Below are positions 1 through 64,000 of a stretch of DNA of 64,000 nucleotides, piece after piece. The stretch is from Lepidodermella squamata (taxonomy: Eukaryota > Animalia > Gastrotricha). The position numbers were made by a program, and so were the translations under genes. The DNA is taken from positions 1,178,001 to 1,242,000 of the forward strand of contig JBLDXI010000017.1 in assembly GCA_047495785.1 (NCBI GenBank), in the 5' to 3' direction. Numbering within the stretch: the first letter of the stretch is position 1; each line of letters begins with the position of its first letter. Under the pieces are notes generated by a model. It worked only from the letters and a program-made list of their open reading frames with translations. It did not search any database and was not told the origin of the DNA.

Positions 1-881
1 ATCGAGCAGTTTTCTAGATTTCACGTTTTACAACGACGAGCACAAAATTCTGATTTGCACGTGGGTTTTCTCTATACAACCGTTTCCTTATAACGTCTGC
101 TTCGCGGCTTAGAATTCCGAAAGTCGCATCAACAAATGTCAAACAGCTATTGAGTAGCATGCTAGATCCATCGGAACTGGAACAGTGGCCGCCAGATTCG
201 ATTGTTAAATCGCTGCTGCCTAAACAACTGCATCGTCTCGTAGAAATGGGTTCGAAAGAGATTGACAAGCGAATGGGTTACACGAAGATATTATTTGTGA
301 GACATCCTGTCGACCGAGTGATATCCGCATGGCGAGACAAGTTTTCACGTGGCTATCCTCCTGACCATCCCGAGCTTCACAGAATTATCGATGTTATATA
401 CAGGACATACCGTTTCAACGAGTCTAATGGATCTTTCAACACAGCTACCGAGGTACTGAAGAAACAGGAACCCGTTAAACTAAACGAATTCTTCAGGTTT
501 CTGATAGACTTCCAATCGAAACCTGAATTCCAAGATGTGCATTGTAATTTTAATCTCGTTCATGCATATGCAACGTCGTGACATCTTTTCACAGGGCGCT
601 CGTATGAAGCTCATTGCGACCCATGCCATGTGGATTACGAGTACATTGGGCATTTCGAAAACCTAAGTGTTGAGTTGGCCTACATTGTGAATGTAACTAC
701 GAGTGGCGGCAATTTCACTATACCGAAACCTGCGAATGGATCTTACGCCGCTGAAATGGGGGAGAAAAAGCGAGGAACGCTTCGATTAAATCATGAATCA
801 CTAATTTCCTCCGAACTTATCAAGGGCATTGAAGAACGTTACAGAGTTGACTTTGATGTATTTGGTTACGAAACCTCTTGA
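1..881 (+). CDS. Carbohydrate sulfotransferase (CHST8-14/HNK-1ST-like), array copy 1, 5'-truncated by window
   Basis: Introns 61-112 and 544-594. Spliced protein has 5'-PSB ICTIPKVASTN, 3'-PB FVRHPVDRVISAW, HW..Y..HCDPCH.DY.YIG.FE and Y..DF..FGY. Confidence 0.9.
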
Positions 882-1423
882 GTAGCATTTTTTGTTCACA
901 ATAAACGAGGGTGTTCTTTCATGTTTATGTGTAGCCAAGTGCGCACCAAAATTGACCTGAAAAAAATGTCGGCGAGTTCGCCACGTGACTTTCTTGGTGA
1001 GTTTTTCTCACACTTACGCAAACAATGAACGTGTGAATCATCAAAGAATTGAATCGATTCCTTATACGGGGTGCGCAATTGTCGGTTGACTCGACACAAC
1101 ATGATAGCTCAACGCACAAATTTTACGGCGGCAGCTTCTGTAGCTCAATTGAGCTTGGTATCTAATGTACGCAGAGCGGTTATAGTATAATACATTCGAG
1201 CATAACAAAAGGTACTCACGAAAATCTACTTAACACTTAACGCAATCTCTTGTAAACAAGCACATTTTGCTGTGAGCGGGGCAAGGCGTTGGCGTACGTG
1301 CGCCGTGCGCCTTGCGCTGACCTAGATAACCTAAAATTGTGAATGCGGTATGTTACTTGTGCACGATTTTGATTTAGATTTTATTGCCATCGAATTGAAT
1401 GTTTAATTTTCGACTTGCAGAAG

Positions 1424-2625
1424 ATGAATAATCAAATTATCAAAATAGGACTTTTCGCGCTTATCCTCGTGGTTGGGCTGTTTCATGTATTAGACATGCA
1501 CCTTGAAACATCCTACGCTCTGTCGAATTCCTTCTCGAGCTACCTGACCGAAATTTCCAAGCGCTCTTATTTTCTTTCGATATTCAGGGGTGAGAGCTTG
1601 GCAGAGCAGAGCTTCCGCCATCGTAGGCAGCATGTGGTAGATACCTGCAAGAGGCTATTCAATAAATCGCCGCAGAGAGATTCCTTAACCGCCTCAACTT
1701 GTCAGTCATTTTACGAATTCACATTCTTCAATGACGAGTACAAGTTTCTATTATGCACGTGAGAAATGAGTCTTTCTCAAAGCTCTGTAACTTAAGCTGT
1801 CATTTTTAGGATTCCAAAGGTGGCCTCTACAAATATCAAAGAATTTATGGTGAGCCTATTGAATAAATCTCAACTTGAAGTGTGGCCACCTGGTTCCAAC
1901 AATAAGCCCCGCCCTCCGCATATCCACAGATTATTCGAGCTGCCACGTTACGATTACAACAGTAGGGTCAATTATACTCGAATTATGTTTGTTCGAGACG
2001 TAAGCTAAATAGGGGTGTTTGAGCTTAACTATATTAACTTATGGTTGATATTCCAGCCGCTTGAGCGAGCACTCTCAGCTTGGCGAGACAAGTTCTCTTC
2101 GAGATATCCACCAGAAGATCCTGAGCTGCAGCGTATCGCTCAAAAAATTATTCGTCAGTACCGACCTGAGTCAAACAGTTCCGACATTTATCCGATAAGT
2201 ATTGAAGAATACCTAAGATTCCTGAGTGAAGGTGGAACGAAAGATCCTTCATCCGTTAACATTCATTGTAAGCTTCCCTCAACAATTTCTGAGAGTTATG
2301 TGCTGAAAATAATCTATTTTGAGGGGAATCCTACGTCAGGCATTGCGATCCGTGTAACATTCAATACGACTACATCGCTCATTTTGAAAACCTCGAGCTA
2401 GAGCTTGGTTACATAATCAAAAAGCTGACCGGACGCAATTTAGTCAATGGCCTGCCGAAACCTGCGGCGCAGTCGTTTGCGGCGTTCAGAAGCTCGCTGG
2501 AGCCGAATTCAACTCTCAGATCTCTCTACACCTCTAATATTGCCCCAGAATTGATAGACAACGTGACAGCTTGCTATGCCTCTGATTATGAAATTTTTGA
2601 GTACAATACTCATCCTGCTGAATAA
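1424..2625 (+). CDS. Carbohydrate sulfotransferase, copy 2
   Basis: Type II TM anchor; introns 1759-1809, 2000-2056, 2268-2323 (GAG acceptor). Motifs IPKVASTNIKE, FVRDPLERALSAW, HWESYVRHCDPCN. Confidence 0.9.
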
Positions 2626-2936
2626 TTAACACAAAAGATGATTGCGCCAGAGAGTTTATTCACACCTTTGGCATGGGCGGTATTCAATGAGATACCCCAC
2701 CATATGATGTGTCGTAGTGTCGTAATCCGACTGGCGCCCATGATCAATCGATGATAATGAAGAAATGACTGCGGTATTCTGCAAGGCGTTTCAACCTATG
2801 CCGGGGCATTAATCGATAATAGTCGCACCGTCTCTTCCTAGCCACACAAATTTGCATGGACATCATCCAATCACATGTAAAACATATTTTCTCAACTATG
2901 ATTAAGAAGTCAATATCCTAGAGTCTAGTAGGCATA

Positions 2937-4209
2937 ATGGCGATAACCATACGAAGGTTGGCTTTATATCTCTTGGTCATGGCCGGCACATTGTCGGTCA
3001 CGCTTCATTTAGTTGGAGTTTATCTCGATGGATCGGGGGCGGTTCGCAGCCCCCGATTCTTGCACCTTTTAGTTGACCAACTGCATTTCGTACTACGGAA
3101 ACGCTTTCCTACGAAAAACTTCTCTAAATCAAACCAGTCTTCATCGAGCGAATTGAAAAATATCGATGAAAGAGCGAAGGCATTCGATAATCGCCGCGAT
3201 CGCGTAATCAAAGCATGCAGGAAGAATTTTGGTTACGAGCCGAAACCTTTAACAGCTGGTGGCAGTAAAATAACAGCTAGCGTTCAGTCATTCTTTGATT
3301 TTACGTTCTACAATGACGAATACAAGTTCATGATTTGCACGTAAGAGTTCTTGCAGCATTCAGCTTTCAGTTGGAATATATAGTAATTACCATAGCATCC
3401 CTAAAGTCGCATCGACCAATATTAAGGAAATGCTGCTGAGTCTCCTGGACCTTAAAACCAAAGTTCTCTGGCCGCCTGGGGCGGAATATGCCATTCCTAC
3501 TACACCCCACATTCATAGGCTGATCGAAATTCCTCGGGCGGAAATCGAAAAACGAATGGACTACAAAAAAATCATCATTGTTAGGCATGTTAGTTGGAAT
3601 TTTGCCCTCTATTTCAGCGTTAAATCAGTATTGCTTTCTTAGCCTCTTGACCGGTTGATATCAGCGTGGCACGACAAATTCTCGAATTCTCGATACCCTT
3701 CAGGCCACCAAGAGCTCTTCTGGATCGTGAAAAAGATTGTGAAATCTAGGAAGAGCTTGCCTCATCACGGACGCGAAGACCCAGTTACACTGGCTGAATT
3801 TCTCAAATTCCTCGTCGAAGAGGGTAATAATCCGGGAATCGTCGACGTCCATTGTGAGTTGCGCCAAAATTCTGTTTTCAGTTATAAGTTCAACCTTATT
3901 TCAGGGGTCTCCTACGTAAAACACTGTGATCCTTGTCATGTTCGCTACGATTACATCGGCTACTTCGAAAATCTGGCGAATGACCTCGGTTATATATTAA
4001 ATGTGACCAGTAACTTTAAGCTGACCGGTGCTAACATTCCAAAGCCAGCCTCTGGCTCGTTTGCAGCAGAAATCGGCGATTTTCAAACTCTAAATACAAC
4101 TTTGAGGTCCATATACAAAGATCAACTATCTGCTGATCTTGTGAAACGAATATATGATCAATATTCTGTTGACTTTGAACTGTTTGGATATGATCGGGAA
4201 GGTCTTTGA
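2937..4209 (+). CDS. Carbohydrate sulfotransferase, copy 3
   Basis: TM anchor; introns 3341-3395, 3589-3642, 3854-3904; same PAPS-binding motifs. Confidence 0.9.
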
Positions 4210-4967
4210 TAAGTGGCCCATATATTTTTGAATAAAAGCATTCTGCATATGGTAACATCTCACGAACGACTTTGATTATGTTGGCAGCTCGCGTTATTAA
4301 ATACAAAACTCCAAGAAAATCATCGATTCTACGGCGCACGAAGTCATAAAGTGTTTTAGTCGTTACCATCACAAATAACGCTAGTGCAGCGAAAATGCCT
4401 GGACAATGCTTGAATATCTCCTTCAAGCTGTTCGGTCCAAAAAGACACTTGCTGTTTCAATTATTAACTACGAAAGCCCTGGTATTATGCGTCTTGGCAA
4501 AGCACACAAAGAAGAGACTGCTAATCAAAAATTAAGGAGCCCAATCATATATTCCTGATGCACTTAAATCGATTCCCAGACGATCATCTGCTCACTTCAC
4601 TCGAACGTTTGAAAAGTAATAGCCGCGATCTAGAGCAACCTTAACTGTGGATATACAGTTGACGCGTTTGACGCGGCCATATCACTTTCAAACCTGCTTT
4701 GTTTATGTTCAAGTTTTGGAACTATTTTTCTTTTTTTGTGCGTAGGCTACAAAATTGACACTGTCTGTGTGAATATCGATCTTGGATGATGAAAGCATAG
4801 TAGTACACTGCTGTTAGCGCATCGCCATTCAAAAATTCAATTTTTGGTTAGCATTGCTTTGGCCCAGTATTCCAGTAAAATCAGTAAAGTAGCAAAGCAT
4901 ATCTGAAAATGCACTTGCCTATTGAATAGGAATGTAGCTGTATAGCCTTTAAACGTCAGCAACAGCC

Positions 4968-6249
4968 ATGAAGCTGATAGCTTACGAAATAACTTTACTA
5001 ATTTTTTTGGTCACAATGATTACCTTGCATTTCGCCCTGTGGGTCTACATCCAATCAGATCTGAGGGTCCCCATTCGTCGATCGCTTGATATCATTATCC
5101 GACGCTTTAAGCTGCAAGTAATTGAATCGCCGGGAAACTCTTCAACCGTCGATGCTGCCAACTCTTCGCTCTGGGCAAGCGTAACCAATTTCAGTACGAC
5201 GCACATTTTTGAGGCAAGGCGTCGAACCGCAGAAGATGCCTGCCGTAAAAGATATGGAATTGTACCACAAATGGTTAACGGAGAATGGCGATCCAATACG
5301 AGATCGTTTCTCGATTTTACATTTTTCAACGATCAATACAAGTTTTCCATTTGCACGTGAGATCATAAGTACTTACTGTCACCTTTTAATCCTTTCCCGT
5401 TATTCCATAGAATTCCGAAAGTTGCAAGCTCGAACATTAAGGAGATGCTGCTAGGTCTGATTGATTTGAAGAAAAAGGTTGAATGGCCGCCCGAATCAAA
5501 AGTTTACTCGCTGCCATGGATCCATCGACTAATTGAGCTGCAGATTGGTCAGCAAACTAAGCGCACCAACTACACCAAAATAATTTTTGTCCGTCATGTA
5601 AGCATTACCTGACCCTCTAATTTGTCATTCTAGCAAGTTTTTTCAGCCTATCGATCGGTTGATATCGGCATGGAGGGATAAATTTTCGAAGGGCAATCCT
5701 CCGCTAGAGCTGAGAAGGGCTCAAAATGCTATTCTCGAGCATTCACGATATACAAATGGAACTTTTCCTCCGAAAGTACGCTCAACACAACTCTACAATG
5801 ACTCAAATCCTGTGACACTGCAAGAATTCTTTCAATTCATTGCTGATATCGGTACAAAGCGGTTGCATCTCGACGTTCATTGTAATGCTTTTTTCATAGT
5901 ACACATTTTTTGTAACTAGTTTTTCTGTTTAAACACAGGGGTGCCTTATGTCGATCACTGCGACCCGTGTCACATTCAATACGACTACATTGGCCACTTC
6001 GAGAACCTTGAAGAAGACATGAGCTATATCATGGAGACCACTTCAGGAATATCTGCTAAGAGTCTGCTACCTAAGCCGAAGAATGGGTCTTTTGCTGCAG
6101 ATTGGAGTGTTATTTTCCCGAAGAAGGGAAAAGCTGAAAGAAGTCTGCGCTCATTTTACGCCGCTCATTTACCTGATCATCTTGTAAAGAAAGTATCCGA
6201 GATTTATTCCGCTGATTTTGAGATTTTTGGTTATAAAAAAATTGAATAG
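4968..6249 (+). CDS. Carbohydrate sulfotransferase, copy 4
   Basis: Introns 5357-5410, 5598-5646, 5882-5938; frame intact; IPKVASSNIKE, FVRHPIDRLISAW. Confidence 0.9.
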
Positions 6250-6871
6250 CGAATGAGAAAAACGTGTTTTAAATTATTATTTTTCTCAGGACTAATGATG
6301 AATTTAATTTGTGGGGGTGGTCAAGTTGCTACCCATCATGTCAACAGGGCGTGACACGTTAATTTGTAACGTTGAACATGGCGACGGGATAATACACATG
6401 CATATAATATGCATATGGCAAATATCATTCACTGAAGAATTGACCAGTGTGGCTAATTCTCATTCCCCTTTTTAGTGCTTACCAGGTTATCAACTTCTCG
6501 CAGTGTCGTTGTTCGATTACAGCTGCAACGAATTTGTCTGCTCAATACCAGTGAGTAGGTAACTGCAATACGTCTTCTTCGCTCGATATTAGGAACTGCC
6601 CTATTCATCTCGAGAAACCGACTCTAAAGCTTTTTCACACTTTGCACATCCCCAATTCTTAGAATAAGTATTTAAATTCTAAACTTGCCTAGATTTTTCA
6701 TAAATTGAAGGTGCACTGTCTTTTTATCACATCGGAAGGTGAGGCGATTTGTTTATGAATAGCCCGCTCAGCGCATCGAGGTTACCTATTGATGTTAAAG
6801 GGTTATGCCAATTTTTATATCTTTAGCTGATCTTTTTTTATGGTGTATTATGATTCGTCTTTTTCACACCA

Positions 6872-8134
6872 ATGAAGCTGATAATATGCGAAATAGCTTT
6901 GCTGTTCGTCTTGGCCACAATCATCCTAAGTCAACTGGTCGGATGGATTTATCTTCAAAATGATTTTGAACCTCCACTGTGGGTGGTGGTACAAAAGTCA
7001 AGTCAGAAAAATCAAGTCACAAAGAATGTAACAGCAGTTCATGCAAAAAATTCTGTAACGAATGATAATAGGCATTCAAGAGCTGACATTTTTACTAGTC
7101 GTCTACATCATGCAAATCAGGCTTGTAAGAAGCTATTTGGGAGCACTCCTCAAGTTATCGACAACGAATGGCGACCTCATAGTGCGGCCTTCTTGGAGTT
7201 CACATTTTTCGACGACCGATACAATTTTTCAATTTGCACGTAAGATTGCTGAAATTAGTTGTTGAACCCTATAGGACTCCGGAATTCCTTCTGCAGAATC
7301 CCCAAAGTAGCGAGCAGCAATATCAAGCAAATGTTGCTTAAACTCATAGATGTGGGGGTTACGGTTGAATGGCCTCCGGGGTCTAATATGTTTACGTCAA
7401 CTTGGATACACAGGCTGGTGGAACTTCCATCCAAGCAGATGCCCAAACGCATGAATTATACGAAAATCGTCTTTGTTCGTCATGTAAGTCGAACTGCAAC
7501 TTTGAGCAAATAAAACTCATACCGTTGCGCAGCCGATAGATAGACTGAGATATCAGCCTGGCGCGACAAATTCTCAAGAGGAGATCCACAACCAGAATTG
7601 CGCCAGGCGTACAATCAAATTCTTGAAAACAGCCGCTTTACTAACCGCACATACCCACCGAAAAACACCTCAACGCTGCTTTACGATGACCCGGACCCAG
7701 TGACTCTGGAGGAATTCTTCAGATTTTTGGCCGATAAAGGATTGGAAGTTGAATTTCTTAATGTTCATTGTGCGACAACATGCATTACTATTTGAAATGG
7801 TGACCTAAAATGATGTATCTCCACAGGGTTACCCTTCGTCAACCTCTGCGACCCCTGCCACGTTCAGTATGATTATATTGGCCATTTCGAAGAACTGGAG
7901 CATGATATGGGCTACGTCTTACAGATGGTAACGGGAAAAGCCGATCAATCCTTCCTTCCAAAACCTCAAAACGGCTCGTTTGCTGCTGAGTTAAATGCCT
8001 TGTTTCACAACAAGAAGTCGAAAGCTGTCAAAACTTTGCGTTCATTTTACGCTAACCAGTTATCTGAAGAGCTTGTTCGGAGGGTATCCGAAAAGTACTC
8101 AGCTGATTTTGAAATTTTTGGATATAGGCTTTAA
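6872..8134 (+). pseudogene. Carbohydrate sulfotransferase, copy 5, frameshifted (pseudogene or assembly error)
   Basis: Introns 7240-7296, 7484-7532, 7770-7826. Exon 3 reads ccg ata gat aga ctg AG ata tca gcc tgg, 2 nt longer than paralogs, giving a TGA at 7701-7703. Confidence 0.7.
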
Positions 8135-8808
8135 TCTCACTTTCGCCTATTAGCAGTTGATTGGAATTGTTAACCACTTAACACGAAAAACCATTTTTTG
8201 ATTCGGACCTAAGAACAAAGTCTTTTTGATACGCCTCTGCTGCTTTTGTGCATTATTAAGGCGATAAATTTTTCGGTCAATGCCTATCACTAGTTGTTAT
8301 GTTGAAAGAGATTAATTTCAGTTAGCTGATTATCAAAACTTTAAAAAAGGCAAGCTGAAAGCACCCATCTATCAACCTTATCCCAGTAGTAAGCATCCAG
8401 TATTCGACGATAGCCAAAAACAAGAATACGCTCCTGTTTGGTGCACGTTACTAAGGTGCCGCAAGCCTATTTTTATGACGCAGTTACAGGAATCGGTCAC
8501 ATGGTGTTAGGTGCCTCCGATGCGAAAATTTCCTTTAAAGACACATGCTATGGCTCATTGAAGTGCCAGTGCACATGGACATACTTTTTGGCTGAATAAA
8601 ATTGGGTCATTCTTTTGTAAAGATTTTGTCCGTAAATATGTCCAATATTCGGCGTAAAAGTGCGTGGGTTTTTTGATGGAAGAACGAGGCAGTTTCCTCA
8701 TCAATAGGACTTCTCTGTAAGCGGGTGGTATCGGAATTACCCGTCTACCGTCTGCCATTAATGCGCGTTTGCCTCTTCACGGTATGATGAATCATCTTGT
8801 TTCAAGTT

Positions 8809-10057
8809 ATGAAGCTGATAATTTACGGAATCGCTTTTGTGATCTTCATGGCTACCATAATTATTGGTCAGTTCATCGGTTGGGTTTATCAAGAGGGCGA
8901 AATTCACACGCCAATGCGCCAATTAATGGATATTTCAATTCATCATTATCAGATCAGATTCGGCGGTAATATTACTGCGAATCGCTCGAACGAAATTAAC
9001 AAGCAGAAACTAGCTGACGTGTTTTCTTCACGCAAGCAGCTAGCGATTCAGGCTTGTATTAGGCGATTCGGTCAGTGTCCCCAACGAGTAAACGGTGAAT
9101 TGAGGTCTAATCGTGAAACTTTCTATGAATTCACTTTTTTCAACGACCAATACAATTTCTCGATTTGCACGTAAGATTCATTCATAATGCCCCAACGCAA
9201 TGAAGAAAGTACGTCTTGTCTAAAGAGTCCCAAAAGTGGCTAGCACCAACATCAAAGAAATGCTGCTCAAATTGATAGATATGAATACTCCTATCGAATG
9301 GCCACCCGAGTCAAAAATGTACACAATGCCTTGGATTCATCGACTTATCGAATTAAAGTCTCCGCAAATCGCAAAGCGGATGGATTACACTAAAATTGTG
9401 TTTGTTCGTCATGTAAGTTACGTTTAACTTTCAAATATCTCTTAGTTTATTGTGTTGCGCAGCCGATCGAGCGGCTGATATCAGCGTGGCGGGACAAATT
9501 TTCAAGAGGTAGTCCTCAAGCCGAACTGCGCCTTGCTCAAAATCAGATACTGGAACATAGCCGCTATCGAAACAGAGCTCGCCCCGCAAAAAACACATCA
9601 ACACTTCTTTACGAAGATCCTGAGCCAGTGACTCTCGAAGAATTTTTCCGATTTCTTGCTGACAAGGGCTTAGAACCAAAGTTCGTTGATGTTCATTGTA
9701 AGGCATTTTCATGAAAAGAAGAGCTAATTACCCTTTCGCGATTGTTTAGGGATGCCGTTCATTGACATCTGCGATCCCTGCCATATTCCCTATGATTACA
9801 TTGGTCACTTCGAAGACTTGGAGCGCGAAATGAGTGACATTTTTGGAAGGATTACGGGTAAAAAAGCAGAGACCCTCTTGCCCAAACCTCAAAATGGGTC
9901 ATTTGCTGCTGATTTGAAAGCCACTTTTCAAAAGCAGAAGAAAACAGCCAGAACTTTGCGCTCATTTTATGCTGGCCAGTTACCTAAAGATCTTGTCCGG
10001 AAGGTGACAGATATGTACGCGGCTGACTTTGAAATATTTGGATATAATAAGCGATGA
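8809..10057 (+). CDS. Carbohydrate sulfotransferase, copy 6
   Basis: Four exons with the same intron positions (intron 1 9171-9225, AAG acceptor); VPKVASTNIKE, FVRHPIERLISAW; frame intact. Confidence 0.9.
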
Positions 10058-10582
10058 ACATTTTTTCAAATAAAGTGCGCTCCACAAATTGTCTATTTAG
10101 CCAATTTTTTGGATACTCAGTTCTACAACATAGGTATACTGGAGGCATTGTTTGTTTCTCTCTATGTTTTCGACGTGTTTTTTTCGCGCACCAAGGAAAC
10201 TGTATCGGCTTTGCATTTTTACTGCGACACTGGCGGCTTGAAAAAATTGTCTGCGCCACGCATGTCAAAATGCACGCTCAAACTTATGGATAAAAATACT
10301 GCTATTAATATTAGTATAGATGAACCAGTTTTACCGCTGCGCGTGCTCTAAAAAACTGGGTTTCACGTTTACGCTTATTGATTACTGAGGCGAAAAATTC
10401 CTCACTGAGGCGAAAGCGTGGTTATAAGGTATACTGTATTCGAATGTTTTCACATGTTTTGGTTCTCTCTAGACACCATTGATCCAGCCATGTGACCTGT
10501 TATTTTCTTCATATTTCGCGCCTGTCGCTGCCAAAGTTGATTTATTTCGATCCTTTTTACAATATCATACAAGTAGCCCTCG

Positions 10583-11876
10583 ATGAAGCTGATATCCTAC
10601 GAGATAGCTTTGCTAACTTTTTTCGCCGCTCTTATAATAGGGCATCTTATCGCCTGGATTTATTTCCAGGCAGATTTCCATACACCCCTTGAGCGATCTT
10701 ATGAAGTCGTTATTCGTCACTTGGAAATCAGACTCGCGGGTGGTTTGAACTTCACAGAAAAAACTCGTCGCAGCAGTCCATTGTTTGAATTCGAAGAAGA
10801 TGGTATGAACAAGACGGAAATCTACAAGGCTCGTCAACGTCGAGCAAGTGAAGCTTGTCTTAAAAGATACGGATACAAGCCAGAAATGATAAATGGCAAC
10901 TGGCGCTCGACCCATCGCTCTTTCCATGAATTTACATTCTTCAACGACCAATACAATTTTTCAATCTGCACGTATGACCCCGCTTGAATTTTCCGTGCAA
11001 GGTGATAAATATTTCATTCAATAGAATACCTAAGGTGGCCAGCACTAACATAAAAGAGATGCTGTTGGGCCTAATCGATTTGAAAAAACCAGTGGAATGG
11101 CCCCCTGGATCTAAATTTTTATCGCTTCCTTGGATTCATCGACTGGTTGAGTTGCCAATTCCTGAAATTTCAAAGCGAATGAACTACACCAAAATTATAT
11201 TTGTTCGTCACGTAAGTCATGCAAGGGAAAACAATCACGCAAAAATTCTACATCTGCTCTATACCCACAGCCTATCGAGCGGTTAATATCAGCTTGGAGG
11301 GAAAAATTTTCGAAAGGCAGTCCGCAAGTGGAACTTCGGCGTGCGCAAAATCAGATCCTCGAGCACAGCCGATACACTGATGGGATTCGTCCACCAATAA
11401 ATAGAACAACTTGGCTATACGATGATCCGAAGCCTGTCACTCTCAAAGAATTTTTTCAATTTTTGGCTGATAAAGGAACAACCCCGGCATTTATCGACGT
11501 TCATTGTAAGATATCCTATAAAATTTGCATTAATTCAAATTTATTAATTTTTAACTGACGTATAGGGGTGCCCTTTGTCAACCACTGTGATCCATGTCAT
11601 GTGCAATACGATTACATCGCTCATTTCGAGGATCTGGAGCAAGAAATGAGCTACATTCTTGAAACATTATCGGGAAAATCAGCCAGATCTCTTCTACCAA
11701 AACCTCAAAACGGCTCATTTGCGGCTGATTGGAACAGTATTTTTCCGCAGCGAAATCTAGCTGACGAAACTTTACGCTCATTCTATGCCGATCAACTTCC
11801 CGCTGGTCTTGTGGAGAAAGTATCAAACATATATTCCTCAGATTTTGACATTTTTGGGTACAAGAAAATTCTTTAG
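10583..11876 (+). CDS. Carbohydrate sulfotransferase, copy 7
   Basis: Four exons, same motifs and intron positions as copies 2-6. Confidence 0.9.
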
Positions 11877-13198
11877 TTTGTTTACTCATTTTAAATACGA
11901 CGATAATGCTTGAAAGCCCATTCAACGACGAATAAAATTTACATCATCTATGCACATTTTAAGGTCGTGTTCTTTTCCGGAAAGCAACGCTAGAATTTGA
12001 CACAATTTGAGTCTTCTTATCATATTTTTCAGTTATCTTCGATTACTACTCTGAGAAAATGTATAAGACTTATTATTGTATGACCAACTGGATGCGCTTT
12101 CATTAAAGAGGGCACGTTTATTAGCAACCTAGTCATTTTTTGCTTGCTCCTGGATTTCTTATCATTCGACTCATCGGAAGCCAACACCCATTCCATATCA
12201 TATCGTAAGATTTTATTCAACAACATTCGATTCAACAATAATAGAATTTCGACTTATTTCTACGTATATTCTTCGGCTTTGTGGCGTTTTGCTCTATAAA
12301 GAGCAGAATCAAATGCTCATCATAGCTCAAAACTTCTTCTCTCGCGAAAAACTTCGGTTTGAAAGCAATGCGGCAAATAAAGAGAGTCAAATCGTGGAAT
12401 AATACTCAAAGGCAATGTTTAAATTATATTTTTGTTGGATTTTATAGATATTATTTTTTCTTGACTTCCCTTCACATTAATTTTAAAAAGTGAGCAACAA
12501 GTGGTTGCCGCAAAGAGTTTGGTGTGGCCAAGGAGGCCAAATAAGCTGGCTTTTGCCTTTCCAGGGTCTCGAGGTGCCAGAGTTGCCAGGGTCTATCTTA
12601 GAAGTGCGATTGACATTTGACTAGTCCCACTTCTTGGCGCATTTTTGCTTGAATTCTCGCTTGATGCGACTGTCGATTTTGCGATTCTGTCGCCGATAGG
12701 CCCGCAGAAGGGTTTAGACGCGTATGGCAATACTTCTCTGGTCAGATTGCCTCTTGAAGGAAACACCTAAATCGCTGTCGTCATTTATGAGCCATTTATG
12801 AGCAAATAGAAGAAGGGCTTTGTCGCTAGTTAATTCGTCCTGGATGCTAGTCAAACTAGCCGTTAAGCTATGGTTTATTGTCATACTTATATTTTAGTTG
12901 TTCGCGACGGCTTAGTCAGTGCCACCCTAATTATCTTTCGATCATCTAATTATCTATTCATCTTGCGAACCTCCAGTAACTATGGACTATTAGAGAGTCT
13001 TAGAAAATGCACTGTCGACTGTCGACAGCAGATTAGTTTCTTTTTTCTGAAGTGACGGAGTGAGATTTGGCATTTGGCATTTGGCGCAAAATCGACTAGT
13101 TTCTGAAACCTTCCATTTTTCTTGCTTTACATTTAATAACGAACGTGTCTATTTTTGTTCGTATCTTAATAGGCATTTACTTAGTTCAAAATGTGTTG

Positions 13199-15165
13199 AT
13201 GGCTTGGGAAGATTTGCCTGTTGCAGTATTGGAGGATATATTTTTGCGGCTACCTTTCAGATATCGCCTGTATGCGTCTTTGACATGTAAAAAATGGTTA
13301 GTAAATTTTTATGCGCTGATTTTGCTTTTATTGTCATTGGATTTCTTCACAGGCTAATAGTGTTCTATTCTAAGCGGCTCTGGGCTTACTTTGTTTTCAA
13401 GGACAAAGCATTTTGTCGCAGAAGACTCTTTATGAGAGAAGTTTGTCGAAGTAATTTTGTTTGGCGGTCTATTAATTTATATTCCATGCAAAGGGTCATC
13501 GCACAATCGAATATGAGCTAAACTATGGCGCACTACACTCCTGTTTAAGGTCAACTGCCTTTGCTGTCCGCCGCATAAGTGTTGAAGCGATGCAAGATTA
13601 TCACGCTCTGTACGAATTCATGGGCCTACTATCAAATATGTTGGAGTACGCAGCTCAGCCCGCCACGAAAAACTCACCAGCTGTCACTCTTATGCCATTG
13701 ATGCATTCTTTTCTGTTCACATTTGCATGCCGAGCTGCGGGAGATATCAGTAACCCTAGTACAGTTGTGATCGGAACCGGCGGTCGGCTCTTCCAGGGGT
13801 AAATTGATTAATTTGCCATAATTTTTGTCATAATAAGTTATAATTGATAGGTTGTTGCGATTACTAGGAAATATGCCGCCTTTACACTCGCTTGGTTTAC
13901 GTAACTTGCGATTGGAAAGAGGCGACGTTCTCCAGCTTTTACTACCGGTTGTTGGCAGTGTTGGCGAATGTTTAATTTGTCTAGAAGTAAGTAGTGTATT
14001 GAAAATTTTACGTCGATTTAACGCCGTTTTTTAGGTTGTTAATTGCGCTTCACAGCCTGGAACCACGATGTGGGATGTTCTCTCATTTCGCAGATTAAAT
14101 CATCTGGTGCTATCAGCCCAACACGTAACTGAACAATTCGTTCGAGCGCTGCTACCTTCATCACGTCAACTGGCCTGCCCAAAGCTATCGTATTTAACCG
14201 TCTCTTACGACGACGTAACAATGGTCGATTTAGAGCCAACGCTATCTGATGGAATGTTTGAGCTCGACGATGTGAGGCGATTAGCCGGCGAAGAATCTTG
14301 GCGGCTGTTGTCTGAAGCGCGGCCTAGTTTGAACATTTGCATCGAGTTACGACCTCGATTGAGACGATTCCCCTCGGCGTTACGGTCGTGTCTGCTGGCC
14401 GGTGCCAAAGTAGTTCATGTTTCAATAGCCGCGCCTCGGCTGAAACTCACCGGAGTCTCATTACCAGGCGGTGAACGGCCTTTACTTCGGCGATTGCAGC
14501 ATTTCGATGAAGACGATTTGCCAGATAGCATTTTCATTGAACCTCTGTTACCGAGATTGGTTTCTCTTCACCTCCACTATTTAGAGGCAGTGATTCAACC
14601 CGGCTTGCCCCGGGTTCATGGTCCTAGGGACTTTCTATCTCGATGCGATGCTGCTTTAGTTGCTACTGCCCTTTGTTGCAGGAGATTGAGGGTAATTTTT
14701 GAAGTGGATAATTATTTTATTTAATTGACTATTTTTTAGGTTATGGTAATTCGAGAGAGAGTTTCAACGATGGCTTTGTTGTTGTTTCTTGAATTTGCCG
14801 GTTCCAATTTCTGTAGTTTATTTGTTCGAAAAAACGCGGTTCTACGCCGCTCAACGTTTCCAGTCAACGCCTTGCTTGTTTCGCTATCTGAATGCTCGCC
14901 GTATCAGTCTGACAAGCGAGAAAACCAGCACCACCACGAGTACTTCTCGTACGCTGGCCTGCCTAACATACCCTCCCGGCAGCAAATTATCGCCGCAGTT
15001 TCACGCCTCGCCCCTATCGGCAAATCGCTAGATTTAACGCAGAAATGGATCGCGACAAAACTGCGCTATACTCACAGTGACTTTCAATTTCTTTCCGACA
15101 AAGCCTTCTGCAATCTATCTCCACGACTCGCTAATATGCACGGGTCGACGTTTGCTTACTCGTAA
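13199..15165 (+). CDS. F-box protein with degenerate LRR-like C-terminal region
   Basis: N-terminal WEDLPVAVLEDIFLRLPFRYRLYASLTCKKW matches the F-box consensus. Short introns (13297-13352, 13441-13493 and three more) join the ORF pieces; Leu-rich LxxLxL segments. Confidence 0.8.
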
Positions 15166-15411
15166 TTGCTGGCTATTTTTATACTCTTGAAAAAAACCGA
15201 CCATCTCTATTCATTTGTTTCGTGTGCCGTTCATTTTTCAATGCTCATTTTACCTATACTTTATTTCTCCTTTTTCATGGTGCTCCGAATCTCGACTGCT
15301 TGTATTTCAGTCCACGCCCCGTTTTACATCATTTCTAGTGATTTTACTCGCTATTTGACGACGAAGAAAATTCAATAAAATGAAAGAATTAAGATGAAAA
15401 AACGAGAATCT

Positions 15412-16972
15412 TTATCGAATATTGAGAACGCTGTCTCTTGATGCCGCTTCGTAGTCGAGAGCCAGCCGTTTACAGCGGTCTTCAAATTTCTTCCGCAAAT
15501 CCCTGGAAAATTTTGAATTGAAAAATGGAAAATTCGGAAAAGTGAAAAAAATTACTCCATCATTCGTTTTAAGCGGTCGATATCTTGCGAATAATCGCCG
15601 TGTAAAATTCGCATTTTCTCCTCGAAAAGTCGTCGAAGTTCGAGTAGGTTCCCCGCTGTTGGGTCGGGATTATTGAGAAAACTAGGCGGTAAATCCGAGT
15701 TGACCATTCGAATATTAACGCCGTCTAAGAAGATGATTCGCGTTTTTACAGCAAAAGCGTCTCGAAAATCGGAATTGCCGTTTTCTACACAGAAAGGATT
15801 ACCCTGTCATATTTAAAAAAAAATTATTCAGAAGAACGAAAATGACCGGGGAGAAATTACGTAAACTTCAAGCCGCCTTAAAACAGGTAATTTTGCGATA
15901 CTGCTGAGACACTCGGCCACAGATTTCAGCATGTTATGCGCCAAATTGAGGCGGACCAATCGAAGACACGCGATCAGGTGAGTTGTAGATTCCTTAGAAA
16001 AAAGATAGGTAAAGCGTGTCCCATGAGTATAGCAAGCAAAGAAAATACACGGGAAAGAGTCAAGAAACTCTGAAATGAGAGGCGAACAGGCAAAGAGAGG
16101 CTTGAAAAATCTCATTGCCAGAAAAATTTAGAAAAATCAAAAAATCATGGGAATAAAAATCAAGTATGCCACTTTTGTTAATGGGATTAAATAATTCCGG
16201 GGAAATTTGGTCCAACCGGGTAAAATACCGAAAATTACCGAACCAATTACCATCGGGGTTTTCCGGGTTTTTTCCGGGTAATTTTTTTATTTCTCGGTTA
16301 AATCGCGGATAAAAGATAAAATATTCTCTCGGTAGGTTAATTATTCAAAAAAATTACTTAAATTTCCTACAAGAAGTTGCGCAACTTCTGGGACATGCTG
16401 TAATTATCCATAGAAAATGTTACGTTATTTATTAACAATTTTATTGCGATGAAGATCGATGTGTTCGACTGAAGTTAGGTGCTGAATGCCATCCAATTTC
16501 GATATCTATAAAACCTTAATTTTACAAAATTCTCAGTGTAGACCTTCGTATTTAAAACCTGATTGTAGCTAAAATCAACGTGCTTCAACCTGATCATAGC
16601 TCCCAAATGTTGAACCGAATTCAAATCGCTGAAATGATTTGACGATAAATCGAGATGAATAAGGTTAGGGCAGACTTGGCCAATATCGCTCGGAATTGTT
16701 GTCAGCATATTGTGGGACAAATCAAGCCAAACTAGCCGATCCATTCGCGGCGCGCCGCTACACGTAAGCACGGCTATTCGATTGCAGGTGCAATTTATTG
16801 CGGCTAAATTCGGACTGCGAGCCGCTAGATCCGGGAAGTGAACCTCGACTGTATAACCCATTGATATATCGATGACGTCGGCTTTTTCGGCCGCGGTTGG
16901 GAAACTATTTTGCGCGCATTCGCAATCGGCACGGCGAACGATTCGCGAAATTTCAGGGTTCAAATCGGCCAT
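15412..16972 (-). CDS. SDS22-type leucine-rich repeat protein with LRRcap and coiled-coil tail
   Basis: LxxLDLSxN repeats (LVWLDLSHN, LIHLDLSSN, LVRLNLAHN), LEVY|GNPFC...RIIFLDG cap, charged helical C-terminus; about six exons. Confidence 0.8.
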
Positions 16973-17201
16973 GAAATTTATTTTTAAGGAGGAGCTTTTG
17001 CTAGTATGAACTCAACGCGCATCAGTGAATGGATTTTTCGAGATGAATGCTGCTAAGAAACCGCGTAAAATAAAAAGTATGCACCCGTAATAAATGCCAA
17101 ACTCATTTTATTCTCCCATCACAAGTTTGTTCGTCTCGTGAAATATATCTATATAAAAACGAAAAAAATCGGTCATACAAGTAAAGCGCACAAATTGAAT
17201 A

Positions 17202-20200
17202 TCATGGCTGGTTGTCCTGCAACAACATTTCGGCCGAAGTTGATGTCGCCGCCTTCTTCGCAGCGGCATCATTATCACCATTCTTCAAGCTAATTATTTG
17301 ATTATTATTATTAAGAATTTCATCGTTAGTCACTTCGTTATTATTTTTCGCTTGGTTATTATCAATTGCAGTTCCGTTTGCTTTTTTAACTTCGCCATCG
17401 TTGTTATTGTCATCGGCCTGGTTTAAAGTGGCCTGTTTCCGCTGGCGGTTGCGGTTGACAGGCTGGCTAGGAGATACGACGACAGCCCGAGTCGGCGAGG
17501 GTGATCGCCGATTGTTGTTATTTCGGCCGAGTAGCATGGCATCCTCGCCGGGCAACGGCCCACCGGTTCGCGGGGTCGTCACGCCTCGATTAGCCGCATT
17601 TCGAGGTGCGCCATTCCCAGTTCCGTGTCTTCTATGGCTCGACCGTTGCGTCCCAGTAGCGTGTTTCGGGGTCACAATGCCTCGCGGTGGCTGGCCGAGA
17701 GCGTTCATAGGTAACGCACCAGGAGGGTTGTAATTTCCGTTGGCATACGCGAGGTCATTCGGTGCGAAGTTGACATTATTATTGTTTGCATTGTTAAAAC
17801 TGTTGAGGCGACTCTGGCGCAGTTTGAGCCGGTACAAACACGGAACCATCGATAGGAAAGATTTTATTGACCCTCGTAATCGGTCGTCTGTGGCGCAATA
17901 AACTATCGCATTTTGTGCACTAAAAAAATAATAAAAAATATTAAAGTAATTGTTCGAAATATTTGCGACACCGAAATTAAGGTTCCAGCTTCAAAATTTC
18001 TAACGCTAAATTTTCCCAATTTTTGAAACTTATATTTAGCTTCCAAGACGGACTATTGAGAGAAATCACTGATTTGTATAATCGATTTCGAAAATCGATA
18101 TCGGATCTGAAAGCAGAACGTAAACTAAGTGTATAGTTCCAGGATCTATCGGTTAGGTGTGATATCTAATAAAAAGGCTTCTAATGAAGGCTTCAAACTC
18201 GAGAATCATGATTTGGAAAATTCTACTGATGGAGCGACGCAGTTAGGTTGCGCACATTTGAAATTTGAATTTTTTGAAAAATTAAATACCTGTTTGAAAA
18301 ACCGAGCATAGCGAATAGCTCTAGCAGTATATGTAGAGAAGAAGTTCTCGGGCCGATAGCCGCTGGATCGGCGTTGATCAGATACGTATAGACAATATAA
18401 TACGGTAGCCATGAGATCGGAAAAAGAACGGAAAGCGCGATCAGGGTTCGCCAAGCACGTTGCCGCCTTACAACAGAAATGCTACCACAAGCCGGTCGCA
18501 TGGCACTTGCTTGGATAGGATGGGTCCCAGCGAAGCCGTTGAGTTGAACAGCTGAGTTGGCCAATATCGGCGGACTGCTCGGGTTGCGAGCTAGGGGTGT
18601 CTGCTGCTGGACACCGCTTGGTTGTTGCTGAGTCAAAGTTTGCTGCTGAACTAAGGTCATCGTTGTATACGACTCGTTTGTTTGAGTATTGCGCGAAGCA
18701 GGAATTGCAGTTAACCGCGATACGATCCAGCCCAGGTAAATGTAAAGGCATAGCTGAACGAGAGCGGGTAGAGCGAAGTGAATGACTAGAAGTGACTGGT
18801 CGTAGGCGAGTTGAAGCGGAGTTGGCCATTCTTCACGACAAGATGACTCCTATAAGAAATAAAATCAGAAATTATTCATTTTCAGCGCGATGAAAAAATA
18901 TGAAGCTTCAAGATTATTCAAGTGATCATTGAAAGATAAGTGGTCAGAAAATTTCGTTAGCTTATAAAAAAACAGAAATTGGCTATAAAAATAGGTCAAA
19001 TTCCTTTTACTTGATTTTGTACTGGCGAATTTGTAGAAATTGAGTTAAAATTTCAAAATGAAGCCCCTGGACTCTGCCGGTTAATTCACATTTTATTTCA
19101 CCATCTCTCTAATGTCTAACTATCCAGTGTAATCGATAGATCCCCTACAGCATCCGGCGGAAGTCCTTCTCAAGTCGTACTTCCTATAATTATAAGCACT
19201 TATCGGAAACCATCTAAAACCAATCAATTTATTGAACTTCCTCAACTTAATGCGCTTCGCAATTGACGGACATTCAACAAATATAAAAGTAATCCGAAGT
19301 TCAAAAGTGACCACAAAAATATTCAATGAAAGGTTGGGAACTTCGAATTTTTGTATAGGAATCTTATCTCTTATTTTAAAGGAGAAGCTAAGGGGGAAAA
19401 CTTCAATTCCTCAGGTTCAGCTCTTCGGTCATAGGGAACTTTTCCGAGAGTCGCTAATAAAAGTTGAATTCTTTAAATTCCTGCTTAAAAACGGACAATT
19501 CATCAATGAATCATCAAATGAAGGCTGAATGCTGAAAATGACCACGCAAAAATTATCTTTCTTAAAATTTCGAGATGGCTAATCTTTTTTCTACATCCCT
19601 ACAAATATCGGAATCTAAGGAAAACAAACATCGGAAATATAAATGGCGGAAAAAAGCTTACCGGTGAGACACCCTCAGACAGCTGTTTGAGGAGCAGCTG
19701 GATGCTAGTTAAATTGGCCATCAATTTGATGTCACTAATATCCGGCGGTTCTTGAGCTGTTCTGAAGTAGAGCACCGGCGCCGCGACAATTATAGACAAC
19801 ACCCACGGCACAGATACGGTGACAATTTTCGCCGACCGGCTTTGCCCGCAGCAGAACCAGGAAGCTAACGAGCGCCGGCGCCGCCGGCTCGCCGAGCCGT
19901 CCTGGCTGTTGAAAAAATTGGCCGGCGCATTTGTCGGCGCCCGCGTTGCATTCATCTGCACGATGCACATCCGGTCAACGGATAGCGCAACCAGGGTATA
20001 CGCACTCGCACCTACAGACATGGCTATGCGGAGGAAAAATCGAATAATAAATATAAATAATCAGGTCAAATTACAGAATAACAATGAAAACTCACTCAAT
20101 AACGCCGGATGAATTTTGCAGACAATTATGTTGAACATGTAAGAATTGCCCGTCGAAAGGTTTTGTTGAACCACCCAGAGTGGCAATAAGACAACCGTAA

Positions 20201-20490
20201 CTGGCGAAAATTCGTAAAAATATTTGCAATTTCCACAAATTTAAAAAAATTACTGAGCAGATCAGCAACTGTCAAGTTAAGAGCTAAAAGGCCTGCGGTG
20301 GCTCGATATCGCCGCGAGCGGAAGACAGAAACAACGACGAGAACATTTGCAACGAGGGATAGTATAAAAATGATCGAAGCCAACACCAGGAGATAAGGTG
20401 CCTGTAAAAAATTAAAATTCGTTAAAAAATCAACCAAAAAATTTAAAATAATATACTCACAGATTGTGATTGATTGTTACTAGCTACCAT
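17202..20490 (-). CDS. Class A (rhodopsin-like) GPCR, neuropeptide-receptor-like
   Basis: Spliced TM1 (LVANV), TM2 NLTVADLL, C-K at top of TM3, SVDRM, TM4 W...P, ECL2 CREEW, TM5 FALP..Y, TM6 SWLP, TM7 SNSAQNAIVY; long Asn-rich C-tail. The start exon is uncertain. Confidence 0.85.
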
Positions 20491-22048
20491 AATTTTTCCT
20501 TAGTCACACTCTATCATGATGCCGAGTCGGGATTGCGTAAATTTTGCTTGTACCATAGTTTGTAGCGTAGTAAAAAATTTCTAATTAAACTATCGATTTT
20601 ATATACTTTACCGAGTAATAAATTTGTAAATGAGTAGACAGGTGGGTGAATTCGATGGAGAAAAGTAGCCCTGGCAAATACATTGCTTATAAAAGTAATA
20701 ATACAACGGGTACGCTGAGCCGGACCGGGGATTCGCGTAATAAGGCTTGATTACAGCTAGCAGCATTATTAGGTTATTAAAATTTTTTGCTAGACAAAAA
20801 AATACGCGCAATACGCAAAAGTTATACGAAAGGTACAAGGTGTGATTTAGTATAAAACGGCGCGGCAATGCATCTCTACGCAACGCGTGTATTAGCCATC
20901 GCTGATTGATTTAAAAAATCGCATATTGTTCGTACGCGAACGAATTTTTTTTTCGAAACAAAAATAGCATGCCAAAAACTGCCACACAATCATATAGCAA
21001 AAAATTCAATAATACATTTAGCTAGGCGGAAGGAATCTGGTGATTGTTTTTGCGAATATTTTTTTTTTCAAATGACAATACGATCAGCCAACGCCACGAA
21101 AAAGCAACATTATGAGCCCAGGGTATTTTCATACCTGGCATAAGAGCCTGCTAAAAATTGCCATAAATAATTCAGGCTAAGAGATTTTACTCGTGAGAAA
21201 AATTCCGCCTCATTTGATCGGTTAGATCATGAGCTAACTTGTGATAACGAAAAAATATGAATATAAATCTAGCTCAAGGGTACTAATATTAAAGGTCAAA
21301 TAAATCCCCATAAATTTATTGCCTAGTTGATGATTCGCGGTTAGAAAACTTGCCGCTATATAGGATATAGCAGAAAAACATGCAGGAAAAAATAATTTAT
21401 TAAATGACGAGTGGGTGAAAAGATCGCGAGAGTCATATATGGTGGCTGGATGGATATACTATTGTCATAATGCAGAGCAAAATGCGGCGCATAAAAGTCG
21501 AATAAAAAATCAATTTTTTGCCAATTCTTTTAGATTTTGTGTGGTGTGAAGACGAGCGCGCGTGGCCAGACAACTTGTTTTATGGAGTTGAGCGCGCAGG
21601 GTGCGCACATTTTAATACATTACTGCCAAAATAATATGTGCGGTGACAGAACACCAGGGCGCGATTTTTCCCACAGCAGCGCGCATCGCGCCAAGAGCGC
21701 ATACGCATGACAAGAAAAAGTTTATACATTTCTCATAAAGAAAAAAAAGAAAGTTGCTTTATTAAAAAAATCGCGCGCGAAATAGTCATAGCCATAGCGA
21801 ACTCTTGACGTGTTTTTTTTATTTAACGGGACTCTGATAAGAGGTAGCGAGTGATTACAATCATATCCTGAATAACACATTTTATGAGATTTTACTATAA
21901 TGCAAAACTGAATAACTCTCGCATACATGATAGAATTTCCCCCACTCAATTTTATGACCGACCTAATTTCATTGGAAAAAAATGAAGGGAATTTGAAAAT
22001 TAATGAAATTTTAAGCTGGACCTTTGAAAATGTGTAATATGCACTCAC

Positions 22049-22384
22049 CCATACGTCACCGGACCGTTGTTCATCGGCGGCATCCTCGGCAGCTAGGCGC
22101 ATTTTGAGCAAAAGTGCCAACGAGTAGGCCGCGTCTTCTTGTTGCGGCGGCCCTGGCTGTTGTTGGCCGTGCGGTTGCGCGTCCGCCATTAAATTCATCG
22201 TCGATGTTTCATCGCTGTAAAATTCATCGTCCTCGTCTTGAAGGCGGCGATCAACGGACGGCACTATGAATATGGCGCCGTCGCCCAGTTTATTATAGCG
22301 CGTCGTCTTGGCGCCAGCACTGCCCATGAGCGCGGTGGTTAAAAGCGTGAAAGCAGCAGCCGCTAAATTGTCGCCCATCTTCAT
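22049..22384 (-). CDS. Signal-peptide-bearing exon (prohormone-like precursor, or 5' exon of the GPCR)
   Basis: GC-rich 112-codon segment with hydrophobic N-terminus ending SAGA, an RR site, an acidic stretch, then a phase-0 GTGAGT donor at 22048. Downstream exon unresolved. Confidence 0.6.
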
Positions 22385-24475
22385 GATGTATAAATCAACG
22401 GCGTCAAGATAATATAGAAGGCAGCGCGAAGCAATTGAAATTCATGCCCATTATTTTTCAAATAGTTTTTTTTCTCCTAATACAAGTCAAAAGTCTCTGA
22501 ATAAAAAAAAATGGGAATTTGTATCAAAACGGAGTTTGTCTGTTGCCACTCAGCTATTTATCGCGATAGTATAGTGCGTATGTGTAATCAAAACAAAACT
22601 AATGATCGTGGCTATAAAGCGAATAGAAAAAGTGATTTCTGAAACGATGCTAAACCTATAGCAACCAAACCTAACCGGTCTGTCAGCGGGCGCGCAATGA
22701 CTTCCGGCTCGTTTGCGCCCGGCCGTTGTTTATAGCCGATTGGTCACGTTTCGCGCGCACCCGGGATCGCATTCCTAACCCGGGCAAACAATGAAAAAAT
22801 ATCGCAAGATATTTGCCTTATTCACCCATCTAATCATGTCTAGGGTATCACACTACTCGCCTTAAAAATACACGGGCCATATTCGTTAGACCGTCGCCTA
22901 AGAAATGTGCGCAGCGATGCGGAAAAGCGATCTGGAGACAACTTACTTTAACCTCAAACGATAAGTAAAACCCTAAGATTTTCTCCGTTGATTGATACAA
23001 CGGTCATCATCGGCTGTTGTATAAAAGTGCAGCCAAAAGTAAGTGAAGCGGCGCGATTTCTCGCCCTCTCGATAATTCGCATATATGCGAAGATGCCAGG
23101 TGAGAGAGTGGCAGGCAATGTTTTTGAAAGTAGCGGTAGAAATAACAGTAAAGACGCTCGCAATGATGAGCATCCGTCAGATGCGGCGCGGCGGTAATAA
23201 TAAAAAAGTGCACAATATTGCAAGGTGCACGTCTTGTTTTTCCTTACCGGCTACGGCTTCATGGTTTCCTCACCTGCAATAGTAACAATATAATGGCTCT
23301 GTGTGTTGCGCCCGCGGAATTCTTAAAATCGCCGCGGTGGTGCGCTGCGGAATAATGCGCGAGTGCGCGCGATTGTTTACCTTTCTGCTTAATAGTGTGC
23401 AAAGGTGCGGTGTTAAGACTTTTGACGCGGAAACCACTATTCGCGCCGCGGAAAAATTTAAAAATAGACGCGGAAAGTAGCGATGAATCCGCGGAATTAA
23501 ATCCATTAATCAGAATAACTTGGCGGCTGGTTTTTTTTGCAAAAATCATCCACTGACCACAGAACCACTTCGTCACGTTAGCTAAACGCGGCTGATAGCA
23601 AACCGCTAGCACCTAGCGACTGGTATTAAAGCTCTATAATGGGCTAACTTTTTCGCGCAATGTCGGCCAGATATGCCGTAAAAGGGATGTTCGCTATCGG
23701 TGCGCATGAACTGGGTGTTCGGCGGCTGCGTACCTATGGGACTCGAAATGAGTTTATACCGGACTGCGCACGAGGGTGGCTATAGTAACACCGAAACAAC
23801 CGCCCATTGCTAGCTCCTAGCACCTAATCGGGGTGGTTCGATAACCACTGAGACTGAGCCGAGCCATTTTACGACCCGTGTTACTCAGCTCTTTCCAAAC
23901 GCTGGACGCTATTCCCCCGCCGACCCATTACAACATGTAGCAGTCAATTTCTTGAAAAACCGCGTTCGAATGAACCCTCTCCGTGCGCAGTTGTCACATT
24001 TTTATTGCCCTTATTGCAGGTCTGCAAGGCGCTCGCTCTCAAAAGCGGTGTTAATCCGCTAATCCCTAATCCGCGTCTCAAGAGTTCCGCCCCTCTTCGC
24101 CGCCCTAGCCCTCTGTATTGCGCTGTTGACGTGACTCGCTACCTCAGGACACCGGGCTGTGTAAACAGCTTTGGTCAATTTTGCCGATTGTTGTCGATTT
24201 CGTTGAAGTTTTTCGAAAGTTTTTCGAAAGTTTTCACACGGCGCGCAACTTGGCGCAACTTGCAAAAACTTGTCAATATCATCCCACTGGCTGAATTCGC
24301 TCATTTTTACGGTACCAAGAGCAACGGATATCGCTAGCGGCGCTTTGGTGGTGAAGATGTTTTACCGCCTTCTTTACCTGCGTATTACCTGACTCAGCGG
24401 CAACGGGTCAAGTCGACCCGCCGGTCACCAGTCACCTGTTGGGTCAGGTCACCGGTCTGGTACTAGTCGTGAGAC

Positions 24476-24631
24476 CATGAGACGTACCAGGACGCCGAGG
24501 CTTGATAAAAGGGGCAAAAAACATCAGCTCGTGCCTCAAATCAATGCGACGAGCTCATGAATAATCCGTTTCGCTTTACACAGATTTTATTATAGGAGAT
24601 TCGAAGCCTCGGCGTCCTGGCACGTCTCATG
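24476..24631. mobile_element. MITE-like element / 28-bp inverted repeat
   Basis: 24476-24503 CATGAGACGTACCAGGACGCCGAGGCTT is the reverse complement of 24604-24631 with 1 mismatch; non-coding interior; no clear TSD. Confidence 0.5.
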
Positions 24632-26247
24632 TTCGCGGCCGGTCAGCCGCTGCCGATTGACCGGTTTTCAACCGAAATATGTCACAAAACTCAGAAATTT
24701 TATAAATCGCGTCTTTTGTTTACTATTAGCGTCTTTTGACCGCGCGCACTCACCGATTTCAGCGGGAAGCGATTAAATAAGCGCGGCGGATTAACATTTT
24801 GACCGCGCCTTCACAAATTCGCGGCGCGCGCACAAATTCCGCGTCATTTTACACATTTCAGCGTCGTGTTTACTTTGGGCGCAATATAATTGGGGCGATA
24901 TGAGGCGAAAGTAATACTATTATTGTGACTCATTTATTTATTCCACCTCAGTAAAATAAACTTACAGGGTGTCGGAAAACATTCCGACATCATAGATCAC
25001 CGGTAGAAACAGGGACTCATCGCATTGATAGCAGTGTCCTGATAAATAAGAAATTCCTCACGAAGATAGCTATGTTGCGGGGGAGATGAACTATATTACT
25101 GCGGTTGAAATTTCCACTCGAGCGATGAGGTCATTTTTTTTCTACGAAATTTCGTCGTTCAATCAATTCGACATGCGCAATTCTCGAAGATTGTCTGCTC
25201 TCTGAGCTGGTAGATCGTATAATGATAGAAATTATAAGTGCGATTCGATAAAACGCACTAGATGAAATCACTAAATCCAGGCGTGTGGCTCATTATTTAT
25301 CGTGCGAGTAAATTTATATAAAACATATCATCGCCCGGCTTTTTTTTTCGAATATTATCGCAAATTTTTATGGGTCGTTGTGATTTGAGCGGACAATAAC
25401 TGCGCAGACATTATGGGGAAAATTAACCGTATGTTATTATTTCCCACCCCTACTTGACGGTCAAAAAATTTTAATCTCATCGCCATGCTCTGTCTGAGAT
25501 AATAGAAAACTTTAAGTGTTATTTTTTTACGTCGTGGGACACTACAAAACTTGCTTAGACCGGATCGCTAATATTAGATTTCACGCGCTATAAAATTCGC
25601 CGCTCGGCCTCTCGATGCGCATTATCGCGATAAATCGAACTAGGGCGAAATCACACCCCTGGCGCTCTTACGCAGTTCCGATAACTCGCTTAAAAAATGG
25701 AATAAATAGCATTTATATAACAAAAAACCGGGCCATGGAAAATATATATTTCAGAGCCATAACTTCCGACAGGTTAATGACAGCTGTATAGCGACGTGGG
25801 ATTGCGATAAGAATATGGAGAAAATACGAGCTCAGGTAGGTTCGGAGGCCAAAAAAAGAGAAAAAGTCCTGAGACAAAAATCATACTGGTTGTTTATCTC
25901 GAAGAAATTATCTAATATATAGAAGCTAAAACGTGCAGGCACATCATTATTCATGTGGGAGTAAATGAGAAGTTCGCAGGGTCCTTTTTATCACTAATCA
26001 TGTGCCAACTCACGAATTGATATTTTTAACTTGCCTCTTATACTCTGAAGAGGAACTTGAAAGTTGTGCTTAATGAGGAATTTTAATGACATTTTCGACC
26101 GAGGTGCGATTCGAGGGTACAATGTCACAAGATATGTTGATATTCAAGTTAATCATCAAATTAACCCTTGATTGATCAAGTTCAGTAATTTGAAGCCAGC
26201 GATGATTCATTTTAATCTGATTTGAGTTACGATTAATTGAAACCCGG

Positions 26248-26280
26248 AAACTATATAAAACTATATAAAACTATATAAAA
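26248..26280. repeat. Short tandem repeat (AAACTATATA)x3
   Basis: Seen directly in the sequence. Confidence 0.7.
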
Positions 26281-27551
26281 GCTAAACAAAAAAGTTTGGT
26301 ATCAGGATATTAAGGTGCTACTAAGCCACAATTATAATCAATAAATTCGTAACCTCTAAGTTGGTTTCCATTTTGGGACCATTAGGATGAGACGATCAAT
26401 AAATAGTAGAAAAGTCTAAACGTTGTTGACAGCGTCTTTTGATCTCCGAGTGGGGGGAGAGGTTTCAATAAACTACGATATCGTCTTAGCACTGATGAGA
26501 ATTTTCGAAACCGGCCAACCTTTTGCAAAACTTCGGTCTTTTTGCGATTTGAATTGCAGATCGCGGGCCTCATTTGTCCACTCTGTAATAATGAAGGGTG
26601 TGTAAAAAATGGTGCATTTATATTAGAAACATTCTTGGCACTAAGAGGACACACAATCTAATTATATTGACGGCCGGAAATAGTAAAAGAAGCTGATCAG
26701 TGCTAATCTTTTCATATTCAGGCTAATAATCTGAGAACTCCCCTTTATGAGCTGGAGGAACCAGTCTTCATACAATAGGTTTATCATCTGGTTGCTGGAA
26801 AATTAAGAGCGAATTCATCATTTTTGCTTTTGATAAAATTTTGATAAAATATGTCAACAGTTGATTTCAAATAATTTAAGAATTTGGGGCAACGAGTGAT
26901 TTCTATAAAGTGAACTTCACGTCTTGCAAACAATTTGACGATGGATTTCAATATCATTTTTTATTTAGAATAACGAGGATCTATAAGTAATCTATCATTG
27001 TTAGGCCGGGTTTGCAGGGTCGAAGTCCATTTTTATTTACTGCGTCGGTGGTGTGGTGGTGAGGTGGTGAATTTTGTTGTGGTAGTAGTTTTTGCAAATA
27101 TTTTTCATTCATCTCCATCAAATTAATCAGCAAAAAAATAGCCGACCTCACGACCGCACAATACCATCACCACATAGCAAGCGAAAAAAAACGCGGCTGT
27201 GATTCATCATTGAGTCCACTATGCAAAACACCACCTACAATGCCCTTGGAAGTTCTGAAAGTGGTTTCACATCCAATTAATGTTTCAAAATTAGGTTTCG
27301 GTAACAGGAAGAACTTCGAATATTAAGCTGCTACAGCTTTCTAATTGTCATTCTATGATATTTTTGCTTTTGCCGTTTGACATATTAGGTATCTGAAAAA
27401 CTAACCTGGCTTGCTTGCGTTACTCTATATCAGTTTTGAAGTCATTTTTTTTATCAACAATTGCCCACTACATATCAAGTTATATTATTACTATTATTCC
27501 TCAAACGTGCTATACACCAATTAGTTCAATAGCTAGTTTTCCACTTGAAAC

Positions 27552-29387
27552 ATGTCTGTATTCATAAACCATCCAATTTCGTCGCATCCACTGGGTGTTT
27601 ACAAATCATCGGCAGTCGCGTGTGACGCCGGTCGGTGTTCACAAATCGGCGCCGAAATTTTAGCCAAAGGAGGCCATGCCGTTGACGCCGCCATTGCCGC
27701 CGCCCTAGCAACCGGCATTTCCAGCATGCACGACGCCGGAATAGGCGGCGGCTTCCTAATGACAATCTGGGACCAAAAGTCACAGCAATCCTATGTTTTA
27801 GACGCTCGAGAGACGGCGCCAAGTTACACCGCTGTTGATATGTTCAGTAATGGCGAACTTGGTGAAGATGTTTCAGTTTCTGGGCCGCTTTCAATGGCGA
27901 TTCCAGGCGAAATCGCTGGCTACTGGGAGGCTCATAAGAAATTCGGCCGGCTATCGTGGTCTGAGTTATTCAAACCAGCCGTTCAAGTTTGCCATGAAGG
28001 CGTCGAAGTCTACACAGCTTTGGAATGCGCGATTAATCAAATGATTCAAAGAATCGATTCGGCAGCCGATAAAACTCCCTTCCTAGAAATGAGGTAATTT
28101 TTTGAAATTTGGGATAAAATTGGGTGGGGCTTGTAGAATTAGTTCAATTAAATAAATTAATTATTCAAATTAAATTGATATTTTGTAATTTAAATTTAAA
28201 TTTAAATATGTTGAATTTTCAGAAAATTCCTAACGAATCCAGAGACTGGGAAACCATATCGAAAAGGCGAGACAATAACATGTCCAATTTTAGCGAAAAC
28301 TCTTGCTCGAATCGGAGAAGAGGGCGCCGAATCATTCTACACCGGGCTTCTCGCCTCAGATATTTTAGCCGACCTCGCCGAAATCGGGTCAAAAATCAGC
28401 ACCGATGACCTTCAAAATTACCGCGTGGAGTGGCGTAAACCGGTTGTAGCCGATTTACCCGTGAAAAATCTGCGACTAATCAGCACTCCGCCGCCTGGAA
28501 GCGGTGCGATTCTCGCGTTCATCATGAACATTTTAGATGGTTACAATTTTGCGAAGTCTGACCAAAACGACCCGGTCGCGTATCACCGCTTCATTGAAGC
28601 GTGCAAATTCGCGTATGGCCAGCGGACGTTGCAGGGTGATCAGAGCTTCGCGCCGGAAATAATGGCTGAATTCATCGAAAAATTAACATCCCCCGAGCTA
28701 GGCGCGAAAATTCGTAGTTACATCGACGATTCGGCCACTAAACCGACTTCATTTTATCTTTCCAACCCCACAGAGGCGAAAGATCACGGGACAGCTCAGA
28801 TTAGTGTTATCGACGCTGAGGGTAATGCGGTTTCAATGACTTCAACGATTAATGTCTGCTTCGGCAGCGGGGTTTTCGGCCGAAGAACTGGCATCATTTT
28901 CAACGATGAGATGGACGATTTTTCAACGCCCGGCCGAGCGAACTACTTCAATTTACCGCCCAGTCCGGCTAATTTCATCGCACCCGGCAAACGGCCGGTT
29001 TCTTCAATGTGCCCATCGATATTTCTATCGAAAATTGACGATTTATTCAAAGTTTGTCTTGTAATTGGAGCAGGTGGAGGCTCGAGAATAACCTCCGGAG
29101 TGGCTTATGCTGCTCTCAGAATGTTATGCTTTGGCGCGAATCCGAAAGAAGCTGTCAACGCTTTGAGATTACACCATCAGTTGGTACCAGAAACGCTATA
29201 TTTCGAGCCAGGAATGTCCCCTGAGCTATTAGAAGCCTTGAAAAAGTTGGGCCACGTCGATCAAACCGAATATCACGATGATGATGACAGCATTATATCG
29301 GTTATTCAAGCTATTCAGGTGATTGAAGATGGCCGGATCGAAGCGTTTTCGGATAACCGGAAAAATGCTTTCACTGCTGGAATATAG
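27552..29387 (+). CDS. GGT: Gamma-glutamyltranspeptidase (glutathione hydrolase)
   Basis: GGHAVDAAIA, GIGGG, DARETAP, PPPGSG, DHG|TAQISV autocleavage Thr, NDEMDDF, PGKRPVSSM, GAGGGSRI; one intron 28094-28222. Confidence 0.95.
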
Positions 29388-32300
29388 AAGAATAAATTAA
29401 TTAAAATTTCGTGATTTCAAGATTTGTTATGATCATTGCGGCAGATTTTTTGTTTCATTTTCGAATAAATTAAGGTAAGCACTGCCCGAGGTTGTTGACG
29501 GCTGTAAAAATCACAATCACAATCACACATTTTATCGGCCAAGCGCAAAAACAACAATGTGTAGCGACCTGTGCTTTTTGTTTATTATTTTAAACAATTT
29601 TTGGCTTATCGTGTATAAATCTGACTGACCAGCAGCGCAGTAATAATTAATATACGGCACTTGGAACAGCGCCGGTGGAAATATCACTTGTCGACTAAGT
29701 TTGATTCATGATTTTATCGATTTTTATAGCCAGGCCTATTTTTATACGCCGCGAAAAAAGCTTCCAGGCCATAGGAATTATTTATTAAATCAATTTATTT
29801 AATCCTATAACGCTTGAGTGAGATTACATATGTATAGCTTGTCACCTCTAGGCACAATTTTTCCAACATTTTTTTCCATATTTTAATAAGTCCGGCCAGG
29901 TTTCTGTTGTTTGGACAGCTGGTTTACGCCATGCATCAATTAATATGATATTTTTCACACGATCGTGGGCAGATGACCGCGCGACGACTTCTGACGAGCG
30001 CGGCGGCAATTAGTTCATGCCATCAAGGGCTATTGACCGCAACTCAAGTGTGATGTTGATGGTTCGGATCTACCTTAATATGTTTGCGGAGGCGGCACGC
30101 GTGTATCTTTTATTGTTGTTGAGAGTTGGCGCGCGCGCGGCTTCTTCATCCTTACGTACCTTAGTTCCGGGCCAGGTAGATACGATTCAAAAACGCACAG
30201 TTCATATCATTCATTTGGTAACTCGTGCCGTTGGACCATTAAATAATAATAATAAATTATTTTTCCCCCCATTAATAATAATAATAATATAATAAGCGCA
30301 AAACAACACAAACAACAACGCTAACAATAATGATGCACCCTGCGCAAATTATCTGCTTTATTTTAGAGATTGCGCGCCATTGTTCACATCGCAACGGATG
30401 CGCTTCATTCGACGATTTGCTTCGCTAGAGTGCACGCGCTGAGAAATGTTTTAGGTAATGATAACAACGATTTACTTACCTTACATATAGGCCTATTATT
30501 GCGCTATCATTTATTTTTCGCTGCTCGCGCATTTGTTTTTACATCCAGCATCTCAGAGCCGCCCACTGAATGCCCGGCCACTTGGTCTGGCCACTTGTGA
30601 CTAGGCCCGAGCCTGAAGAGTGGCAATTAATTTGCTAGATATCTTTCAGCGCATCTCTATAGTTACTACATATTCGATAAAAGAAAGCTGTGTACTATAA
30701 CATTTACTTACTACCAGCACCAAAGTAGACTAAAAGTGATGCCTATATAGTCATTTCGATAGAATAATGTAACGTTTTAGCTGCTCTTTCTAATCATTGT
30801 TGTTATGCCAATGCGGCTACCTGAGCAGGCACCTCCAGACAGGTTTTGACAGGAACGATAGATACTATATGCTTCGGGTTAGAACACCTGTTGGTAATTT
30901 CTCACCAATCCAAATCGCTTTCAACTCAAAACCTTATTCGAAGTCCATTTTCAGTGTAGTGAAAGGCGGCAGTTTTATTTGATGAATTTAAAATAAAATT
31001 TACTTTTTTTTCCGAGTGCAGATGCTAAAAAGATTAGCCGGATATCTTTATAAAATTTTACTAATGTCATCACATATCAAATTTCTACGTTTATTATTAT
31101 CACATCATTATATTTTCCGGTTGAGTTTAGTGCTAAGCTTTTCAAAGTCTTCGTTGTGATAGTAAAATTACACGATTTTGTCTCTCTGCATATATGAAAA
31201 TATTTGTATATACGCGCTCTCTGCGAGTTTAATGAAGATAATTCATCAAAAAAGCGCGTAAAAGACAGCAACTCTCGCGCGCATGATTTGGTGCGCGCTT
31301 TCTACTTTCAAGATCATTATTTAGCGTTATAATATTTATTACATGACAAAAATACTACTGGCCGCTACGTGCCTCGCGCCTCAATTTTTTTTCGCGCGCG
31401 CTCATCAAGACACGCATTGGTAATAATGATGGATTATTAGCTTTATTTATTACGAAAAATGTTATTTCGTTGTGATAATACACAACATTTATCTGCAAAT
31501 AAGATGGAGGAATCATTAAATCCACCTGAAATAATGAATGTGTCTCGCCCCAGCCCTTGAGCGCATTTTCGGTCACTTGCCTTATGGCGGGCGGCTCGCG
31601 AACAAGTGTATATTGTCGAGTTGTTATACTATGGGAATTACAAAACGGCAATCTGCCCGGGTATCATATTGCTTTGTGTACTTTGAGCAGCTATTCGGCG
31701 CCAGGCCAGCAGGCGCTTGCCCGCCGCGACTCATCACGCCGCCTTTCATTAACTAACAATAAATATTATTACTTGTACCACTACGACTACTACAACAAAA
31801 GCAGTTGTCTTTTGCACTATTAATAAATGAATTCACTAATAAGAGATCGGTGACTTATGCTGTTGATTCGGCCGCCCCTATATGTATTTGGTAAACACTC
31901 GCCGCCTGTGACTCTGTCATGGCATTTCAACTTTGCACGCGTGCCTGCAACTGGGACTTGCAGATGGCCGAAATCTCGCGCAAATCGATCTCGCGCGCGC
32001 GCACCGCCTTAATATGCGCTAAAATCTCGTCGCCTGCCCCCCTTTTCAAAGCGAAAGCAGTTAATTTCTTCAATACTTTTACAGCGCGAGCATCTGTAAA
32101 CACTTGTTTGAAAGCTTTGCATTCACAGGCGACCCCGCTTTCGATCAAGTGTTTTGGCGCCGCTCTCGCCTGCGCCGCATCCAAGAGAGGCGTCGATATT
32201 ATTGCTCCTCGCGGCTGTAACAATTAATTCTATTGACTTGATATTATAAGCTCAGCCTTAAAAATATACACGCCCCAGGGCCCTATTCTTGCTATATATA

Positions 32301-32864
32301 TATATATACTATTTAACACACTGACTGTTTACTTGACACTTGATCGCATTATTTCATTAAATATACCGGCTTTCTAGATTTGAGTATAGTAAAGTTTCTA
32401 ACCAACAGTATATTATTCATTAACTTTTAACGACTTTTTGCGCACCTACCGCAGGTGAATGCGATTTTTTAGAGTAATGTGAAACCGATACTGTATCGTG
32501 ATGCGGAAATTGAAATGCAGGACTAAATATAAAAATCCCCTCCTTTCCTGAATTTTTATAAACTTTTTAACTGGAATCAAGCCGATCGAATTGTTTTGCT
32601 TACTTTTTTCTGCTGGGTGCGCAAAAAATCGCGAGAAAATTGATCACAAATCTCATTGATTGTGGCAAAAAATAATATTTTTTAAAGGTCTAATGGATCA
32701 ACATTGGATCTATCTATAAAGCCCGTAAAAAAACTCGCGCATTCTTTGAGAACCCCTATAATTGATTTTTTGAGACTCTCCGAGTTTCATGTTTAGTTTT
32801 TTTTATGATGAGATGGATTTTTAACTTTTCATGATTTTCTTTACTAGATATTTATGAGTAATCT

Positions 32865-34276
32865 ATGCTTTTTATAATAAACACAATAGTCTGCAGTCTG
32901 GTTGCCATCTCATCGCCAATCACCGGTTCTTCCCTTCGAATTCACGCTTTCAAAAAAGCTCTAATCAACCCTCAGGCTCGAAGCCCACGAGCCGAGCGGT
33001 CGTTGCCGGACACTGATTCTATCAAACCAACCAACCGAACTGTCGAGCAACGGCTACCTAAAGCTTTATTGATAGGCGTGAGAAAAAGCGGCACAAGGGC
33101 TTTGCTTGAATTTTTGAACCTTCACCCCCTCATCGCTGCCGCACCGGATGAAGTTCATTTCTTCGACAATGACACGCTGTTCGAGCAGGGCCTTGACGCG
33201 TACCGGCGCGCGATGCCGTTCACATTTGAAGACCAGGTGACGATTGAAAAAACTCCGGCGTACTTCTCGCGCGGCAACGTGCCTCAACGCGTTAAACAAC
33301 TCGGTCTCGACCTCAAATTTATTGTTGTCTTTCGCGACCCAGTTACTCGAACGATCAGCGACTACACGCAGGTTTTGTCAAACCGGCGGTTGCGTAACAT
33401 CACCTTTCCGCCATTTGAACACGTGAGTTTCGGAAAAAAAATAAAAAATTCGATCTAGAATAAAAAAATTGAAATTTAAAATTTTTGCAATATATTAGGA
33501 AATTCGAAATTTTTAATTTTCAAAAATTTCAAAAATGTCGAAATTATGCTGTCGAAGAAATTTTAAAATTTCGAATTTGAAACGCAAAAAATGAAACATG
33601 AAAAATTACCAAAAAATCAAAAAATCAAAAATTTGAAAATTCCAACTTAAAAAATTTATTAAAGTTTCAACAATAATTTTTTCTTAATTTTTAGGTAGCT
33701 TTCCGTAAGAAGCGGTCAGTGAGTGCCGACTTGCATGATCCCGAAGTCAACAGCCGTTACAAGGCTATCAACATCTCGACCTACGCCTATCACATGAACA
33801 ACTGGCTGCAATATTTCCCCCTAGATCGGTTTCACTTCGTCGACGGCGATCGACTAGTCGCGGATCCAATCATTGAACTACGCTCGGTAGAGGCTTTTCT
33901 CGGCCTACCTCACGCTATTGGCTCAGATTTGTTGTACTTCAACAAAACACGTGGTTTTTACTGTATGAAAGTGCCGCATTTAGTCGATGATGAAGATGCG
34001 AACGAGCGCGAAGTTGCCATAGCAACGGAACAGGACCGCAATTCGCCGCACATCTCAGCAATAATTCCATCGATATCTGCACTGCCGTCATCGCCGAACA
34101 GCAGCGGCGAAAATTCAACGATTTTGTACCAGTTTAAAAACAAATGCCTACGCCCTGATAAAGGCCGCCAGCACCCGGCTATCGGCAGGCCGTTTGTAAA
34201 ACAGCTAAGGCGCTACTTTCGACCGCTTAATGAGCTGCTTTTTCAAACAATCCGAAAGCGCTTCGATTGGTCCTAG
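32865..34276 (+). CDS. HS3ST: Heparan sulfate glucosamine 3-O-sulfotransferase (HS3ST1/5-like)
   Basis: RLPKALLIGVRKSGTRALLEFL, EVHFFD, EKTPAYF, RDPVTRTISDYTQ, FNKTRGFYC, KGR.HP, FDW end; intron 33423-33694. Confidence 0.93.
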
Positions 34277-34444
34277 TTCGTATATACAAAATGAAATTCC
34301 GTCTTAAAAACGCAGCAATTTTACACTAGTTATTATTACTATTTTACAAAATCCGCCAGATTATTTCATAGATTTTTTTTATACCGAGAAAAATGTTTTT
34401 GTAAATGTTTGAGAAATAAAGAAGCAGAGTTTATTTTTCGAAAA

Positions 34445-35260
34445 ATGTATCAAAACTTGCCGGCCCAAAAAAGTCCCATTGTTTATGATAATGTCCCAAT
34501 GATGGGCAATCGTGCGGTTGGTCTTTGGCACGTTGCCAAGCGTCAAGCTGGAACTGTGGTCGACGAGGGCCAAGTCGGAGTTTCTCATCACATTTCCCAC
34601 ATTTTATGGGACTTGCACACAGCGAAGGCTTCAGATAACAGCCAACCACTAAAAAAATCGACATACGTCACGATTTTACCACCGACTGGCAACCCGACTA
34701 CAACGATATTCGTGCCGAAAGTCAGCCCTGTCGGAATTTTGCGGACAAAATCAAGCCGAGTTGCGCCTCAACAAGAAGTCCCGTTTGTTGTAGTCGCCCC
34801 GCCATTGAAATCGAAGTAGGTGATAGTAAAAAACGCAGTTTATTGACTCGAATTTATCGAATTTCCAGAGATGGCGAGGCTATTTACGAGGATTTGCCAA
34901 ACACTGAGCCCTTGATTGAGCTCTTACCTAGAATATCAATGGCGGTGCTAGCCAGAATAATGACAACAATCTCATTGCTATCCTGCTGCGTTTGCTTCAG
35001 CCTTCCAGCGGCATTTATGGCGTGGCTACCCGCAAAAAACAGGTACATTTTGAATTGTGAAAAGTCATTAAAAATTCACGAATTTTTCCAGGTGTGCGAA
35101 TTACAAATGTTCAATAACGCTGAGTTTCCTATCAATTATATTCAGCATTGGGTTCACTGTCATATTCGCGTATTTTTGGTTCGTTTTTGGGCCGATGATA
35201 AAAATTCAAAGACGCCAGATGGGCGAATATCGCACAGCCCCTGTTGCTAATTACACTTGA
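34445..35260 (+). CDS. Dispanin/CD225-like membrane protein, paralog a (divergent)
   Basis: Introns 34816-34868 and 35043-35091; LARIMTTISLLSCCVCFSLPAAFMAW...YKCSITLSFLSII two-helix domain. Confidence 0.7.
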
Positions 35261-35297
35261 ATCGAGTAAAATTTCGTTCGTTTTCAGCATTCATCTT

Positions 35298-36109
35298 TCA
35301 TTCTAAGGTGGTTGCGTTGTCACTAGACGGCGTAGTAGCTGTAGACGAGCTAGTCCATTGTGTCATGTTCCGCAACTTCAAATCAAGCAGACCGTATCCT
35401 TTAGCCAGCTGATTTATGTATTGATGCAGGTAGGCCACCGAAACTAAGGAATATCCGATCAAAGCGATGGTAATAACCATCCCCACGAAAATTGCGACCA
35501 TTGACAAAGCGATCGAAATTTTATAATGACTCCTAATATGGTTAAAACGTGGTTTCATAAGTTGATGATTGGAAGGATTCTCACTTGTTTTCAGACTTTC
35601 GAAAAGCTAAAACCATCGCGGGTATTGCAAGCCAAACTTGCCCGAAGCACATTAAGGCTATGAATGACATAGGCCGGGCGACATAAGCTTCTGCATCAAC
35701 TTCCTTACGACTTGGTATAAAGGTCTTATTACTCGGAATCGATACGAATTGCAAACTAGAAAGAAGCATAATGTTGCGAAGATTGATAATACAGCCAAAA
35801 TGTTTACCTAGAGTTCTTTGCTAGTTCACCGACTGGCGATTGCTCGGGAATGTAAAACGGGTGTAGAGGTATGTCGCTTCCTACATCCGAATGTCCTGAA
35901 TTTGGCAGTTCTGAAGATTCATCAACACCCGGAAGAGGAATCATCGAGTGGAATTCAACATTTCGAGAATAACCAGCCGAACTTGCGACTACCACAGTGG
36001 TTGGGCTCCTAATCTCCGCAGATTTCTCTCGAGTTAGGCTATGCTTTGGTCTTTCAAGAGCCGATGAACGGACTCCCTGAGCATTGATAGAACTTTCACG
36101 ATAAAACAT
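35298..36109 (-). CDS. Dispanin/CD225-like membrane protein, paralog b
   Basis: Three exons; EAYVARPMSFIALMCFGQVWLAIPAMVLAF...YKISIALSMVAIFVG. Confidence 0.75.
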
Positions 36110-36307
36110 TTACTGATACTTGTTGGCAGCAAACTAACAGAGTGATAGATAACATAAAATTCTCCGAGCATCTGTTTATCAATTATTTATCAGATTGGAT
36201 CTCGAACTGTCGCCGAGTTACAAGAGAAACTCGTATTTTTCAATAATCAAACACAAAACTAAGTGCCTCATGTCATTTCAGTGGATTGGAGGATAATATT
36301 TTGAGGC

Positions 36308-36938
36308 TTATCCTGAATATCCGTTATAGTTATATCCGCCGGAATAGCTGCTGTAGCTATGAACAGGTGTCACAAGTCCAAATGTCATTATGATCAAAGA
36401 CACGACCATCCCAAAAGTTATAGCCGTAAGTGACAACGCGATGGAAACCTCATAGAATCTCTTAGGCTTGTATCTTTGGTAGGCCATGACAATAGCTGGT
36501 ATCGAAAACCACAGCTGCAGCCAACAGAACAGCGAAATTATTGACAGTGGTCTGGCTACAATAGCCTCAAGTGGTTCATTGATTTGATTTCGAACTACAA
36601 ACTGCTGCTGACCATTGTTGTCGATTGCTATAAATGCCATGGGCGTTACAATAGGCGTTGGTTGTGGCTGATGGTTACTGAAGGTCACATCAGTAAGAGT
36701 CAAACAGGTCAGAGATAACCTACCTCATCGTATTGAGCGAAAAGTTATCGTTCCCAGAAATAGATATCACAGCGGTATTCCCAGCAAGAATGGCAGGCTG
36801 CTGCTGTTGCATGTATGGCGCAGTTGCATTTGCATTGAAGGCAGCATTGTAAGCCGGCTGAGGATCATGTCTAGCGGCTGCAGAACTCGGTACCTGGGGA
36901 TAAATTCCGTTGTAACCAGGCGAGGCAGAAGCTGCCAT
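36308..36938 (-). CDS. Dispanin/CD225-like membrane protein, paralog c
   Basis: Two exons; P/Q-rich N-terminus, EPLEAIVARPLSIISLFCWLQLWFSIPAIVMAY...SIALSLTAITFG. Confidence 0.8.
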
Positions 36939-37186
36939 TATGATGCGTCAAGGGGAAAGTTTCTGGCAATGCAAAACCACACCTTGCGTTCTTTCATCCA
37001 ATACGCCGCATCTTACCTCTTTTAGGGTGAGCATTGCCCAATCAATAAACGCATCTATTCTCATGTTTTATTCTGATCACTTAAAGCTTAAACATTGCCT
37101 ACTTTTATATCAGAACCGATTGCAACAAAACCTGAAGCAGAAGTATCCATGTCTTTCATGTCCCTTTGCCCTGCGATTTATTTACC

Positions 37187-37988
37187 CTAAACTCGATTCG
37201 CCACAGCAGAAGCTGAGATCATCCATACTCCTGAGTCATTATAAGTTGGCGAAGTACCATAATAAGTGACATAATTTGTTTCAGGGTAATAGTAGCTCTT
37301 CGTCGGGTTATAATTCCCATAATTGTTGTAGTAATCCGAATAGTAGTAACCGTTACGGTAGTAGTAATTATCCGGCAACACCAGACCGCAAATCAGCATA
37401 ACCAGCGTTACCAACATTCCAAAAGCGATTGCCGTGATCGAAAGTGCAATCGAAGCGTTGTAGTATCGCTTCGACTTGTACTTCTGATAAGCCATCACAA
37501 TTGCTGGGATCGAAAACCAGAGTTGAAGCCAGCAGAACAATGAAATGATTGACAACGGCCGAGCTGCAGCTGCCTCCATAGGTTCCATTAGAGAGTTTCC
37601 AATCATGAATTGCTGCTGGTTGTTGGCCCCATTGACAGCGAATAAAGTTGTTGGAGTGACTACTGGCATCACCTGCTGGGGTCTGAAAATTTACAATAAG
37701 TCAACAATAGTCTCCCTTAATGATATGGAAATAGTATTACCTAGCATTGAAAGTGACCCCTTGAAGGGTTACAAATGAAGTTTGGTTGCTTGTATCGAAA
37801 GCGGGCAATGCAAAGACTGTGTTGCCTGATATCATTGGTTGCTGGGTCACCTGAGCTGTCGGGACATTGCAAACTATAACAGGCTGCTGTTCGGGTGTTG
37901 GGACAGCAGCAGCAGCTGATGAGGAGGAAGCTTGCTGGGCTACTTTTTGCATATCGGCATATTGAGGCGGAGGAGACGAGGACGCCAT
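37187..37988 (-). CDS. Dispanin/CD225-like membrane protein, paralog d
   Basis: Two exons; PPPQY N-terminus, same domain, Tyr-rich tail. An in-frame upstream ATG at 38174 is an alternative start. Confidence 0.8.
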
Positions 37989-38372
37989 TGCGTTGTAAAA
38001 TTCTTCCGTTTGCTGTGCTACTTCGGCTTCGAAGTAAGCCGTTGATTGATCAAGGTAGTCGTTTGTCTCGCAATCCGGGCAGTATCGACTGTTTTCTCGA
38101 TGTTTCTTCTGCTTGGTTTTCTTACGACGCGGTTTGTTTGATGGCAACTGTTCCCGCCTGATGAAAGCAAACATTGCTCTTTGTTTTCACAAAATCAATC
38201 GAGCGCGAATGTCGTCATTTTTTATTCAAAACACAATCGATTAGTAAAAAAACAACAGACGGTTACCAAAAACATGACTAACAGCATTTTATTTATGGAT
38301 TAAAGGTCCTTTTGTACCTGATTGTCAGGTATCGAATAAAAAAGTCCATATTTCCGTGTCGTTAAAGCGTCA

Positions 38373-39191
38373 TTAGCCTGTTGCTGAGACCGAATAGACA
38401 ACCGGCTTTGTTGTTGTAGATAGTAAAACACTCAGCAAAGTTGATCCGTTGTAACTCGAAGTTGAAGGAGGAAAAACCATGTCGTTGTCGTACAACGGCT
38501 GTCCATTCGAATCAAATCCTCCGTAAGGAACATTGTACATTGGCCTACGGTAGTAGTTGTCATTATAGTATCCGTGATAGCTGTAGTATTGAAAAGGCAT
38601 CACCATGCCGAAAATCATCATAATAAAAGCACCGATCATGCCAAGAACAATCGCCGTAATAGATAGTGCAATTGACGTTTTGTAAACAGATTTTGGCTTG
38701 TTCTTCTGGTAAGCGAACACAATTGCTGGTATGGAGAACCAAATTTGCAGGCAGCAGAACAATGAAATGATAGACAAAGGTTTAGCAACTGCTGCTTCGG
38801 CAAATTCGTGAACTTGAAATCCGGGAATATTGTTACCATAACCTCCCAGCAAAGGCTGGTTTGATGGAACAGGAATGTTGATGGTTGGAGTCATTATCGG
38901 ATAAAGCTGTTGCCCATTAGCATTGAACGAATAGCCCTGAGGAATAGCAAATGTCACGTAATTCGCGCCATTTTGGACTTGATGCTGTACATTTTGCACC
39001 GGTTGATTGCTATATGGCGTCGAACTCAGAACTCTGTTTGCTGCGGGCTGATTCGTTGCTGATAACTGACCCCCAGCAGCATCTTGATAACGCGGAGGGG
39101 GAGCTGAGTCGTTATTTGCAGCCTCGCTATTCTGAGGAGCAGGAGAAATCGCCGTTTTATTCATATTCTCTGATCCAGCAACTGAATCCAT
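38373..39191 (-). CDS. Dispanin/CD225-like membrane protein, paralog e (intronless)
   Basis: Single 272-aa ORF; PPPRY motif, KPLSIISLFCCLQIWFSIPAIVFAY...SIALSITAIVLG. Confidence 0.82.
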   Translation of the reverse strand: MDSVAGSENMNKTAISPAPQNSEAANNDSAPPPRYQDAAGGQLSATNQPAANRVLSSTPYSNQPVQNVQHQVQNGANYVTFAIPQGYSFNANGQQLYPIMTPTINIPVPSNQPLLGGYGNNIPGFQVHEFAEAAVAKPLSIISLFCCLQIWFSIPAIVFAYQKNKPKSVYKTSIALSITAIVLGMIGAFIMMIFGMVMPFQYYSYHGYYNDNYYRRPMYNVPYGGFDSNGQPLYDNDMVFPPSTSSYNGSTLLSVLLSTTTKPVVYSVSATG

Positions 39192-39850
39192 TTATTCGAA
39201 AATCTCTTTCAATGTCACTCAGCGAGGTTTTTTGTGTGTAAGATGTCTTGAATAAATAAACGAGCTCTTTTGCTAGCCTCGACTTCCCTTCTACATATGT
39301 ATAAGGTGTGTAGTATTGACAAAAAATGCGTTTGCGTAGTGTGGCTGAAATGGTATAAAAAACGCTCGTATGTGGTAGACGACAAAAATGTTGCTTCTAA
39401 TCAATATACGCGATGATTCATGGAATATACCAATGCGTGCTGCTAAAAGCTTTGTGAATTAACCACGTGAACAAGAATAGGAAATGGCGCTTCTCCAAGC
39501 TATATTTGAAAACTTGTCAAGTAAACAAATGCTGCCAGAACGGATACATTATGGGATCTGGTATAAGCTCCTATTTCAAGTTCCGCGCATCAATGAATCA
39601 GTAACAAAGATTTGGTTGATCAGACTTCTTTTATCTTTCTAACGACGAGTAGTTGCAACTGCGGAATCTTCGAAGAAGAAAGTTCGTGAAGCATGCAGAC
39701 TAAGGAAGGCTTGGTTTCTCAAATCCGAAAAATGACCTGAGTAAACAAGTCATTGTCTTCAAGAAACATTATCTCCAGAACAAACAGCATAAAAAGTACC
39801 TCATCATTGAATGAGTTTGGCCTTAATTTTGCGGACGTAATTCTGGAAAA

Positions 39851-40940
39851 ATGCCTTTGATTTATCGATTTATAACATTCGTGGCAATAATTCAAGCGTA
39901 TGCTTTGCAGGGCATTTGATCATTTCAGCGCATGTTGCTTTTCACAGCTGTATTGCCGAACAAGGTTGCTACGGAACGGGAAGGAAACGTCATTGTTTCG
40001 ATGACAGATACTACACTTTACCAAGCGATCCCTACGGCGCGGTTGCTCCAACTTACTACCTATACCGACCGACCGCTGCCAATAATGACTCATTCATTGC
40101 CATTAACTCGAGCCTCGAACTGGATTTAAGGGCCAGTTCGCCCAATCAATTGGCAGTCGTTGTCCACGGATGGGGGAGTAGATTCGGGAAACGGCCCTGG
40201 CAAAAGACGATTATGCGTAACCTTCGTAAAATGAAGCCGGATATGGAGGTGTTGTTCCTAGATTGGGAACGGGGCGCATCAGAAGTATCTTCTAATACCT
40301 GGAGCATTGGTGTAGCGCTCGTCGACTTTTTGCTTGACAATCCTCAGTGGAACGCAAGTTCTAGCCACTGCATTGGCTTCAGCATGGGCGCAGGGCTCTG
40401 TGCATCCGCTGGGAGGTACATTCGAGAGTCCAGAACGAATCAAAGAGGATGGGGCCGATTAACTCTTCTCGACCCTGCTGGCTACGACCTAAGTAAATCC
40501 AACGGCGAGTTTGTCGACGTTTCCCACAGTAAGTTTAAGGCGGCATCCGCTAAGAAAAACTTCAAATCTTTTGTCTAGCATCGGATATAAGTTGGAACCG
40601 GTACTCGATAGGCCATGCTGACTATTTTGTCGGTGGAACTCGTGAACAGCCCGGTTGCGAGTACTCCGAAACAATGGATGTTGGAACCTGCTCACACGAA
40701 CGCGCCTGTCTTTACTTTCTCGAATCAGTCATACGCCCGCCAGGTATCGGAAATTGCACTTTCACAACTTTTTGCCCCTGTACCCAAGACGAATGGGATG
40801 AAGGCGGTTGTCGATCATGCAATACGAGCCAGATTCAAACGCTCGGCTACTGGGCGAACCCAAGCCGCCGAGGCATATTCTATGGACCTGTTGCTGAATT
40901 TGCGCCCTTTTGTATCCCGGTAAAATCTGATACTCAATAA
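39851..40940 (+). CDS. Secreted pancreatic-lipase-family enzyme, phospholipase A1-like
   Basis: Introns 39898-39947 and 40529-40578 give signal peptide MPLIYRFITFVAIIQACIA, VHGW, LDW, GFSMG (Ser), LDPAG (Asp), IGHADYF..G...QPGC, CSH.RA (His). Confidence 0.9.
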
Positions 40941-40947
40941 CTGAATT

Positions 40948-41325
40948 TTATTCGCTAAAAACCCATGTGTGGTTGAAGTAGAAAAATTTTGCCACCGTAT
41001 AAATTAGCCAGAAATAAACGAGGCCGATGCCAACACCAATGGCCGTTAAGGACAAAGCTATAGATTTGCGATAAGTGGATCTGAAAAAGTTAAAGAAGAA
41101 ATCAAAGCTGGAAACCATTTCTTAAAATAAATACCGAGATTTGTTGCGTGCGAATGCAAAAATTGTCGATGGAATACTGAAGCAGATGAGGCACCAGCAG
41201 AAGATCGAAACAACTGCAAGTGGGCGGGCAACTAAAGCTTCGGGAGGTTCATGACTCGATTCTACATCCTTCTGCTCAGGTCGATTGGCTTGCTGATTTA
41301 TTGTAACAATTGCCGTATCACCCAT
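40948..41325 (-). CDS. Dispanin/CD225-like membrane protein, paralog f (minimal)
   Basis: Two exons; EPPEALVARPLAVVSIFCWCLICFSIPST...YRKSIALSLTAIGVG. Confidence 0.78.
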
Positions 41326-41435
41326 TAACTCCAAAGGTCATCATTAATTAAAAATCTAAAATTCAAAAAATAAAATTTATTTTTCTGTGAAATTATGAGT
41401 TCCTTTTTTATTGTCACATCCATTCTGATGAAAAA

Positions 41436-41775
41436 TTAGCCATGAAGCCTCGAGAGTACCATTGCTGAGAAGAGTTCGAATGAAATCCATACACTTAGAA
41501 TGGACACGAAAATCATCCCAAGAGCAATGGCCGTAATCGATAAGGCGATTGATTGACTGTATTGAGATCTATAAAAAGATAACAATAATTAATAATGGAA
41601 TCGCGAAATATTGGTATCCTTACTCGCTATGATTGCGCTTGAATGCCAAAATCGCAGCTGGAACGCTGCAGCAGAAAAATATTCCGCAAAACATGGAAAT
41701 AATTGCGAGAGGTTTCGCGACAACGGCTTCGTTAGAATCACAAGGGTCTATCTTGATTTTAACGTCGTCCGACAT
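41436..41775 (-). CDS. Dispanin/CD225-like membrane protein, paralog g (minimal; absent from ORF track)
   Basis: Manual translation MSDDVKIKIDPCDSNEAVVAKPLAIISMFCGIFFCCSVPAAILAFKRNHSE|SQYSQSIALSITAIALG, with one short intron. Confidence 0.78.
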
Positions 41776-41846
41776 TTGTTAGCCGATATTAAAGACCTAA
41801 AACTAAGTAAAAGAAACATTTCCCTAATAAAATCGTCATGAATTTT

Positions 41847-42290
41847 TCATTTATTAGGATAAATAATGGCAGGTATGATTATTCCAAATACAAATAGACC
41901 AATCGATGCTGTTGTTCCAATCGCTATCGCGACTGTCGATAGAATTATTGACTTTTTATAATTTGACCTAAAAGTTGAAAAAATTAATCAAGCGTCTATT
42001 TGATCTTTAATCACGCACCTTTTAGCACCTTTCCGGAATGCGAAAGCGATAGCTGGGACGGCAGTACATATTTGGAAGTAGCAGAAAAGGGCGACTAGAG
42101 CGAGAGGTCGAGAAATAGCTGCCTCTGGAGGTTCATTTTCAGCTACAGGTGACGCATTTTCCTCGATCAAAATAACGGCAACACCTTCGTTATTTCCGGT
42201 GGCCTTGAATGATACCACCGGCTCAGCTGATTTTTCACCTGATGCTAGTAATACTGCTGATTCTTCCACAGGCTGGGGATGCCTTTCCAT
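41847..42290 (-). CDS. Dispanin/CD225-like membrane protein, paralog h
   Basis: Two exons; EPPEAAISRPLALVALFCYFQICTAVPAIAFAF...YKKSIILSTVAIAIG. Confidence 0.78.
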
Positions 42291-42909
42291 AATAAAATGG
42301 TATAAAACTAAAAAACCTAACAGTATAAGGAGTGGTTGACACTTAATAGGTAGGAAATTTATGAATAATAAAGATGCTTTTGTTGTCTATTATTCCTATA
42401 CAAAGAATAATTCTTCGAAGATTTGTAAAAGCCATTCAGATTGTGTAAGCAGCTTTCAGCCTTCATCCTTGAGCAAAATGATGAAAGACGCCGGCGCCAT
42501 TGTTGATCATCGATGATGCGGTTTTGCCGGTGCTAAAAAACAAGAGCATATATATATATATTCGCTTCTATTACCATCATCAGGCATATGTTGTTTATAT
42601 TTACTACCGCCCGCATCGTATACGAACGACGGTATAGGTGTTTACAGTTATAGGTGGAAACTCTTGCTGAGCGGCAACATGGCCGAGCAGTTTCGCAATG
42701 GCCGTGCGTATACGTGCTTACATGCTTCGTTCATGATACTATAGCTCGTTGGTGTGTTTTTCATTAATCGAATGAAAATTCTAGTTCATAAAAATTTACG
42801 AGGCGGAAGTCGATATTAAAACAACATTAAACTGCGCGATTAAGGAGGAATTTTTATTTTAATAGGCCACACAAAAAAGTTTATTACTCGCAAAAAAGTG
42901 GACAAATTG

Positions 42910-43821
42910 TTAGATAGGGACATGTTTAAAGCCCTCAATCGTTTTCTTGTACAAATCAGAAACGCCATCAAAACGCACGGCATACGTGTATTTCACAACA
43001 GCGAAAATTTGATGCTGTTTAGTTTCCCAACCGCTAATTTGCCCGGTTTTACACGACGCCTCTAGACACCCAGCAAAGGAGCGGCATTTTTTCAAACACA
43101 GCCGCTCGTCTGAGATCGGGCGAGGTCTTACTTGTTTAACTGGTATCAGTTTTTGTTGAACAAAATTTTCCAGAATTTTTTCGAAAGAAATTTCTATAGG
43201 TTTTCGAAACAGTTGCTCAGGCACTACAACATCTTTTATCACAACGCTATTTAAAGAAGAATTAGTTATCAAATTTTCGAGACTAGTCATGTCTTCTTGA
43301 TAGGCCGGTATCAGCATTTCATTTAGACCATCGGCTCGACTTCGAATCGTGGTTTGATTGAGATCGGTTACGATATTTTTAACGAAAATTATTCGTTTGC
43401 CAAGTTCGGGATTATTCTGCTTGAAGCCGTCGACCACCTGTTGCAGGAAGGCATCGGCCAGGTCGGTGTAGACGAAAAGCAGGGCTCGAATCGGCGTGCC
43501 TTTGATAAAATCGAAGAATTTGACGTGAGTCTCGCGATCTGGGCCTTCGCTGTCGAAATAGCCGGGAATTTCGACGACGTAGTCGGCATTATTCCAAGCA
43601 CGGCGAGTCGTTACACGAGTGGTCACCTTGTAGTCACCGCTGCCTTCTGGGATTTCGAGCTGGCCGGCGGCTTTCAGGCGATTCGCGATGTAAGATTTGC
43701 CGACGCCTGTTTGGCCGAATAGAATTATGTAGCCGGTCTTTTTCTCGATGAATCTCGAATTCGCGAACATCAAAGATGTCAAGATTGACATCAGAAGAGG
43801 CAGCAAGGAATAGGAATTCAT
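42910..43821 (-). CDS. AIG1/GIMAP-like P-loop GTPase with predicted signal peptide, copy 1
   Basis: Intronless 303 aa; hydrophobic N-terminus; IILFGQTGVGKSYIANRL (G1), VTT (G2), VVEIPGYFDS (G3 variant), IRALLFV. Confidence 0.75.
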   Translation of the reverse strand: MNSYSLLPLLMSILTSLMFANSRFIEKKTGYIILFGQTGVGKSYIANRLKAAGQLEIPEGSGDYKVTTRVTTRRAWNNADYVVEIPGYFDSEGPDRETHVKFFDFIKGTPIRALLFVYTDLADAFLQQVVDGFKQNNPELGKRIIFVKNIVTDLNQTTIRSRADGLNEMLIPAYQEDMTSLENLITNSSLNSVVIKDVVVPEQLFRKPIEISFEKILENFVQQKLIPVKQVRPRPISDERLCLKKCRSFAGCLEASCKTGQISGWETKQHQIFAVVKYTYAVRFDGVSDLYKKTIEGFKHVPI

Positions 43822-44500
43822 CGTGAAAATTCAGTTCGGAACGAAAACCCTATAGAAAGTAAATAAAATTATATTATAGGTCAAGCAATCCAAAAAAATT
43901 GAGATTCCTTTGCTAAATTTTCCCATTTTTTTCCTAAAAATCTAACATCTTTAATTATCGAATTATTATTTATAAAATTCGATTTTATATTATCGAAATC
44001 GATAAACCGAAATCGATATCGGCTCTAAAGTAAGGCTCGTAAACTGACCCCTTACTGAATTCTCCTGAATCATTGGAAAAATCGCGTTCTGAAAGTGAAG
44101 ACCAGGCCTTATACTGAAAATAGCGGAGAATTTCAGGGTAATTTATTGATTTTTTGAACTAATCGTGATATTCCGGAAAATTCGTGTCTACAAAATTATT
44201 GGAAAATTACAATTTTGTTCAAGTTTGCGTTTAGTGTCAAGTCTTGAAATTTGGCTCCGCAGCAGGCAATTTTTTCGGCTAAAAGAAATTATGTTTTTTA
44301 CCTTGAATCTGATCGTCAGCAGACGAAACAAACCAGTTTAAAATTCTCTCTGCGAGCTTCTATAAAACCTATAATAAAAATATCAAAAATTATCGATTTT
44401 AATAGGTCGTCAGTTTTATTGTTTAGACCCGAGTATGGCAACATATCATTAAAATTATTTATAAATCAATAGGTAGCAGCGTTTTAGCATCATTTATCCG

Positions 44501-45451
44501 TCACTCGACCTTGGCGTCCTTAAACGCCACATGAGTTTTCGCATAGACATCGGCAACCCCATCAAATCGCGTCGCATACGTGTATTTAACTGTTTCAAAC
44601 ACGCGATATCGCCTCTGAACCGGTTCATCGGACGCAACTGTTTGCCATGTCGTCAAACACGTTTCATCGACCGGCTTTATCAGCAGTTGAATCACCTGGC
44701 TAGCTGCTTGAATAGCCTGCATCGCTGCCTGAGTATCACGGGTCGACCGCGTACATGATTTCACCGGAACAGCCTTTCGAACCAGCTCGATTTTAGTCTT
44801 CAGCTCTTCTTTCAGGAAAATTTCAGCGATTTCTTCACGAATAATTTGCGGAGGGTAGGGGAAAAGCGATATTGGAACCATTAGACGGCTAATTTGAACC
44901 GGCTTCAAGTCCGAAATAGCAGATCTTAGCACGGTAAAATTTTCCTGGTGCAGCTTGATGTTGACCTTCGAGAAGCCTTCGAACTTGGTCATTTCCGCCA
45001 GCTTAGGATTGAGGACTTTATTTTTCACTAAAATAATGTTCGGACCCAGTTCGCTGCTGTTGAAGGCTGTCAAAGCTTGTTGCATGAATTTATCGACCCG
45101 GCGCGTGAAAACGAACAGCAAAGCTCGGACATAATGATTTTTGAGAAAATCAATGAATTTGACCTGATTAACGCGATCCTGCTTTTCGGTATCGAAATAA
45201 CCCGGAAATTCGATCACCAGGCTATTGAAGTCCCAAGCCGAGGCGACTACAGCTTTTTTCGTGACAGATTTGTCGCTTGAACCTTCGATATAGGTCGGTT
45301 TAGAGGACATTGCAGCCAGGCGATTTGCGATGTAGCTTTTGCCAGTACCTGTTTGACCGAACAGCACGATGTAACTTTGCTGCCGCCGAACAAGATCCGA
45401 TGCGCCGGCTGAAGAGAAAATTGCCGCGCAACAAATTAAAATAATTTTCAT
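44501..45451 (-). CDS. AIG1/GIMAP-like P-loop GTPase with predicted signal peptide, copy 2
   Basis: Intronless 316 aa; MKIILICCAAIFSSAGA leader; GQTGTGKS, SVT, VIEFPGYFDT; shares C-terminal VKYTYAxRFDGVxDxY with copy 1. Confidence 0.75.
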   Translation of the reverse strand: MKIILICCAAIFSSAGASDLVRRQQSYIVLFGQTGTGKSYIANRLAAMSSKPTYIEGSSDKSVTKKAVVASAWDFNSLVIEFPGYFDTEKQDRVNQVKFIDFLKNHYVRALLFVFTRRVDKFMQQALTAFNSSELGPNIILVKNKVLNPKLAEMTKFEGFSKVNIKLHQENFTVLRSAISDLKPVQISRLMVPISLFPYPPQIIREEIAEIFLKEELKTKIELVRKAVPVKSCTRSTRDTQAAMQAIQAASQVIQLLIKPVDETCLTTWQTVASDEPVQRRYRVFETVKYTYATRFDGVADVYAKTHVAFKDAKVE

Positions 45452-45818
45452 TTAACGTGGCCGATTTTACTGAAATGAAGGCTTGAAAAACTCTAAAATT
45501 TGTTGACATTTGATGAATAAAAACTCCAAATTTCTGTTCTGCGATGAAAAGAGTTTTCGCGCCAAACTCAAAAGCTAACAGGTGGCTCTTTGTCCGCTCC
45601 CAATCGCTGTCCTTATGAAATTGAAATCCGCAAATAGCTTTAGCGTGTAATTATTGCCGGACGCCTCTTCTAATTAATAATTTAAATTTTTTTATTTTAT
45701 CCAATAAAATATCTTTATCGTTTTTAGAGCAAAGAGCATTTTCCAATTTTACCTCGAATTTTCTAGTCTTTTAATTTCAGCATTTAGAATCAACGGATTC
45801 AAATACCACTGGTTTTAC

Positions 45819-46489
45819 TCAGTGCCGTGAATGGTCTAAGTAATAGGATGGAGGCCTGCGTAGAGGAAGAGCCAGTCCAGCGATTATTAACATGAATGCA
45901 ATTAGCATGCCAATAATTATGGCTGTCAAAGACAGCGCGATGGATTTCTTGTAATTCGCCCTCGGTTTCCCACGCCTGCAAGCCATGACCAACGCCGGAA
46001 TAGCGAACCAGCATTGGCACCAGCAGAAAAGGGAAATTATACCGAGAGCACGGGATAGCGGCGCCTCGGCTGGCTCGCTCGCCCCATTTTCAGGGTCGTC
46101 ATTTCCAGTAAGATTCCGAGCGAAATTTTGCATAGATATTGGAATTGCTATCGGAAACATTTGCTGGGACCTAAAAATAAAGATGAAAAATTTCCAAATT
46201 TTAAGGTGGACTAGAACTGTATTTACGATGCGTTGAATGAAAATCCTGAGGTTTGAGTTGTCAAGAGAGGCGCATTATCAATAGCCGGATTTGTTGTTGA
46301 GATGCCGAAATTTTGGAAACTCTGCAAGGGCTGTTGATTGAGCTGGTGAATCTGATGCGGGGTGGTGCTTGAAAGCTGGCGCAGTGGGACTATAGTGCCC
46401 GGTCGCGGCTGATAAGCCGGTGGGGCCAGGTTTGGTGCGCCTTGACCCGGTGGCTCGGTAGCTGCTGACTTGTCATCTCTCGAATCCAT
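45819..46489 (-). CDS. Dispanin/CD225-like membrane protein, paralog i
   Basis: Two exons; PPAY motif; EPAEAPLSRALGIISLFCWCQCWFAIPALVMAC...YKKSIALSLTAIIIG. Confidence 0.8.
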
Positions 46490-47005
46490 ATTTTTAACAA
46501 ATGAAACTCGCAAAGTAAAACTCGCCACTGGCCTATTCCTCTTTTTGTTACCTCTGCATTGTCTCAATAAAAGGCCGCATAAAGGCCCGTTTATCCACGT
46601 GCGCGTTAGTAATTTCGTTTATATTGCGTCTTACTCGTTTCTCAATTTTATTGTTTGGTTTTTTGCCCCTGCCGAGCATTGTTGCTGTGCTTGACTTAGT
46701 CATTAGCGAAACGTCGCTTTTCCCCATCAACATGAAATATTACCTGTGAGGGAACAATAAAAACAGACGATTCAAGAAATAGATACAGTACTATAATGAT
46801 GTATGCGATTGCTGATTTCCCATAAACAGATAAAAATACACCTCGTGATAATTACTGCGTACTTACATTCCGGTGGATTTATGGTATATGAAAATCTTAT
46901 GCTTACGCCTTTCTTTCCAAGTAAATTAGTACCCCGGTGTTTCTGATAATAACGAGCAATGCCGGCGCAGCTGAATAGCCCGCCCACGCGCTGATGTGCG
47001 TACCA

Positions 47006-47077
47006 TCCCTGATGGTCTAGTGGTTAGGATTCCGCGTTCTCACCGCGGCGGCCCGGGTTCGATTCCCGGTCAGGGAA
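47006..47077 (+). tRNA. tRNA-Glu(CTC): tRNA-Glu (CTC)
   Basis: 72-nt cloverleaf TCCCTGA...TCAGGGA-A, anticodon arm CCGCG-TTCTCAC-CGCGG, GGTTCGATTCC B-box, T5 terminator. Confidence 0.97.
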
Positions 47078-47148
47078 CATTTTTCGTTGAAGGGTGGCAC
47101 AATCTGATACTATTCATAGTAATTAATTCAAACTCAGATTGTATGTAA

Positions 47149-47220
47149 TCCTTGGTAGTATAGTGGTTAGTATCCCCGCCTGTCACGCGGGAGACCAGGG
47201 TTCGATTCCCTGCCAAGGAG
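47149..47220 (+). tRNA. tRNA-Asp(GTC): tRNA-Asp (GTC)
   Basis: 72-nt cloverleaf TCCTTGG...CCAAGGA-G, anticodon loop CTGTCAC, B-box, T-run terminators. Confidence 0.97.
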
Positions 47221-47348
47221 CATCATTTTTCGTTTTTTTTTATTTTTTATTTTTTATTTTTTTTATTGTCATGAATAACCTAATGATTTGACGGAAAAGA
47301 TGACTGCTAACTTGAGAAGGGCCTCGCAACTTTTTTGAGTTTTTAAGT

Positions 47349-47577
47349 AAGATCATACTTCTTGGGATCATTGCAATATTCTGCTCTGCCCCAACGTCAG
47401 CCTCATCTGACGACAAACCCAAACCGCGATGACGAGGCGTGGTGACTGGTCCTGAGCGCGAACTTGGCCTCACTTGGTCGGCACCAGCCGATCTTGTGGG
47501 CCGTTGATGAACGTTCCGGGCTGGTGACTCTTTAATTAGGGCCACTTCCGGAGGGATCAGTCGCTTTCAGAGCGGCT
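47349..47577 (+). ncRNA. U3: U3 snoRNA
   Basis: Begins AAGA; box A' TACTT 47356, box A GGATCATT 47365, box C' GATGACGA 47428, box B GAGCGCGAAC 47454, box C TGATGA 47505, box D variant CAGA 47568. Terminal stem CCGC/GCGG; central stem GTGACTGGTCCT/GGGATCAGTCGC. Confidence 0.88.
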
Positions 47578-48243
47578 TTTTTTTGTAAGAAAAAAATTTA
47601 AAACGTGTTATGTTGACCTCATTCAATCATACACTGCAATAAAAACATAATCCGGTTTGGTTAAGGTTGAGTAATTAAGAGCTTTTGTTGGTTATATAGT
47701 CATCTCACGCGATATCGTGATACCTCTCTCTGTTAGCAAAAAAATGCGTGTGACACAAGTGGGTGATGATGATGATGCTGCTGGAGCCGGGTGATGAATG
47801 CGTGTAACTTGTTGTATATAACGAGCACACTTGAGCAATATAACAACATGAGAAAAAAAGAACCGGTGTCGCGCGTGCTGCGCTTTTTTACGCCGCCACC
47901 TTCAGCAGCACTGCGGTTACAGCTTTTATACATCAAGCACGCGATGACGCGAAATAAAACACAAGAAACACGTTGAAGGCGTGCATTTATTTATACAGGG
48001 CAGGTAAATTTCACGCGCGCCGAAATGTATTCAAAAAGGCGACTTTCCCTTCAATATATAAAAAGCTAGAGATAATAAGGATGATAACAACAAGAAAATA
48101 ATCCTCTCAATATAATTTCTATTAATTGCTTTAAAGTCCTTTCTGAGCGAAAAATTCTTTCATGTTCCATAATGTTCGCTCTTGATAATTTATGGTTTAT
48201 TTTTCCTTGAGTGTCAAGTGTACTTGGGCGAGATTTAATTAAA

Positions 48244-49334
48244 ATGTCGTCGTCCGAGTCTGACTACATCAACGGCCAGCAGCCGCAACAGGTCAGTTTC
48301 GCTATTTCAGCACGGCGGTCCTTAGGACACCACAGCGGCGTGGTTTTACTGCCGAGTATGGACGGAGCAGAAATGTCCTTAATCGACGACGGCAATCCTT
48401 CCCACAACAGCCAGCAACAGCAACAACAGCAAGCGATAGCAGCCAATAATAATGGCTACATATCGTCATCGAACACAACAGCTACGACCTCGGCGAGTAA
48501 TTCGAGTGGAAGCAATAACGTGCCGCTGATAAAGCCTCCGATCTTCCCGCCCGCGCCGCCGGCTTTGACAATCAACAACCCTGTGTTGTACCAGGCTATC
48601 ATGCGACAACAACAGGCGATTGAAGCTGAGCAGTACCATCGGCAACAACAGCAGCAGTCGACATTCTATCCGGCTAATCATGGCGCCGCGACATTGACAA
48701 GATACCATAAGCAACAATCTCAGATTGAACGGGAACCGTTCCTGCCTCCAAACTCGCCAATTACGATGGGACAACAGCCTCAGTTCTACAATGAATACGC
48801 AAGGTGATTTTTTATTTTTGCTATAATTTAGTTCAACTTTTTCGATAGTTTCAAGCGGCCATCAAAAGCTGTCGAAGTGGAGTACGGCATGCATAGTGCT
48901 CCGATGTATGCTTCCAACCGTCAATTGTCTTACATGAAGGAGCCTCAACGTAGCAACTCGCCCGATAAACAAGAGCCTCCTCAACAGCCGGCTGAAGCTG
49001 CCGTAGCTAAACCTCTATCAGTAATAGCTTGCTTCTTCTGTTGCCAATTCTGGTTCTCCTTACCTGCTCTGGTGCTGGCCTACCGTAAGAATGGATCAAA
49101 GTGAGTTCTTATTACCATTAAAAAGTCTTATAGTATATACCTTCTCTATCTTGCAGATCGAGTTACAAATGTTCTATCGGCCTCAGTGTTACAGTCATTG
49201 TTTTCGGCATTTGCTTTTCACTTGGGGCAATCATCGGTGCTTGTGTCTATCTGGCCCACGGCGAGAAAATTCGAGATATCTGGGACCAAATCTTCGCGGG
49301 CCTTTCAGCACAAACAAAAGCTGGCGGAAGATAA
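48244..49334 (+). CDS. Dispanin/CD225-like membrane protein, paralog j (long Q/P-rich N-terminus)
   Basis: Introns 48804-48848 and 49101-49156; QPAEAAVAKPLSVIACFFCCQFWFSLPALVLAY...YKCSIGLSVTVIVFG. Confidence 0.8.
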
Positions 49335-49408
49335 CAAAACACTCCAATATTTTATTTTGAATCCCATATTAATCTGATCAAAAGATAATAAATGAAAGAG
49401 AAAGCCAT

Positions 49409-50590
49409 TTAGCCTCTCAACAGAACATGCAATGGGTGGTGAGATACGGTCTTACTGGCTGCGGTCTTTTTAGGGCTCAGCGGCTCGAATGGTTGACCGA
49501 GGTAACGAGCGAAAACTTCGGAGAACAGAGATTTCAACTCTTCATTCTCTTGGTCCAGAAAGGATGTAGTTCGGATGGGTCGCGCAGTCGTAAGTGAGCT
49601 ATCCTGCAGCCTCCGCAACAGAGAATCAAAGTCCATATTCATTACGTCCGAGTAAGTCCTCAGTTTCCCAGTGCTGTTGGCCATCTTTTCACTTTTAAGA
49701 TCCACGTAACTCCTCCTGATCAACGAGTCCAGGTCTTTGAATCCAAGTGAGTAATTCTGACTTAATCCCATTTTCCGAAATGCGGACGAAAACCCGGCTG
49801 AAAAGCCATGGTAAAATTTGGCTTCGGCTACTACATCGCCCTCGGAGAAGCTTTGCAGAACATGATTAGCTATCAAAGGAATAATTGCCGCATTCGATAT
49901 AACTCGCCCTCCTCGTAAGAGCACGGACTGTGTCGTTGAAGGAATAATTGAGGCTGTTGTGCCGACGGTTGTTGGAACTTCCAGGAGACCTATCAAAAAC
50001 TGTTCTAATTCTGACACTTTTTCTGACGACGAATCACGTCCGGTTACATTTGTTATCGTTGATGTTGTTGATGAAAAATTCCCAGCCTTACTTATAGCAT
50101 GAAGCGTAATGGGTATCCTCGTGGTTCGATATGTTGAACGAACGTCTTTGGTCGATAACTTCTCTTGACGAGACGAGCGCGTCGAGGCTGAAGTGGGCGG
50201 TGGTTTTGTTGTGGATGTAGTAGTCGATTTGTAGGCTAGGATTGTTTTTAAAGTCGTCGGTTGTTCTGCTTTCTTAGGAATAGGGGTACTAATAATTCGA
50301 TTTGCATGACTGCTGAATGGCACAGATTGCTGTTGCAGTTTGTACCGTGCTGCTGCATTGCCGAAAAAATTGGCAAGTCTCAGCCGTTCTTCAATAAGAC
50401 GACTGAAGTCACTAGGGCTCGTTGCGTTGCTAGCAGTAATGGTCGGCATGAACTTCTGGAATAAGGCTTCAAAACTCAACGTAGTAGATCTGTTGATTTT
50501 CTTGTAATCACCAGAGACTTTCAGGCCGAGAGCTGTCTTCCCTCCCATCAAGACAGAGAATAATGCAAAAGCTTGAAGCAATCGAACCAT
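49409..50590 (-). CDS. Secreted Ser/Thr-rich (mucin-like) orphan protein
   Basis: Intronless 393 aa; signal-peptide-like MVRLLQAFALFSVLMGGKTALG; T/S-rich core; N-glycosylation sequons. Confidence 0.7.
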   Translation of the reverse strand: MVRLLQAFALFSVLMGGKTALGLKVSGDYKKINRSTTLSFEALFQKFMPTITASNATSPSDFSRLIEERLRLANFFGNAAARYKLQQQSVPFSSHANRIISTPIPKKAEQPTTLKTILAYKSTTTSTTKPPPTSASTRSSRQEKLSTKDVRSTYRTTRIPITLHAISKAGNFSSTTSTITNVTGRDSSSEKVSELEQFLIGLLEVPTTVGTTASIIPSTTQSVLLRGGRVISNAAIIPLIANHVLQSFSEGDVVAEAKFYHGFSAGFSSAFRKMGLSQNYSLGFKDLDSLIRRSYVDLKSEKMANSTGKLRTYSDVMNMDFDSLLRRLQDSSLTTARPIRTTSFLDQENEELKSLFSEVFARYLGQPFEPLSPKKTAASKTVSHHPLHVLLRG

Positions 50591-50776
50591 TGTAGCAAAA
50601 AATAGCTGTTAAGCAAGTTTTCGAGTGAGACTTTTGTCTTTGCGTGTGATTGTGAAACAGTCTTGTTGTAGCTTTATTTTTGTCATCTTACTGAAAATTT
50701 ATCACGCAACGTTTACATACAAAGCGTTTAAAGTGTTAAGAAAATGGCATGAATGGCGTGTCAAGCCACTTGTTTA

Positions 50777-51430
50777 TTAACGGCGCCCGAACATGTTGCC
50801 AATGCGACTCAGCACACTGCCAGACGACGAGTCTGACGAACCAGATGATCCAGATGATCCACTAGACCCGCCAAATAAGTTACCTAGGTTATCCAAAATA
50901 CTGCCGCTTTTCTTGCTGTCATCTGAAGACGAACCAGATGGTGGCTGCGCTGTCGAGCCACCTTGTCGTCGAAAGGCACCAATAATGGTATCGAGAGGCC
51001 CACTTCCTGACCCGCTGGATCTGCTAGAGCTGCTGCTGCTGTTACTGCTGAAAAAGCCAGTTATCTTCGAGATAACACTCCCGAACCCACTGTCAGATCC
51101 TGAGTCAGAGCCTGACCTCTGGCCGTTGTTATTGCCGTTATTGTTGCCCAATAAAGAACTTCCGATGTTGATGATATCTGCAACATCTAGATTCTGTCCA
51201 GCTCTTGGCGTTGCCTGGCCTGCTTCAGTCGTTGTACTCGTCGAGCCCTTAGTCGGTCTTCGGTTGTTAGGCGCTGCAGTAGTAGTAGTAGTTCTCTGCG
51301 TTTGTTTCGGCGGTGGGGTGGGTGGCCAATCGCCATCGATGTCGATGTCAGCGAAAGGATCAGACTGGGCTTGAGATGTTGCTAGCAAAAAGCTGCAAAG
51401 GGCAACCAACACAACAAGTAGGGAATGCAT
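50777..51430 (-). CDS. Secreted Gly/Ser-rich protein with short amphipathic helices
   Basis: 217 aa from ATG 51430; signal peptide; Thr-rich segment; helices separated by GS linkers; ends FGRR; TATA-like element about 70 nt upstream. Confidence 0.75.
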   Translation of the reverse strand: MHSLLVVLVALCSFLLATSQAQSDPFADIDIDGDWPPTPPPKQTQRTTTTTAAPNNRRPTKGSTSTTTEAGQATPRAGQNLDVADIINIGSSLLGNNNGNNNGQRSGSDSGSDSGFGSVISKITGFFSSNSSSSSSRSSGSGSGPLDTIIGAFRRQGGSTAQPPSGSSSDDSKKSGSILDNLGNLFGGSSGSSGSSGSSDSSSGSVLSRIGNMFGRR

Positions 51431-51685
51431 GTTGAATGTAATCACAAAAGACAATGAATGAAAAACTCAACGCCAACAGCTTTCAAGACTATTGCTTTTA
51501 TAAACCCCCTCAGTCGCTCTAACACGGAATGATGAGCACGTTTTCCTCCTGCCAAAAATGTGTAGACTTAAACTGTCTTTTATACAGTGTCCTACTCTAG
51601 GCTAATCATGGGTAGTAATTACGTCGTCAATCTTTAGAAAGTGGTGTTTACTTCAAGGTAAATTCTTTGCTTTCAACTCAGCATT

Positions 51686-54137
51686 TTACAGTTTGAAGAT
51701 TCCTTGAAAAAAGTTTGCTACTGGTTTAAAAAAATCGGTAATTGTTTGTAGCACTCCACCTCCTCCTCCTCCGCTATTTGAATCGTTGTTTCCTCTCGGC
51801 CCTGGAATGGGCCCACCGCCAAGAAGACTTGCTCCAACTTCGAAAACAGAAGCAGCCGTTTCGACTGCTTTCTGATCAACACCAGGTGCCTTCCCGATTT
51901 CGCGAATTCCCATTCCAGCCAAACCGGCCCCCGCTCCTACAGCGCCCATCGGCCCACCGGAAGCGATTGGAACAGCAACTGCGGCCACTCCACCTAAAAC
52001 CTGTTTAGCGGTATTCACAGCGTTATGATCTGCGCCGGGGATCGTTTTAATGGCCTCCATTCCCATATTTACACCCTGAATAGCCAAGCCAGAGATCAGA
52101 TTTGTTGGTAAGCCTCCTGCTGAACCAGATGACGATGATGAGGATCCCGATCCCCCAGAGGAGCCTCCACCCGTCATGCCACCTAACATTGGAAGGCCCA
52201 TCGATAGAGCTCCTCCGACTACGCTTTTCGCAGTGTCCACCGCTTTCGCATCGGCTCCTGGAATACCTTTCGCAGCGTCCAAGCCCATGTTAACACCTTG
52301 ACTCGCCATACCGGAAATCATTCCCATGGGCAATCCACCGGCTGCTGATGATCCATTAGAACCACTGGATGGCGAGCCGGATGATGCTCCGCCCATCATT
52401 CCCATAATCATAGGCATCCCCATTGATAAAGCGCCGCCAATTATTGGCTGAGCTGCATTTATAGCGGCGGGATCAGCTCCAGGAATACCTTTCGCCGCCT
52501 CCATGCCCATGTTAACACCTTGAATTGCCAGACCGGAGATCATTCCCATAGGCAACCCTCCAAGTGGGGAATTTGAAGAAGACGAATTACCAGCTGTATT
52601 TTTGGAGCCAGATGATTGTTGACCAGCCATCATCCCCATGACCATCGGCATCGCTGCACCTACTATCGGTTTCGCGGCATCGACTGCGGCGGGACTGGCC
52701 CCGGGAATGGTCTTCAATACTTCCATGCCTTTGTTGAGGAGTGCATCCAGGATGCCAGCTGAAGGGGCCGAAGTAACGGCTGCGCTTGGAAAGTCTGAAA
52801 ATAAAGCGAGATAATAGGGGAAATAATCGTTAAAACTTGTTAGACATACCGGTTACCAAGTCACCTTTGAAGGGAATTCCATGCACCAAATCGTCCGTAA
52901 AAGGTTTAAAAGTTGACGTCGCTGCCTGGGATGATTTGGATGTTTGAGAGTTGTCGTTAAAGTCGTCGAGATCAATGTCAAATGGGTCTTGCTCATCTTT
53001 CTTTACAGGCTGCCTTGCCGTATCTCGACGGCGTCGGCCCAAGTTGATAAAGGCCTCCAACAAAGATGATAGCGAATCTCCCACCACGCCCATGGTTCTG
53101 CTGTCAGCACCCGCCGCGGCTCCGATGCCCCGCGTAAGCCCACCTACGCCGCTCCCAATCGCTCGACCCATTCCGTTAGCTGATCCGTTTCCAGATCTTG
53201 TCTGAGGTGCATTCAAGCTTGAAACGCCCGCTTGAAAAACAGGAGCTAGAACACCTTGAACTTTATTCAGAGTTGCATTATCAACGCCTGGCATATCAGC
53301 GGCTCCTGCCAACGCCGACAAAGCGCTTACTCCTAACATTGTGGGAATTGAGCGCTCTAGGCTGCCATTTTTTAGACCGGAGCTTGCTGCTTGAAGGCCA
53401 CTAAGAGCAGCGCCACCCACGATTCCGATTCCGATCTGCGCCTGGTTAGCAACTGTTGCGTTGGACCCGTTGCTTTTACCGGCGACTTCCGCCAGAGTCA
53501 AGGCCGAATTAACAACAGATGGAATAACTGCCCCTGCCTGGTCTAATGGCCCGTTTTCGTCTGAGGATGGGATGTACTCCCCGTCGCGATTTCGTTCTCG
53601 TCGCTGGTTGACAGCATTCCCTCTCGCTGCATTTATCACGGATCCGACAGCATTACTGACTGAACCAGCAGCCCGTTGCGAATCTCTTGCGTTAATTGTT
53701 CCGTTTGAAACGCCAGCGACAAATGACCCGAAAACATTGCCGAGAAGACCAAACGCCCCCGAGTTGTCCGTATTTTGATTTGAGTCAGCATATTGGTCAT
53801 TTGAACCACTTGGGCCCATGTCGTAGTTCGCAAGACGAGGGTCTGAAAATCCTGAAGAAGGTTTTGGTGCCGGAGCAGGTTGTTGCCTTGGTACGGGATT
53901 GGATTTTTGTGTCGTAGTTTCTGGGATCAGAATTCGTGTTCGGCGAGCCCCCTTCGTTGTAGCAGGGGTTGTTACAACAAGCTGGCCTCCTTCAGAAGCA
54001 TCATTCGCCCCGTCAATTCCATTCGATCGACGCCGATTGTTAGCTGCAGCTCCAGCAGCAGGATTGTTATTTTGGGCATGTACAACTATTAAGGTGGAAA
54101 ATGCCACCAACGATATAATAACGAATTTTGACATCAT
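51686..54137 (-). CDS. Large secreted Gly/Ala/Met-rich repeat protein (~798 aa)
   Basis: Two ORFs joined in frame by a 55-nt GT-AG intron (52795-52849); signal peptide; polybasic sites RRRS and GRRRRD; ~70-aa repeats. Confidence 0.75.
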
Positions 54138-54373
54138 TCGCCAAAAGATGAATGACAGAAGCTGCGGATTTTCCTGGAGCCAACAGAAATGCGTGGGTAG
54201 CTATGTTTGCAGTCGTGAACGCGTGGCCTTTTTCATGTTGACATGGCCTCGATTCGTTTTATATACCACGCGCAGAAAGAGACCTGTCTTGTTATATCAT
54301 GAATGAATTTTATTAAACGTCATAAAAACAGAAAAAAATGACTAGGCCACAGCGCAAAAGTAGCGTTAAAAGA

Positions 54374-56443
54374 CTAGGAAGCTATCGGCTTCAGGACGTT
54401 GTGTCGCCGCCTTTCCGCGGATTTGTAGTATTGCAGCAATTGTTCGGTGACTGATGGAATTCTTTTGACTTTCGAAATGCGGAACTGCCCATCGCTATGC
54501 CGTTCAATCTTTGGCGCGCCAGCTTCTTTATTCCCATTAAGGAAATGTCCTACCGAAGTGCAAGCTGTTCCACCGCCTTGTCGTAGTGGAGGGAGTCTGA
54601 AAGGCGCAGTGAGGGTCTTCTTTTTATCGTTTTGAGGGGTTTCAGCCACTGCGTCGACGAGTACTTGATTATAATCATCACTCTCGATTTTGAAGCTGAT
54701 TGTTTTTGGTTTCCGTCGCTTGATCTTCAGACTATCGAGGCTTAGCGTATCACCACTGATACTCCCTGAACCCTGCGAATTCGGCGGAACGTTCAAATCG
54801 TACATTTTCGAGAATTTCGCTCTGAGCTTTGAAATGCCAGACGTAGTAAATCGAGGGGTGTTGAGCCGCGATTGCCGGACATCGGAACTATCGTTATCTT
54901 CTTCTTCTTCATCGGACAGAAAATGTCGAGTTTTGTAACCACCGTTTAGCAAGTTGGCCTGACGATTGACTTTTCTCAGCCCTCTTCCAGATGATACTTG
55001 GCTATGAATACCACGGATGTTTTGAAGTAACGCGGACGCTTCTTTCATAGCTTCGGTATGTCGCGACTCTAAATTTCCGTCGAATGTATAAGCCCTTGGG
55101 CCAAAAATAGGAGAATCAGAGCGCTGGGTGAATTTGACAGAAGCGTTGAAGGATGATATCGCTTGTCCATCAGGCCTACGATTGGCACTGTTCCAAAGTC
55201 GTGAGTTGGGGTCAGCATGTCGGTCGTAGATCTGCCTAGTTGGAGATATCGAATAATTGCTTCGTGAGGACATTCGTGAGGAAGAAATAACTACAGCAGC
55301 TATTTCCTGAACACTCCGATTGAGCCTGCGTCTAGTTTCATCCTCTTGAGACCCTTCCTTGCCATTCTCGCCACCTTCAGAATCTGAAAAGGTGGTTCTA
55401 GGGTAGGCTGCGCTGATTCCGTATGATGAAGATACTAAAATATCGTCATCGGAACCATCGAAGGACATGTCTGAGGATAAGAAGCTAGAGTAGCGGTTAT
55501 CGTTCGAAAGTCTAGCCTTGATTTTCCGCCGCATCTTCTTGTTGAGATACTGAATCACCGACCCACCATCTTCTTGGTCATCGCCATCTTTTTGGCTGAT
55601 CCAAGTATCGCCCTCTTCAAGACCTTCCGGTTTCACGGTACCGTCATTTGACGCGGCACCACCTTTAGCTCCCTTGAATCTAACCGTGTTCTTCCCCCTG
55701 CCCTTATTCTTGACTCGATTCAATTTTTCAGCGGCAATAGCTGCTCGTTTCGCCTCACGTCTCGCCGTTTTCGCCGCCTCGATTGGATCAGCAATTTGGC
55801 TACCACGGCCGAAACCAAGAAGCTTCCCACCTTTCCTGCTGCCGCCTTCCATTTTCGAACCAGGTGCTGGTGTGATAGCTGGCCCAGGGGTGGTTGCGTC
55901 GGTTTGAGGGCTTGAACTTTCTTCTGTTTCTTCCTCCTCTTCATCTTCATCTTCTTCATCAGTTTCTTGCTCAGTAGTTTCGGGCGAAATCTGTCGACTC
56001 GCAAGTTCTTCGACTTCCTCTTCTGGTAATTCTTCGATCTCAACGCGAGGAAGTTTTTTCGACCAAGCTGGGCCGTCTTCAAGCTCCATCTCTAGTATTT
56101 TTCGCTGCCTCTCCCGATATCTCTGTAACCGAAGTCGCTCCATGGTTTCTTGAAGCCCCGTACCCGAAACGCCAGGCCGGAAGTCTTTGTGCTTAAACGT
56201 GCTGGCATACCTGCCTCGATATGTCGAGTTGGGCAGGAACATGTCTGGAGCCAAGGGATTTTTGAGCTGTAGCAGCATCCGCTCGTAGGGTCGGCATTTG
56301 TGGCGCGGGAACATCCGCGCATAATCTGGATTGATTTGACTTGCCAATGGTGGCAATTCATCTGTCTCGAGATGCTCGGGAGAAGTTGGGCAATTCGCAT
56401 CTTTACACGCCTCAAAGCGACGCGTGTGAAGTACAGGGAACAT
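54374..56443 (-). CDS. Orphan, largely disordered 689-aa protein with N-terminal Cys/His module
   Basis: Long intronless ORF; acidic, basic and Ser-rich tracts; N-terminus similar to the gene at 62497. Confidence 0.75.
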   Translation of the reverse strand: MFPVLHTRRFEACKDANCPTSPEHLETDELPPLASQINPDYARMFPRHKCRPYERMLLQLKNPLAPDMFLPNSTYRGRYASTFKHKDFRPGVSGTGLQETMERLRLQRYRERQRKILEMELEDGPAWSKKLPRVEIEELPEEEVEELASRQISPETTEQETDEEDEDEEEEETEESSSPQTDATTPGPAITPAPGSKMEGGSRKGGKLLGFGRGSQIADPIEAAKTARREAKRAAIAAEKLNRVKNKGRGKNTVRFKGAKGGAASNDGTVKPEGLEEGDTWISQKDGDDQEDGGSVIQYLNKKMRRKIKARLSNDNRYSSFLSSDMSFDGSDDDILVSSSYGISAAYPRTTFSDSEGGENGKEGSQEDETRRRLNRSVQEIAAVVISSSRMSSRSNYSISPTRQIYDRHADPNSRLWNSANRRPDGQAISSFNASVKFTQRSDSPIFGPRAYTFDGNLESRHTEAMKEASALLQNIRGIHSQVSSGRGLRKVNRQANLLNGGYKTRHFLSDEEEEDNDSSDVRQSRLNTPRFTTSGISKLRAKFSKMYDLNVPPNSQGSGSISGDTLSLDSLKIKRRKPKTISFKIESDDYNQVLVDAVAETPQNDKKKTLTAPFRLPPLRQGGGTACTSVGHFLNGNKEAGAPKIERHSDGQFRISKVKRIPSVTEQLLQYYKSAERRRHNVLKPIAS

Positions 56444-59222
56444 ACTATAGCTATAAATTCATCTATAACATCGAATCAACAACTTGAATATTGAACATTT
56501 CGCGTAAGTAAAACTGTCTGTTATTCTTATCTGAATAATTCTACTGCAACTTATTGACCGCTTGCGTATAGGAAAGGAGCAGCCAAAAATTGAGCAAGGT
56601 ACCTAGAAGGTCCTCTTTGTGTTGTTAGTAACGCAAATATTAGTCATTGTGCACTTGGCCACCACGTGATGATATTAGCTATAAGTCAGCTTTTCGCACT
56701 CGATTTTTAAATCTGACGGTTCTACCCCGGTCCTATAGGTGTTAGGTTCATATATAGGAAACGAACATGACTGCGCAAGGCTGGAGCAATCAAATGGAGG
56801 CCTAATCGTTGGAAAGAGCAAGTGCTGGATCCTGTCCATAAAAATTTGACCTTGCGGCAAAATAACGTGAAAAATATTTTAAAACACGAGAAACCTCGCT
56901 TAGATCCGCCCGAAAAATAAATAAATTATTTTTAAATGTATAGCTATAAATGTGATGAAGAGGCACAATTAGAGCCTTAATGTTCGGAGCCTTGTTTCCT
57001 TCAAAATAAATCTAAAAAAATCCACCTCAATATTTCTGGTGAAATCGGAACAAATAGTAATACGAGCTGATGACGCACAAAAAATAGCATTTCGAAAATT
57101 AGACACAAATAGCATTGCAATCTGGCTTTTTCGAATTCAGATATTTTTAAAGCGTTGAAATAACAAACGAACTTAGAAGCCCTAAAACGGGGTATAATTA
57201 ATCTCGCTAAAATTGCGCATTAATTTATAAAGGTGTTTTTACAGCGCCGCAAGAAGAAAACAGACAATTTGCTTTAATTGCTTAAAGACCAGACATATTG
57301 CGGCCATTTGCCAACTGATGGGTAATCAACGCATTCCTCTGCCTAACAACAACACACAAAAAAACGATTAATATCGAAATTATTCGAGTAAAAATAGGCG
57401 CGTAACTATGGCTTATAGCGCGTAAAACTACTACTGTTGTGTTTTGTTCTCACCCTGGTGTAAAAAACGCGACGTGTTTACGTGCATAATGATGATGTGT
57501 ATTCAGGGAATTGAATCTTTAAGCGTAATATAGGATGCAGCTATTAGGAATCGTATAGATGAATAAGTTGTCAAGGCGCATAGGCGTCAGTAAATCGATG
57601 GCTTCGATTCCATGAAAAGAGCGTTTTCTCGTTTTAAGGCTGCTAAATAACAAATCCAAGCCGAAAAACCGAATTCGGTCAAAAAGTGTGAAACAATTGA
57701 AGAAAAATGTTAATTGAACAAAATAATTTCTGAGGTTCTAATTTTTCGAAGGAGCAGGGTGCGCAGAAGGTAGAGTGTCTTGATTAGATGTAAAATTATG
57801 CGCCAATTGAAGCGCGTCCATCCAATCCTGCGCGCAGGTCCATCTGGTTTTGGTGTGGCTTTATTGCATATAAGACGTGAGCGCAAAATTCGTCATACTG
57901 CTTTTGGGTTTGGTTTGAGATGCATGGATTGGAAACCCTGGTGATTAAGCCAATCCACCTGCAAAACTTGTCGGCAATAAAACACCGGGCAATCACTCTT
58001 ATTTTCGCTGCCTATTTGATTAAATCATGCGTTTTAACCTTGAGCAACTAGATATTTTTCGACCTAGGTTATTTTTTCGTAAATTTCTTAAATATAAGCG
58101 AGTTTCAAATAATATTTTCGGTACATTGCTTCAAAGTATTATAATGGCTATTATTCCGTGGGAAATACTCTTGATTTTTATTTCCAGAATATTCTGATTA
58201 AATTCTAATATATTTTCGAAATATTTATAATACTGCTCATTATGTTTCGGGAAGGTAATTGAGTATGACATGGTAACCGATAGTTTGAAAATTACAGCCA
58301 CCTCTATATTGAGCGTAAATGATTTTACATTAGTGACGAAATTATATAAAACGCATAAAATCTCAGGTAAATCTCTGAAATGCAATTTCAAAGACCTACG
58401 AGCGTTTCGAATTTTCGAACCTTCATCCCCATTAAATTCAATTATTTAAGATCTTGCGGTGTCTCAATAGCAGTAGATGTGAGCAAGGATGTGAGTACTC
58501 TCAACGCTGGATTTTAAACTATTCCTATTTAATTTTAATTTTAATTTTTTTTCCCTGTTATATTGAAAATATGGACCTACTAATGCTCTCATATTGTCCA
58601 AGTCATTAATTTCTTCATCCCAATAATTTTCGGCGATTATTACTGTCACTCATTTACGCATCCTTATTAATTGTCTCATAACATTTAGGATCATATAGCA
58701 CTTATGAAGCCGACGAAAATTTATCTTTATTTAATGAAAATTACCCCGACTCATCACGGCCGCCGATCTTCGCATATAGGTGCACCTTGCAAAGTGAGCC
58801 GCCGCCGAGTCGCGGTCGCGGCCACGCACCGCCATGATCTTCCACCGCCGTAATATAAATTGCGTTATACTGCCCCGCTTTATTGCCCGCTCGCGCGCGC
58901 GCGGAGGCGGCGGCGGTATAAGGTGTTTTTATTACTCGCTCACTCTCTCAATCGACGCGCGCGAGCGGTGTAAGTGAGAAGACGGACGACACAAAACGAA
59001 AACAACGACACGCAATGATGAGCGTAATTACGACGCGTGAGTGTGACGACCTAGCCGGCAAAAAGCCACGCGCAACGGCAATTGGCCACCAGCTCGACCA
59101 ATTAGCATCAACAACGCCGACATCGCACCACCTTAACGAGAAATTAATTACTCACTCGCTCATCATCATCATCGATTTCAATTAACTTTAATTTCTCGCT
59201 CATTTATTTCCGCACTCATCAA

Positions 59223-61940
59223 ATGAACGAAGCCATTTCAGGCGAGGCAAATGGTGATGCGCCGATTAATTTTCTGGAAATTGACGATTATTTCAATAAT
59301 TTGTTACTGTCCCAACAACAGGTGTGTAATTTTGATTAATTAATTATTTCAATTTTTTAATTAATTTATTTCCAGAACTCTCAACCGTCCGAAGAGTTGC
59401 GGGTTGTTTGTCAGTCGCCCATCAGCCCAGTTGCCGATGTCCCAAGTTTCGTAGCTGTGACGTATAACCAGCAACCAGCCGAACCACCTGTTGCTCAAGC
59501 GACGTGCTCACCTCAGCCGCAAGTCGAACAATCGGCGATTCCTGGTCTTACCAGCGTTATCACGGTCAATAACAACGCCCATCATCAGCAACAGCATGTC
59601 GATGCCGATATGGAGATTCAAAATTTTGTCGAAGACCTGTTTCAAACGGGCCAAAACGCGGCTGCTATGTACGCCAGCAGCGCTGAACAGGGTGGCGGGT
59701 CTTTGGTCACCCTGGTGGCGCCAAATCCTGTAAACTACTACAACCAGGCCTATCAAAATTTCAATTACTATCACCAATCATTATCGTATTCAGACTATCA
59801 TCAAAACCCAGGTAATTAATTTCGATTTTAATTTTAATTTAATTTTTAAATATTTTTTAAATTGCAGTAGCTCACGATTGCTATGGCCCTGGGTGCTGTG
59901 ATGTGTACCTTTGCCCGAATAACCATCAGCACAATTATCAAATTATGGCCAGCAGTGAAGCGTGTCCGAGCGGTGTTGTAGCCGACCACCACATTCGATC
60001 GTCTTGTTATCTTCAAAATTCAACTCATTTTTCAGCGCAAAATGACCAACAAATGGCTGTTGATGAAACGGCTGTCTACACCGCCCTGGCGCCGGCCGAT
60101 AATTCGTGGCAGTCGACGTCAACCGACTACAACCATCAGCAGCAACAGCTCTACTCAGTGGCTGCGTATGACATGACGCCGTACCAGCCGGTAATTCAGT
60201 CGGATAATTCGGCGTTTCGACAACCTAACCAAGATGTGAATGAAGATTTGCTCATGTTGGCTCAACAGGGTGACTCGAACAACGAAGCGGCGAAAAATCA
60301 ATGGAGCGTGGCGACGCCTAGCGCGTGTTCTTCATCATCGACCAGCGGTAATAACAGTGTTCTGAAGCCGAATTCAATCGCCGACGAAAGGCAGTTGGAC
60401 TTGTTGGCGCAGCAATTTACGGATACAGCGAAAGATTCGCAAATTCGTTATACGAAAAATTCGCGCCGTTTGCGCGCTCTTTTGCGCGCCAAGGTGCTGC
60501 CAGTTGTCACGGAGCAGGTCACGCACAAAAGCCGCGGGCGGGTCGGTCGGCCGCAAAAAGTGCCCCAGCAGCCGCTGAGTGCTCAAATGACCCCGGTTTC
60601 GGGCGACGAGGCGACACTAAGTGGCGCTCGAACTCACCCAGGCTGCACGACGATTCGTTACAACAGGGCGAAGGTCAACCCGGAGTCGCAAAAACGACGC
60701 GTTTATTACTGCGATTATGAAGGTGCGTTATTTTAATTTAGTTTTTTTTCGTCTTTTAATTTAATTTGTATTTTAAGGGTGTAATAAAGCGTACACGAAG
60801 AGTTCACACCTGAAAGCCCACAAGCGACTCCACACAGGTACGTCATTTTGCCACCTAGCATAGTTTTGATGAGTCGATAATTTCTGGAGTAATAATTAGG
60901 CGTCAATTGCGCGCTCATTTTGCTGCGCACGCAAATTTTGAGGTTTTTATTGTCGCTGTGATGCGCTTTTGCGGCGCGCGTTAATTTTCTCACCTTTGCG
61001 GCGAACGAGCGCGCGCATCTTTTGCGTGCGCCACGCATTATGAAATCCATGCCTCACTCAATTATGAGAGTTGTACGGATGCAAATTATCTCATATAAAT
61101 GCGCGAAATACTTAATCAAATTTGATTGCGCTGAATAAAAAATAAAAAACGCCGCCTTAAAAATTAGGTAGTTAAAACGTGAAATATCAATTTTAATAAT
61201 ATATTTATATTTTTTCCAGGTGACAAGCCATACTGTTGCCCATTACCTGGTTGTGACTGGCGCTTCATGCGTAGCGACGAATTAACTCGCCATATTCGGA
61301 AACACACCAACGACCGGCCTTTCTCTTGCGACAAATGTGACAGAAAGTGAGTAACATTGCTGTTCAAAATTGCAAAAAATTCTCGATTTTTATGAAACAT
61401 TTTCTTATGAAATATTGTTTTTTTAGATTCATGCGATCGGACCATCTCCAACTTCACCGAAAGCGCCACGAGGAGAATGAAGCGGCCGGCGGCGATGGTT
61501 TAGAACTTCGGACCACAGCTCGATCGTCGAAAAATTCACCCTCCAGCCGCAACTCGGCGCCTCTGTCGTCACCTAGCAGCGAGCACCAGGGCGCTGTGGG
61601 TGTCATTCGATCACGCCGAAGCGCAACAGCGAGCCGAAAATCGTCGCGCCTAAGTGCAAGTGAACCGTCCCCATTTCAGCAGCAATCATCAATTTCAACC
61701 AGGGCATCGAATTATTACGCCGATCCGCAATCGCTCAACGTCTACAACCAACAGGGTGGCTACAACGTGGTCGACGATGAAACTCTGCGGCTTTTACGCC
61801 ATGATGAAATCGATAGTGATGACAGTGATGATGCGCCGGCGTTGTACGCCAGCAGTCGCTTCTCTTCGCCTAATGTCATGGTCTGCCATCGGCAGCAAAA
61901 TCAATCGACCACCGTTAGCGAGTGGACACTGCCGCTATAA
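59223..61940 (+). CDS. KLF5: Kruppel-like factor (three C2H2 zinc fingers), KLF5-like
   Basis: Six exons; [66 protein letters not shown]. The pre-finger segment resembles KLF5; exact orthology is less certain than family. Confidence 0.88.
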
Positions 61941-62496
61941 ATAAATAAAATCAAAATAATTATTTGAAATTCTCAGCAAAATCAAATTTTTCATGTGCAA
62001 AAAATGATTATGATGTCTTCCAAATTCTCAACATTATTAATATATTGGGAAAAAGTGTCTCTTTTATTGTAAAAATCGATGTTTTGTGGTGTTCGAAATT
62101 CTTGTTGAAAAAATGAATAAAATAAAATTTGAATAAATCGAATTTTTTTGAATATCTGGTTTTTCGACGCATAAATTTCCCTATCGCCAATATTTTTCTG
62201 CCGGTACGTTTGTAAATTCATATGCCGCGTGCTGGTATAGCACCATCGAAAAAATTAGCCGGCGTACTTTCGCACAGGTCGACGCGCCAATTTCTCGAAT
62301 GAATAATTCAGCGCAGCTTTTTCACGCGTGCTATTGCTCTCCCCACGACAACGCCTTCGATCCGAAAATCGCAAGTCGTTTTGTCATAACAGCAGCAATA
62401 ATAACCACCCTTAGAATGAATGAGCACTAAGCCCATTCTCAGCTGCAGTTTCTCACCTATACTGTTGGCTTTCGTTTTTGTGCGACGATCTAGTAA

Positions 62497-64000
62497 ATGA
62501 AGACTGTCAATTTTTCCGAGCCAAATTCTGCTCCTTGGAAGTACTCCAAGTTCGACGAATGCAAGGAAGCTGAATGCGCCGTAGATGTGCTAGCTCCGCC
62601 GCCCTATTCCCGACCTCCCGAAGACATCTGGCCAATGCATCGCTGTTCGGTACTTGATAAGGTCCTCCTCGATGACGGGACAAAATTCAAAAGCGCCCCG
62701 GATATGTTGTTACCAAATTCCACCTACCGTAGCATGGTAACTACACGGAAGATCAAAAGTGCCTTCCCTACTACAACAAACGCTGAAGAAATCAAAGTTG
62801 ACACTCAGAAGGCCGAGAAAATAATCAAGGTCCCTCAGCATCCCATTCAAATGGTTCCAACCCCGCGTCAACACCACGATTTGCGGTGTCGGAAGATGAA
62901 AATGGAAGCCGAGGCTAGAATGTCGATGTTGTCGAAAAGCGACACAGTCTGTCCGAGTTCTGGCTTAACTGGCGGACGGGTTAACCTTGCGGAAAAGCCA
63001 ACCATCTGTGACCATCATCCAGATTCTAAGAAATGCTGGGCCAGAGTTCGACTACGTCAAAGTACGTCATGCGAGCCGATAAAACGGTCTATGCCTGCTT
63101 CAAAGCCCAAGATTCAAGTGACATCGTCTGAGTTGGCTGCTATAGACGATGACTATCTAATCACTAGCAAGGGTTACTTTGACGATGACGACCGTAAACT
63201 GTTACGCTTGAATGGAAGCCCTCCTCCGCCATCTCCAGAGAGTCAATTAACGAAGTTAGCGAAAACTGAAAACAAAACAGTTAGTAATCGTTCGAAAAGA
63301 ATCCCACCTAAAGTGGTTACCTACCCTACTCCGAACAAATCTCTCATTAAAGAGTCTAATGAGAAGTCCTTTTTTGTCGGATGTAGCAAAGAAAATTTGG
63401 ATAAAGATGACTTTGAAGATGATTCAATCCAATACTCAGCGTCTCCAAGTATCGGAAGCCCTGCAGTGTTCGATCCATCCCCAGTTTCTCCGAGGAAGAA
63501 AGGCCCTGAGCCTGAGAATCTTGTCCATCCATCCGTGAAGAAACTGGCAACAGGACCGATGAATAGAAGCCAGTCTGTTCCGTCAACTTACACCATGATC
63601 ACTCTCACGCCATCAGCAGTGCCACCACCAAACAGCGTCGCGCCGCCCCCATCTGCGTTTTTAGGATCCTTGGATAACTTGACATCCTCCGCATTGGTAA
63701 CAAGGGCCGTACGCCATGAAAGTGAGCCCGCCATTAAAAATGCAGTGACCGAACTGCCGACGCCAGTAGAGGAAGCTACCGTCGCTGGCCATTCAGGTTT
63801 GAGTTGCTTATTTCTTTTCGCCTCTGTAGTATTTAACTAGAACTGCATGATTTTGAGCTTGAATGAAATCCGGATGAATGATGAATGATGCTTTTTATGA
63901 TAGATGTCAAGAAGTGGGAAAGTCGACGAATTACTGATTCTGCGAAACGGAAACTTCTCGAAAACATTGCTGCAACTCAACAGAACGCTGCTGAGAGGAA
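62497..64000 (+). CDS. Orphan Pro/Ser/Lys-rich protein with N-terminal Cys/His module, 3'-truncated
   Basis: 447-aa ORF; probable intron 63798-63903, then frame open to window end. Confidence 0.7.

Follow-up and report, generated by a model that had tools for sequence, protein, structure and literature searches.

A tandem array of divergent CD225/dispanin-like genes and its neighbours in Lepidodermella squamata

Ten paralogous genes encoding two-helix membrane proteins lie between 34.4 and 49.3 kb of the 64,000-nucleotide stretch of Lepidodermella squamata DNA analyzed here (the window; Table 1). The best reading, to which we give a probability of about 0.68, is that they form an old, local, tandem-duplicated array of genes from a divergent branch of the CD225/dispanins, with unrelated neighbours that are not demonstrated partners. 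Interspersed with them are a single gene for a pancreatic-type lipase and a pair of paralogous genes for P-loop GTPases, and three secreted orphan genes follow. Ten paralogues in 15 kb are far beyond what chance would give, whereas the thematic combination of the array with the genes around it may be coincidental. A preliminary description had read this combination as a co-regulated defence/secretion island, which is unsupported since the linkage recurs neither elsewhere in the genome nor in the relatives' contigs that were retrieved and the RNA contigs contain no GTPase transcript.

Composition of the array

A profile of the two-helix family matched 16 ORF pieces in the window and confirmed all ten of the related membrane proteins previously noted. 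Four of the ten copies (3, 4, 5, and 9, each minus-strand) encode both helices in a single exon, with profile E values of about 1e-25, while in the other six the helices are split by introns of approximately 50 nt, which in every case interrupt the profile at 38|39, in the inter-helix loop. The proteins follow a single plan, with a variable Pro/Gln-rich N-terminal part, a Cys-bearing hydrophobic helix 1, a short basic loop, a helix 2 in which a Gly is conserved, and finally a short tail rich in Tyr, Gly and Asn. PPxY motifs are found in copies 4, 5, and 9. Across the family, 11 of the 40 ORFs that carry the domain have one, whereas shuffling predicts 2.0. The 3′ end of copy 6 converges on that of the lipase gene.

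Table 1. Positions of the array members and neighbouring genes in the window.
Feature	Position	Strand	Details
Dispanin-like copy 1	34445..35250	+	N-terminal exon from near 34445; helix 1 34948-35046, helix 2 35096-35182 (tblastn), intron ~50 nt between; profile span 34948-35182, halves split at 38/39, E 2.5e-5 and 2e-5; most divergent copy
Dispanin-like copy 2	35298..36109	-	Exons 36109-35808, 35755-35585, 35532-35298; inter-helix intron 52 nt; donors GTAAAC and GTGAGA, acceptors TAG, reading frames compatible (sequence read); profile span 35439-35694, halves E 3e-8 and 4e-8
Dispanin-like copy 3	36308..36938	-	Both helices in exon 36308-36703, probable upstream exon 36720-36938; profile span 36359-36562, E 4.7e-25; domain 71% identical to copy 4
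Dispanin-like copy 4	37187..38174	-	Domain exon 37187-37672, upstream exon 37737-38174 with PPQY; profile span 37367-37573, E 2.3e-25
Dispanin-like copy 5	38373..39191	-	Single 272-aa ORF; N-terminal PPRY, Tyr/Asn-rich C-terminal tail; profile span 38586-38795, E 8e-26; Pfam CD225 only 10.6 bits
Pancreatic-type lipase	39851..40940	+	Exons 39851-39897 (signal peptide), 39948-40528, 40579-40940; ~329 aa
Dispanin-like copy 6	40984..41334	-	Two exons, inter-helix intron; profile span 40984-41232, E 7e-10 and 7e-7
Dispanin-like copy 7	41466..41739	-	Two exons, 55-nt GT..AG inter-helix intron; profile span 41478-41727, E 5e-12 and 8e-7
Dispanin-like copy 8	41859..42290	-	Two exons; profile span 41871-42116, E 5e-6 and 4e-7
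P-loop GTPase-like gene 1	42910..43821	-	303 aa, intronless; hydrophobic N-terminus; G1 GQTGVGKS, G3 EIPG, VKNIV at expected G4 place (alignment)
P-loop GTPase-like gene 2	44501..45451	-	316 aa, intronless; signal-peptide-like N-terminus MKIILICCAAIFSSAGA; G1 GQTGTGKS, G3 EFPG, VKNKV at expected G4 place
Dispanin-like copy 9	45819..46567	-	Domain exon 45819-46160, upstream exon 46223-46567 with PPAY; profile span 45861-46055, E 1.9e-25
Dispanin-like copy 10	48211..49300 (3′ end approximate)	+	Gln-rich N-terminal exon 48211-48807; helix 1 48994-49098, helix 2 49155-49253; profile span 48994-49253, E 6e-11 and 8e-5
Secreted orphan 1	49409..50590	-	393 aa; signal peptide; Ser/Thr/Leu-rich; without Cys
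Secreted orphan 2	50777..51430	-	~217 aa from MHSLL; Ser/Gly-rich
Secreted orphan 3	51686..54137	-	Exons 54137-52850, 52794-51686; signal peptide at 5′ end

Kinship with the CD225/dispanin superfamily

Sequence comparison places the two-helix family, as a divergent branch, within the CD225/dispanin superfamily (PF04505), to which human IFITM1-3/5, PRRT2, TRARG1/TUSC5, SynDIG1, TMEM91, and PRRT1 belong. A profile built from 42 genome members retrieved 102 proteins from a library of 1.84 billion sequences, eight of the weaker matches (E 8e-7 to 7e-4) being certified CD225 proteins with CD225 at 43-163 bits. Aligning the family by hhalign with 14 CD225 domains, themselves chosen by the family profile, gave a probability of 98.9% (E 1.7e-17), the 62 aligned columns taking in both helices. 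As in CD225/dispanins, the N-terminus is variable and often Pro-rich, with PPxY as in IFITM3, and is followed by two C-terminal hydrophobic helices, the first bearing Cys and the second Gly, with an intron between them, a splice site at this place being reported as common to metazoan dispanins (PMC3282796). The tandem arrangement itself resembles the vertebrate IFITM locus. Unlike CD225/dispanins, the family has an inter-helix loop approximately nine residues shorter, in which the GD and A-x6-A motifs are absent, and the window subfamily carries Glu rather than Asp before helix 1. In a Pfam scan CD225 was the family that most of the scanned members match, yet below the gathering threshold, which none of the ten window copies reached. 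While the dispanin family has been described as expanded in vertebrates (PMC3282796), at least 61 family matches, spread over several arrays, are present in this one invertebrate genome.

It is very improbable that the family is not homologous to CD225 and merely shares the composition of short hydrophobic hairpins. The sub-threshold Pfam scores, the missing loop motifs and weak matches to TMEM70 and DUF4064, two further small membrane families, would be consistent with this, but it is at odds with matches to certified CD225 proteins at E 8e-7 to 2e-5 in so large a library, with the hhalign probability over both helices and with the 25.6 bits scored by a relative's member (P0002) against the CD225 threshold of 27.1. 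Homology is likewise favoured by features common to both: a cluster of Cys, a Gly in helix 2, the intron between the helices and Pro-rich N-termini with PPxY.

The earlier label "IFITM-like" is valid only at the superfamily level, IFITMs being a vertebrate subfamily (PMC3282796) and the present genes a divergent offshoot of the CD225/dispanins. IFITM identity as such was rejected, with no CD225 match at the Pfam threshold, no loop motifs and a position outside the DSPA subfamily. The kinship implies neither an interferon system nor an antiviral role, and for non-vertebrate dispanins an immune role is not known (PMC3282796). By analogy with IFITM3, PRRT2, and TRARG1, the proteins would most likely reside in the membranes of endosomes or in the plasma membrane, the N-terminus facing the cytosol, and would tune vesicle fusion or sorting there, membrane fusion being acted on by IFITM3 and PRRT2 (PMC11730294). 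Judging by other dispanins, the PPxY motifs would bring in ubiquitin ligases of the NEDD4 type, and the cysteines would be palmitoylated.

The lipase, GTPase-like and secreted orphan genes

The interleaved lipase, previously described as secreted and PLA1-type, fits a predicted secreted, short-lid, PLA1-type enzyme of the pancreatic family. Its two large exons score 42 and 23 bits with PF00151 (cut-off 27) and the 5′ mini-exon reads as a signal peptide. When aligned to 1lpa and LPL, the motifs GFSMG, LDPAG, and CSHER supply the Ser-Asp-His triad, and as in the extracellular PLA1-type members of PF00151 (PS-PLA1, LIPH/LIPI, and vespid venom PLA1) the lid has 10 residues, the beta-9 loop is short and a C-terminal PLAT domain is lacking. 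The N-terminal Cys pattern aligns with that of pancreatic lipase, although identity to solved lipases is only about 20-25%.

The oddest component of the region is the pair of signal-peptide GTPases, reported earlier and confirmed as paralogues (37% identical), both with a hydrophobic N-terminus immediately ahead of the P-loop. Their description as GIMAP-like is plausible but unproven. Like the AIG1/GIMAP/Toc paraseptins (PF04548, such as human GIMAP2/7 and pea Toc34) they have a TRAFAC G-domain fold, a P-loop of the form GxxGxGKS and an arrangement in tandem pairs; the Atlas clusters closest to them are AIG1 families, and Toc34 and GIMAP2/7 are among the top Foldseek matches, although ranked about equal with MnmE and FeoB. 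A RALLFV segment after G3 resembles what we take to be the AIG1 conserved box. Set against this, the AIG1 scores are 20 and 14 bits (cut-off 27), the 13.9 bits of gene 1 comparing with 23.6 bits for MMR_HSR1 (cut-off 21.9), and no detectable relatives were found for the C-terminal 120 residues. All four paralogues in the genome have ExPG at G3, with a degenerate G4 (VKN...), and all four carry signal-like N-terminal hydrophobic segments, unlike the 91 AIG genes of Biomphalaria glabrata, none of which has a signal peptide (PMC7053062).

The earlier count of three secreted orphans is correct only once ORFs 52830-54137 and 51686-52726 are merged into orphan 3, a 55-nt GTATGT...TTTCAG intron joining them in continuous frame. 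All three are low-complexity proteins. Orphan 1 is single copy in the genome, with no Pfam match found and Atlas scores of 0.86 or lower. In orphan 2 the motif GS[VI][IL]xx[IL]xx[FLM]F occurs three times beyond the signal peptide, while shuffling gives an expectation of 0.01 over the full protein. Orphan 3, also single copy and with no homologues found, has an open frame running 42 codons further upstream of the ATG and a second exon with three ~74-aa repeats containing IPGAD followed by an amphipathic C-terminus; its AF2 model is of low confidence.

Linkage, transcription and age of the array

RNA evidence comes from the contigs of one low-depth run (X2), which demonstrates presence but neither absence nor level, and was compared over a 6-kb part of the region that takes in copies 6-9 and both GTPase genes. 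The contigs cover copies 6, 7, 8, and 9 (41985-42378 at copy 8 and 45728-46515 at copy 9), and the copy 7 intron is spliced out, the joint 41568/41624 skipping 55 nt with plus-strand ends CT..AC. Depth was zero over both GTPase genes, which in a run of this depth does not establish an absence of expression.

The lipase, GTPases and orphans look like ordinary neighbours in a gene-dense genome rather than one defence system. It is unlikely that the region is a co-regulated, membrane-directed defence or secretion island in which secreted effectors (the PLA1, luminal or secreted GTPases and amphipathic proteins) have genetic linkage with dispanin-like membrane proteins that, as protectors or receptors, guard the cell making the effectors. 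Every component is indeed a predicted membrane or secretory-pathway protein, the majority of the genes are minus-strand and closely spaced, one of the only two loci of the GTPase family in the genome is found here, and IFITM3 and PRRT2 do affect membrane fusion (PMC11730294). However, the theme was picked post hoc, no immune role has been reported for non-vertebrate dispanins (PMC3282796), and the linkage is not seen elsewhere. The second GTPase pair, on contig C38, adjoins ORFs judged by eye to be ion-channel-like and VAMP-like; nearby there is no lipase-like ORF, and among the matches listed no dispanin-family match falls on the contig. Of roughly 30 lipase paralogue matches in the genome, the window lipase is the sole one adjoining dispanin-like genes; none of the others lies inside a dispanin array or, among the matches listed, has a dispanin-family match within ~35 kb. 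Other dispanin-like arrays are occupied by unrelated genes, the largest (C15, 14 copies in 50 kb) being interleaved with AMP-binding enzyme, Cys-loop channel and 7tm_2 (7TM receptor) genes. The RNA contigs hold dispanin-like genes, not GTPases. Slightly less probable still is a reading as spliced-leader operons, with co-transcription of the minus-strand genes or of subsets of them (for example copies 8-7-6 and 5-4-3-2), in which case the linkage would reflect shared transcription without shared function. The gaps of 100-250 nt within these subsets are in keeping with operons, but those flanking the GTPases are 370-680 nt, X2 depth falls to zero over the GTPases despite covered genes on either side, and a leader sequence was identified on no transcript here.

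Under uniform random placement, finding one of ~12 lipase loci and one of the two GTPase loci in a single 15-kb array is unlikely, and a shared chromatin or expression domain for the array, lipase and GTPases is therefore retained as something that may exist.

Comparison with relatives supports the reading of an old dispanin-like array. Microsynteny in the retrieved contigs did not uphold the island: the same subfamily forms an array in a related species, but no lipase, GTPase or orphan homologue was found at the relatives' loci with subfamily members. The relative's orthologous scaffold (L063) bears the orthologue of the GPCR, 94% identical, along with at least five dispanin-like copies in tandem, and ends inside the array such that the comparison covers only that part. 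In a tree, the copies of the window group with those of the relative (support 98/89) to the exclusion of 38 other genome members. Tandem duplication would have started before the split from the related species and gone on afterwards, and an ancestral inter-helix intron would have been lost in four copies. Between copies dS is saturated, with a dN/dS of 0.22 in the single computable pair.

The two-helix family and the dispanin superfamily

The preliminary description of ten two-helix genes, a lipase, two GTPases and three secreted orphans proved correct, the count of three orphans holding once two ORFs are joined. A tblastn search with four copies and a run of the family profile on every ORF piece in the window identified exactly ten paralogues, spanning 34.4-49.3 kb in a region typified by dense gene packing and introns of about 50 nt. 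Copies 3, 4, 5 and 9 encode both helices within one exon (profile E about 1e-25), while copies 1, 2, 6, 7, 8 and 10 are split between profile positions 38 and 39, in the inter-helix loop, by introns of 49-57 nt. The family alignment (A3; 42 members, 75 positions) and the profile matches on 10/10 copies describe two hydrophobic helices with a short basic loop between them, lying towards the C-terminus and preceded by an N-terminal part that varies. In the window copies helix 1 carries FCW, FCC or FCWC, the corresponding motif of other genome members being GCxCC, with helix 2 containing AIxxG and hence the conserved Gly. PPxY occurs in the N-terminal parts of 11 of 40 ORFs, against 2.0 expected, and in the window is present in copies 4, 5 and 9. 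Across the 121.2-Mb assembly (151 contigs) a profile of the window copies gave at least 61 matches, with arrays on contigs C15 (4.11-4.22 Mb), C19 (0.17-0.46 Mb) and C9 and elsewhere.

Features of the window discussed in the text (window numbering)
Feature	Position	Strand	Remarks
Sulfotransferase array ORFs	150-581, 2015-2401, 2937-4209, 4968-5360, 6872-7243, 8797-9174, 10583-10987	+	Pfam Sulfotransfer_2
GPCR	18223-20021	-	rhodopsin-type
Lipase exons	39851-39897, 39948-40528, 40579-40940	+	PF00151
GTPase 1	42910-43821	-	intronless; AIG1 13.9 bits
GTPase 2	44501-45451	-	intronless; AIG1 20.0 bits
Orphan 1	49409-50590	-	
Orphan 2	50777-51430	-	
Orphan 3	51686-54137	-	ORFs 52830-54137 and 51686-52726
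Orphan motif	50777-51430, 51686-51760	-	orphan 2 and end of orphan 3
Charged ORF	54374-56443	-	689 aa

Direct comparison with Pfam places the family below the limits of the CD225 model. Copy 5 scores 10.6 bits on PF04505, for which the gathering threshold is 27.1 bits, the other window copies tested gave no CD225 match and a member from a related species (P0002) reaches 25.6 bits, also below threshold. When 40 genome members were scanned with Pfam, CD225 tied for first place with DUF4064 and TMEM70 (4/40 members, best E 1.5e-4). A search of 1.84 billion representative proteins with the A3 profile gave 102 matches, of which the first 48 or so clearly belong to the same family and come from metagenome-assembled animals. 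Eight weaker matches, retrieved at E 8e-7 to 7e-4, were tested and are certified CD225 proteins scoring 43-163 bits on PF04505; of 86 profile matches, 18 lie within the E 0.01 limit when compared with CD225, and 17 when compared with DUF4190. Alignment of A3 with 14 CD225 domains by hhalign gave a probability of 98.9% and an E-value of 1.7e-17 over 62 columns spanning both helices, a comparison that is not fully independent as the CD225 set was chosen through the family profile itself. The same alignment places a 9-residue deletion in the loop of the family relative to CD225. A PDB sequence search with the family profile returned chance opsin matches only (E 0.35).

The founding dispanin paper (PMC3282796) takes as hallmarks a loop with GD and A-x(6)-A, a Cys motif within helix 1, a Gly within helix 2, and splicing at a conserved inter-helix site. 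The family described here has the Cys cluster, the helix-2 Gly and, in some copies, an intron between the helices, whereas both loop motifs are missing, the A3 consensus at this place being RKxxxKxxY. The intron lies at one fixed position in 6/10 copies and is absent from 4/10, and may correspond to the splice site of vertebrate dispanins. Taken together, the profile matches to certified CD225 proteins, the hhalign result and the Cys, Gly and PPxY features indicate that the two-helix family is, as judged from sequence, a divergent branch of the dispanin superfamily with a shortened loop. The earlier label "IFITM-like" holds in so far as it claims homology to the CD225/dispanin superfamily but not as a claim of IFITM membership: IFITMs (DSPA) are one of four subfamilies arising from the vertebrate expansion (PMC3282796), while the present proteins form their own clade with metagenomic invertebrate relatives, score below the Pfam threshold and are without the loop motifs. 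The founding survey describes the dispanin family as expanded in vertebrates (PMC3282796). The matches reported here represent a large, sequence-divergent dispanin-like radiation in a little-studied phylum, probably Gastrotricha, whose genes would escape standard Pfam annotation. This widens the known range of a superfamily relevant to antiviral restriction and vesicle fusion and provides natural short-loop variants for structure-function work.

History of the array

A tree was constructed from 47 domains, without the six split copies since searches, folds and the tree used single exons. In it the four unsplit window copies and those of a related species form a clade (support 98/89) that excludes all 38 other genome members, with copies 3, 4 and 5 being mutually closest. 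A metagenome scaffold of the related species (L063) carries an orthologue of the window GPCR (L063:107-508), the C-terminal exon of which is 94% identical over 54 residues with window 18295-18456 and serves as a synteny anchor between the species. At least five tandem copies of the window subfamily lie about 5 kb beyond this GPCR, after which the scaffold ends. Given the shared clade and this GPCR-plus-array scaffold, the array predates the split of the two species, and went on duplicating afterwards. Synonymous divergence is saturated in 5/6 copy pairs such that dN/dS, at 0.22 in the single computable pair, is uninformative on positive selection. Between the GPCR and the array the scaffold also contains a divergent eEF1A-like gene (L063:3335-4753, +; GTP_EFTU, D2, D3 and C-terminal domains), with no counterpart at the equivalent place in the window. 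A 312-aa neighbour on the relative's scaffold was considered as a GTPase homologue and is not one.

Lipase, GTPase-like and orphan genes

The lipase scores 42 bits on PF00151 against a cut-off of 27 bits. Its Ser-Asp-His triad is represented by GFSMG and LDPAG, which align with the active-site Ser and Asp in 1lpa and LPL, and by CSHER, read in exon 3. Behind a predicted signal peptide, the mature N-terminus can be aligned with the one in pancreatic lipase. In the spliced frame a lid of 10 residues separates PGC from CSH, a short beta-9 loop of about 10 residues separates HT from GHADY, and some 60 residues follow the catalytic His, with no PLAT domain. A short lid, a short beta-9 loop and the absence of a PLAT domain are the textbook marks of extracellular PLA1s. 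By its sequence the lipase thus has the predicted PLA1-type build of the pancreatic lipase family, in keeping with the PLA1 label of the preliminary description.

GTPases 1 and 2 share 37% identity and belong to a family of four genes in the genome, the other two being on contig C38 (606000-610000). The C38 pair contains introns, unlike the window pair, and is duplicated with identical scores on C112 (38700-41100), the duplicate probably being a haplotig. Both window proteins fall short of the PF04548 gathering threshold of 27 bits. G1 reads GQTG[TV]GKS in the window pair and GQTGxGKS across the four paralogues, while the remainder of the canonical G1/G3/G4 set deviates, G3 being E[FI]PG in 4/4 paralogues rather than DxxG and the G4 position being VKN[KI][VA] without a conserved Asp. 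The predicted structure has a G domain at pLDDT 70-90 and C-terminal 120 residues that do not fold at that level, their helices being of low confidence. MnmE, Toc34, GIMAP7, GIMAP2, EngA-like, FeoB and SR-beta structures are the top Foldseek matches, all about equal in rank (E 2e-5 to 2e-4), with the nearest Atlas clusters being AIG1 families at a borderline score of 0.92 (168-169 shared features). The description of these genes as GIMAP-like is plausible, the AIG1 scores being sub-threshold and other GTPases ranking about equally with GIMAP2 and GIMAP7.

Each of the four paralogues starts with a hydrophobic run, some 14 to 24 residues long, that leads straight into beta-1, the strand of the P-loop. 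As the h-region is short in 3/4 paralogues a signal peptide is favoured over an anchor, SR-beta-like N-terminal anchoring being the less likely reading. AIG1/GIMAP proteins are cytosolic or membrane-anchored without a signal peptide, GIMAPs having a coiled coil, and in a snail the products of all 91 AIG genes lack such a peptide (PMC7053062), whereas the window and C38 paralogues carry signal-like N-termini. In this four-gene AIG1-like P-loop family with altered G3, cleaved signals, if real, and entry into the secretory pathway, if true, would be unusual for the class. A scan of JGI metagenomes for relatives of the GTPases gave 230 pattern matches and confirmed no relative.

The three orphans are single-copy in the genome, with no Pfam family and no homologue found for any of them; matches of orphan 1 to unnamed arthropod clusters in the Atlas (scores 0.86 or lower) were discarded. 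Word-index protein searches with copy 5, GTPase 2 and the second exon of orphan 3 found nothing in a collection apparently without the window's species, the proteins being divergent. The two ORFs of orphan 3 are joined on account of an intron and a continuous frame rather than similarity, BLASTP between the halves not being significant: the stop of the first ORF is preceded, at 17 nt, by a GTATGT donor, with a TTTTCAG acceptor 55 nt beyond the donor, the frame continuing into the second ORF, which is open for a further 42 codons ahead of its ATG. AF2 modelled the repeat exon of this gene at pLDDT 49 such that helix-turn-helix repeats are only a suggestion. Orphan 2 contains three copies of GS[VI][IL]xx[IL]xx[FLM]F, with a similar segment at the end of orphan 3. 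After one of the orphan 2 copies comes a C-terminal GRR, and after a related segment, IIGAF, comes RR, an arrangement that recalls the processing sites of peptide precursors. Directly beyond orphan 3 lies an ORF of charged low-complexity sequence with no Pfam family.

Linkage, expression and the reading of the locus

The preliminary description had viewed the locus as a possible co-regulated membrane defence and secretion island. The linkage of dispanin-like, lipase and GTPase genes is not repeated within the genome. About 30 further lipase paralogue matches were found, none of them closer than about 35 kb to any of the dispanin-family matches listed, and C38 has no dispanin-family match on the contig and no lipase-like ORF near its GTPase pair, which is flanked by ORFs resembling, by eye, a voltage-gated channel, VAMP and mitochondrial-processing-peptidase. 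The largest array of the family, 14 copies in 50 kb on C15 (4111000-4160999), is interleaved with two AMP-binding enzyme genes, several Cys-loop ligand-gated channel genes and one secretin-type 7TM gene, which indicates that unrelated interleaved genes are normal for this family. Nor was the linkage seen in relatives: eight metagenomic loci with subfamily members contain no lipase, GTPase or orphan homologue, the one likely orthologous scaffold (L063) itself ending in the array. Vertebrate dispanins include AMPA-receptor auxiliary subunits, and the Cys-loop channel neighbours on C15 are potentially of interest in this respect.

Expression was assessed over one 6-kb stretch of the window using contigs assembled from an RNA run (X2), 20 of 26 being at least 99% identical to the window. 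The run holds RNA, as one contig has the 55-nt GT..AG inter-helix intron of copy 7 spliced out. The contigs cover copies 6, 7, 8 and 9 and depth is zero across both GTPase genes, which is weak evidence of unequal expression since contigs show presence and not absence. Most contigs on the dispanin-like genes (41000-46600) have hairpin-like "opposite strands" joints, and a poly-A loose end falls at 41506 inside an exon, both probably being artefacts of library or assembly.

With recurrence, synteny and the limited RNA evidence lending it no support, the attractive reading as a co-regulated defence and secretion locus is unlikely. Under uniform placement it is somewhat unlikely that a lipase locus and one of the two GTPase loci would both fall in one 15-kb array, for which reason some weight is left for this view and for operon-type co-transcription, the latter being slightly more doubtful. 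A more specific proposal is a module of genes expressed together in a single type of secretory or epidermal cell. Here signal-peptide AIG1-like NTPases, located in the secretory pathway or extracellularly, would act with a PLA1 and with amphipathic secreted proteins, and the dispanin-like array would protect or organise the membranes of the producing cell. To our knowledge such a location would be unprecedented for this GTPase class, and we would give this reading a probability of roughly 8%.

The surroundings are an ordinary metazoan neighbourhood, the rest of the window containing a Sulfotransfer_2 array, an LRR gene, the GPCR, a gamma-glutamyltranspeptidase and a Sulfotransfer_1 (HS3ST-like) gene. 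The Sulfotransfer_2 array (150-11000, +) is a tandem series of at least five carbohydrate sulfotransferase genes, each with an MKLIxYEIALL-type anchor exon at the N-terminus.

Follow-up and report, generated by a model that had tools for sequence, protein, structure and literature searches.

Lepidodermella squamata, a gastrotrich, has a genome that encodes four AIG1/GIMAP-type GTPases that carry a signal-peptide-like leader at the N terminus and paired cysteines at the tip of a long C-terminal β-hairpin. We lean towards the reading that these paralogues gained both the leader and the cysteines, which would clamp the tip, and that they enter the secretory pathway. The lineage-specific leader and cysteine pattern fit an adaptation to that pathway, as far as can be judged from sequence. 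AIG1/GIMAP GTPases are tied to immunity in plants, vertebrates, molluscs, and corals by mechanisms that are poorly understood, and to our knowledge every member studied so far acts at the cytosolic side of membranes. Two of the four genes, A and B, lie in the window, that is, the 64,000-nucleotide stretch of contig JBLDXI010000017.1 analyzed here. Their features are listed in Table 1.

Table 1. Features of genes A and B, with positions counted from the first nucleotide of the window
Feature	Position	Strand	Description
Gene A	42910..43821	minus	Complete 303-aa ORF: leader, AIG1-like G domain, C-terminal β-hairpin domain
A leader, residues 1-22	43756..43821	minus	MNSYS and a hydrophobic core of 14 residues before A-N-S; cleavage probably C-terminal to S22 (-3/-1 rule)
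A G domain, about residues 28-199	43225..43740	minus	G1 43693-43716; ExPG 43561-43572; G4-like VKNI 43372-43392
A hairpin-tip cysteine clamp C-x3-C-x5-C-x4-C	43051..43098	minus	Sole four Cys of A
A RFDG of the family C-terminal signature	42964..42975	minus	
Gene B	44501..45451	minus	Complete 316-aa ORF, architecture as gene A
B leader, residues 1-18	45398..45451	minus	MK and a hydrophobic core of 10 residues before SSAGAS; A-G-A↓S fits the canonical AXA motif for cleavage
B G domain, residues 24-195	44867..45382	minus	G1 45335-45358; ExPG 45200-45211; G4-like VKNK 45017-45037
B long β-hairpin	44570..44848	minus	Strands 202-235 and 263-294, tip loop 236-262; AlphaFold model
B tip-flanking Cys233 and Cys265	44753-44755 (Cys233); 44657-44659 (Cys265)	minus	From translation
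B RFDG motif and third strand, residues 295-316	44504..44569	minus	

The gene pair and its paralogues

Genes A and B are both intact on the minus strand, at the coordinates first assigned to them, and their products are 37% identical (E 8e-57). An AATAAA signal lies about 25 nt past the stop codon of gene A and about 95 nt past that of gene B, and an in-frame stop is found directly upstream of the gene B ATG. The coding regions of both genes are free of introns, as an earlier note on this DNA had claimed. Gene B may have an intron in its 5′UTR, because an acceptor-like ttcatttcag occurs 18 nt upstream of the ATG. The surroundings of the two genes consist of ordinary animal genes. Neither A nor B has coverage in the one sequencing run that is possibly RNA, and the same run covers the neighboring CD225-like ORFs. 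A functional tie to these CD225/IFITM-like neighbors was considered and rejected, because none of this kind is present within 16 kb around the sister pair and the association is therefore not conserved.

The genome holds four such genes and no leaderless copy, namely A and B in the window and a sister tandem pair, C and D, on contig C38. The sister pair carries small introns, whose boundaries were read by eye, and its members entered the comparisons as single exons. The putative introns measure 63, 54, and 76 nt where the ends are GT-AG, and about 67 nt where they seem to be GC-AG. A third pair, on contig C112, matches that on C38 at 100% identity over the roughly 5 kb compared and was treated as an assembly duplicate. 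In a phylogenetic tree, the four genes form one clade (94/94 support) on an unresolved backbone, and within it (A,D) and (B,C) are each supported at 100. Because the tree gives these two groups, a history of tandem duplication followed by segmental duplication is indicated. GIMAP/AIG1 genes, too, typically form tandem arrays and expand in particular lineages (PMC7053062). Comparison of the coding sequences shows purifying selection: dN/dS between B and C is about 0.25-0.33, with dS between the paralogues saturated, and a second DNA run has five synonymous and two non-synonymous differences in B.

Family membership and the G domain

The earlier assignment of the G domain to the AIG1/GIMAP type is borne out by sequence, profile, Atlas-feature, and structure matches. 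Among solved structures, those that match best in sequence are GIMAP/AIG1 (IAN) GTPases (PF04548; human GIMAP2, 4, 5, and 7). With B alone as the query against the PDB, GIMAP4 (3lxx) ranks best at E 6e-7 and the similarity spans G1 to G3 only. The family profile finds GIMAP4 at E 4.6e-10, followed by GIMAP7, 5, 2, and 1 (to 1e-2), again over G1-G3 only, and thereafter GBP, Toc34, and septin. GIMAPs are also among the best structural matches of the G domain in Foldseek, in keeping with a TRAFAC fold, the nearest clusters by Atlas features are AIG1/MMR_HSR1, and two relatives, P0009 and P0011, have precomputed Pfam AIG1 matches. Toc34/Toc159, septins, GBPs, and IRGs, members of the septin-like TRAFAC clade that act on membranes, match less well by profile and by fold, and in the G domain only. 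They differ from A and B in that all are cytosolic and have other accessory domains, and no similarity is detectable past the G domain.

By sequence, A and B are members of a eukaryotic subfamily of AIG1/GIMAP-type P-loop GTPases that is rare and has no name. Its proteins consist of a canonical TRAFAC G domain (about 170 residues) and, C-terminal to it, a domain of about 120 residues that ends in Y-x-x-RFDG-x-x-x-Y-x-K. About 17 clusters with the full-length architecture were found among 1.84 billion representatives by HMMER profile search. The similarity is far beyond chance; a second pair exists in the genome, and full-length profile relatives reach E 1e-53. A word-index protein search with B returned no relatives, which were recovered only by the full HMMER profile search, and a search of NCBIfam gave nothing beyond P-loop noise. 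The compact two-domain subfamily defined in this way is so far without a name or a structure, and one of its members (P0011) is fused to a TIR domain.

All placeable relatives come from microbial eukaryotes (Chlorochromonas danica, an MMETSP transcript, and contigs with formin, RabGAP, SNARE, and CPSF73 genes), and most matches are unlabeled. The leaderless relatives P0001-P0017, from C. danica, the MMETSP transcript, and metagenomic contigs, have the same full-length architecture as A and B at a length of 276-300 aa, and share with them an LFK-x-P linker and an invariant Asn in G4. The contig of P0009 is 310 kb long and gene-dense with few Pfam matches, and it includes one large ORF with no PDB match and an AAA ATPase ORF that matches only generic p97/Cdc48-type ATPases. 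A viral origin was not called for this contig, because the ATPase match is silent on origin and a scan of IMG/VR with P0009 found no relative.

The alignment with GIMAPs can be followed residue by residue through G1, the switch-I SxTK, and the pattern hhh-[D/E]-x-PG-x-x-D. The G1 P-loop conforms to GxxxxGK[ST] in both proteins (GQTGVGKS in A, GQTGTGKS in B). The switch-I Thr of G2 is kept; KSVTKK of B aligns with KSITKK of GIMAP4, and A has YKVTTR at this place. In G3, both proteins depart from DxxG and from GIMAPs by having Glu for Asp (EIPG in A, EFPG in B), as had been described, and the acidic character is retained. On the alignment, this Asp-to-Glu replacement is a derived change, because most subfamily relatives retain Asp as D-x-PG. 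The degenerate G4 reported for the pair is indeed seen in A (IIFVKNI) and B (IILVKNK), but it is not special to them and proves to be a trait of the whole subfamily. Neither VKNIVTD of A nor VKNKVLN of B conforms to (N/T)(K/R)xD, the G4 Asn is the one column that never varies in the alignment of the subfamily, most members of which lack the Asp or have it displaced; in this respect A and B again differ from GIMAPs, which have the specificity Asp. Both proteins probably bind nucleotide, because the P-loop, the switch-I Thr, and the Walker-B acid are all kept, and their base specificity may be relaxed, because the G4 aspartate is missing.

The C-terminal hairpin domain

The β character proposed for the tail is supported by an AlphaFold model of B built on an 18-sequence alignment (pLDDT 84), in which strands 202-235, 263-294, and 300-314 form a very long β-hairpin and a third strand. 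The tip of the hairpin is modeled at low confidence. This model supersedes a first run on a 3-sequence alignment (pLDDT 52), in which the tail was wrongly helical. Its C-terminal third has no GIMAP-type helices: the extension of A and B is a long β-hairpin, in contrast to the amphipathic helices or coiled coil of GIMAPs. A subset of GIMAPs also has a C-terminal hydrophobic anchor. Such an anchor is lacking in A and B, as noted before, since hydropathy in 19-residue windows peaks at about 1.0 (≤1.02) beyond residue 25; the last 25 residues have a mean hydropathy of about -0.2. The RFDG near the C terminus, likewise noted, is seen in both proteins within the Y-x-x-RFDG ending. Foldseek searches of the PDB, VIA-align wide, ESM Atlas, and BFVD, in which the C-terminal domain was queried within the whole model, gave matches to the G domain only, and an Atlas feature search with B residues 190-316 gave no usable match.

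In A and mature B, cysteines are confined to symmetric pairs at the hairpin tip. Those of A are residues 242, 246, 252, and 257, and mature B has only 233 and 265. The sister copies retain the same tip Cys pairs as A and B. Cysteines are scattered in the relatives, whose tip, unlike that of A and B, lacks paired Cys and consists of a W/G/hydrophobic loop and a Lys cluster. The four Cys of A could also bind metal instead of forming disulfides.

Leader, topology, and origin

The translations of A and B contain the hydrophobic leader that the earlier note had reported, and it is an unusual feature that is absent from every relative with an intact N terminus; among such family members it is limited to the four genes of this genome. 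These have 22-42 residues before strand β1, with a best 10-residue hydropathy of 2.2-3.3, a range also seen in three ORFs of the window that look secreted. In the relatives, most of which keep the G3 Asp, 1-12 residues precede β1. GIMAPs also differ from A and B in this leader, and none of the 91 AIG genes covered by a snail survey had a signal peptide (PMC7053062). The putative cleavage sites of the A and B leaders were read by hand. The dibasic pair described for both proteins (KK in A, RR in B) does sit between the leader and β1. Both proteins also have a conserved sequon, at N155 in A and at N131 in B. The best 19-residue window of the leader scores 2.03 in B, which is in the transmembrane range, and 1.39 in A, which is below the usual transmembrane threshold.

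The hydrophobic segment might instead be an uncleaved anchor, so that the G domain would remain cytosolic on a tether to the ER or some other membrane, and the Cys pairs would bind metal or be non-structural. A protein of this kind would mirror the tail-anchored GIMAPs and be like the β subunit of the SRP receptor, whose anchor is N-terminal and which appears among the structures matched by the G domain. Charge is in its favor: A, B, and C all have basic residues after the hydrophobic core (RKR in C), and A has no positive charge N-terminal to the core and R/KK after it, a layout that could favor a cytosolic G domain because of the positive-inside rule. The hydropathy of B points the same way. 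The cytosol also supplies GTP, and all known AIG1/GIMAP proteins act there; we know of no luminal or extracellular TRAFAC GTPase and of no GTP available in those places. We nevertheless regard an anchor as unlikely. The hydrophobic cores are just 10-14 residues long and lead into small-residue c-regions with acceptable -3/-1 sites, the best window of A is too weak for a transmembrane segment by the usual threshold, and the Cys of mature A and B all belong to the symmetric tip pairs, a confinement to paired positions that is typical of secreted proteins.

As to the origin of the genes, the earlier note had taken the lack of introns to raise retroposition or horizontal transfer. Retroposition is not supported, as the pair is tandem, has an intron-bearing sister tandem pair, and derives on the tree from tandem and then segmental duplication. 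It is very improbable that A and B are retrocopies, or copies silenced in some other way, that now serve no function: the intron-free coding regions and the missing coverage in the possibly-RNA run would suit this explanation, but two retrocopies adjoining each other in the same order and orientation as the sister pair would be very unlikely, both ORFs are intact despite saturated dS at the dN/dS given above, the differences in B between the DNA runs are mainly synonymous, and both genes keep all nucleotide-binding motifs and each has its own poly(A) signal. Horizontal transfer of the subfamily into the animal lineage from a microbial eukaryote or its virus, with later duplication, acquisition of the leader, and introns in one pair, is a possibility that we entertain tentatively. 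All placeable relatives are from a protist or a protist-like contig, the genes of this genome form a single clade of just four copies with no leaderless member, and the window pair lacks coding introns. However, most matches carry no taxon label and other animals may be among them, the tree identifies no donor on its unresolved backbone, and the genes lie among ordinary animal genes. Any transfer would be old, because dS between the paralogues is saturated, and vertical descent with many losses fits equally well. Patchy distribution is known for AIG1 families (PMC8857920, PMC7053062).

Proposed mechanism and significance

Under the secretory reading that we favor, the starting state would be the leaderless proteins of microbial eukaryotes, which are presumably cytosolic because the protein begins right at β1, and whose hairpin tip, with the lysine cluster after the hydrophobic loop, may be a membrane-interface-like loop. 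The ancestor of the animal clade would have gained a short N-terminal signal-peptide-like leader. The proteins would then enter the ER and lose the leader, and disulfides would staple the hairpin tip, one in the B-type and two in the A-type. They would probably travel on beyond the ER, since a KDEL signal, a transmembrane segment, and a GPI signal are all missing. The most likely role, put forward as speculation, would be that of a membrane-directed defense or effector protein. A fuller version is doubtful: a cytosolic membrane-targeting AIG1-type GTPase would have turned into a secreted protein, in which the domain that binds the nucleotide, perhaps less strict in its choice of base, would drive or gate the long hairpin, and the exchangeable, disulfide-stapled tip of the hairpin would attack or bind membranes of microbes or prey. 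These proteins would then be the first TRAFAC GTPases adapted to the secretory pathway or the extracellular space.

A clade with all nucleotide-binding residues kept, a leader for secretion, and cysteine pairs that clamp the tip would raise the questions of whether a G domain can work in an oxidizing, GTP-poor compartment, what purpose a β-ribbon about 100 Å long (by strand length) serves on a GTPase, and by which route a cytosolic defense protein is re-targeted. If the leader is only a membrane anchor, the finding shrinks to another membrane-tethered AIG1 variant.

Tachyplesin and protegrin are disulfide-stapled β-hairpin antimicrobial peptides, and the cysteine spacing at the tip of A would similarly allow a two-rung disulfide ladder spanning a short hairpin. 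This is a likeness of pattern only, without homology, and the hairpin of A differs in being the tip of a 300-aa protein.

Family assignment and relatives

Genes A and B, two neighbouring GTPase genes in the window, are complete ORFs and paralogues (37% identity over the full length, E 8e-57). An in-frame stop lies immediately 5' of the ATG in both, and AATAAA follows the stop codon by ~25 nt in A and ~95 nt in B. Translation was used to re-check each feature of the two ORFs described in the earlier note, coordinates included, and all were recovered: a hydrophobic N-terminal leader (residues 1-22 in A, 1-18 in B), a dibasic pair separating it from beta-1, the first G-domain strand (KK in A, RR in B), an intact P-loop (GQTGVGKS, GQTGTGKS), EIPG or EFPG at the G3 DxxG position, IIFVKNI or IILVKNK at G4, and a tail ending VKYTYA-x-RFDGV. 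The C-terminus is hydrophilic, and translation and hydropathy revealed no C-terminal anchor in either protein. All nucleotide-binding motifs are kept, and the G3 Glu retains the Walker-B acid.

Coordinates of the GTPase genes and of the CD225/IFITM-like ORFs (window positions unless a contig is named)
Feature	Position	Strand	Basis
Gene A, complete ORF, 303 aa	42910-43821	minus	translation
Gene B, complete ORF, 316 aa	44501-45451	minus	translation
Sister pair C/D, same genome (G000)	C38:607254-609514 (L013 7252-9524)	minus	introns read by eye
CD225/IFITM-like ORF	34843-35250	+	motif
CD225/IFITM-like ORF	36308-36703	-	motif
CD225/IFITM-like ORF	37187-37672	-	motif
CD225/IFITM-like ORF	38373-39191	-	motif
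CD225/IFITM-like ORF, flanks GTPase pair	41988-42290	-	motif
CD225/IFITM-like ORF, flanks GTPase pair	45819-46160	-	motif

Several search methods were applied to establish family membership. B alone matched human GIMAP4 in the PDB (E 6e-7, residues 21-95), and protein-language features led to AIG1/MMR_HSR1 clusters. A word-index protein search returned zero relatives; the full search with an HMMER profile, against 1.84 billion representatives, gave 111 matches. The whole architecture is common to ~17 clusters (E down to 1e-53), mostly 276-300 aa where complete: an LFK-x-P linker joins the G domain to a C-terminal domain with a Y-x-x-[AE]-RFDG-x-x-x-Y-x-K ending. Against the PDB, the subfamily profile ranked GIMAP4, 7, 5, 2, and 1 first (4.6e-10 to 1e-2), followed by GBPs, Toc34, and septin, and two relatives (P0009 and P0011) carry precomputed Pfam AIG1 matches. 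By this ranking and these matches, A and B classify as genuine members of the AIG1/GIMAP superfamily, as had been proposed, and together with their relatives they make up a rare subfamily that is distinct and has no name. The degenerate G4 was confirmed in A and B, but it is not special to the pair, as the lack of the G4 Asp is typical of the whole subfamily. Relaxed base specificity is a property of YchF-type ATPases, and by analogy the missing Asp may indicate the same here.

The few members with a taxon label come from microbial eukaryotes; one belongs to Chlorochromonas danica, a chrysophyte, and one is an MMETSP transcript. Further members lie on metagenomic contigs beside eukaryotic housekeeping genes. 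In P0011 (L016 1090-2463), on a protist-like contig with adjoining formin and RabGAP genes, an N-terminal TIR_2 domain is fused to the subfamily GTPase, which hints at a role in conflict or immunity. The 310 kb metagenome scaffold of P0009 (L015) is very gene-dense, with most genes lacking a Pfam match and RING, ankyrin, and AAA present; it may derive from a giant virus or from a protist with a compact genome.

Leader, cysteines, and C-terminal domain

The genome (121.2 Mb, 151 contigs) was searched for copies and contains exactly four subfamily genes: A, B, and a tandem pair, C (B-like) and D (A-like), on contig C38. A further pair on C112 (38776-41036) is 100% identical to the C38 pair over the ~5 kb compared, and is most likely an assembly duplicate (haplotig or amplification artefact) that adds no gene copies.

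A hydrophobic leader of ~18-23 residues is found in all four genes, for D on the assumption of a start at internal Met17. Between 22 and 42 residues precede beta-1, with a best 10-residue hydropathy of 2.2-3.3; three secreted-looking window ORFs gave 2.2-3.1. The relatives, in contrast, have just 1-12 residues there, barring one non-hydrophobic extension and the TIR fusion, so the leader is unusual. Signal peptides conserve character rather than sequence, and the four leaders have likewise kept their character while diverging in sequence. Each has an acceptable -3/-1 site when read by hand, e.g., A-G-A|S in B and A-N-S|R in A. B has no Met besides the initiator 5' of the P-loop, and any translation of its G domain must therefore include the leader; in A, a start at internal Met18 could yield a leaderless form.

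A genome-wide survey in Biomphalaria detected a signal peptide in none of 91 AIG genes (PMC7053062), unlike the four genes here with their signal-peptide-like leaders, and our full-text literature search turned up no AIG1/GIMAP protein described as having a signal peptide. GIMAP-like G domains are delivered as effectors by intracellular bacteria and encoded by some viruses (PMC3417536), a precedent, different in kind, for use outside the producer cell.

An AlphaFold model on an 18-sequence alignment (pLDDT 84) bore out the beta-like tail. In B, residues 202-235 pair with 263-294 in a single, very long beta-hairpin, a ribbon of ~100 Å as judged from strand length, with a third strand at 300-314, whereas GIMAPs have helical C-terminal extensions. 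The ribbon is polar in its distal part, with many Thr, Lys, and Glu residues, and its tip (236-262) is modelled at low confidence. At the tip, the relatives carry a W/G/hydrophobic loop with a Lys cluster after it, which we infer to be a membrane-interface loop. All four Cys of A lie at the tip (C-x3-C-x5-C-x4-C), and the only two of mature B, 233 and 265, face one another at the base of the tip loop according to the modelled strand boundaries. Read by eye, the A pattern is kept in D and the B pattern in C; the Cys of relatives are scattered and unpaired. One N-glycosylation sequon is common to A and D and another to B and C, which is weak evidence, and inspection of sequence and hydropathy found no KDEL signal, further transmembrane segment, or GPI-type tail in A or B. 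These features fit an adaptation to the secretory pathway.

We lean towards a mechanism in which A and B would enter the secretory pathway through the leader, which would be cleaved off, and the Cys pairs at the tip would form disulfides that staple the hairpin. That the leader stays uncleaved as an N-terminal anchor, leaving the G domain in the cytosol, is unlikely: basic residues after the hydrophobic core, the lack of N-terminal charge in A, and a 19-residue hydropathy of 2.03 in B would suit it, but the shortness of the cores, the cleavable-looking c-regions, and a Cys pattern of the secreted-protein type speak against it. A defence role is speculative, as it is suggested solely by family associations, namely AIG1/GIMAP biology and the TIR fusion.

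Between paralogues, dS is saturated and dN/dS is ~0.25-0.33 where computable; a second DNA run (same or close strain) differs from B at 5 synonymous and 2 non-synonymous sites. A and B have no coverage in the contigs of X1, a run guessed to be RNA, although such contigs drop rare transcripts; X1 covers the two flanking CD225-like ORFs and 46223-46567 at 100% identity. That A and B are silent copies is very improbable.

Origin of the four genes

In a phylogeny, a branch with 94/94 support separates the four genes from the rest, and the groupings (A,D) and (B,C) both have a support of 100. This topology indicates that a tandem duplication produced the A and B types before segmental duplication of the pair, and that the leader and Cys clamps predate both events. 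Read by eye, C has three small putative GT-AG introns (63, 54, and 76 nt), the first within the G3 motif, and D has one interruption of ~67 nt that splits a clamp Cys codon and restores the frame solely under a GC-AG reading. Retroposition of A and B, suggested earlier from their lack of introns, is not supported, since side-by-side retrocopies matching the order and orientation of this intron-bearing tandem pair are implausible. The difference is explained if one pair gained introns or the other lost them. The observation in the earlier note is confirmed, and its interpretation is partly supported: the AIG1-type G domain and the hydrophobic leader stand, the retroposed origin does not, and A and B are candidate secretory-pathway proteins.

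Contamination is excluded, as A and B lie inside an animal contig whose window genes, by eye, are of ordinary animal type (sulfotransferases, a GPCR-like ORF, gamma-glutamyltranspeptidase, and lipase). Horizontal transfer of the subfamily from a protist is possible, though less likely than not. All placeable relatives are microbial, but the majority of matches have no taxon label, the branching order of the tree backbone is poorly supported, and AIG1 families are known to be patchily distributed (PMC8857920, PMC7053062).

Neighbouring ORFs

Six small ORFs form an array with a common CD225/IFITM-like motif (ARPLSIISLFCW..IPA..A..). No such ORF was found in the 16 kb around the sister pair on C38, and a proposed CD225/IFITM and GTPase "island" was therefore dropped. 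Just past the IFITM-like ORFs upstream of B are tRNA-Glu(CTC) (47006-47078, +) and tRNA-Asp(GTC) (47149-47221, +), 70 nt apart. Between the array and the GTPase pair, a lipase-like ORF (39916-40578, +) with a GFSMGAG serine motif was judged by eye to be of the pancreatic-lipase/PLA1 type. In a run of ORFs at 49409-54137 (-), signal-peptide-like N-termini precede low-complexity sequence rich in Gly, Ser, Ala, and Met; one of these ORFs (51686-52726, -) repeats an IPGA-D/S..A..A unit ~5 times. Two long ORFs (54374-56443, -, and 62497-63840, +) share an N-terminal motif, ..CK[DE]A.C.. followed by ..PDM.LPNSTYR.., and look like paralogues of a family without known identity.
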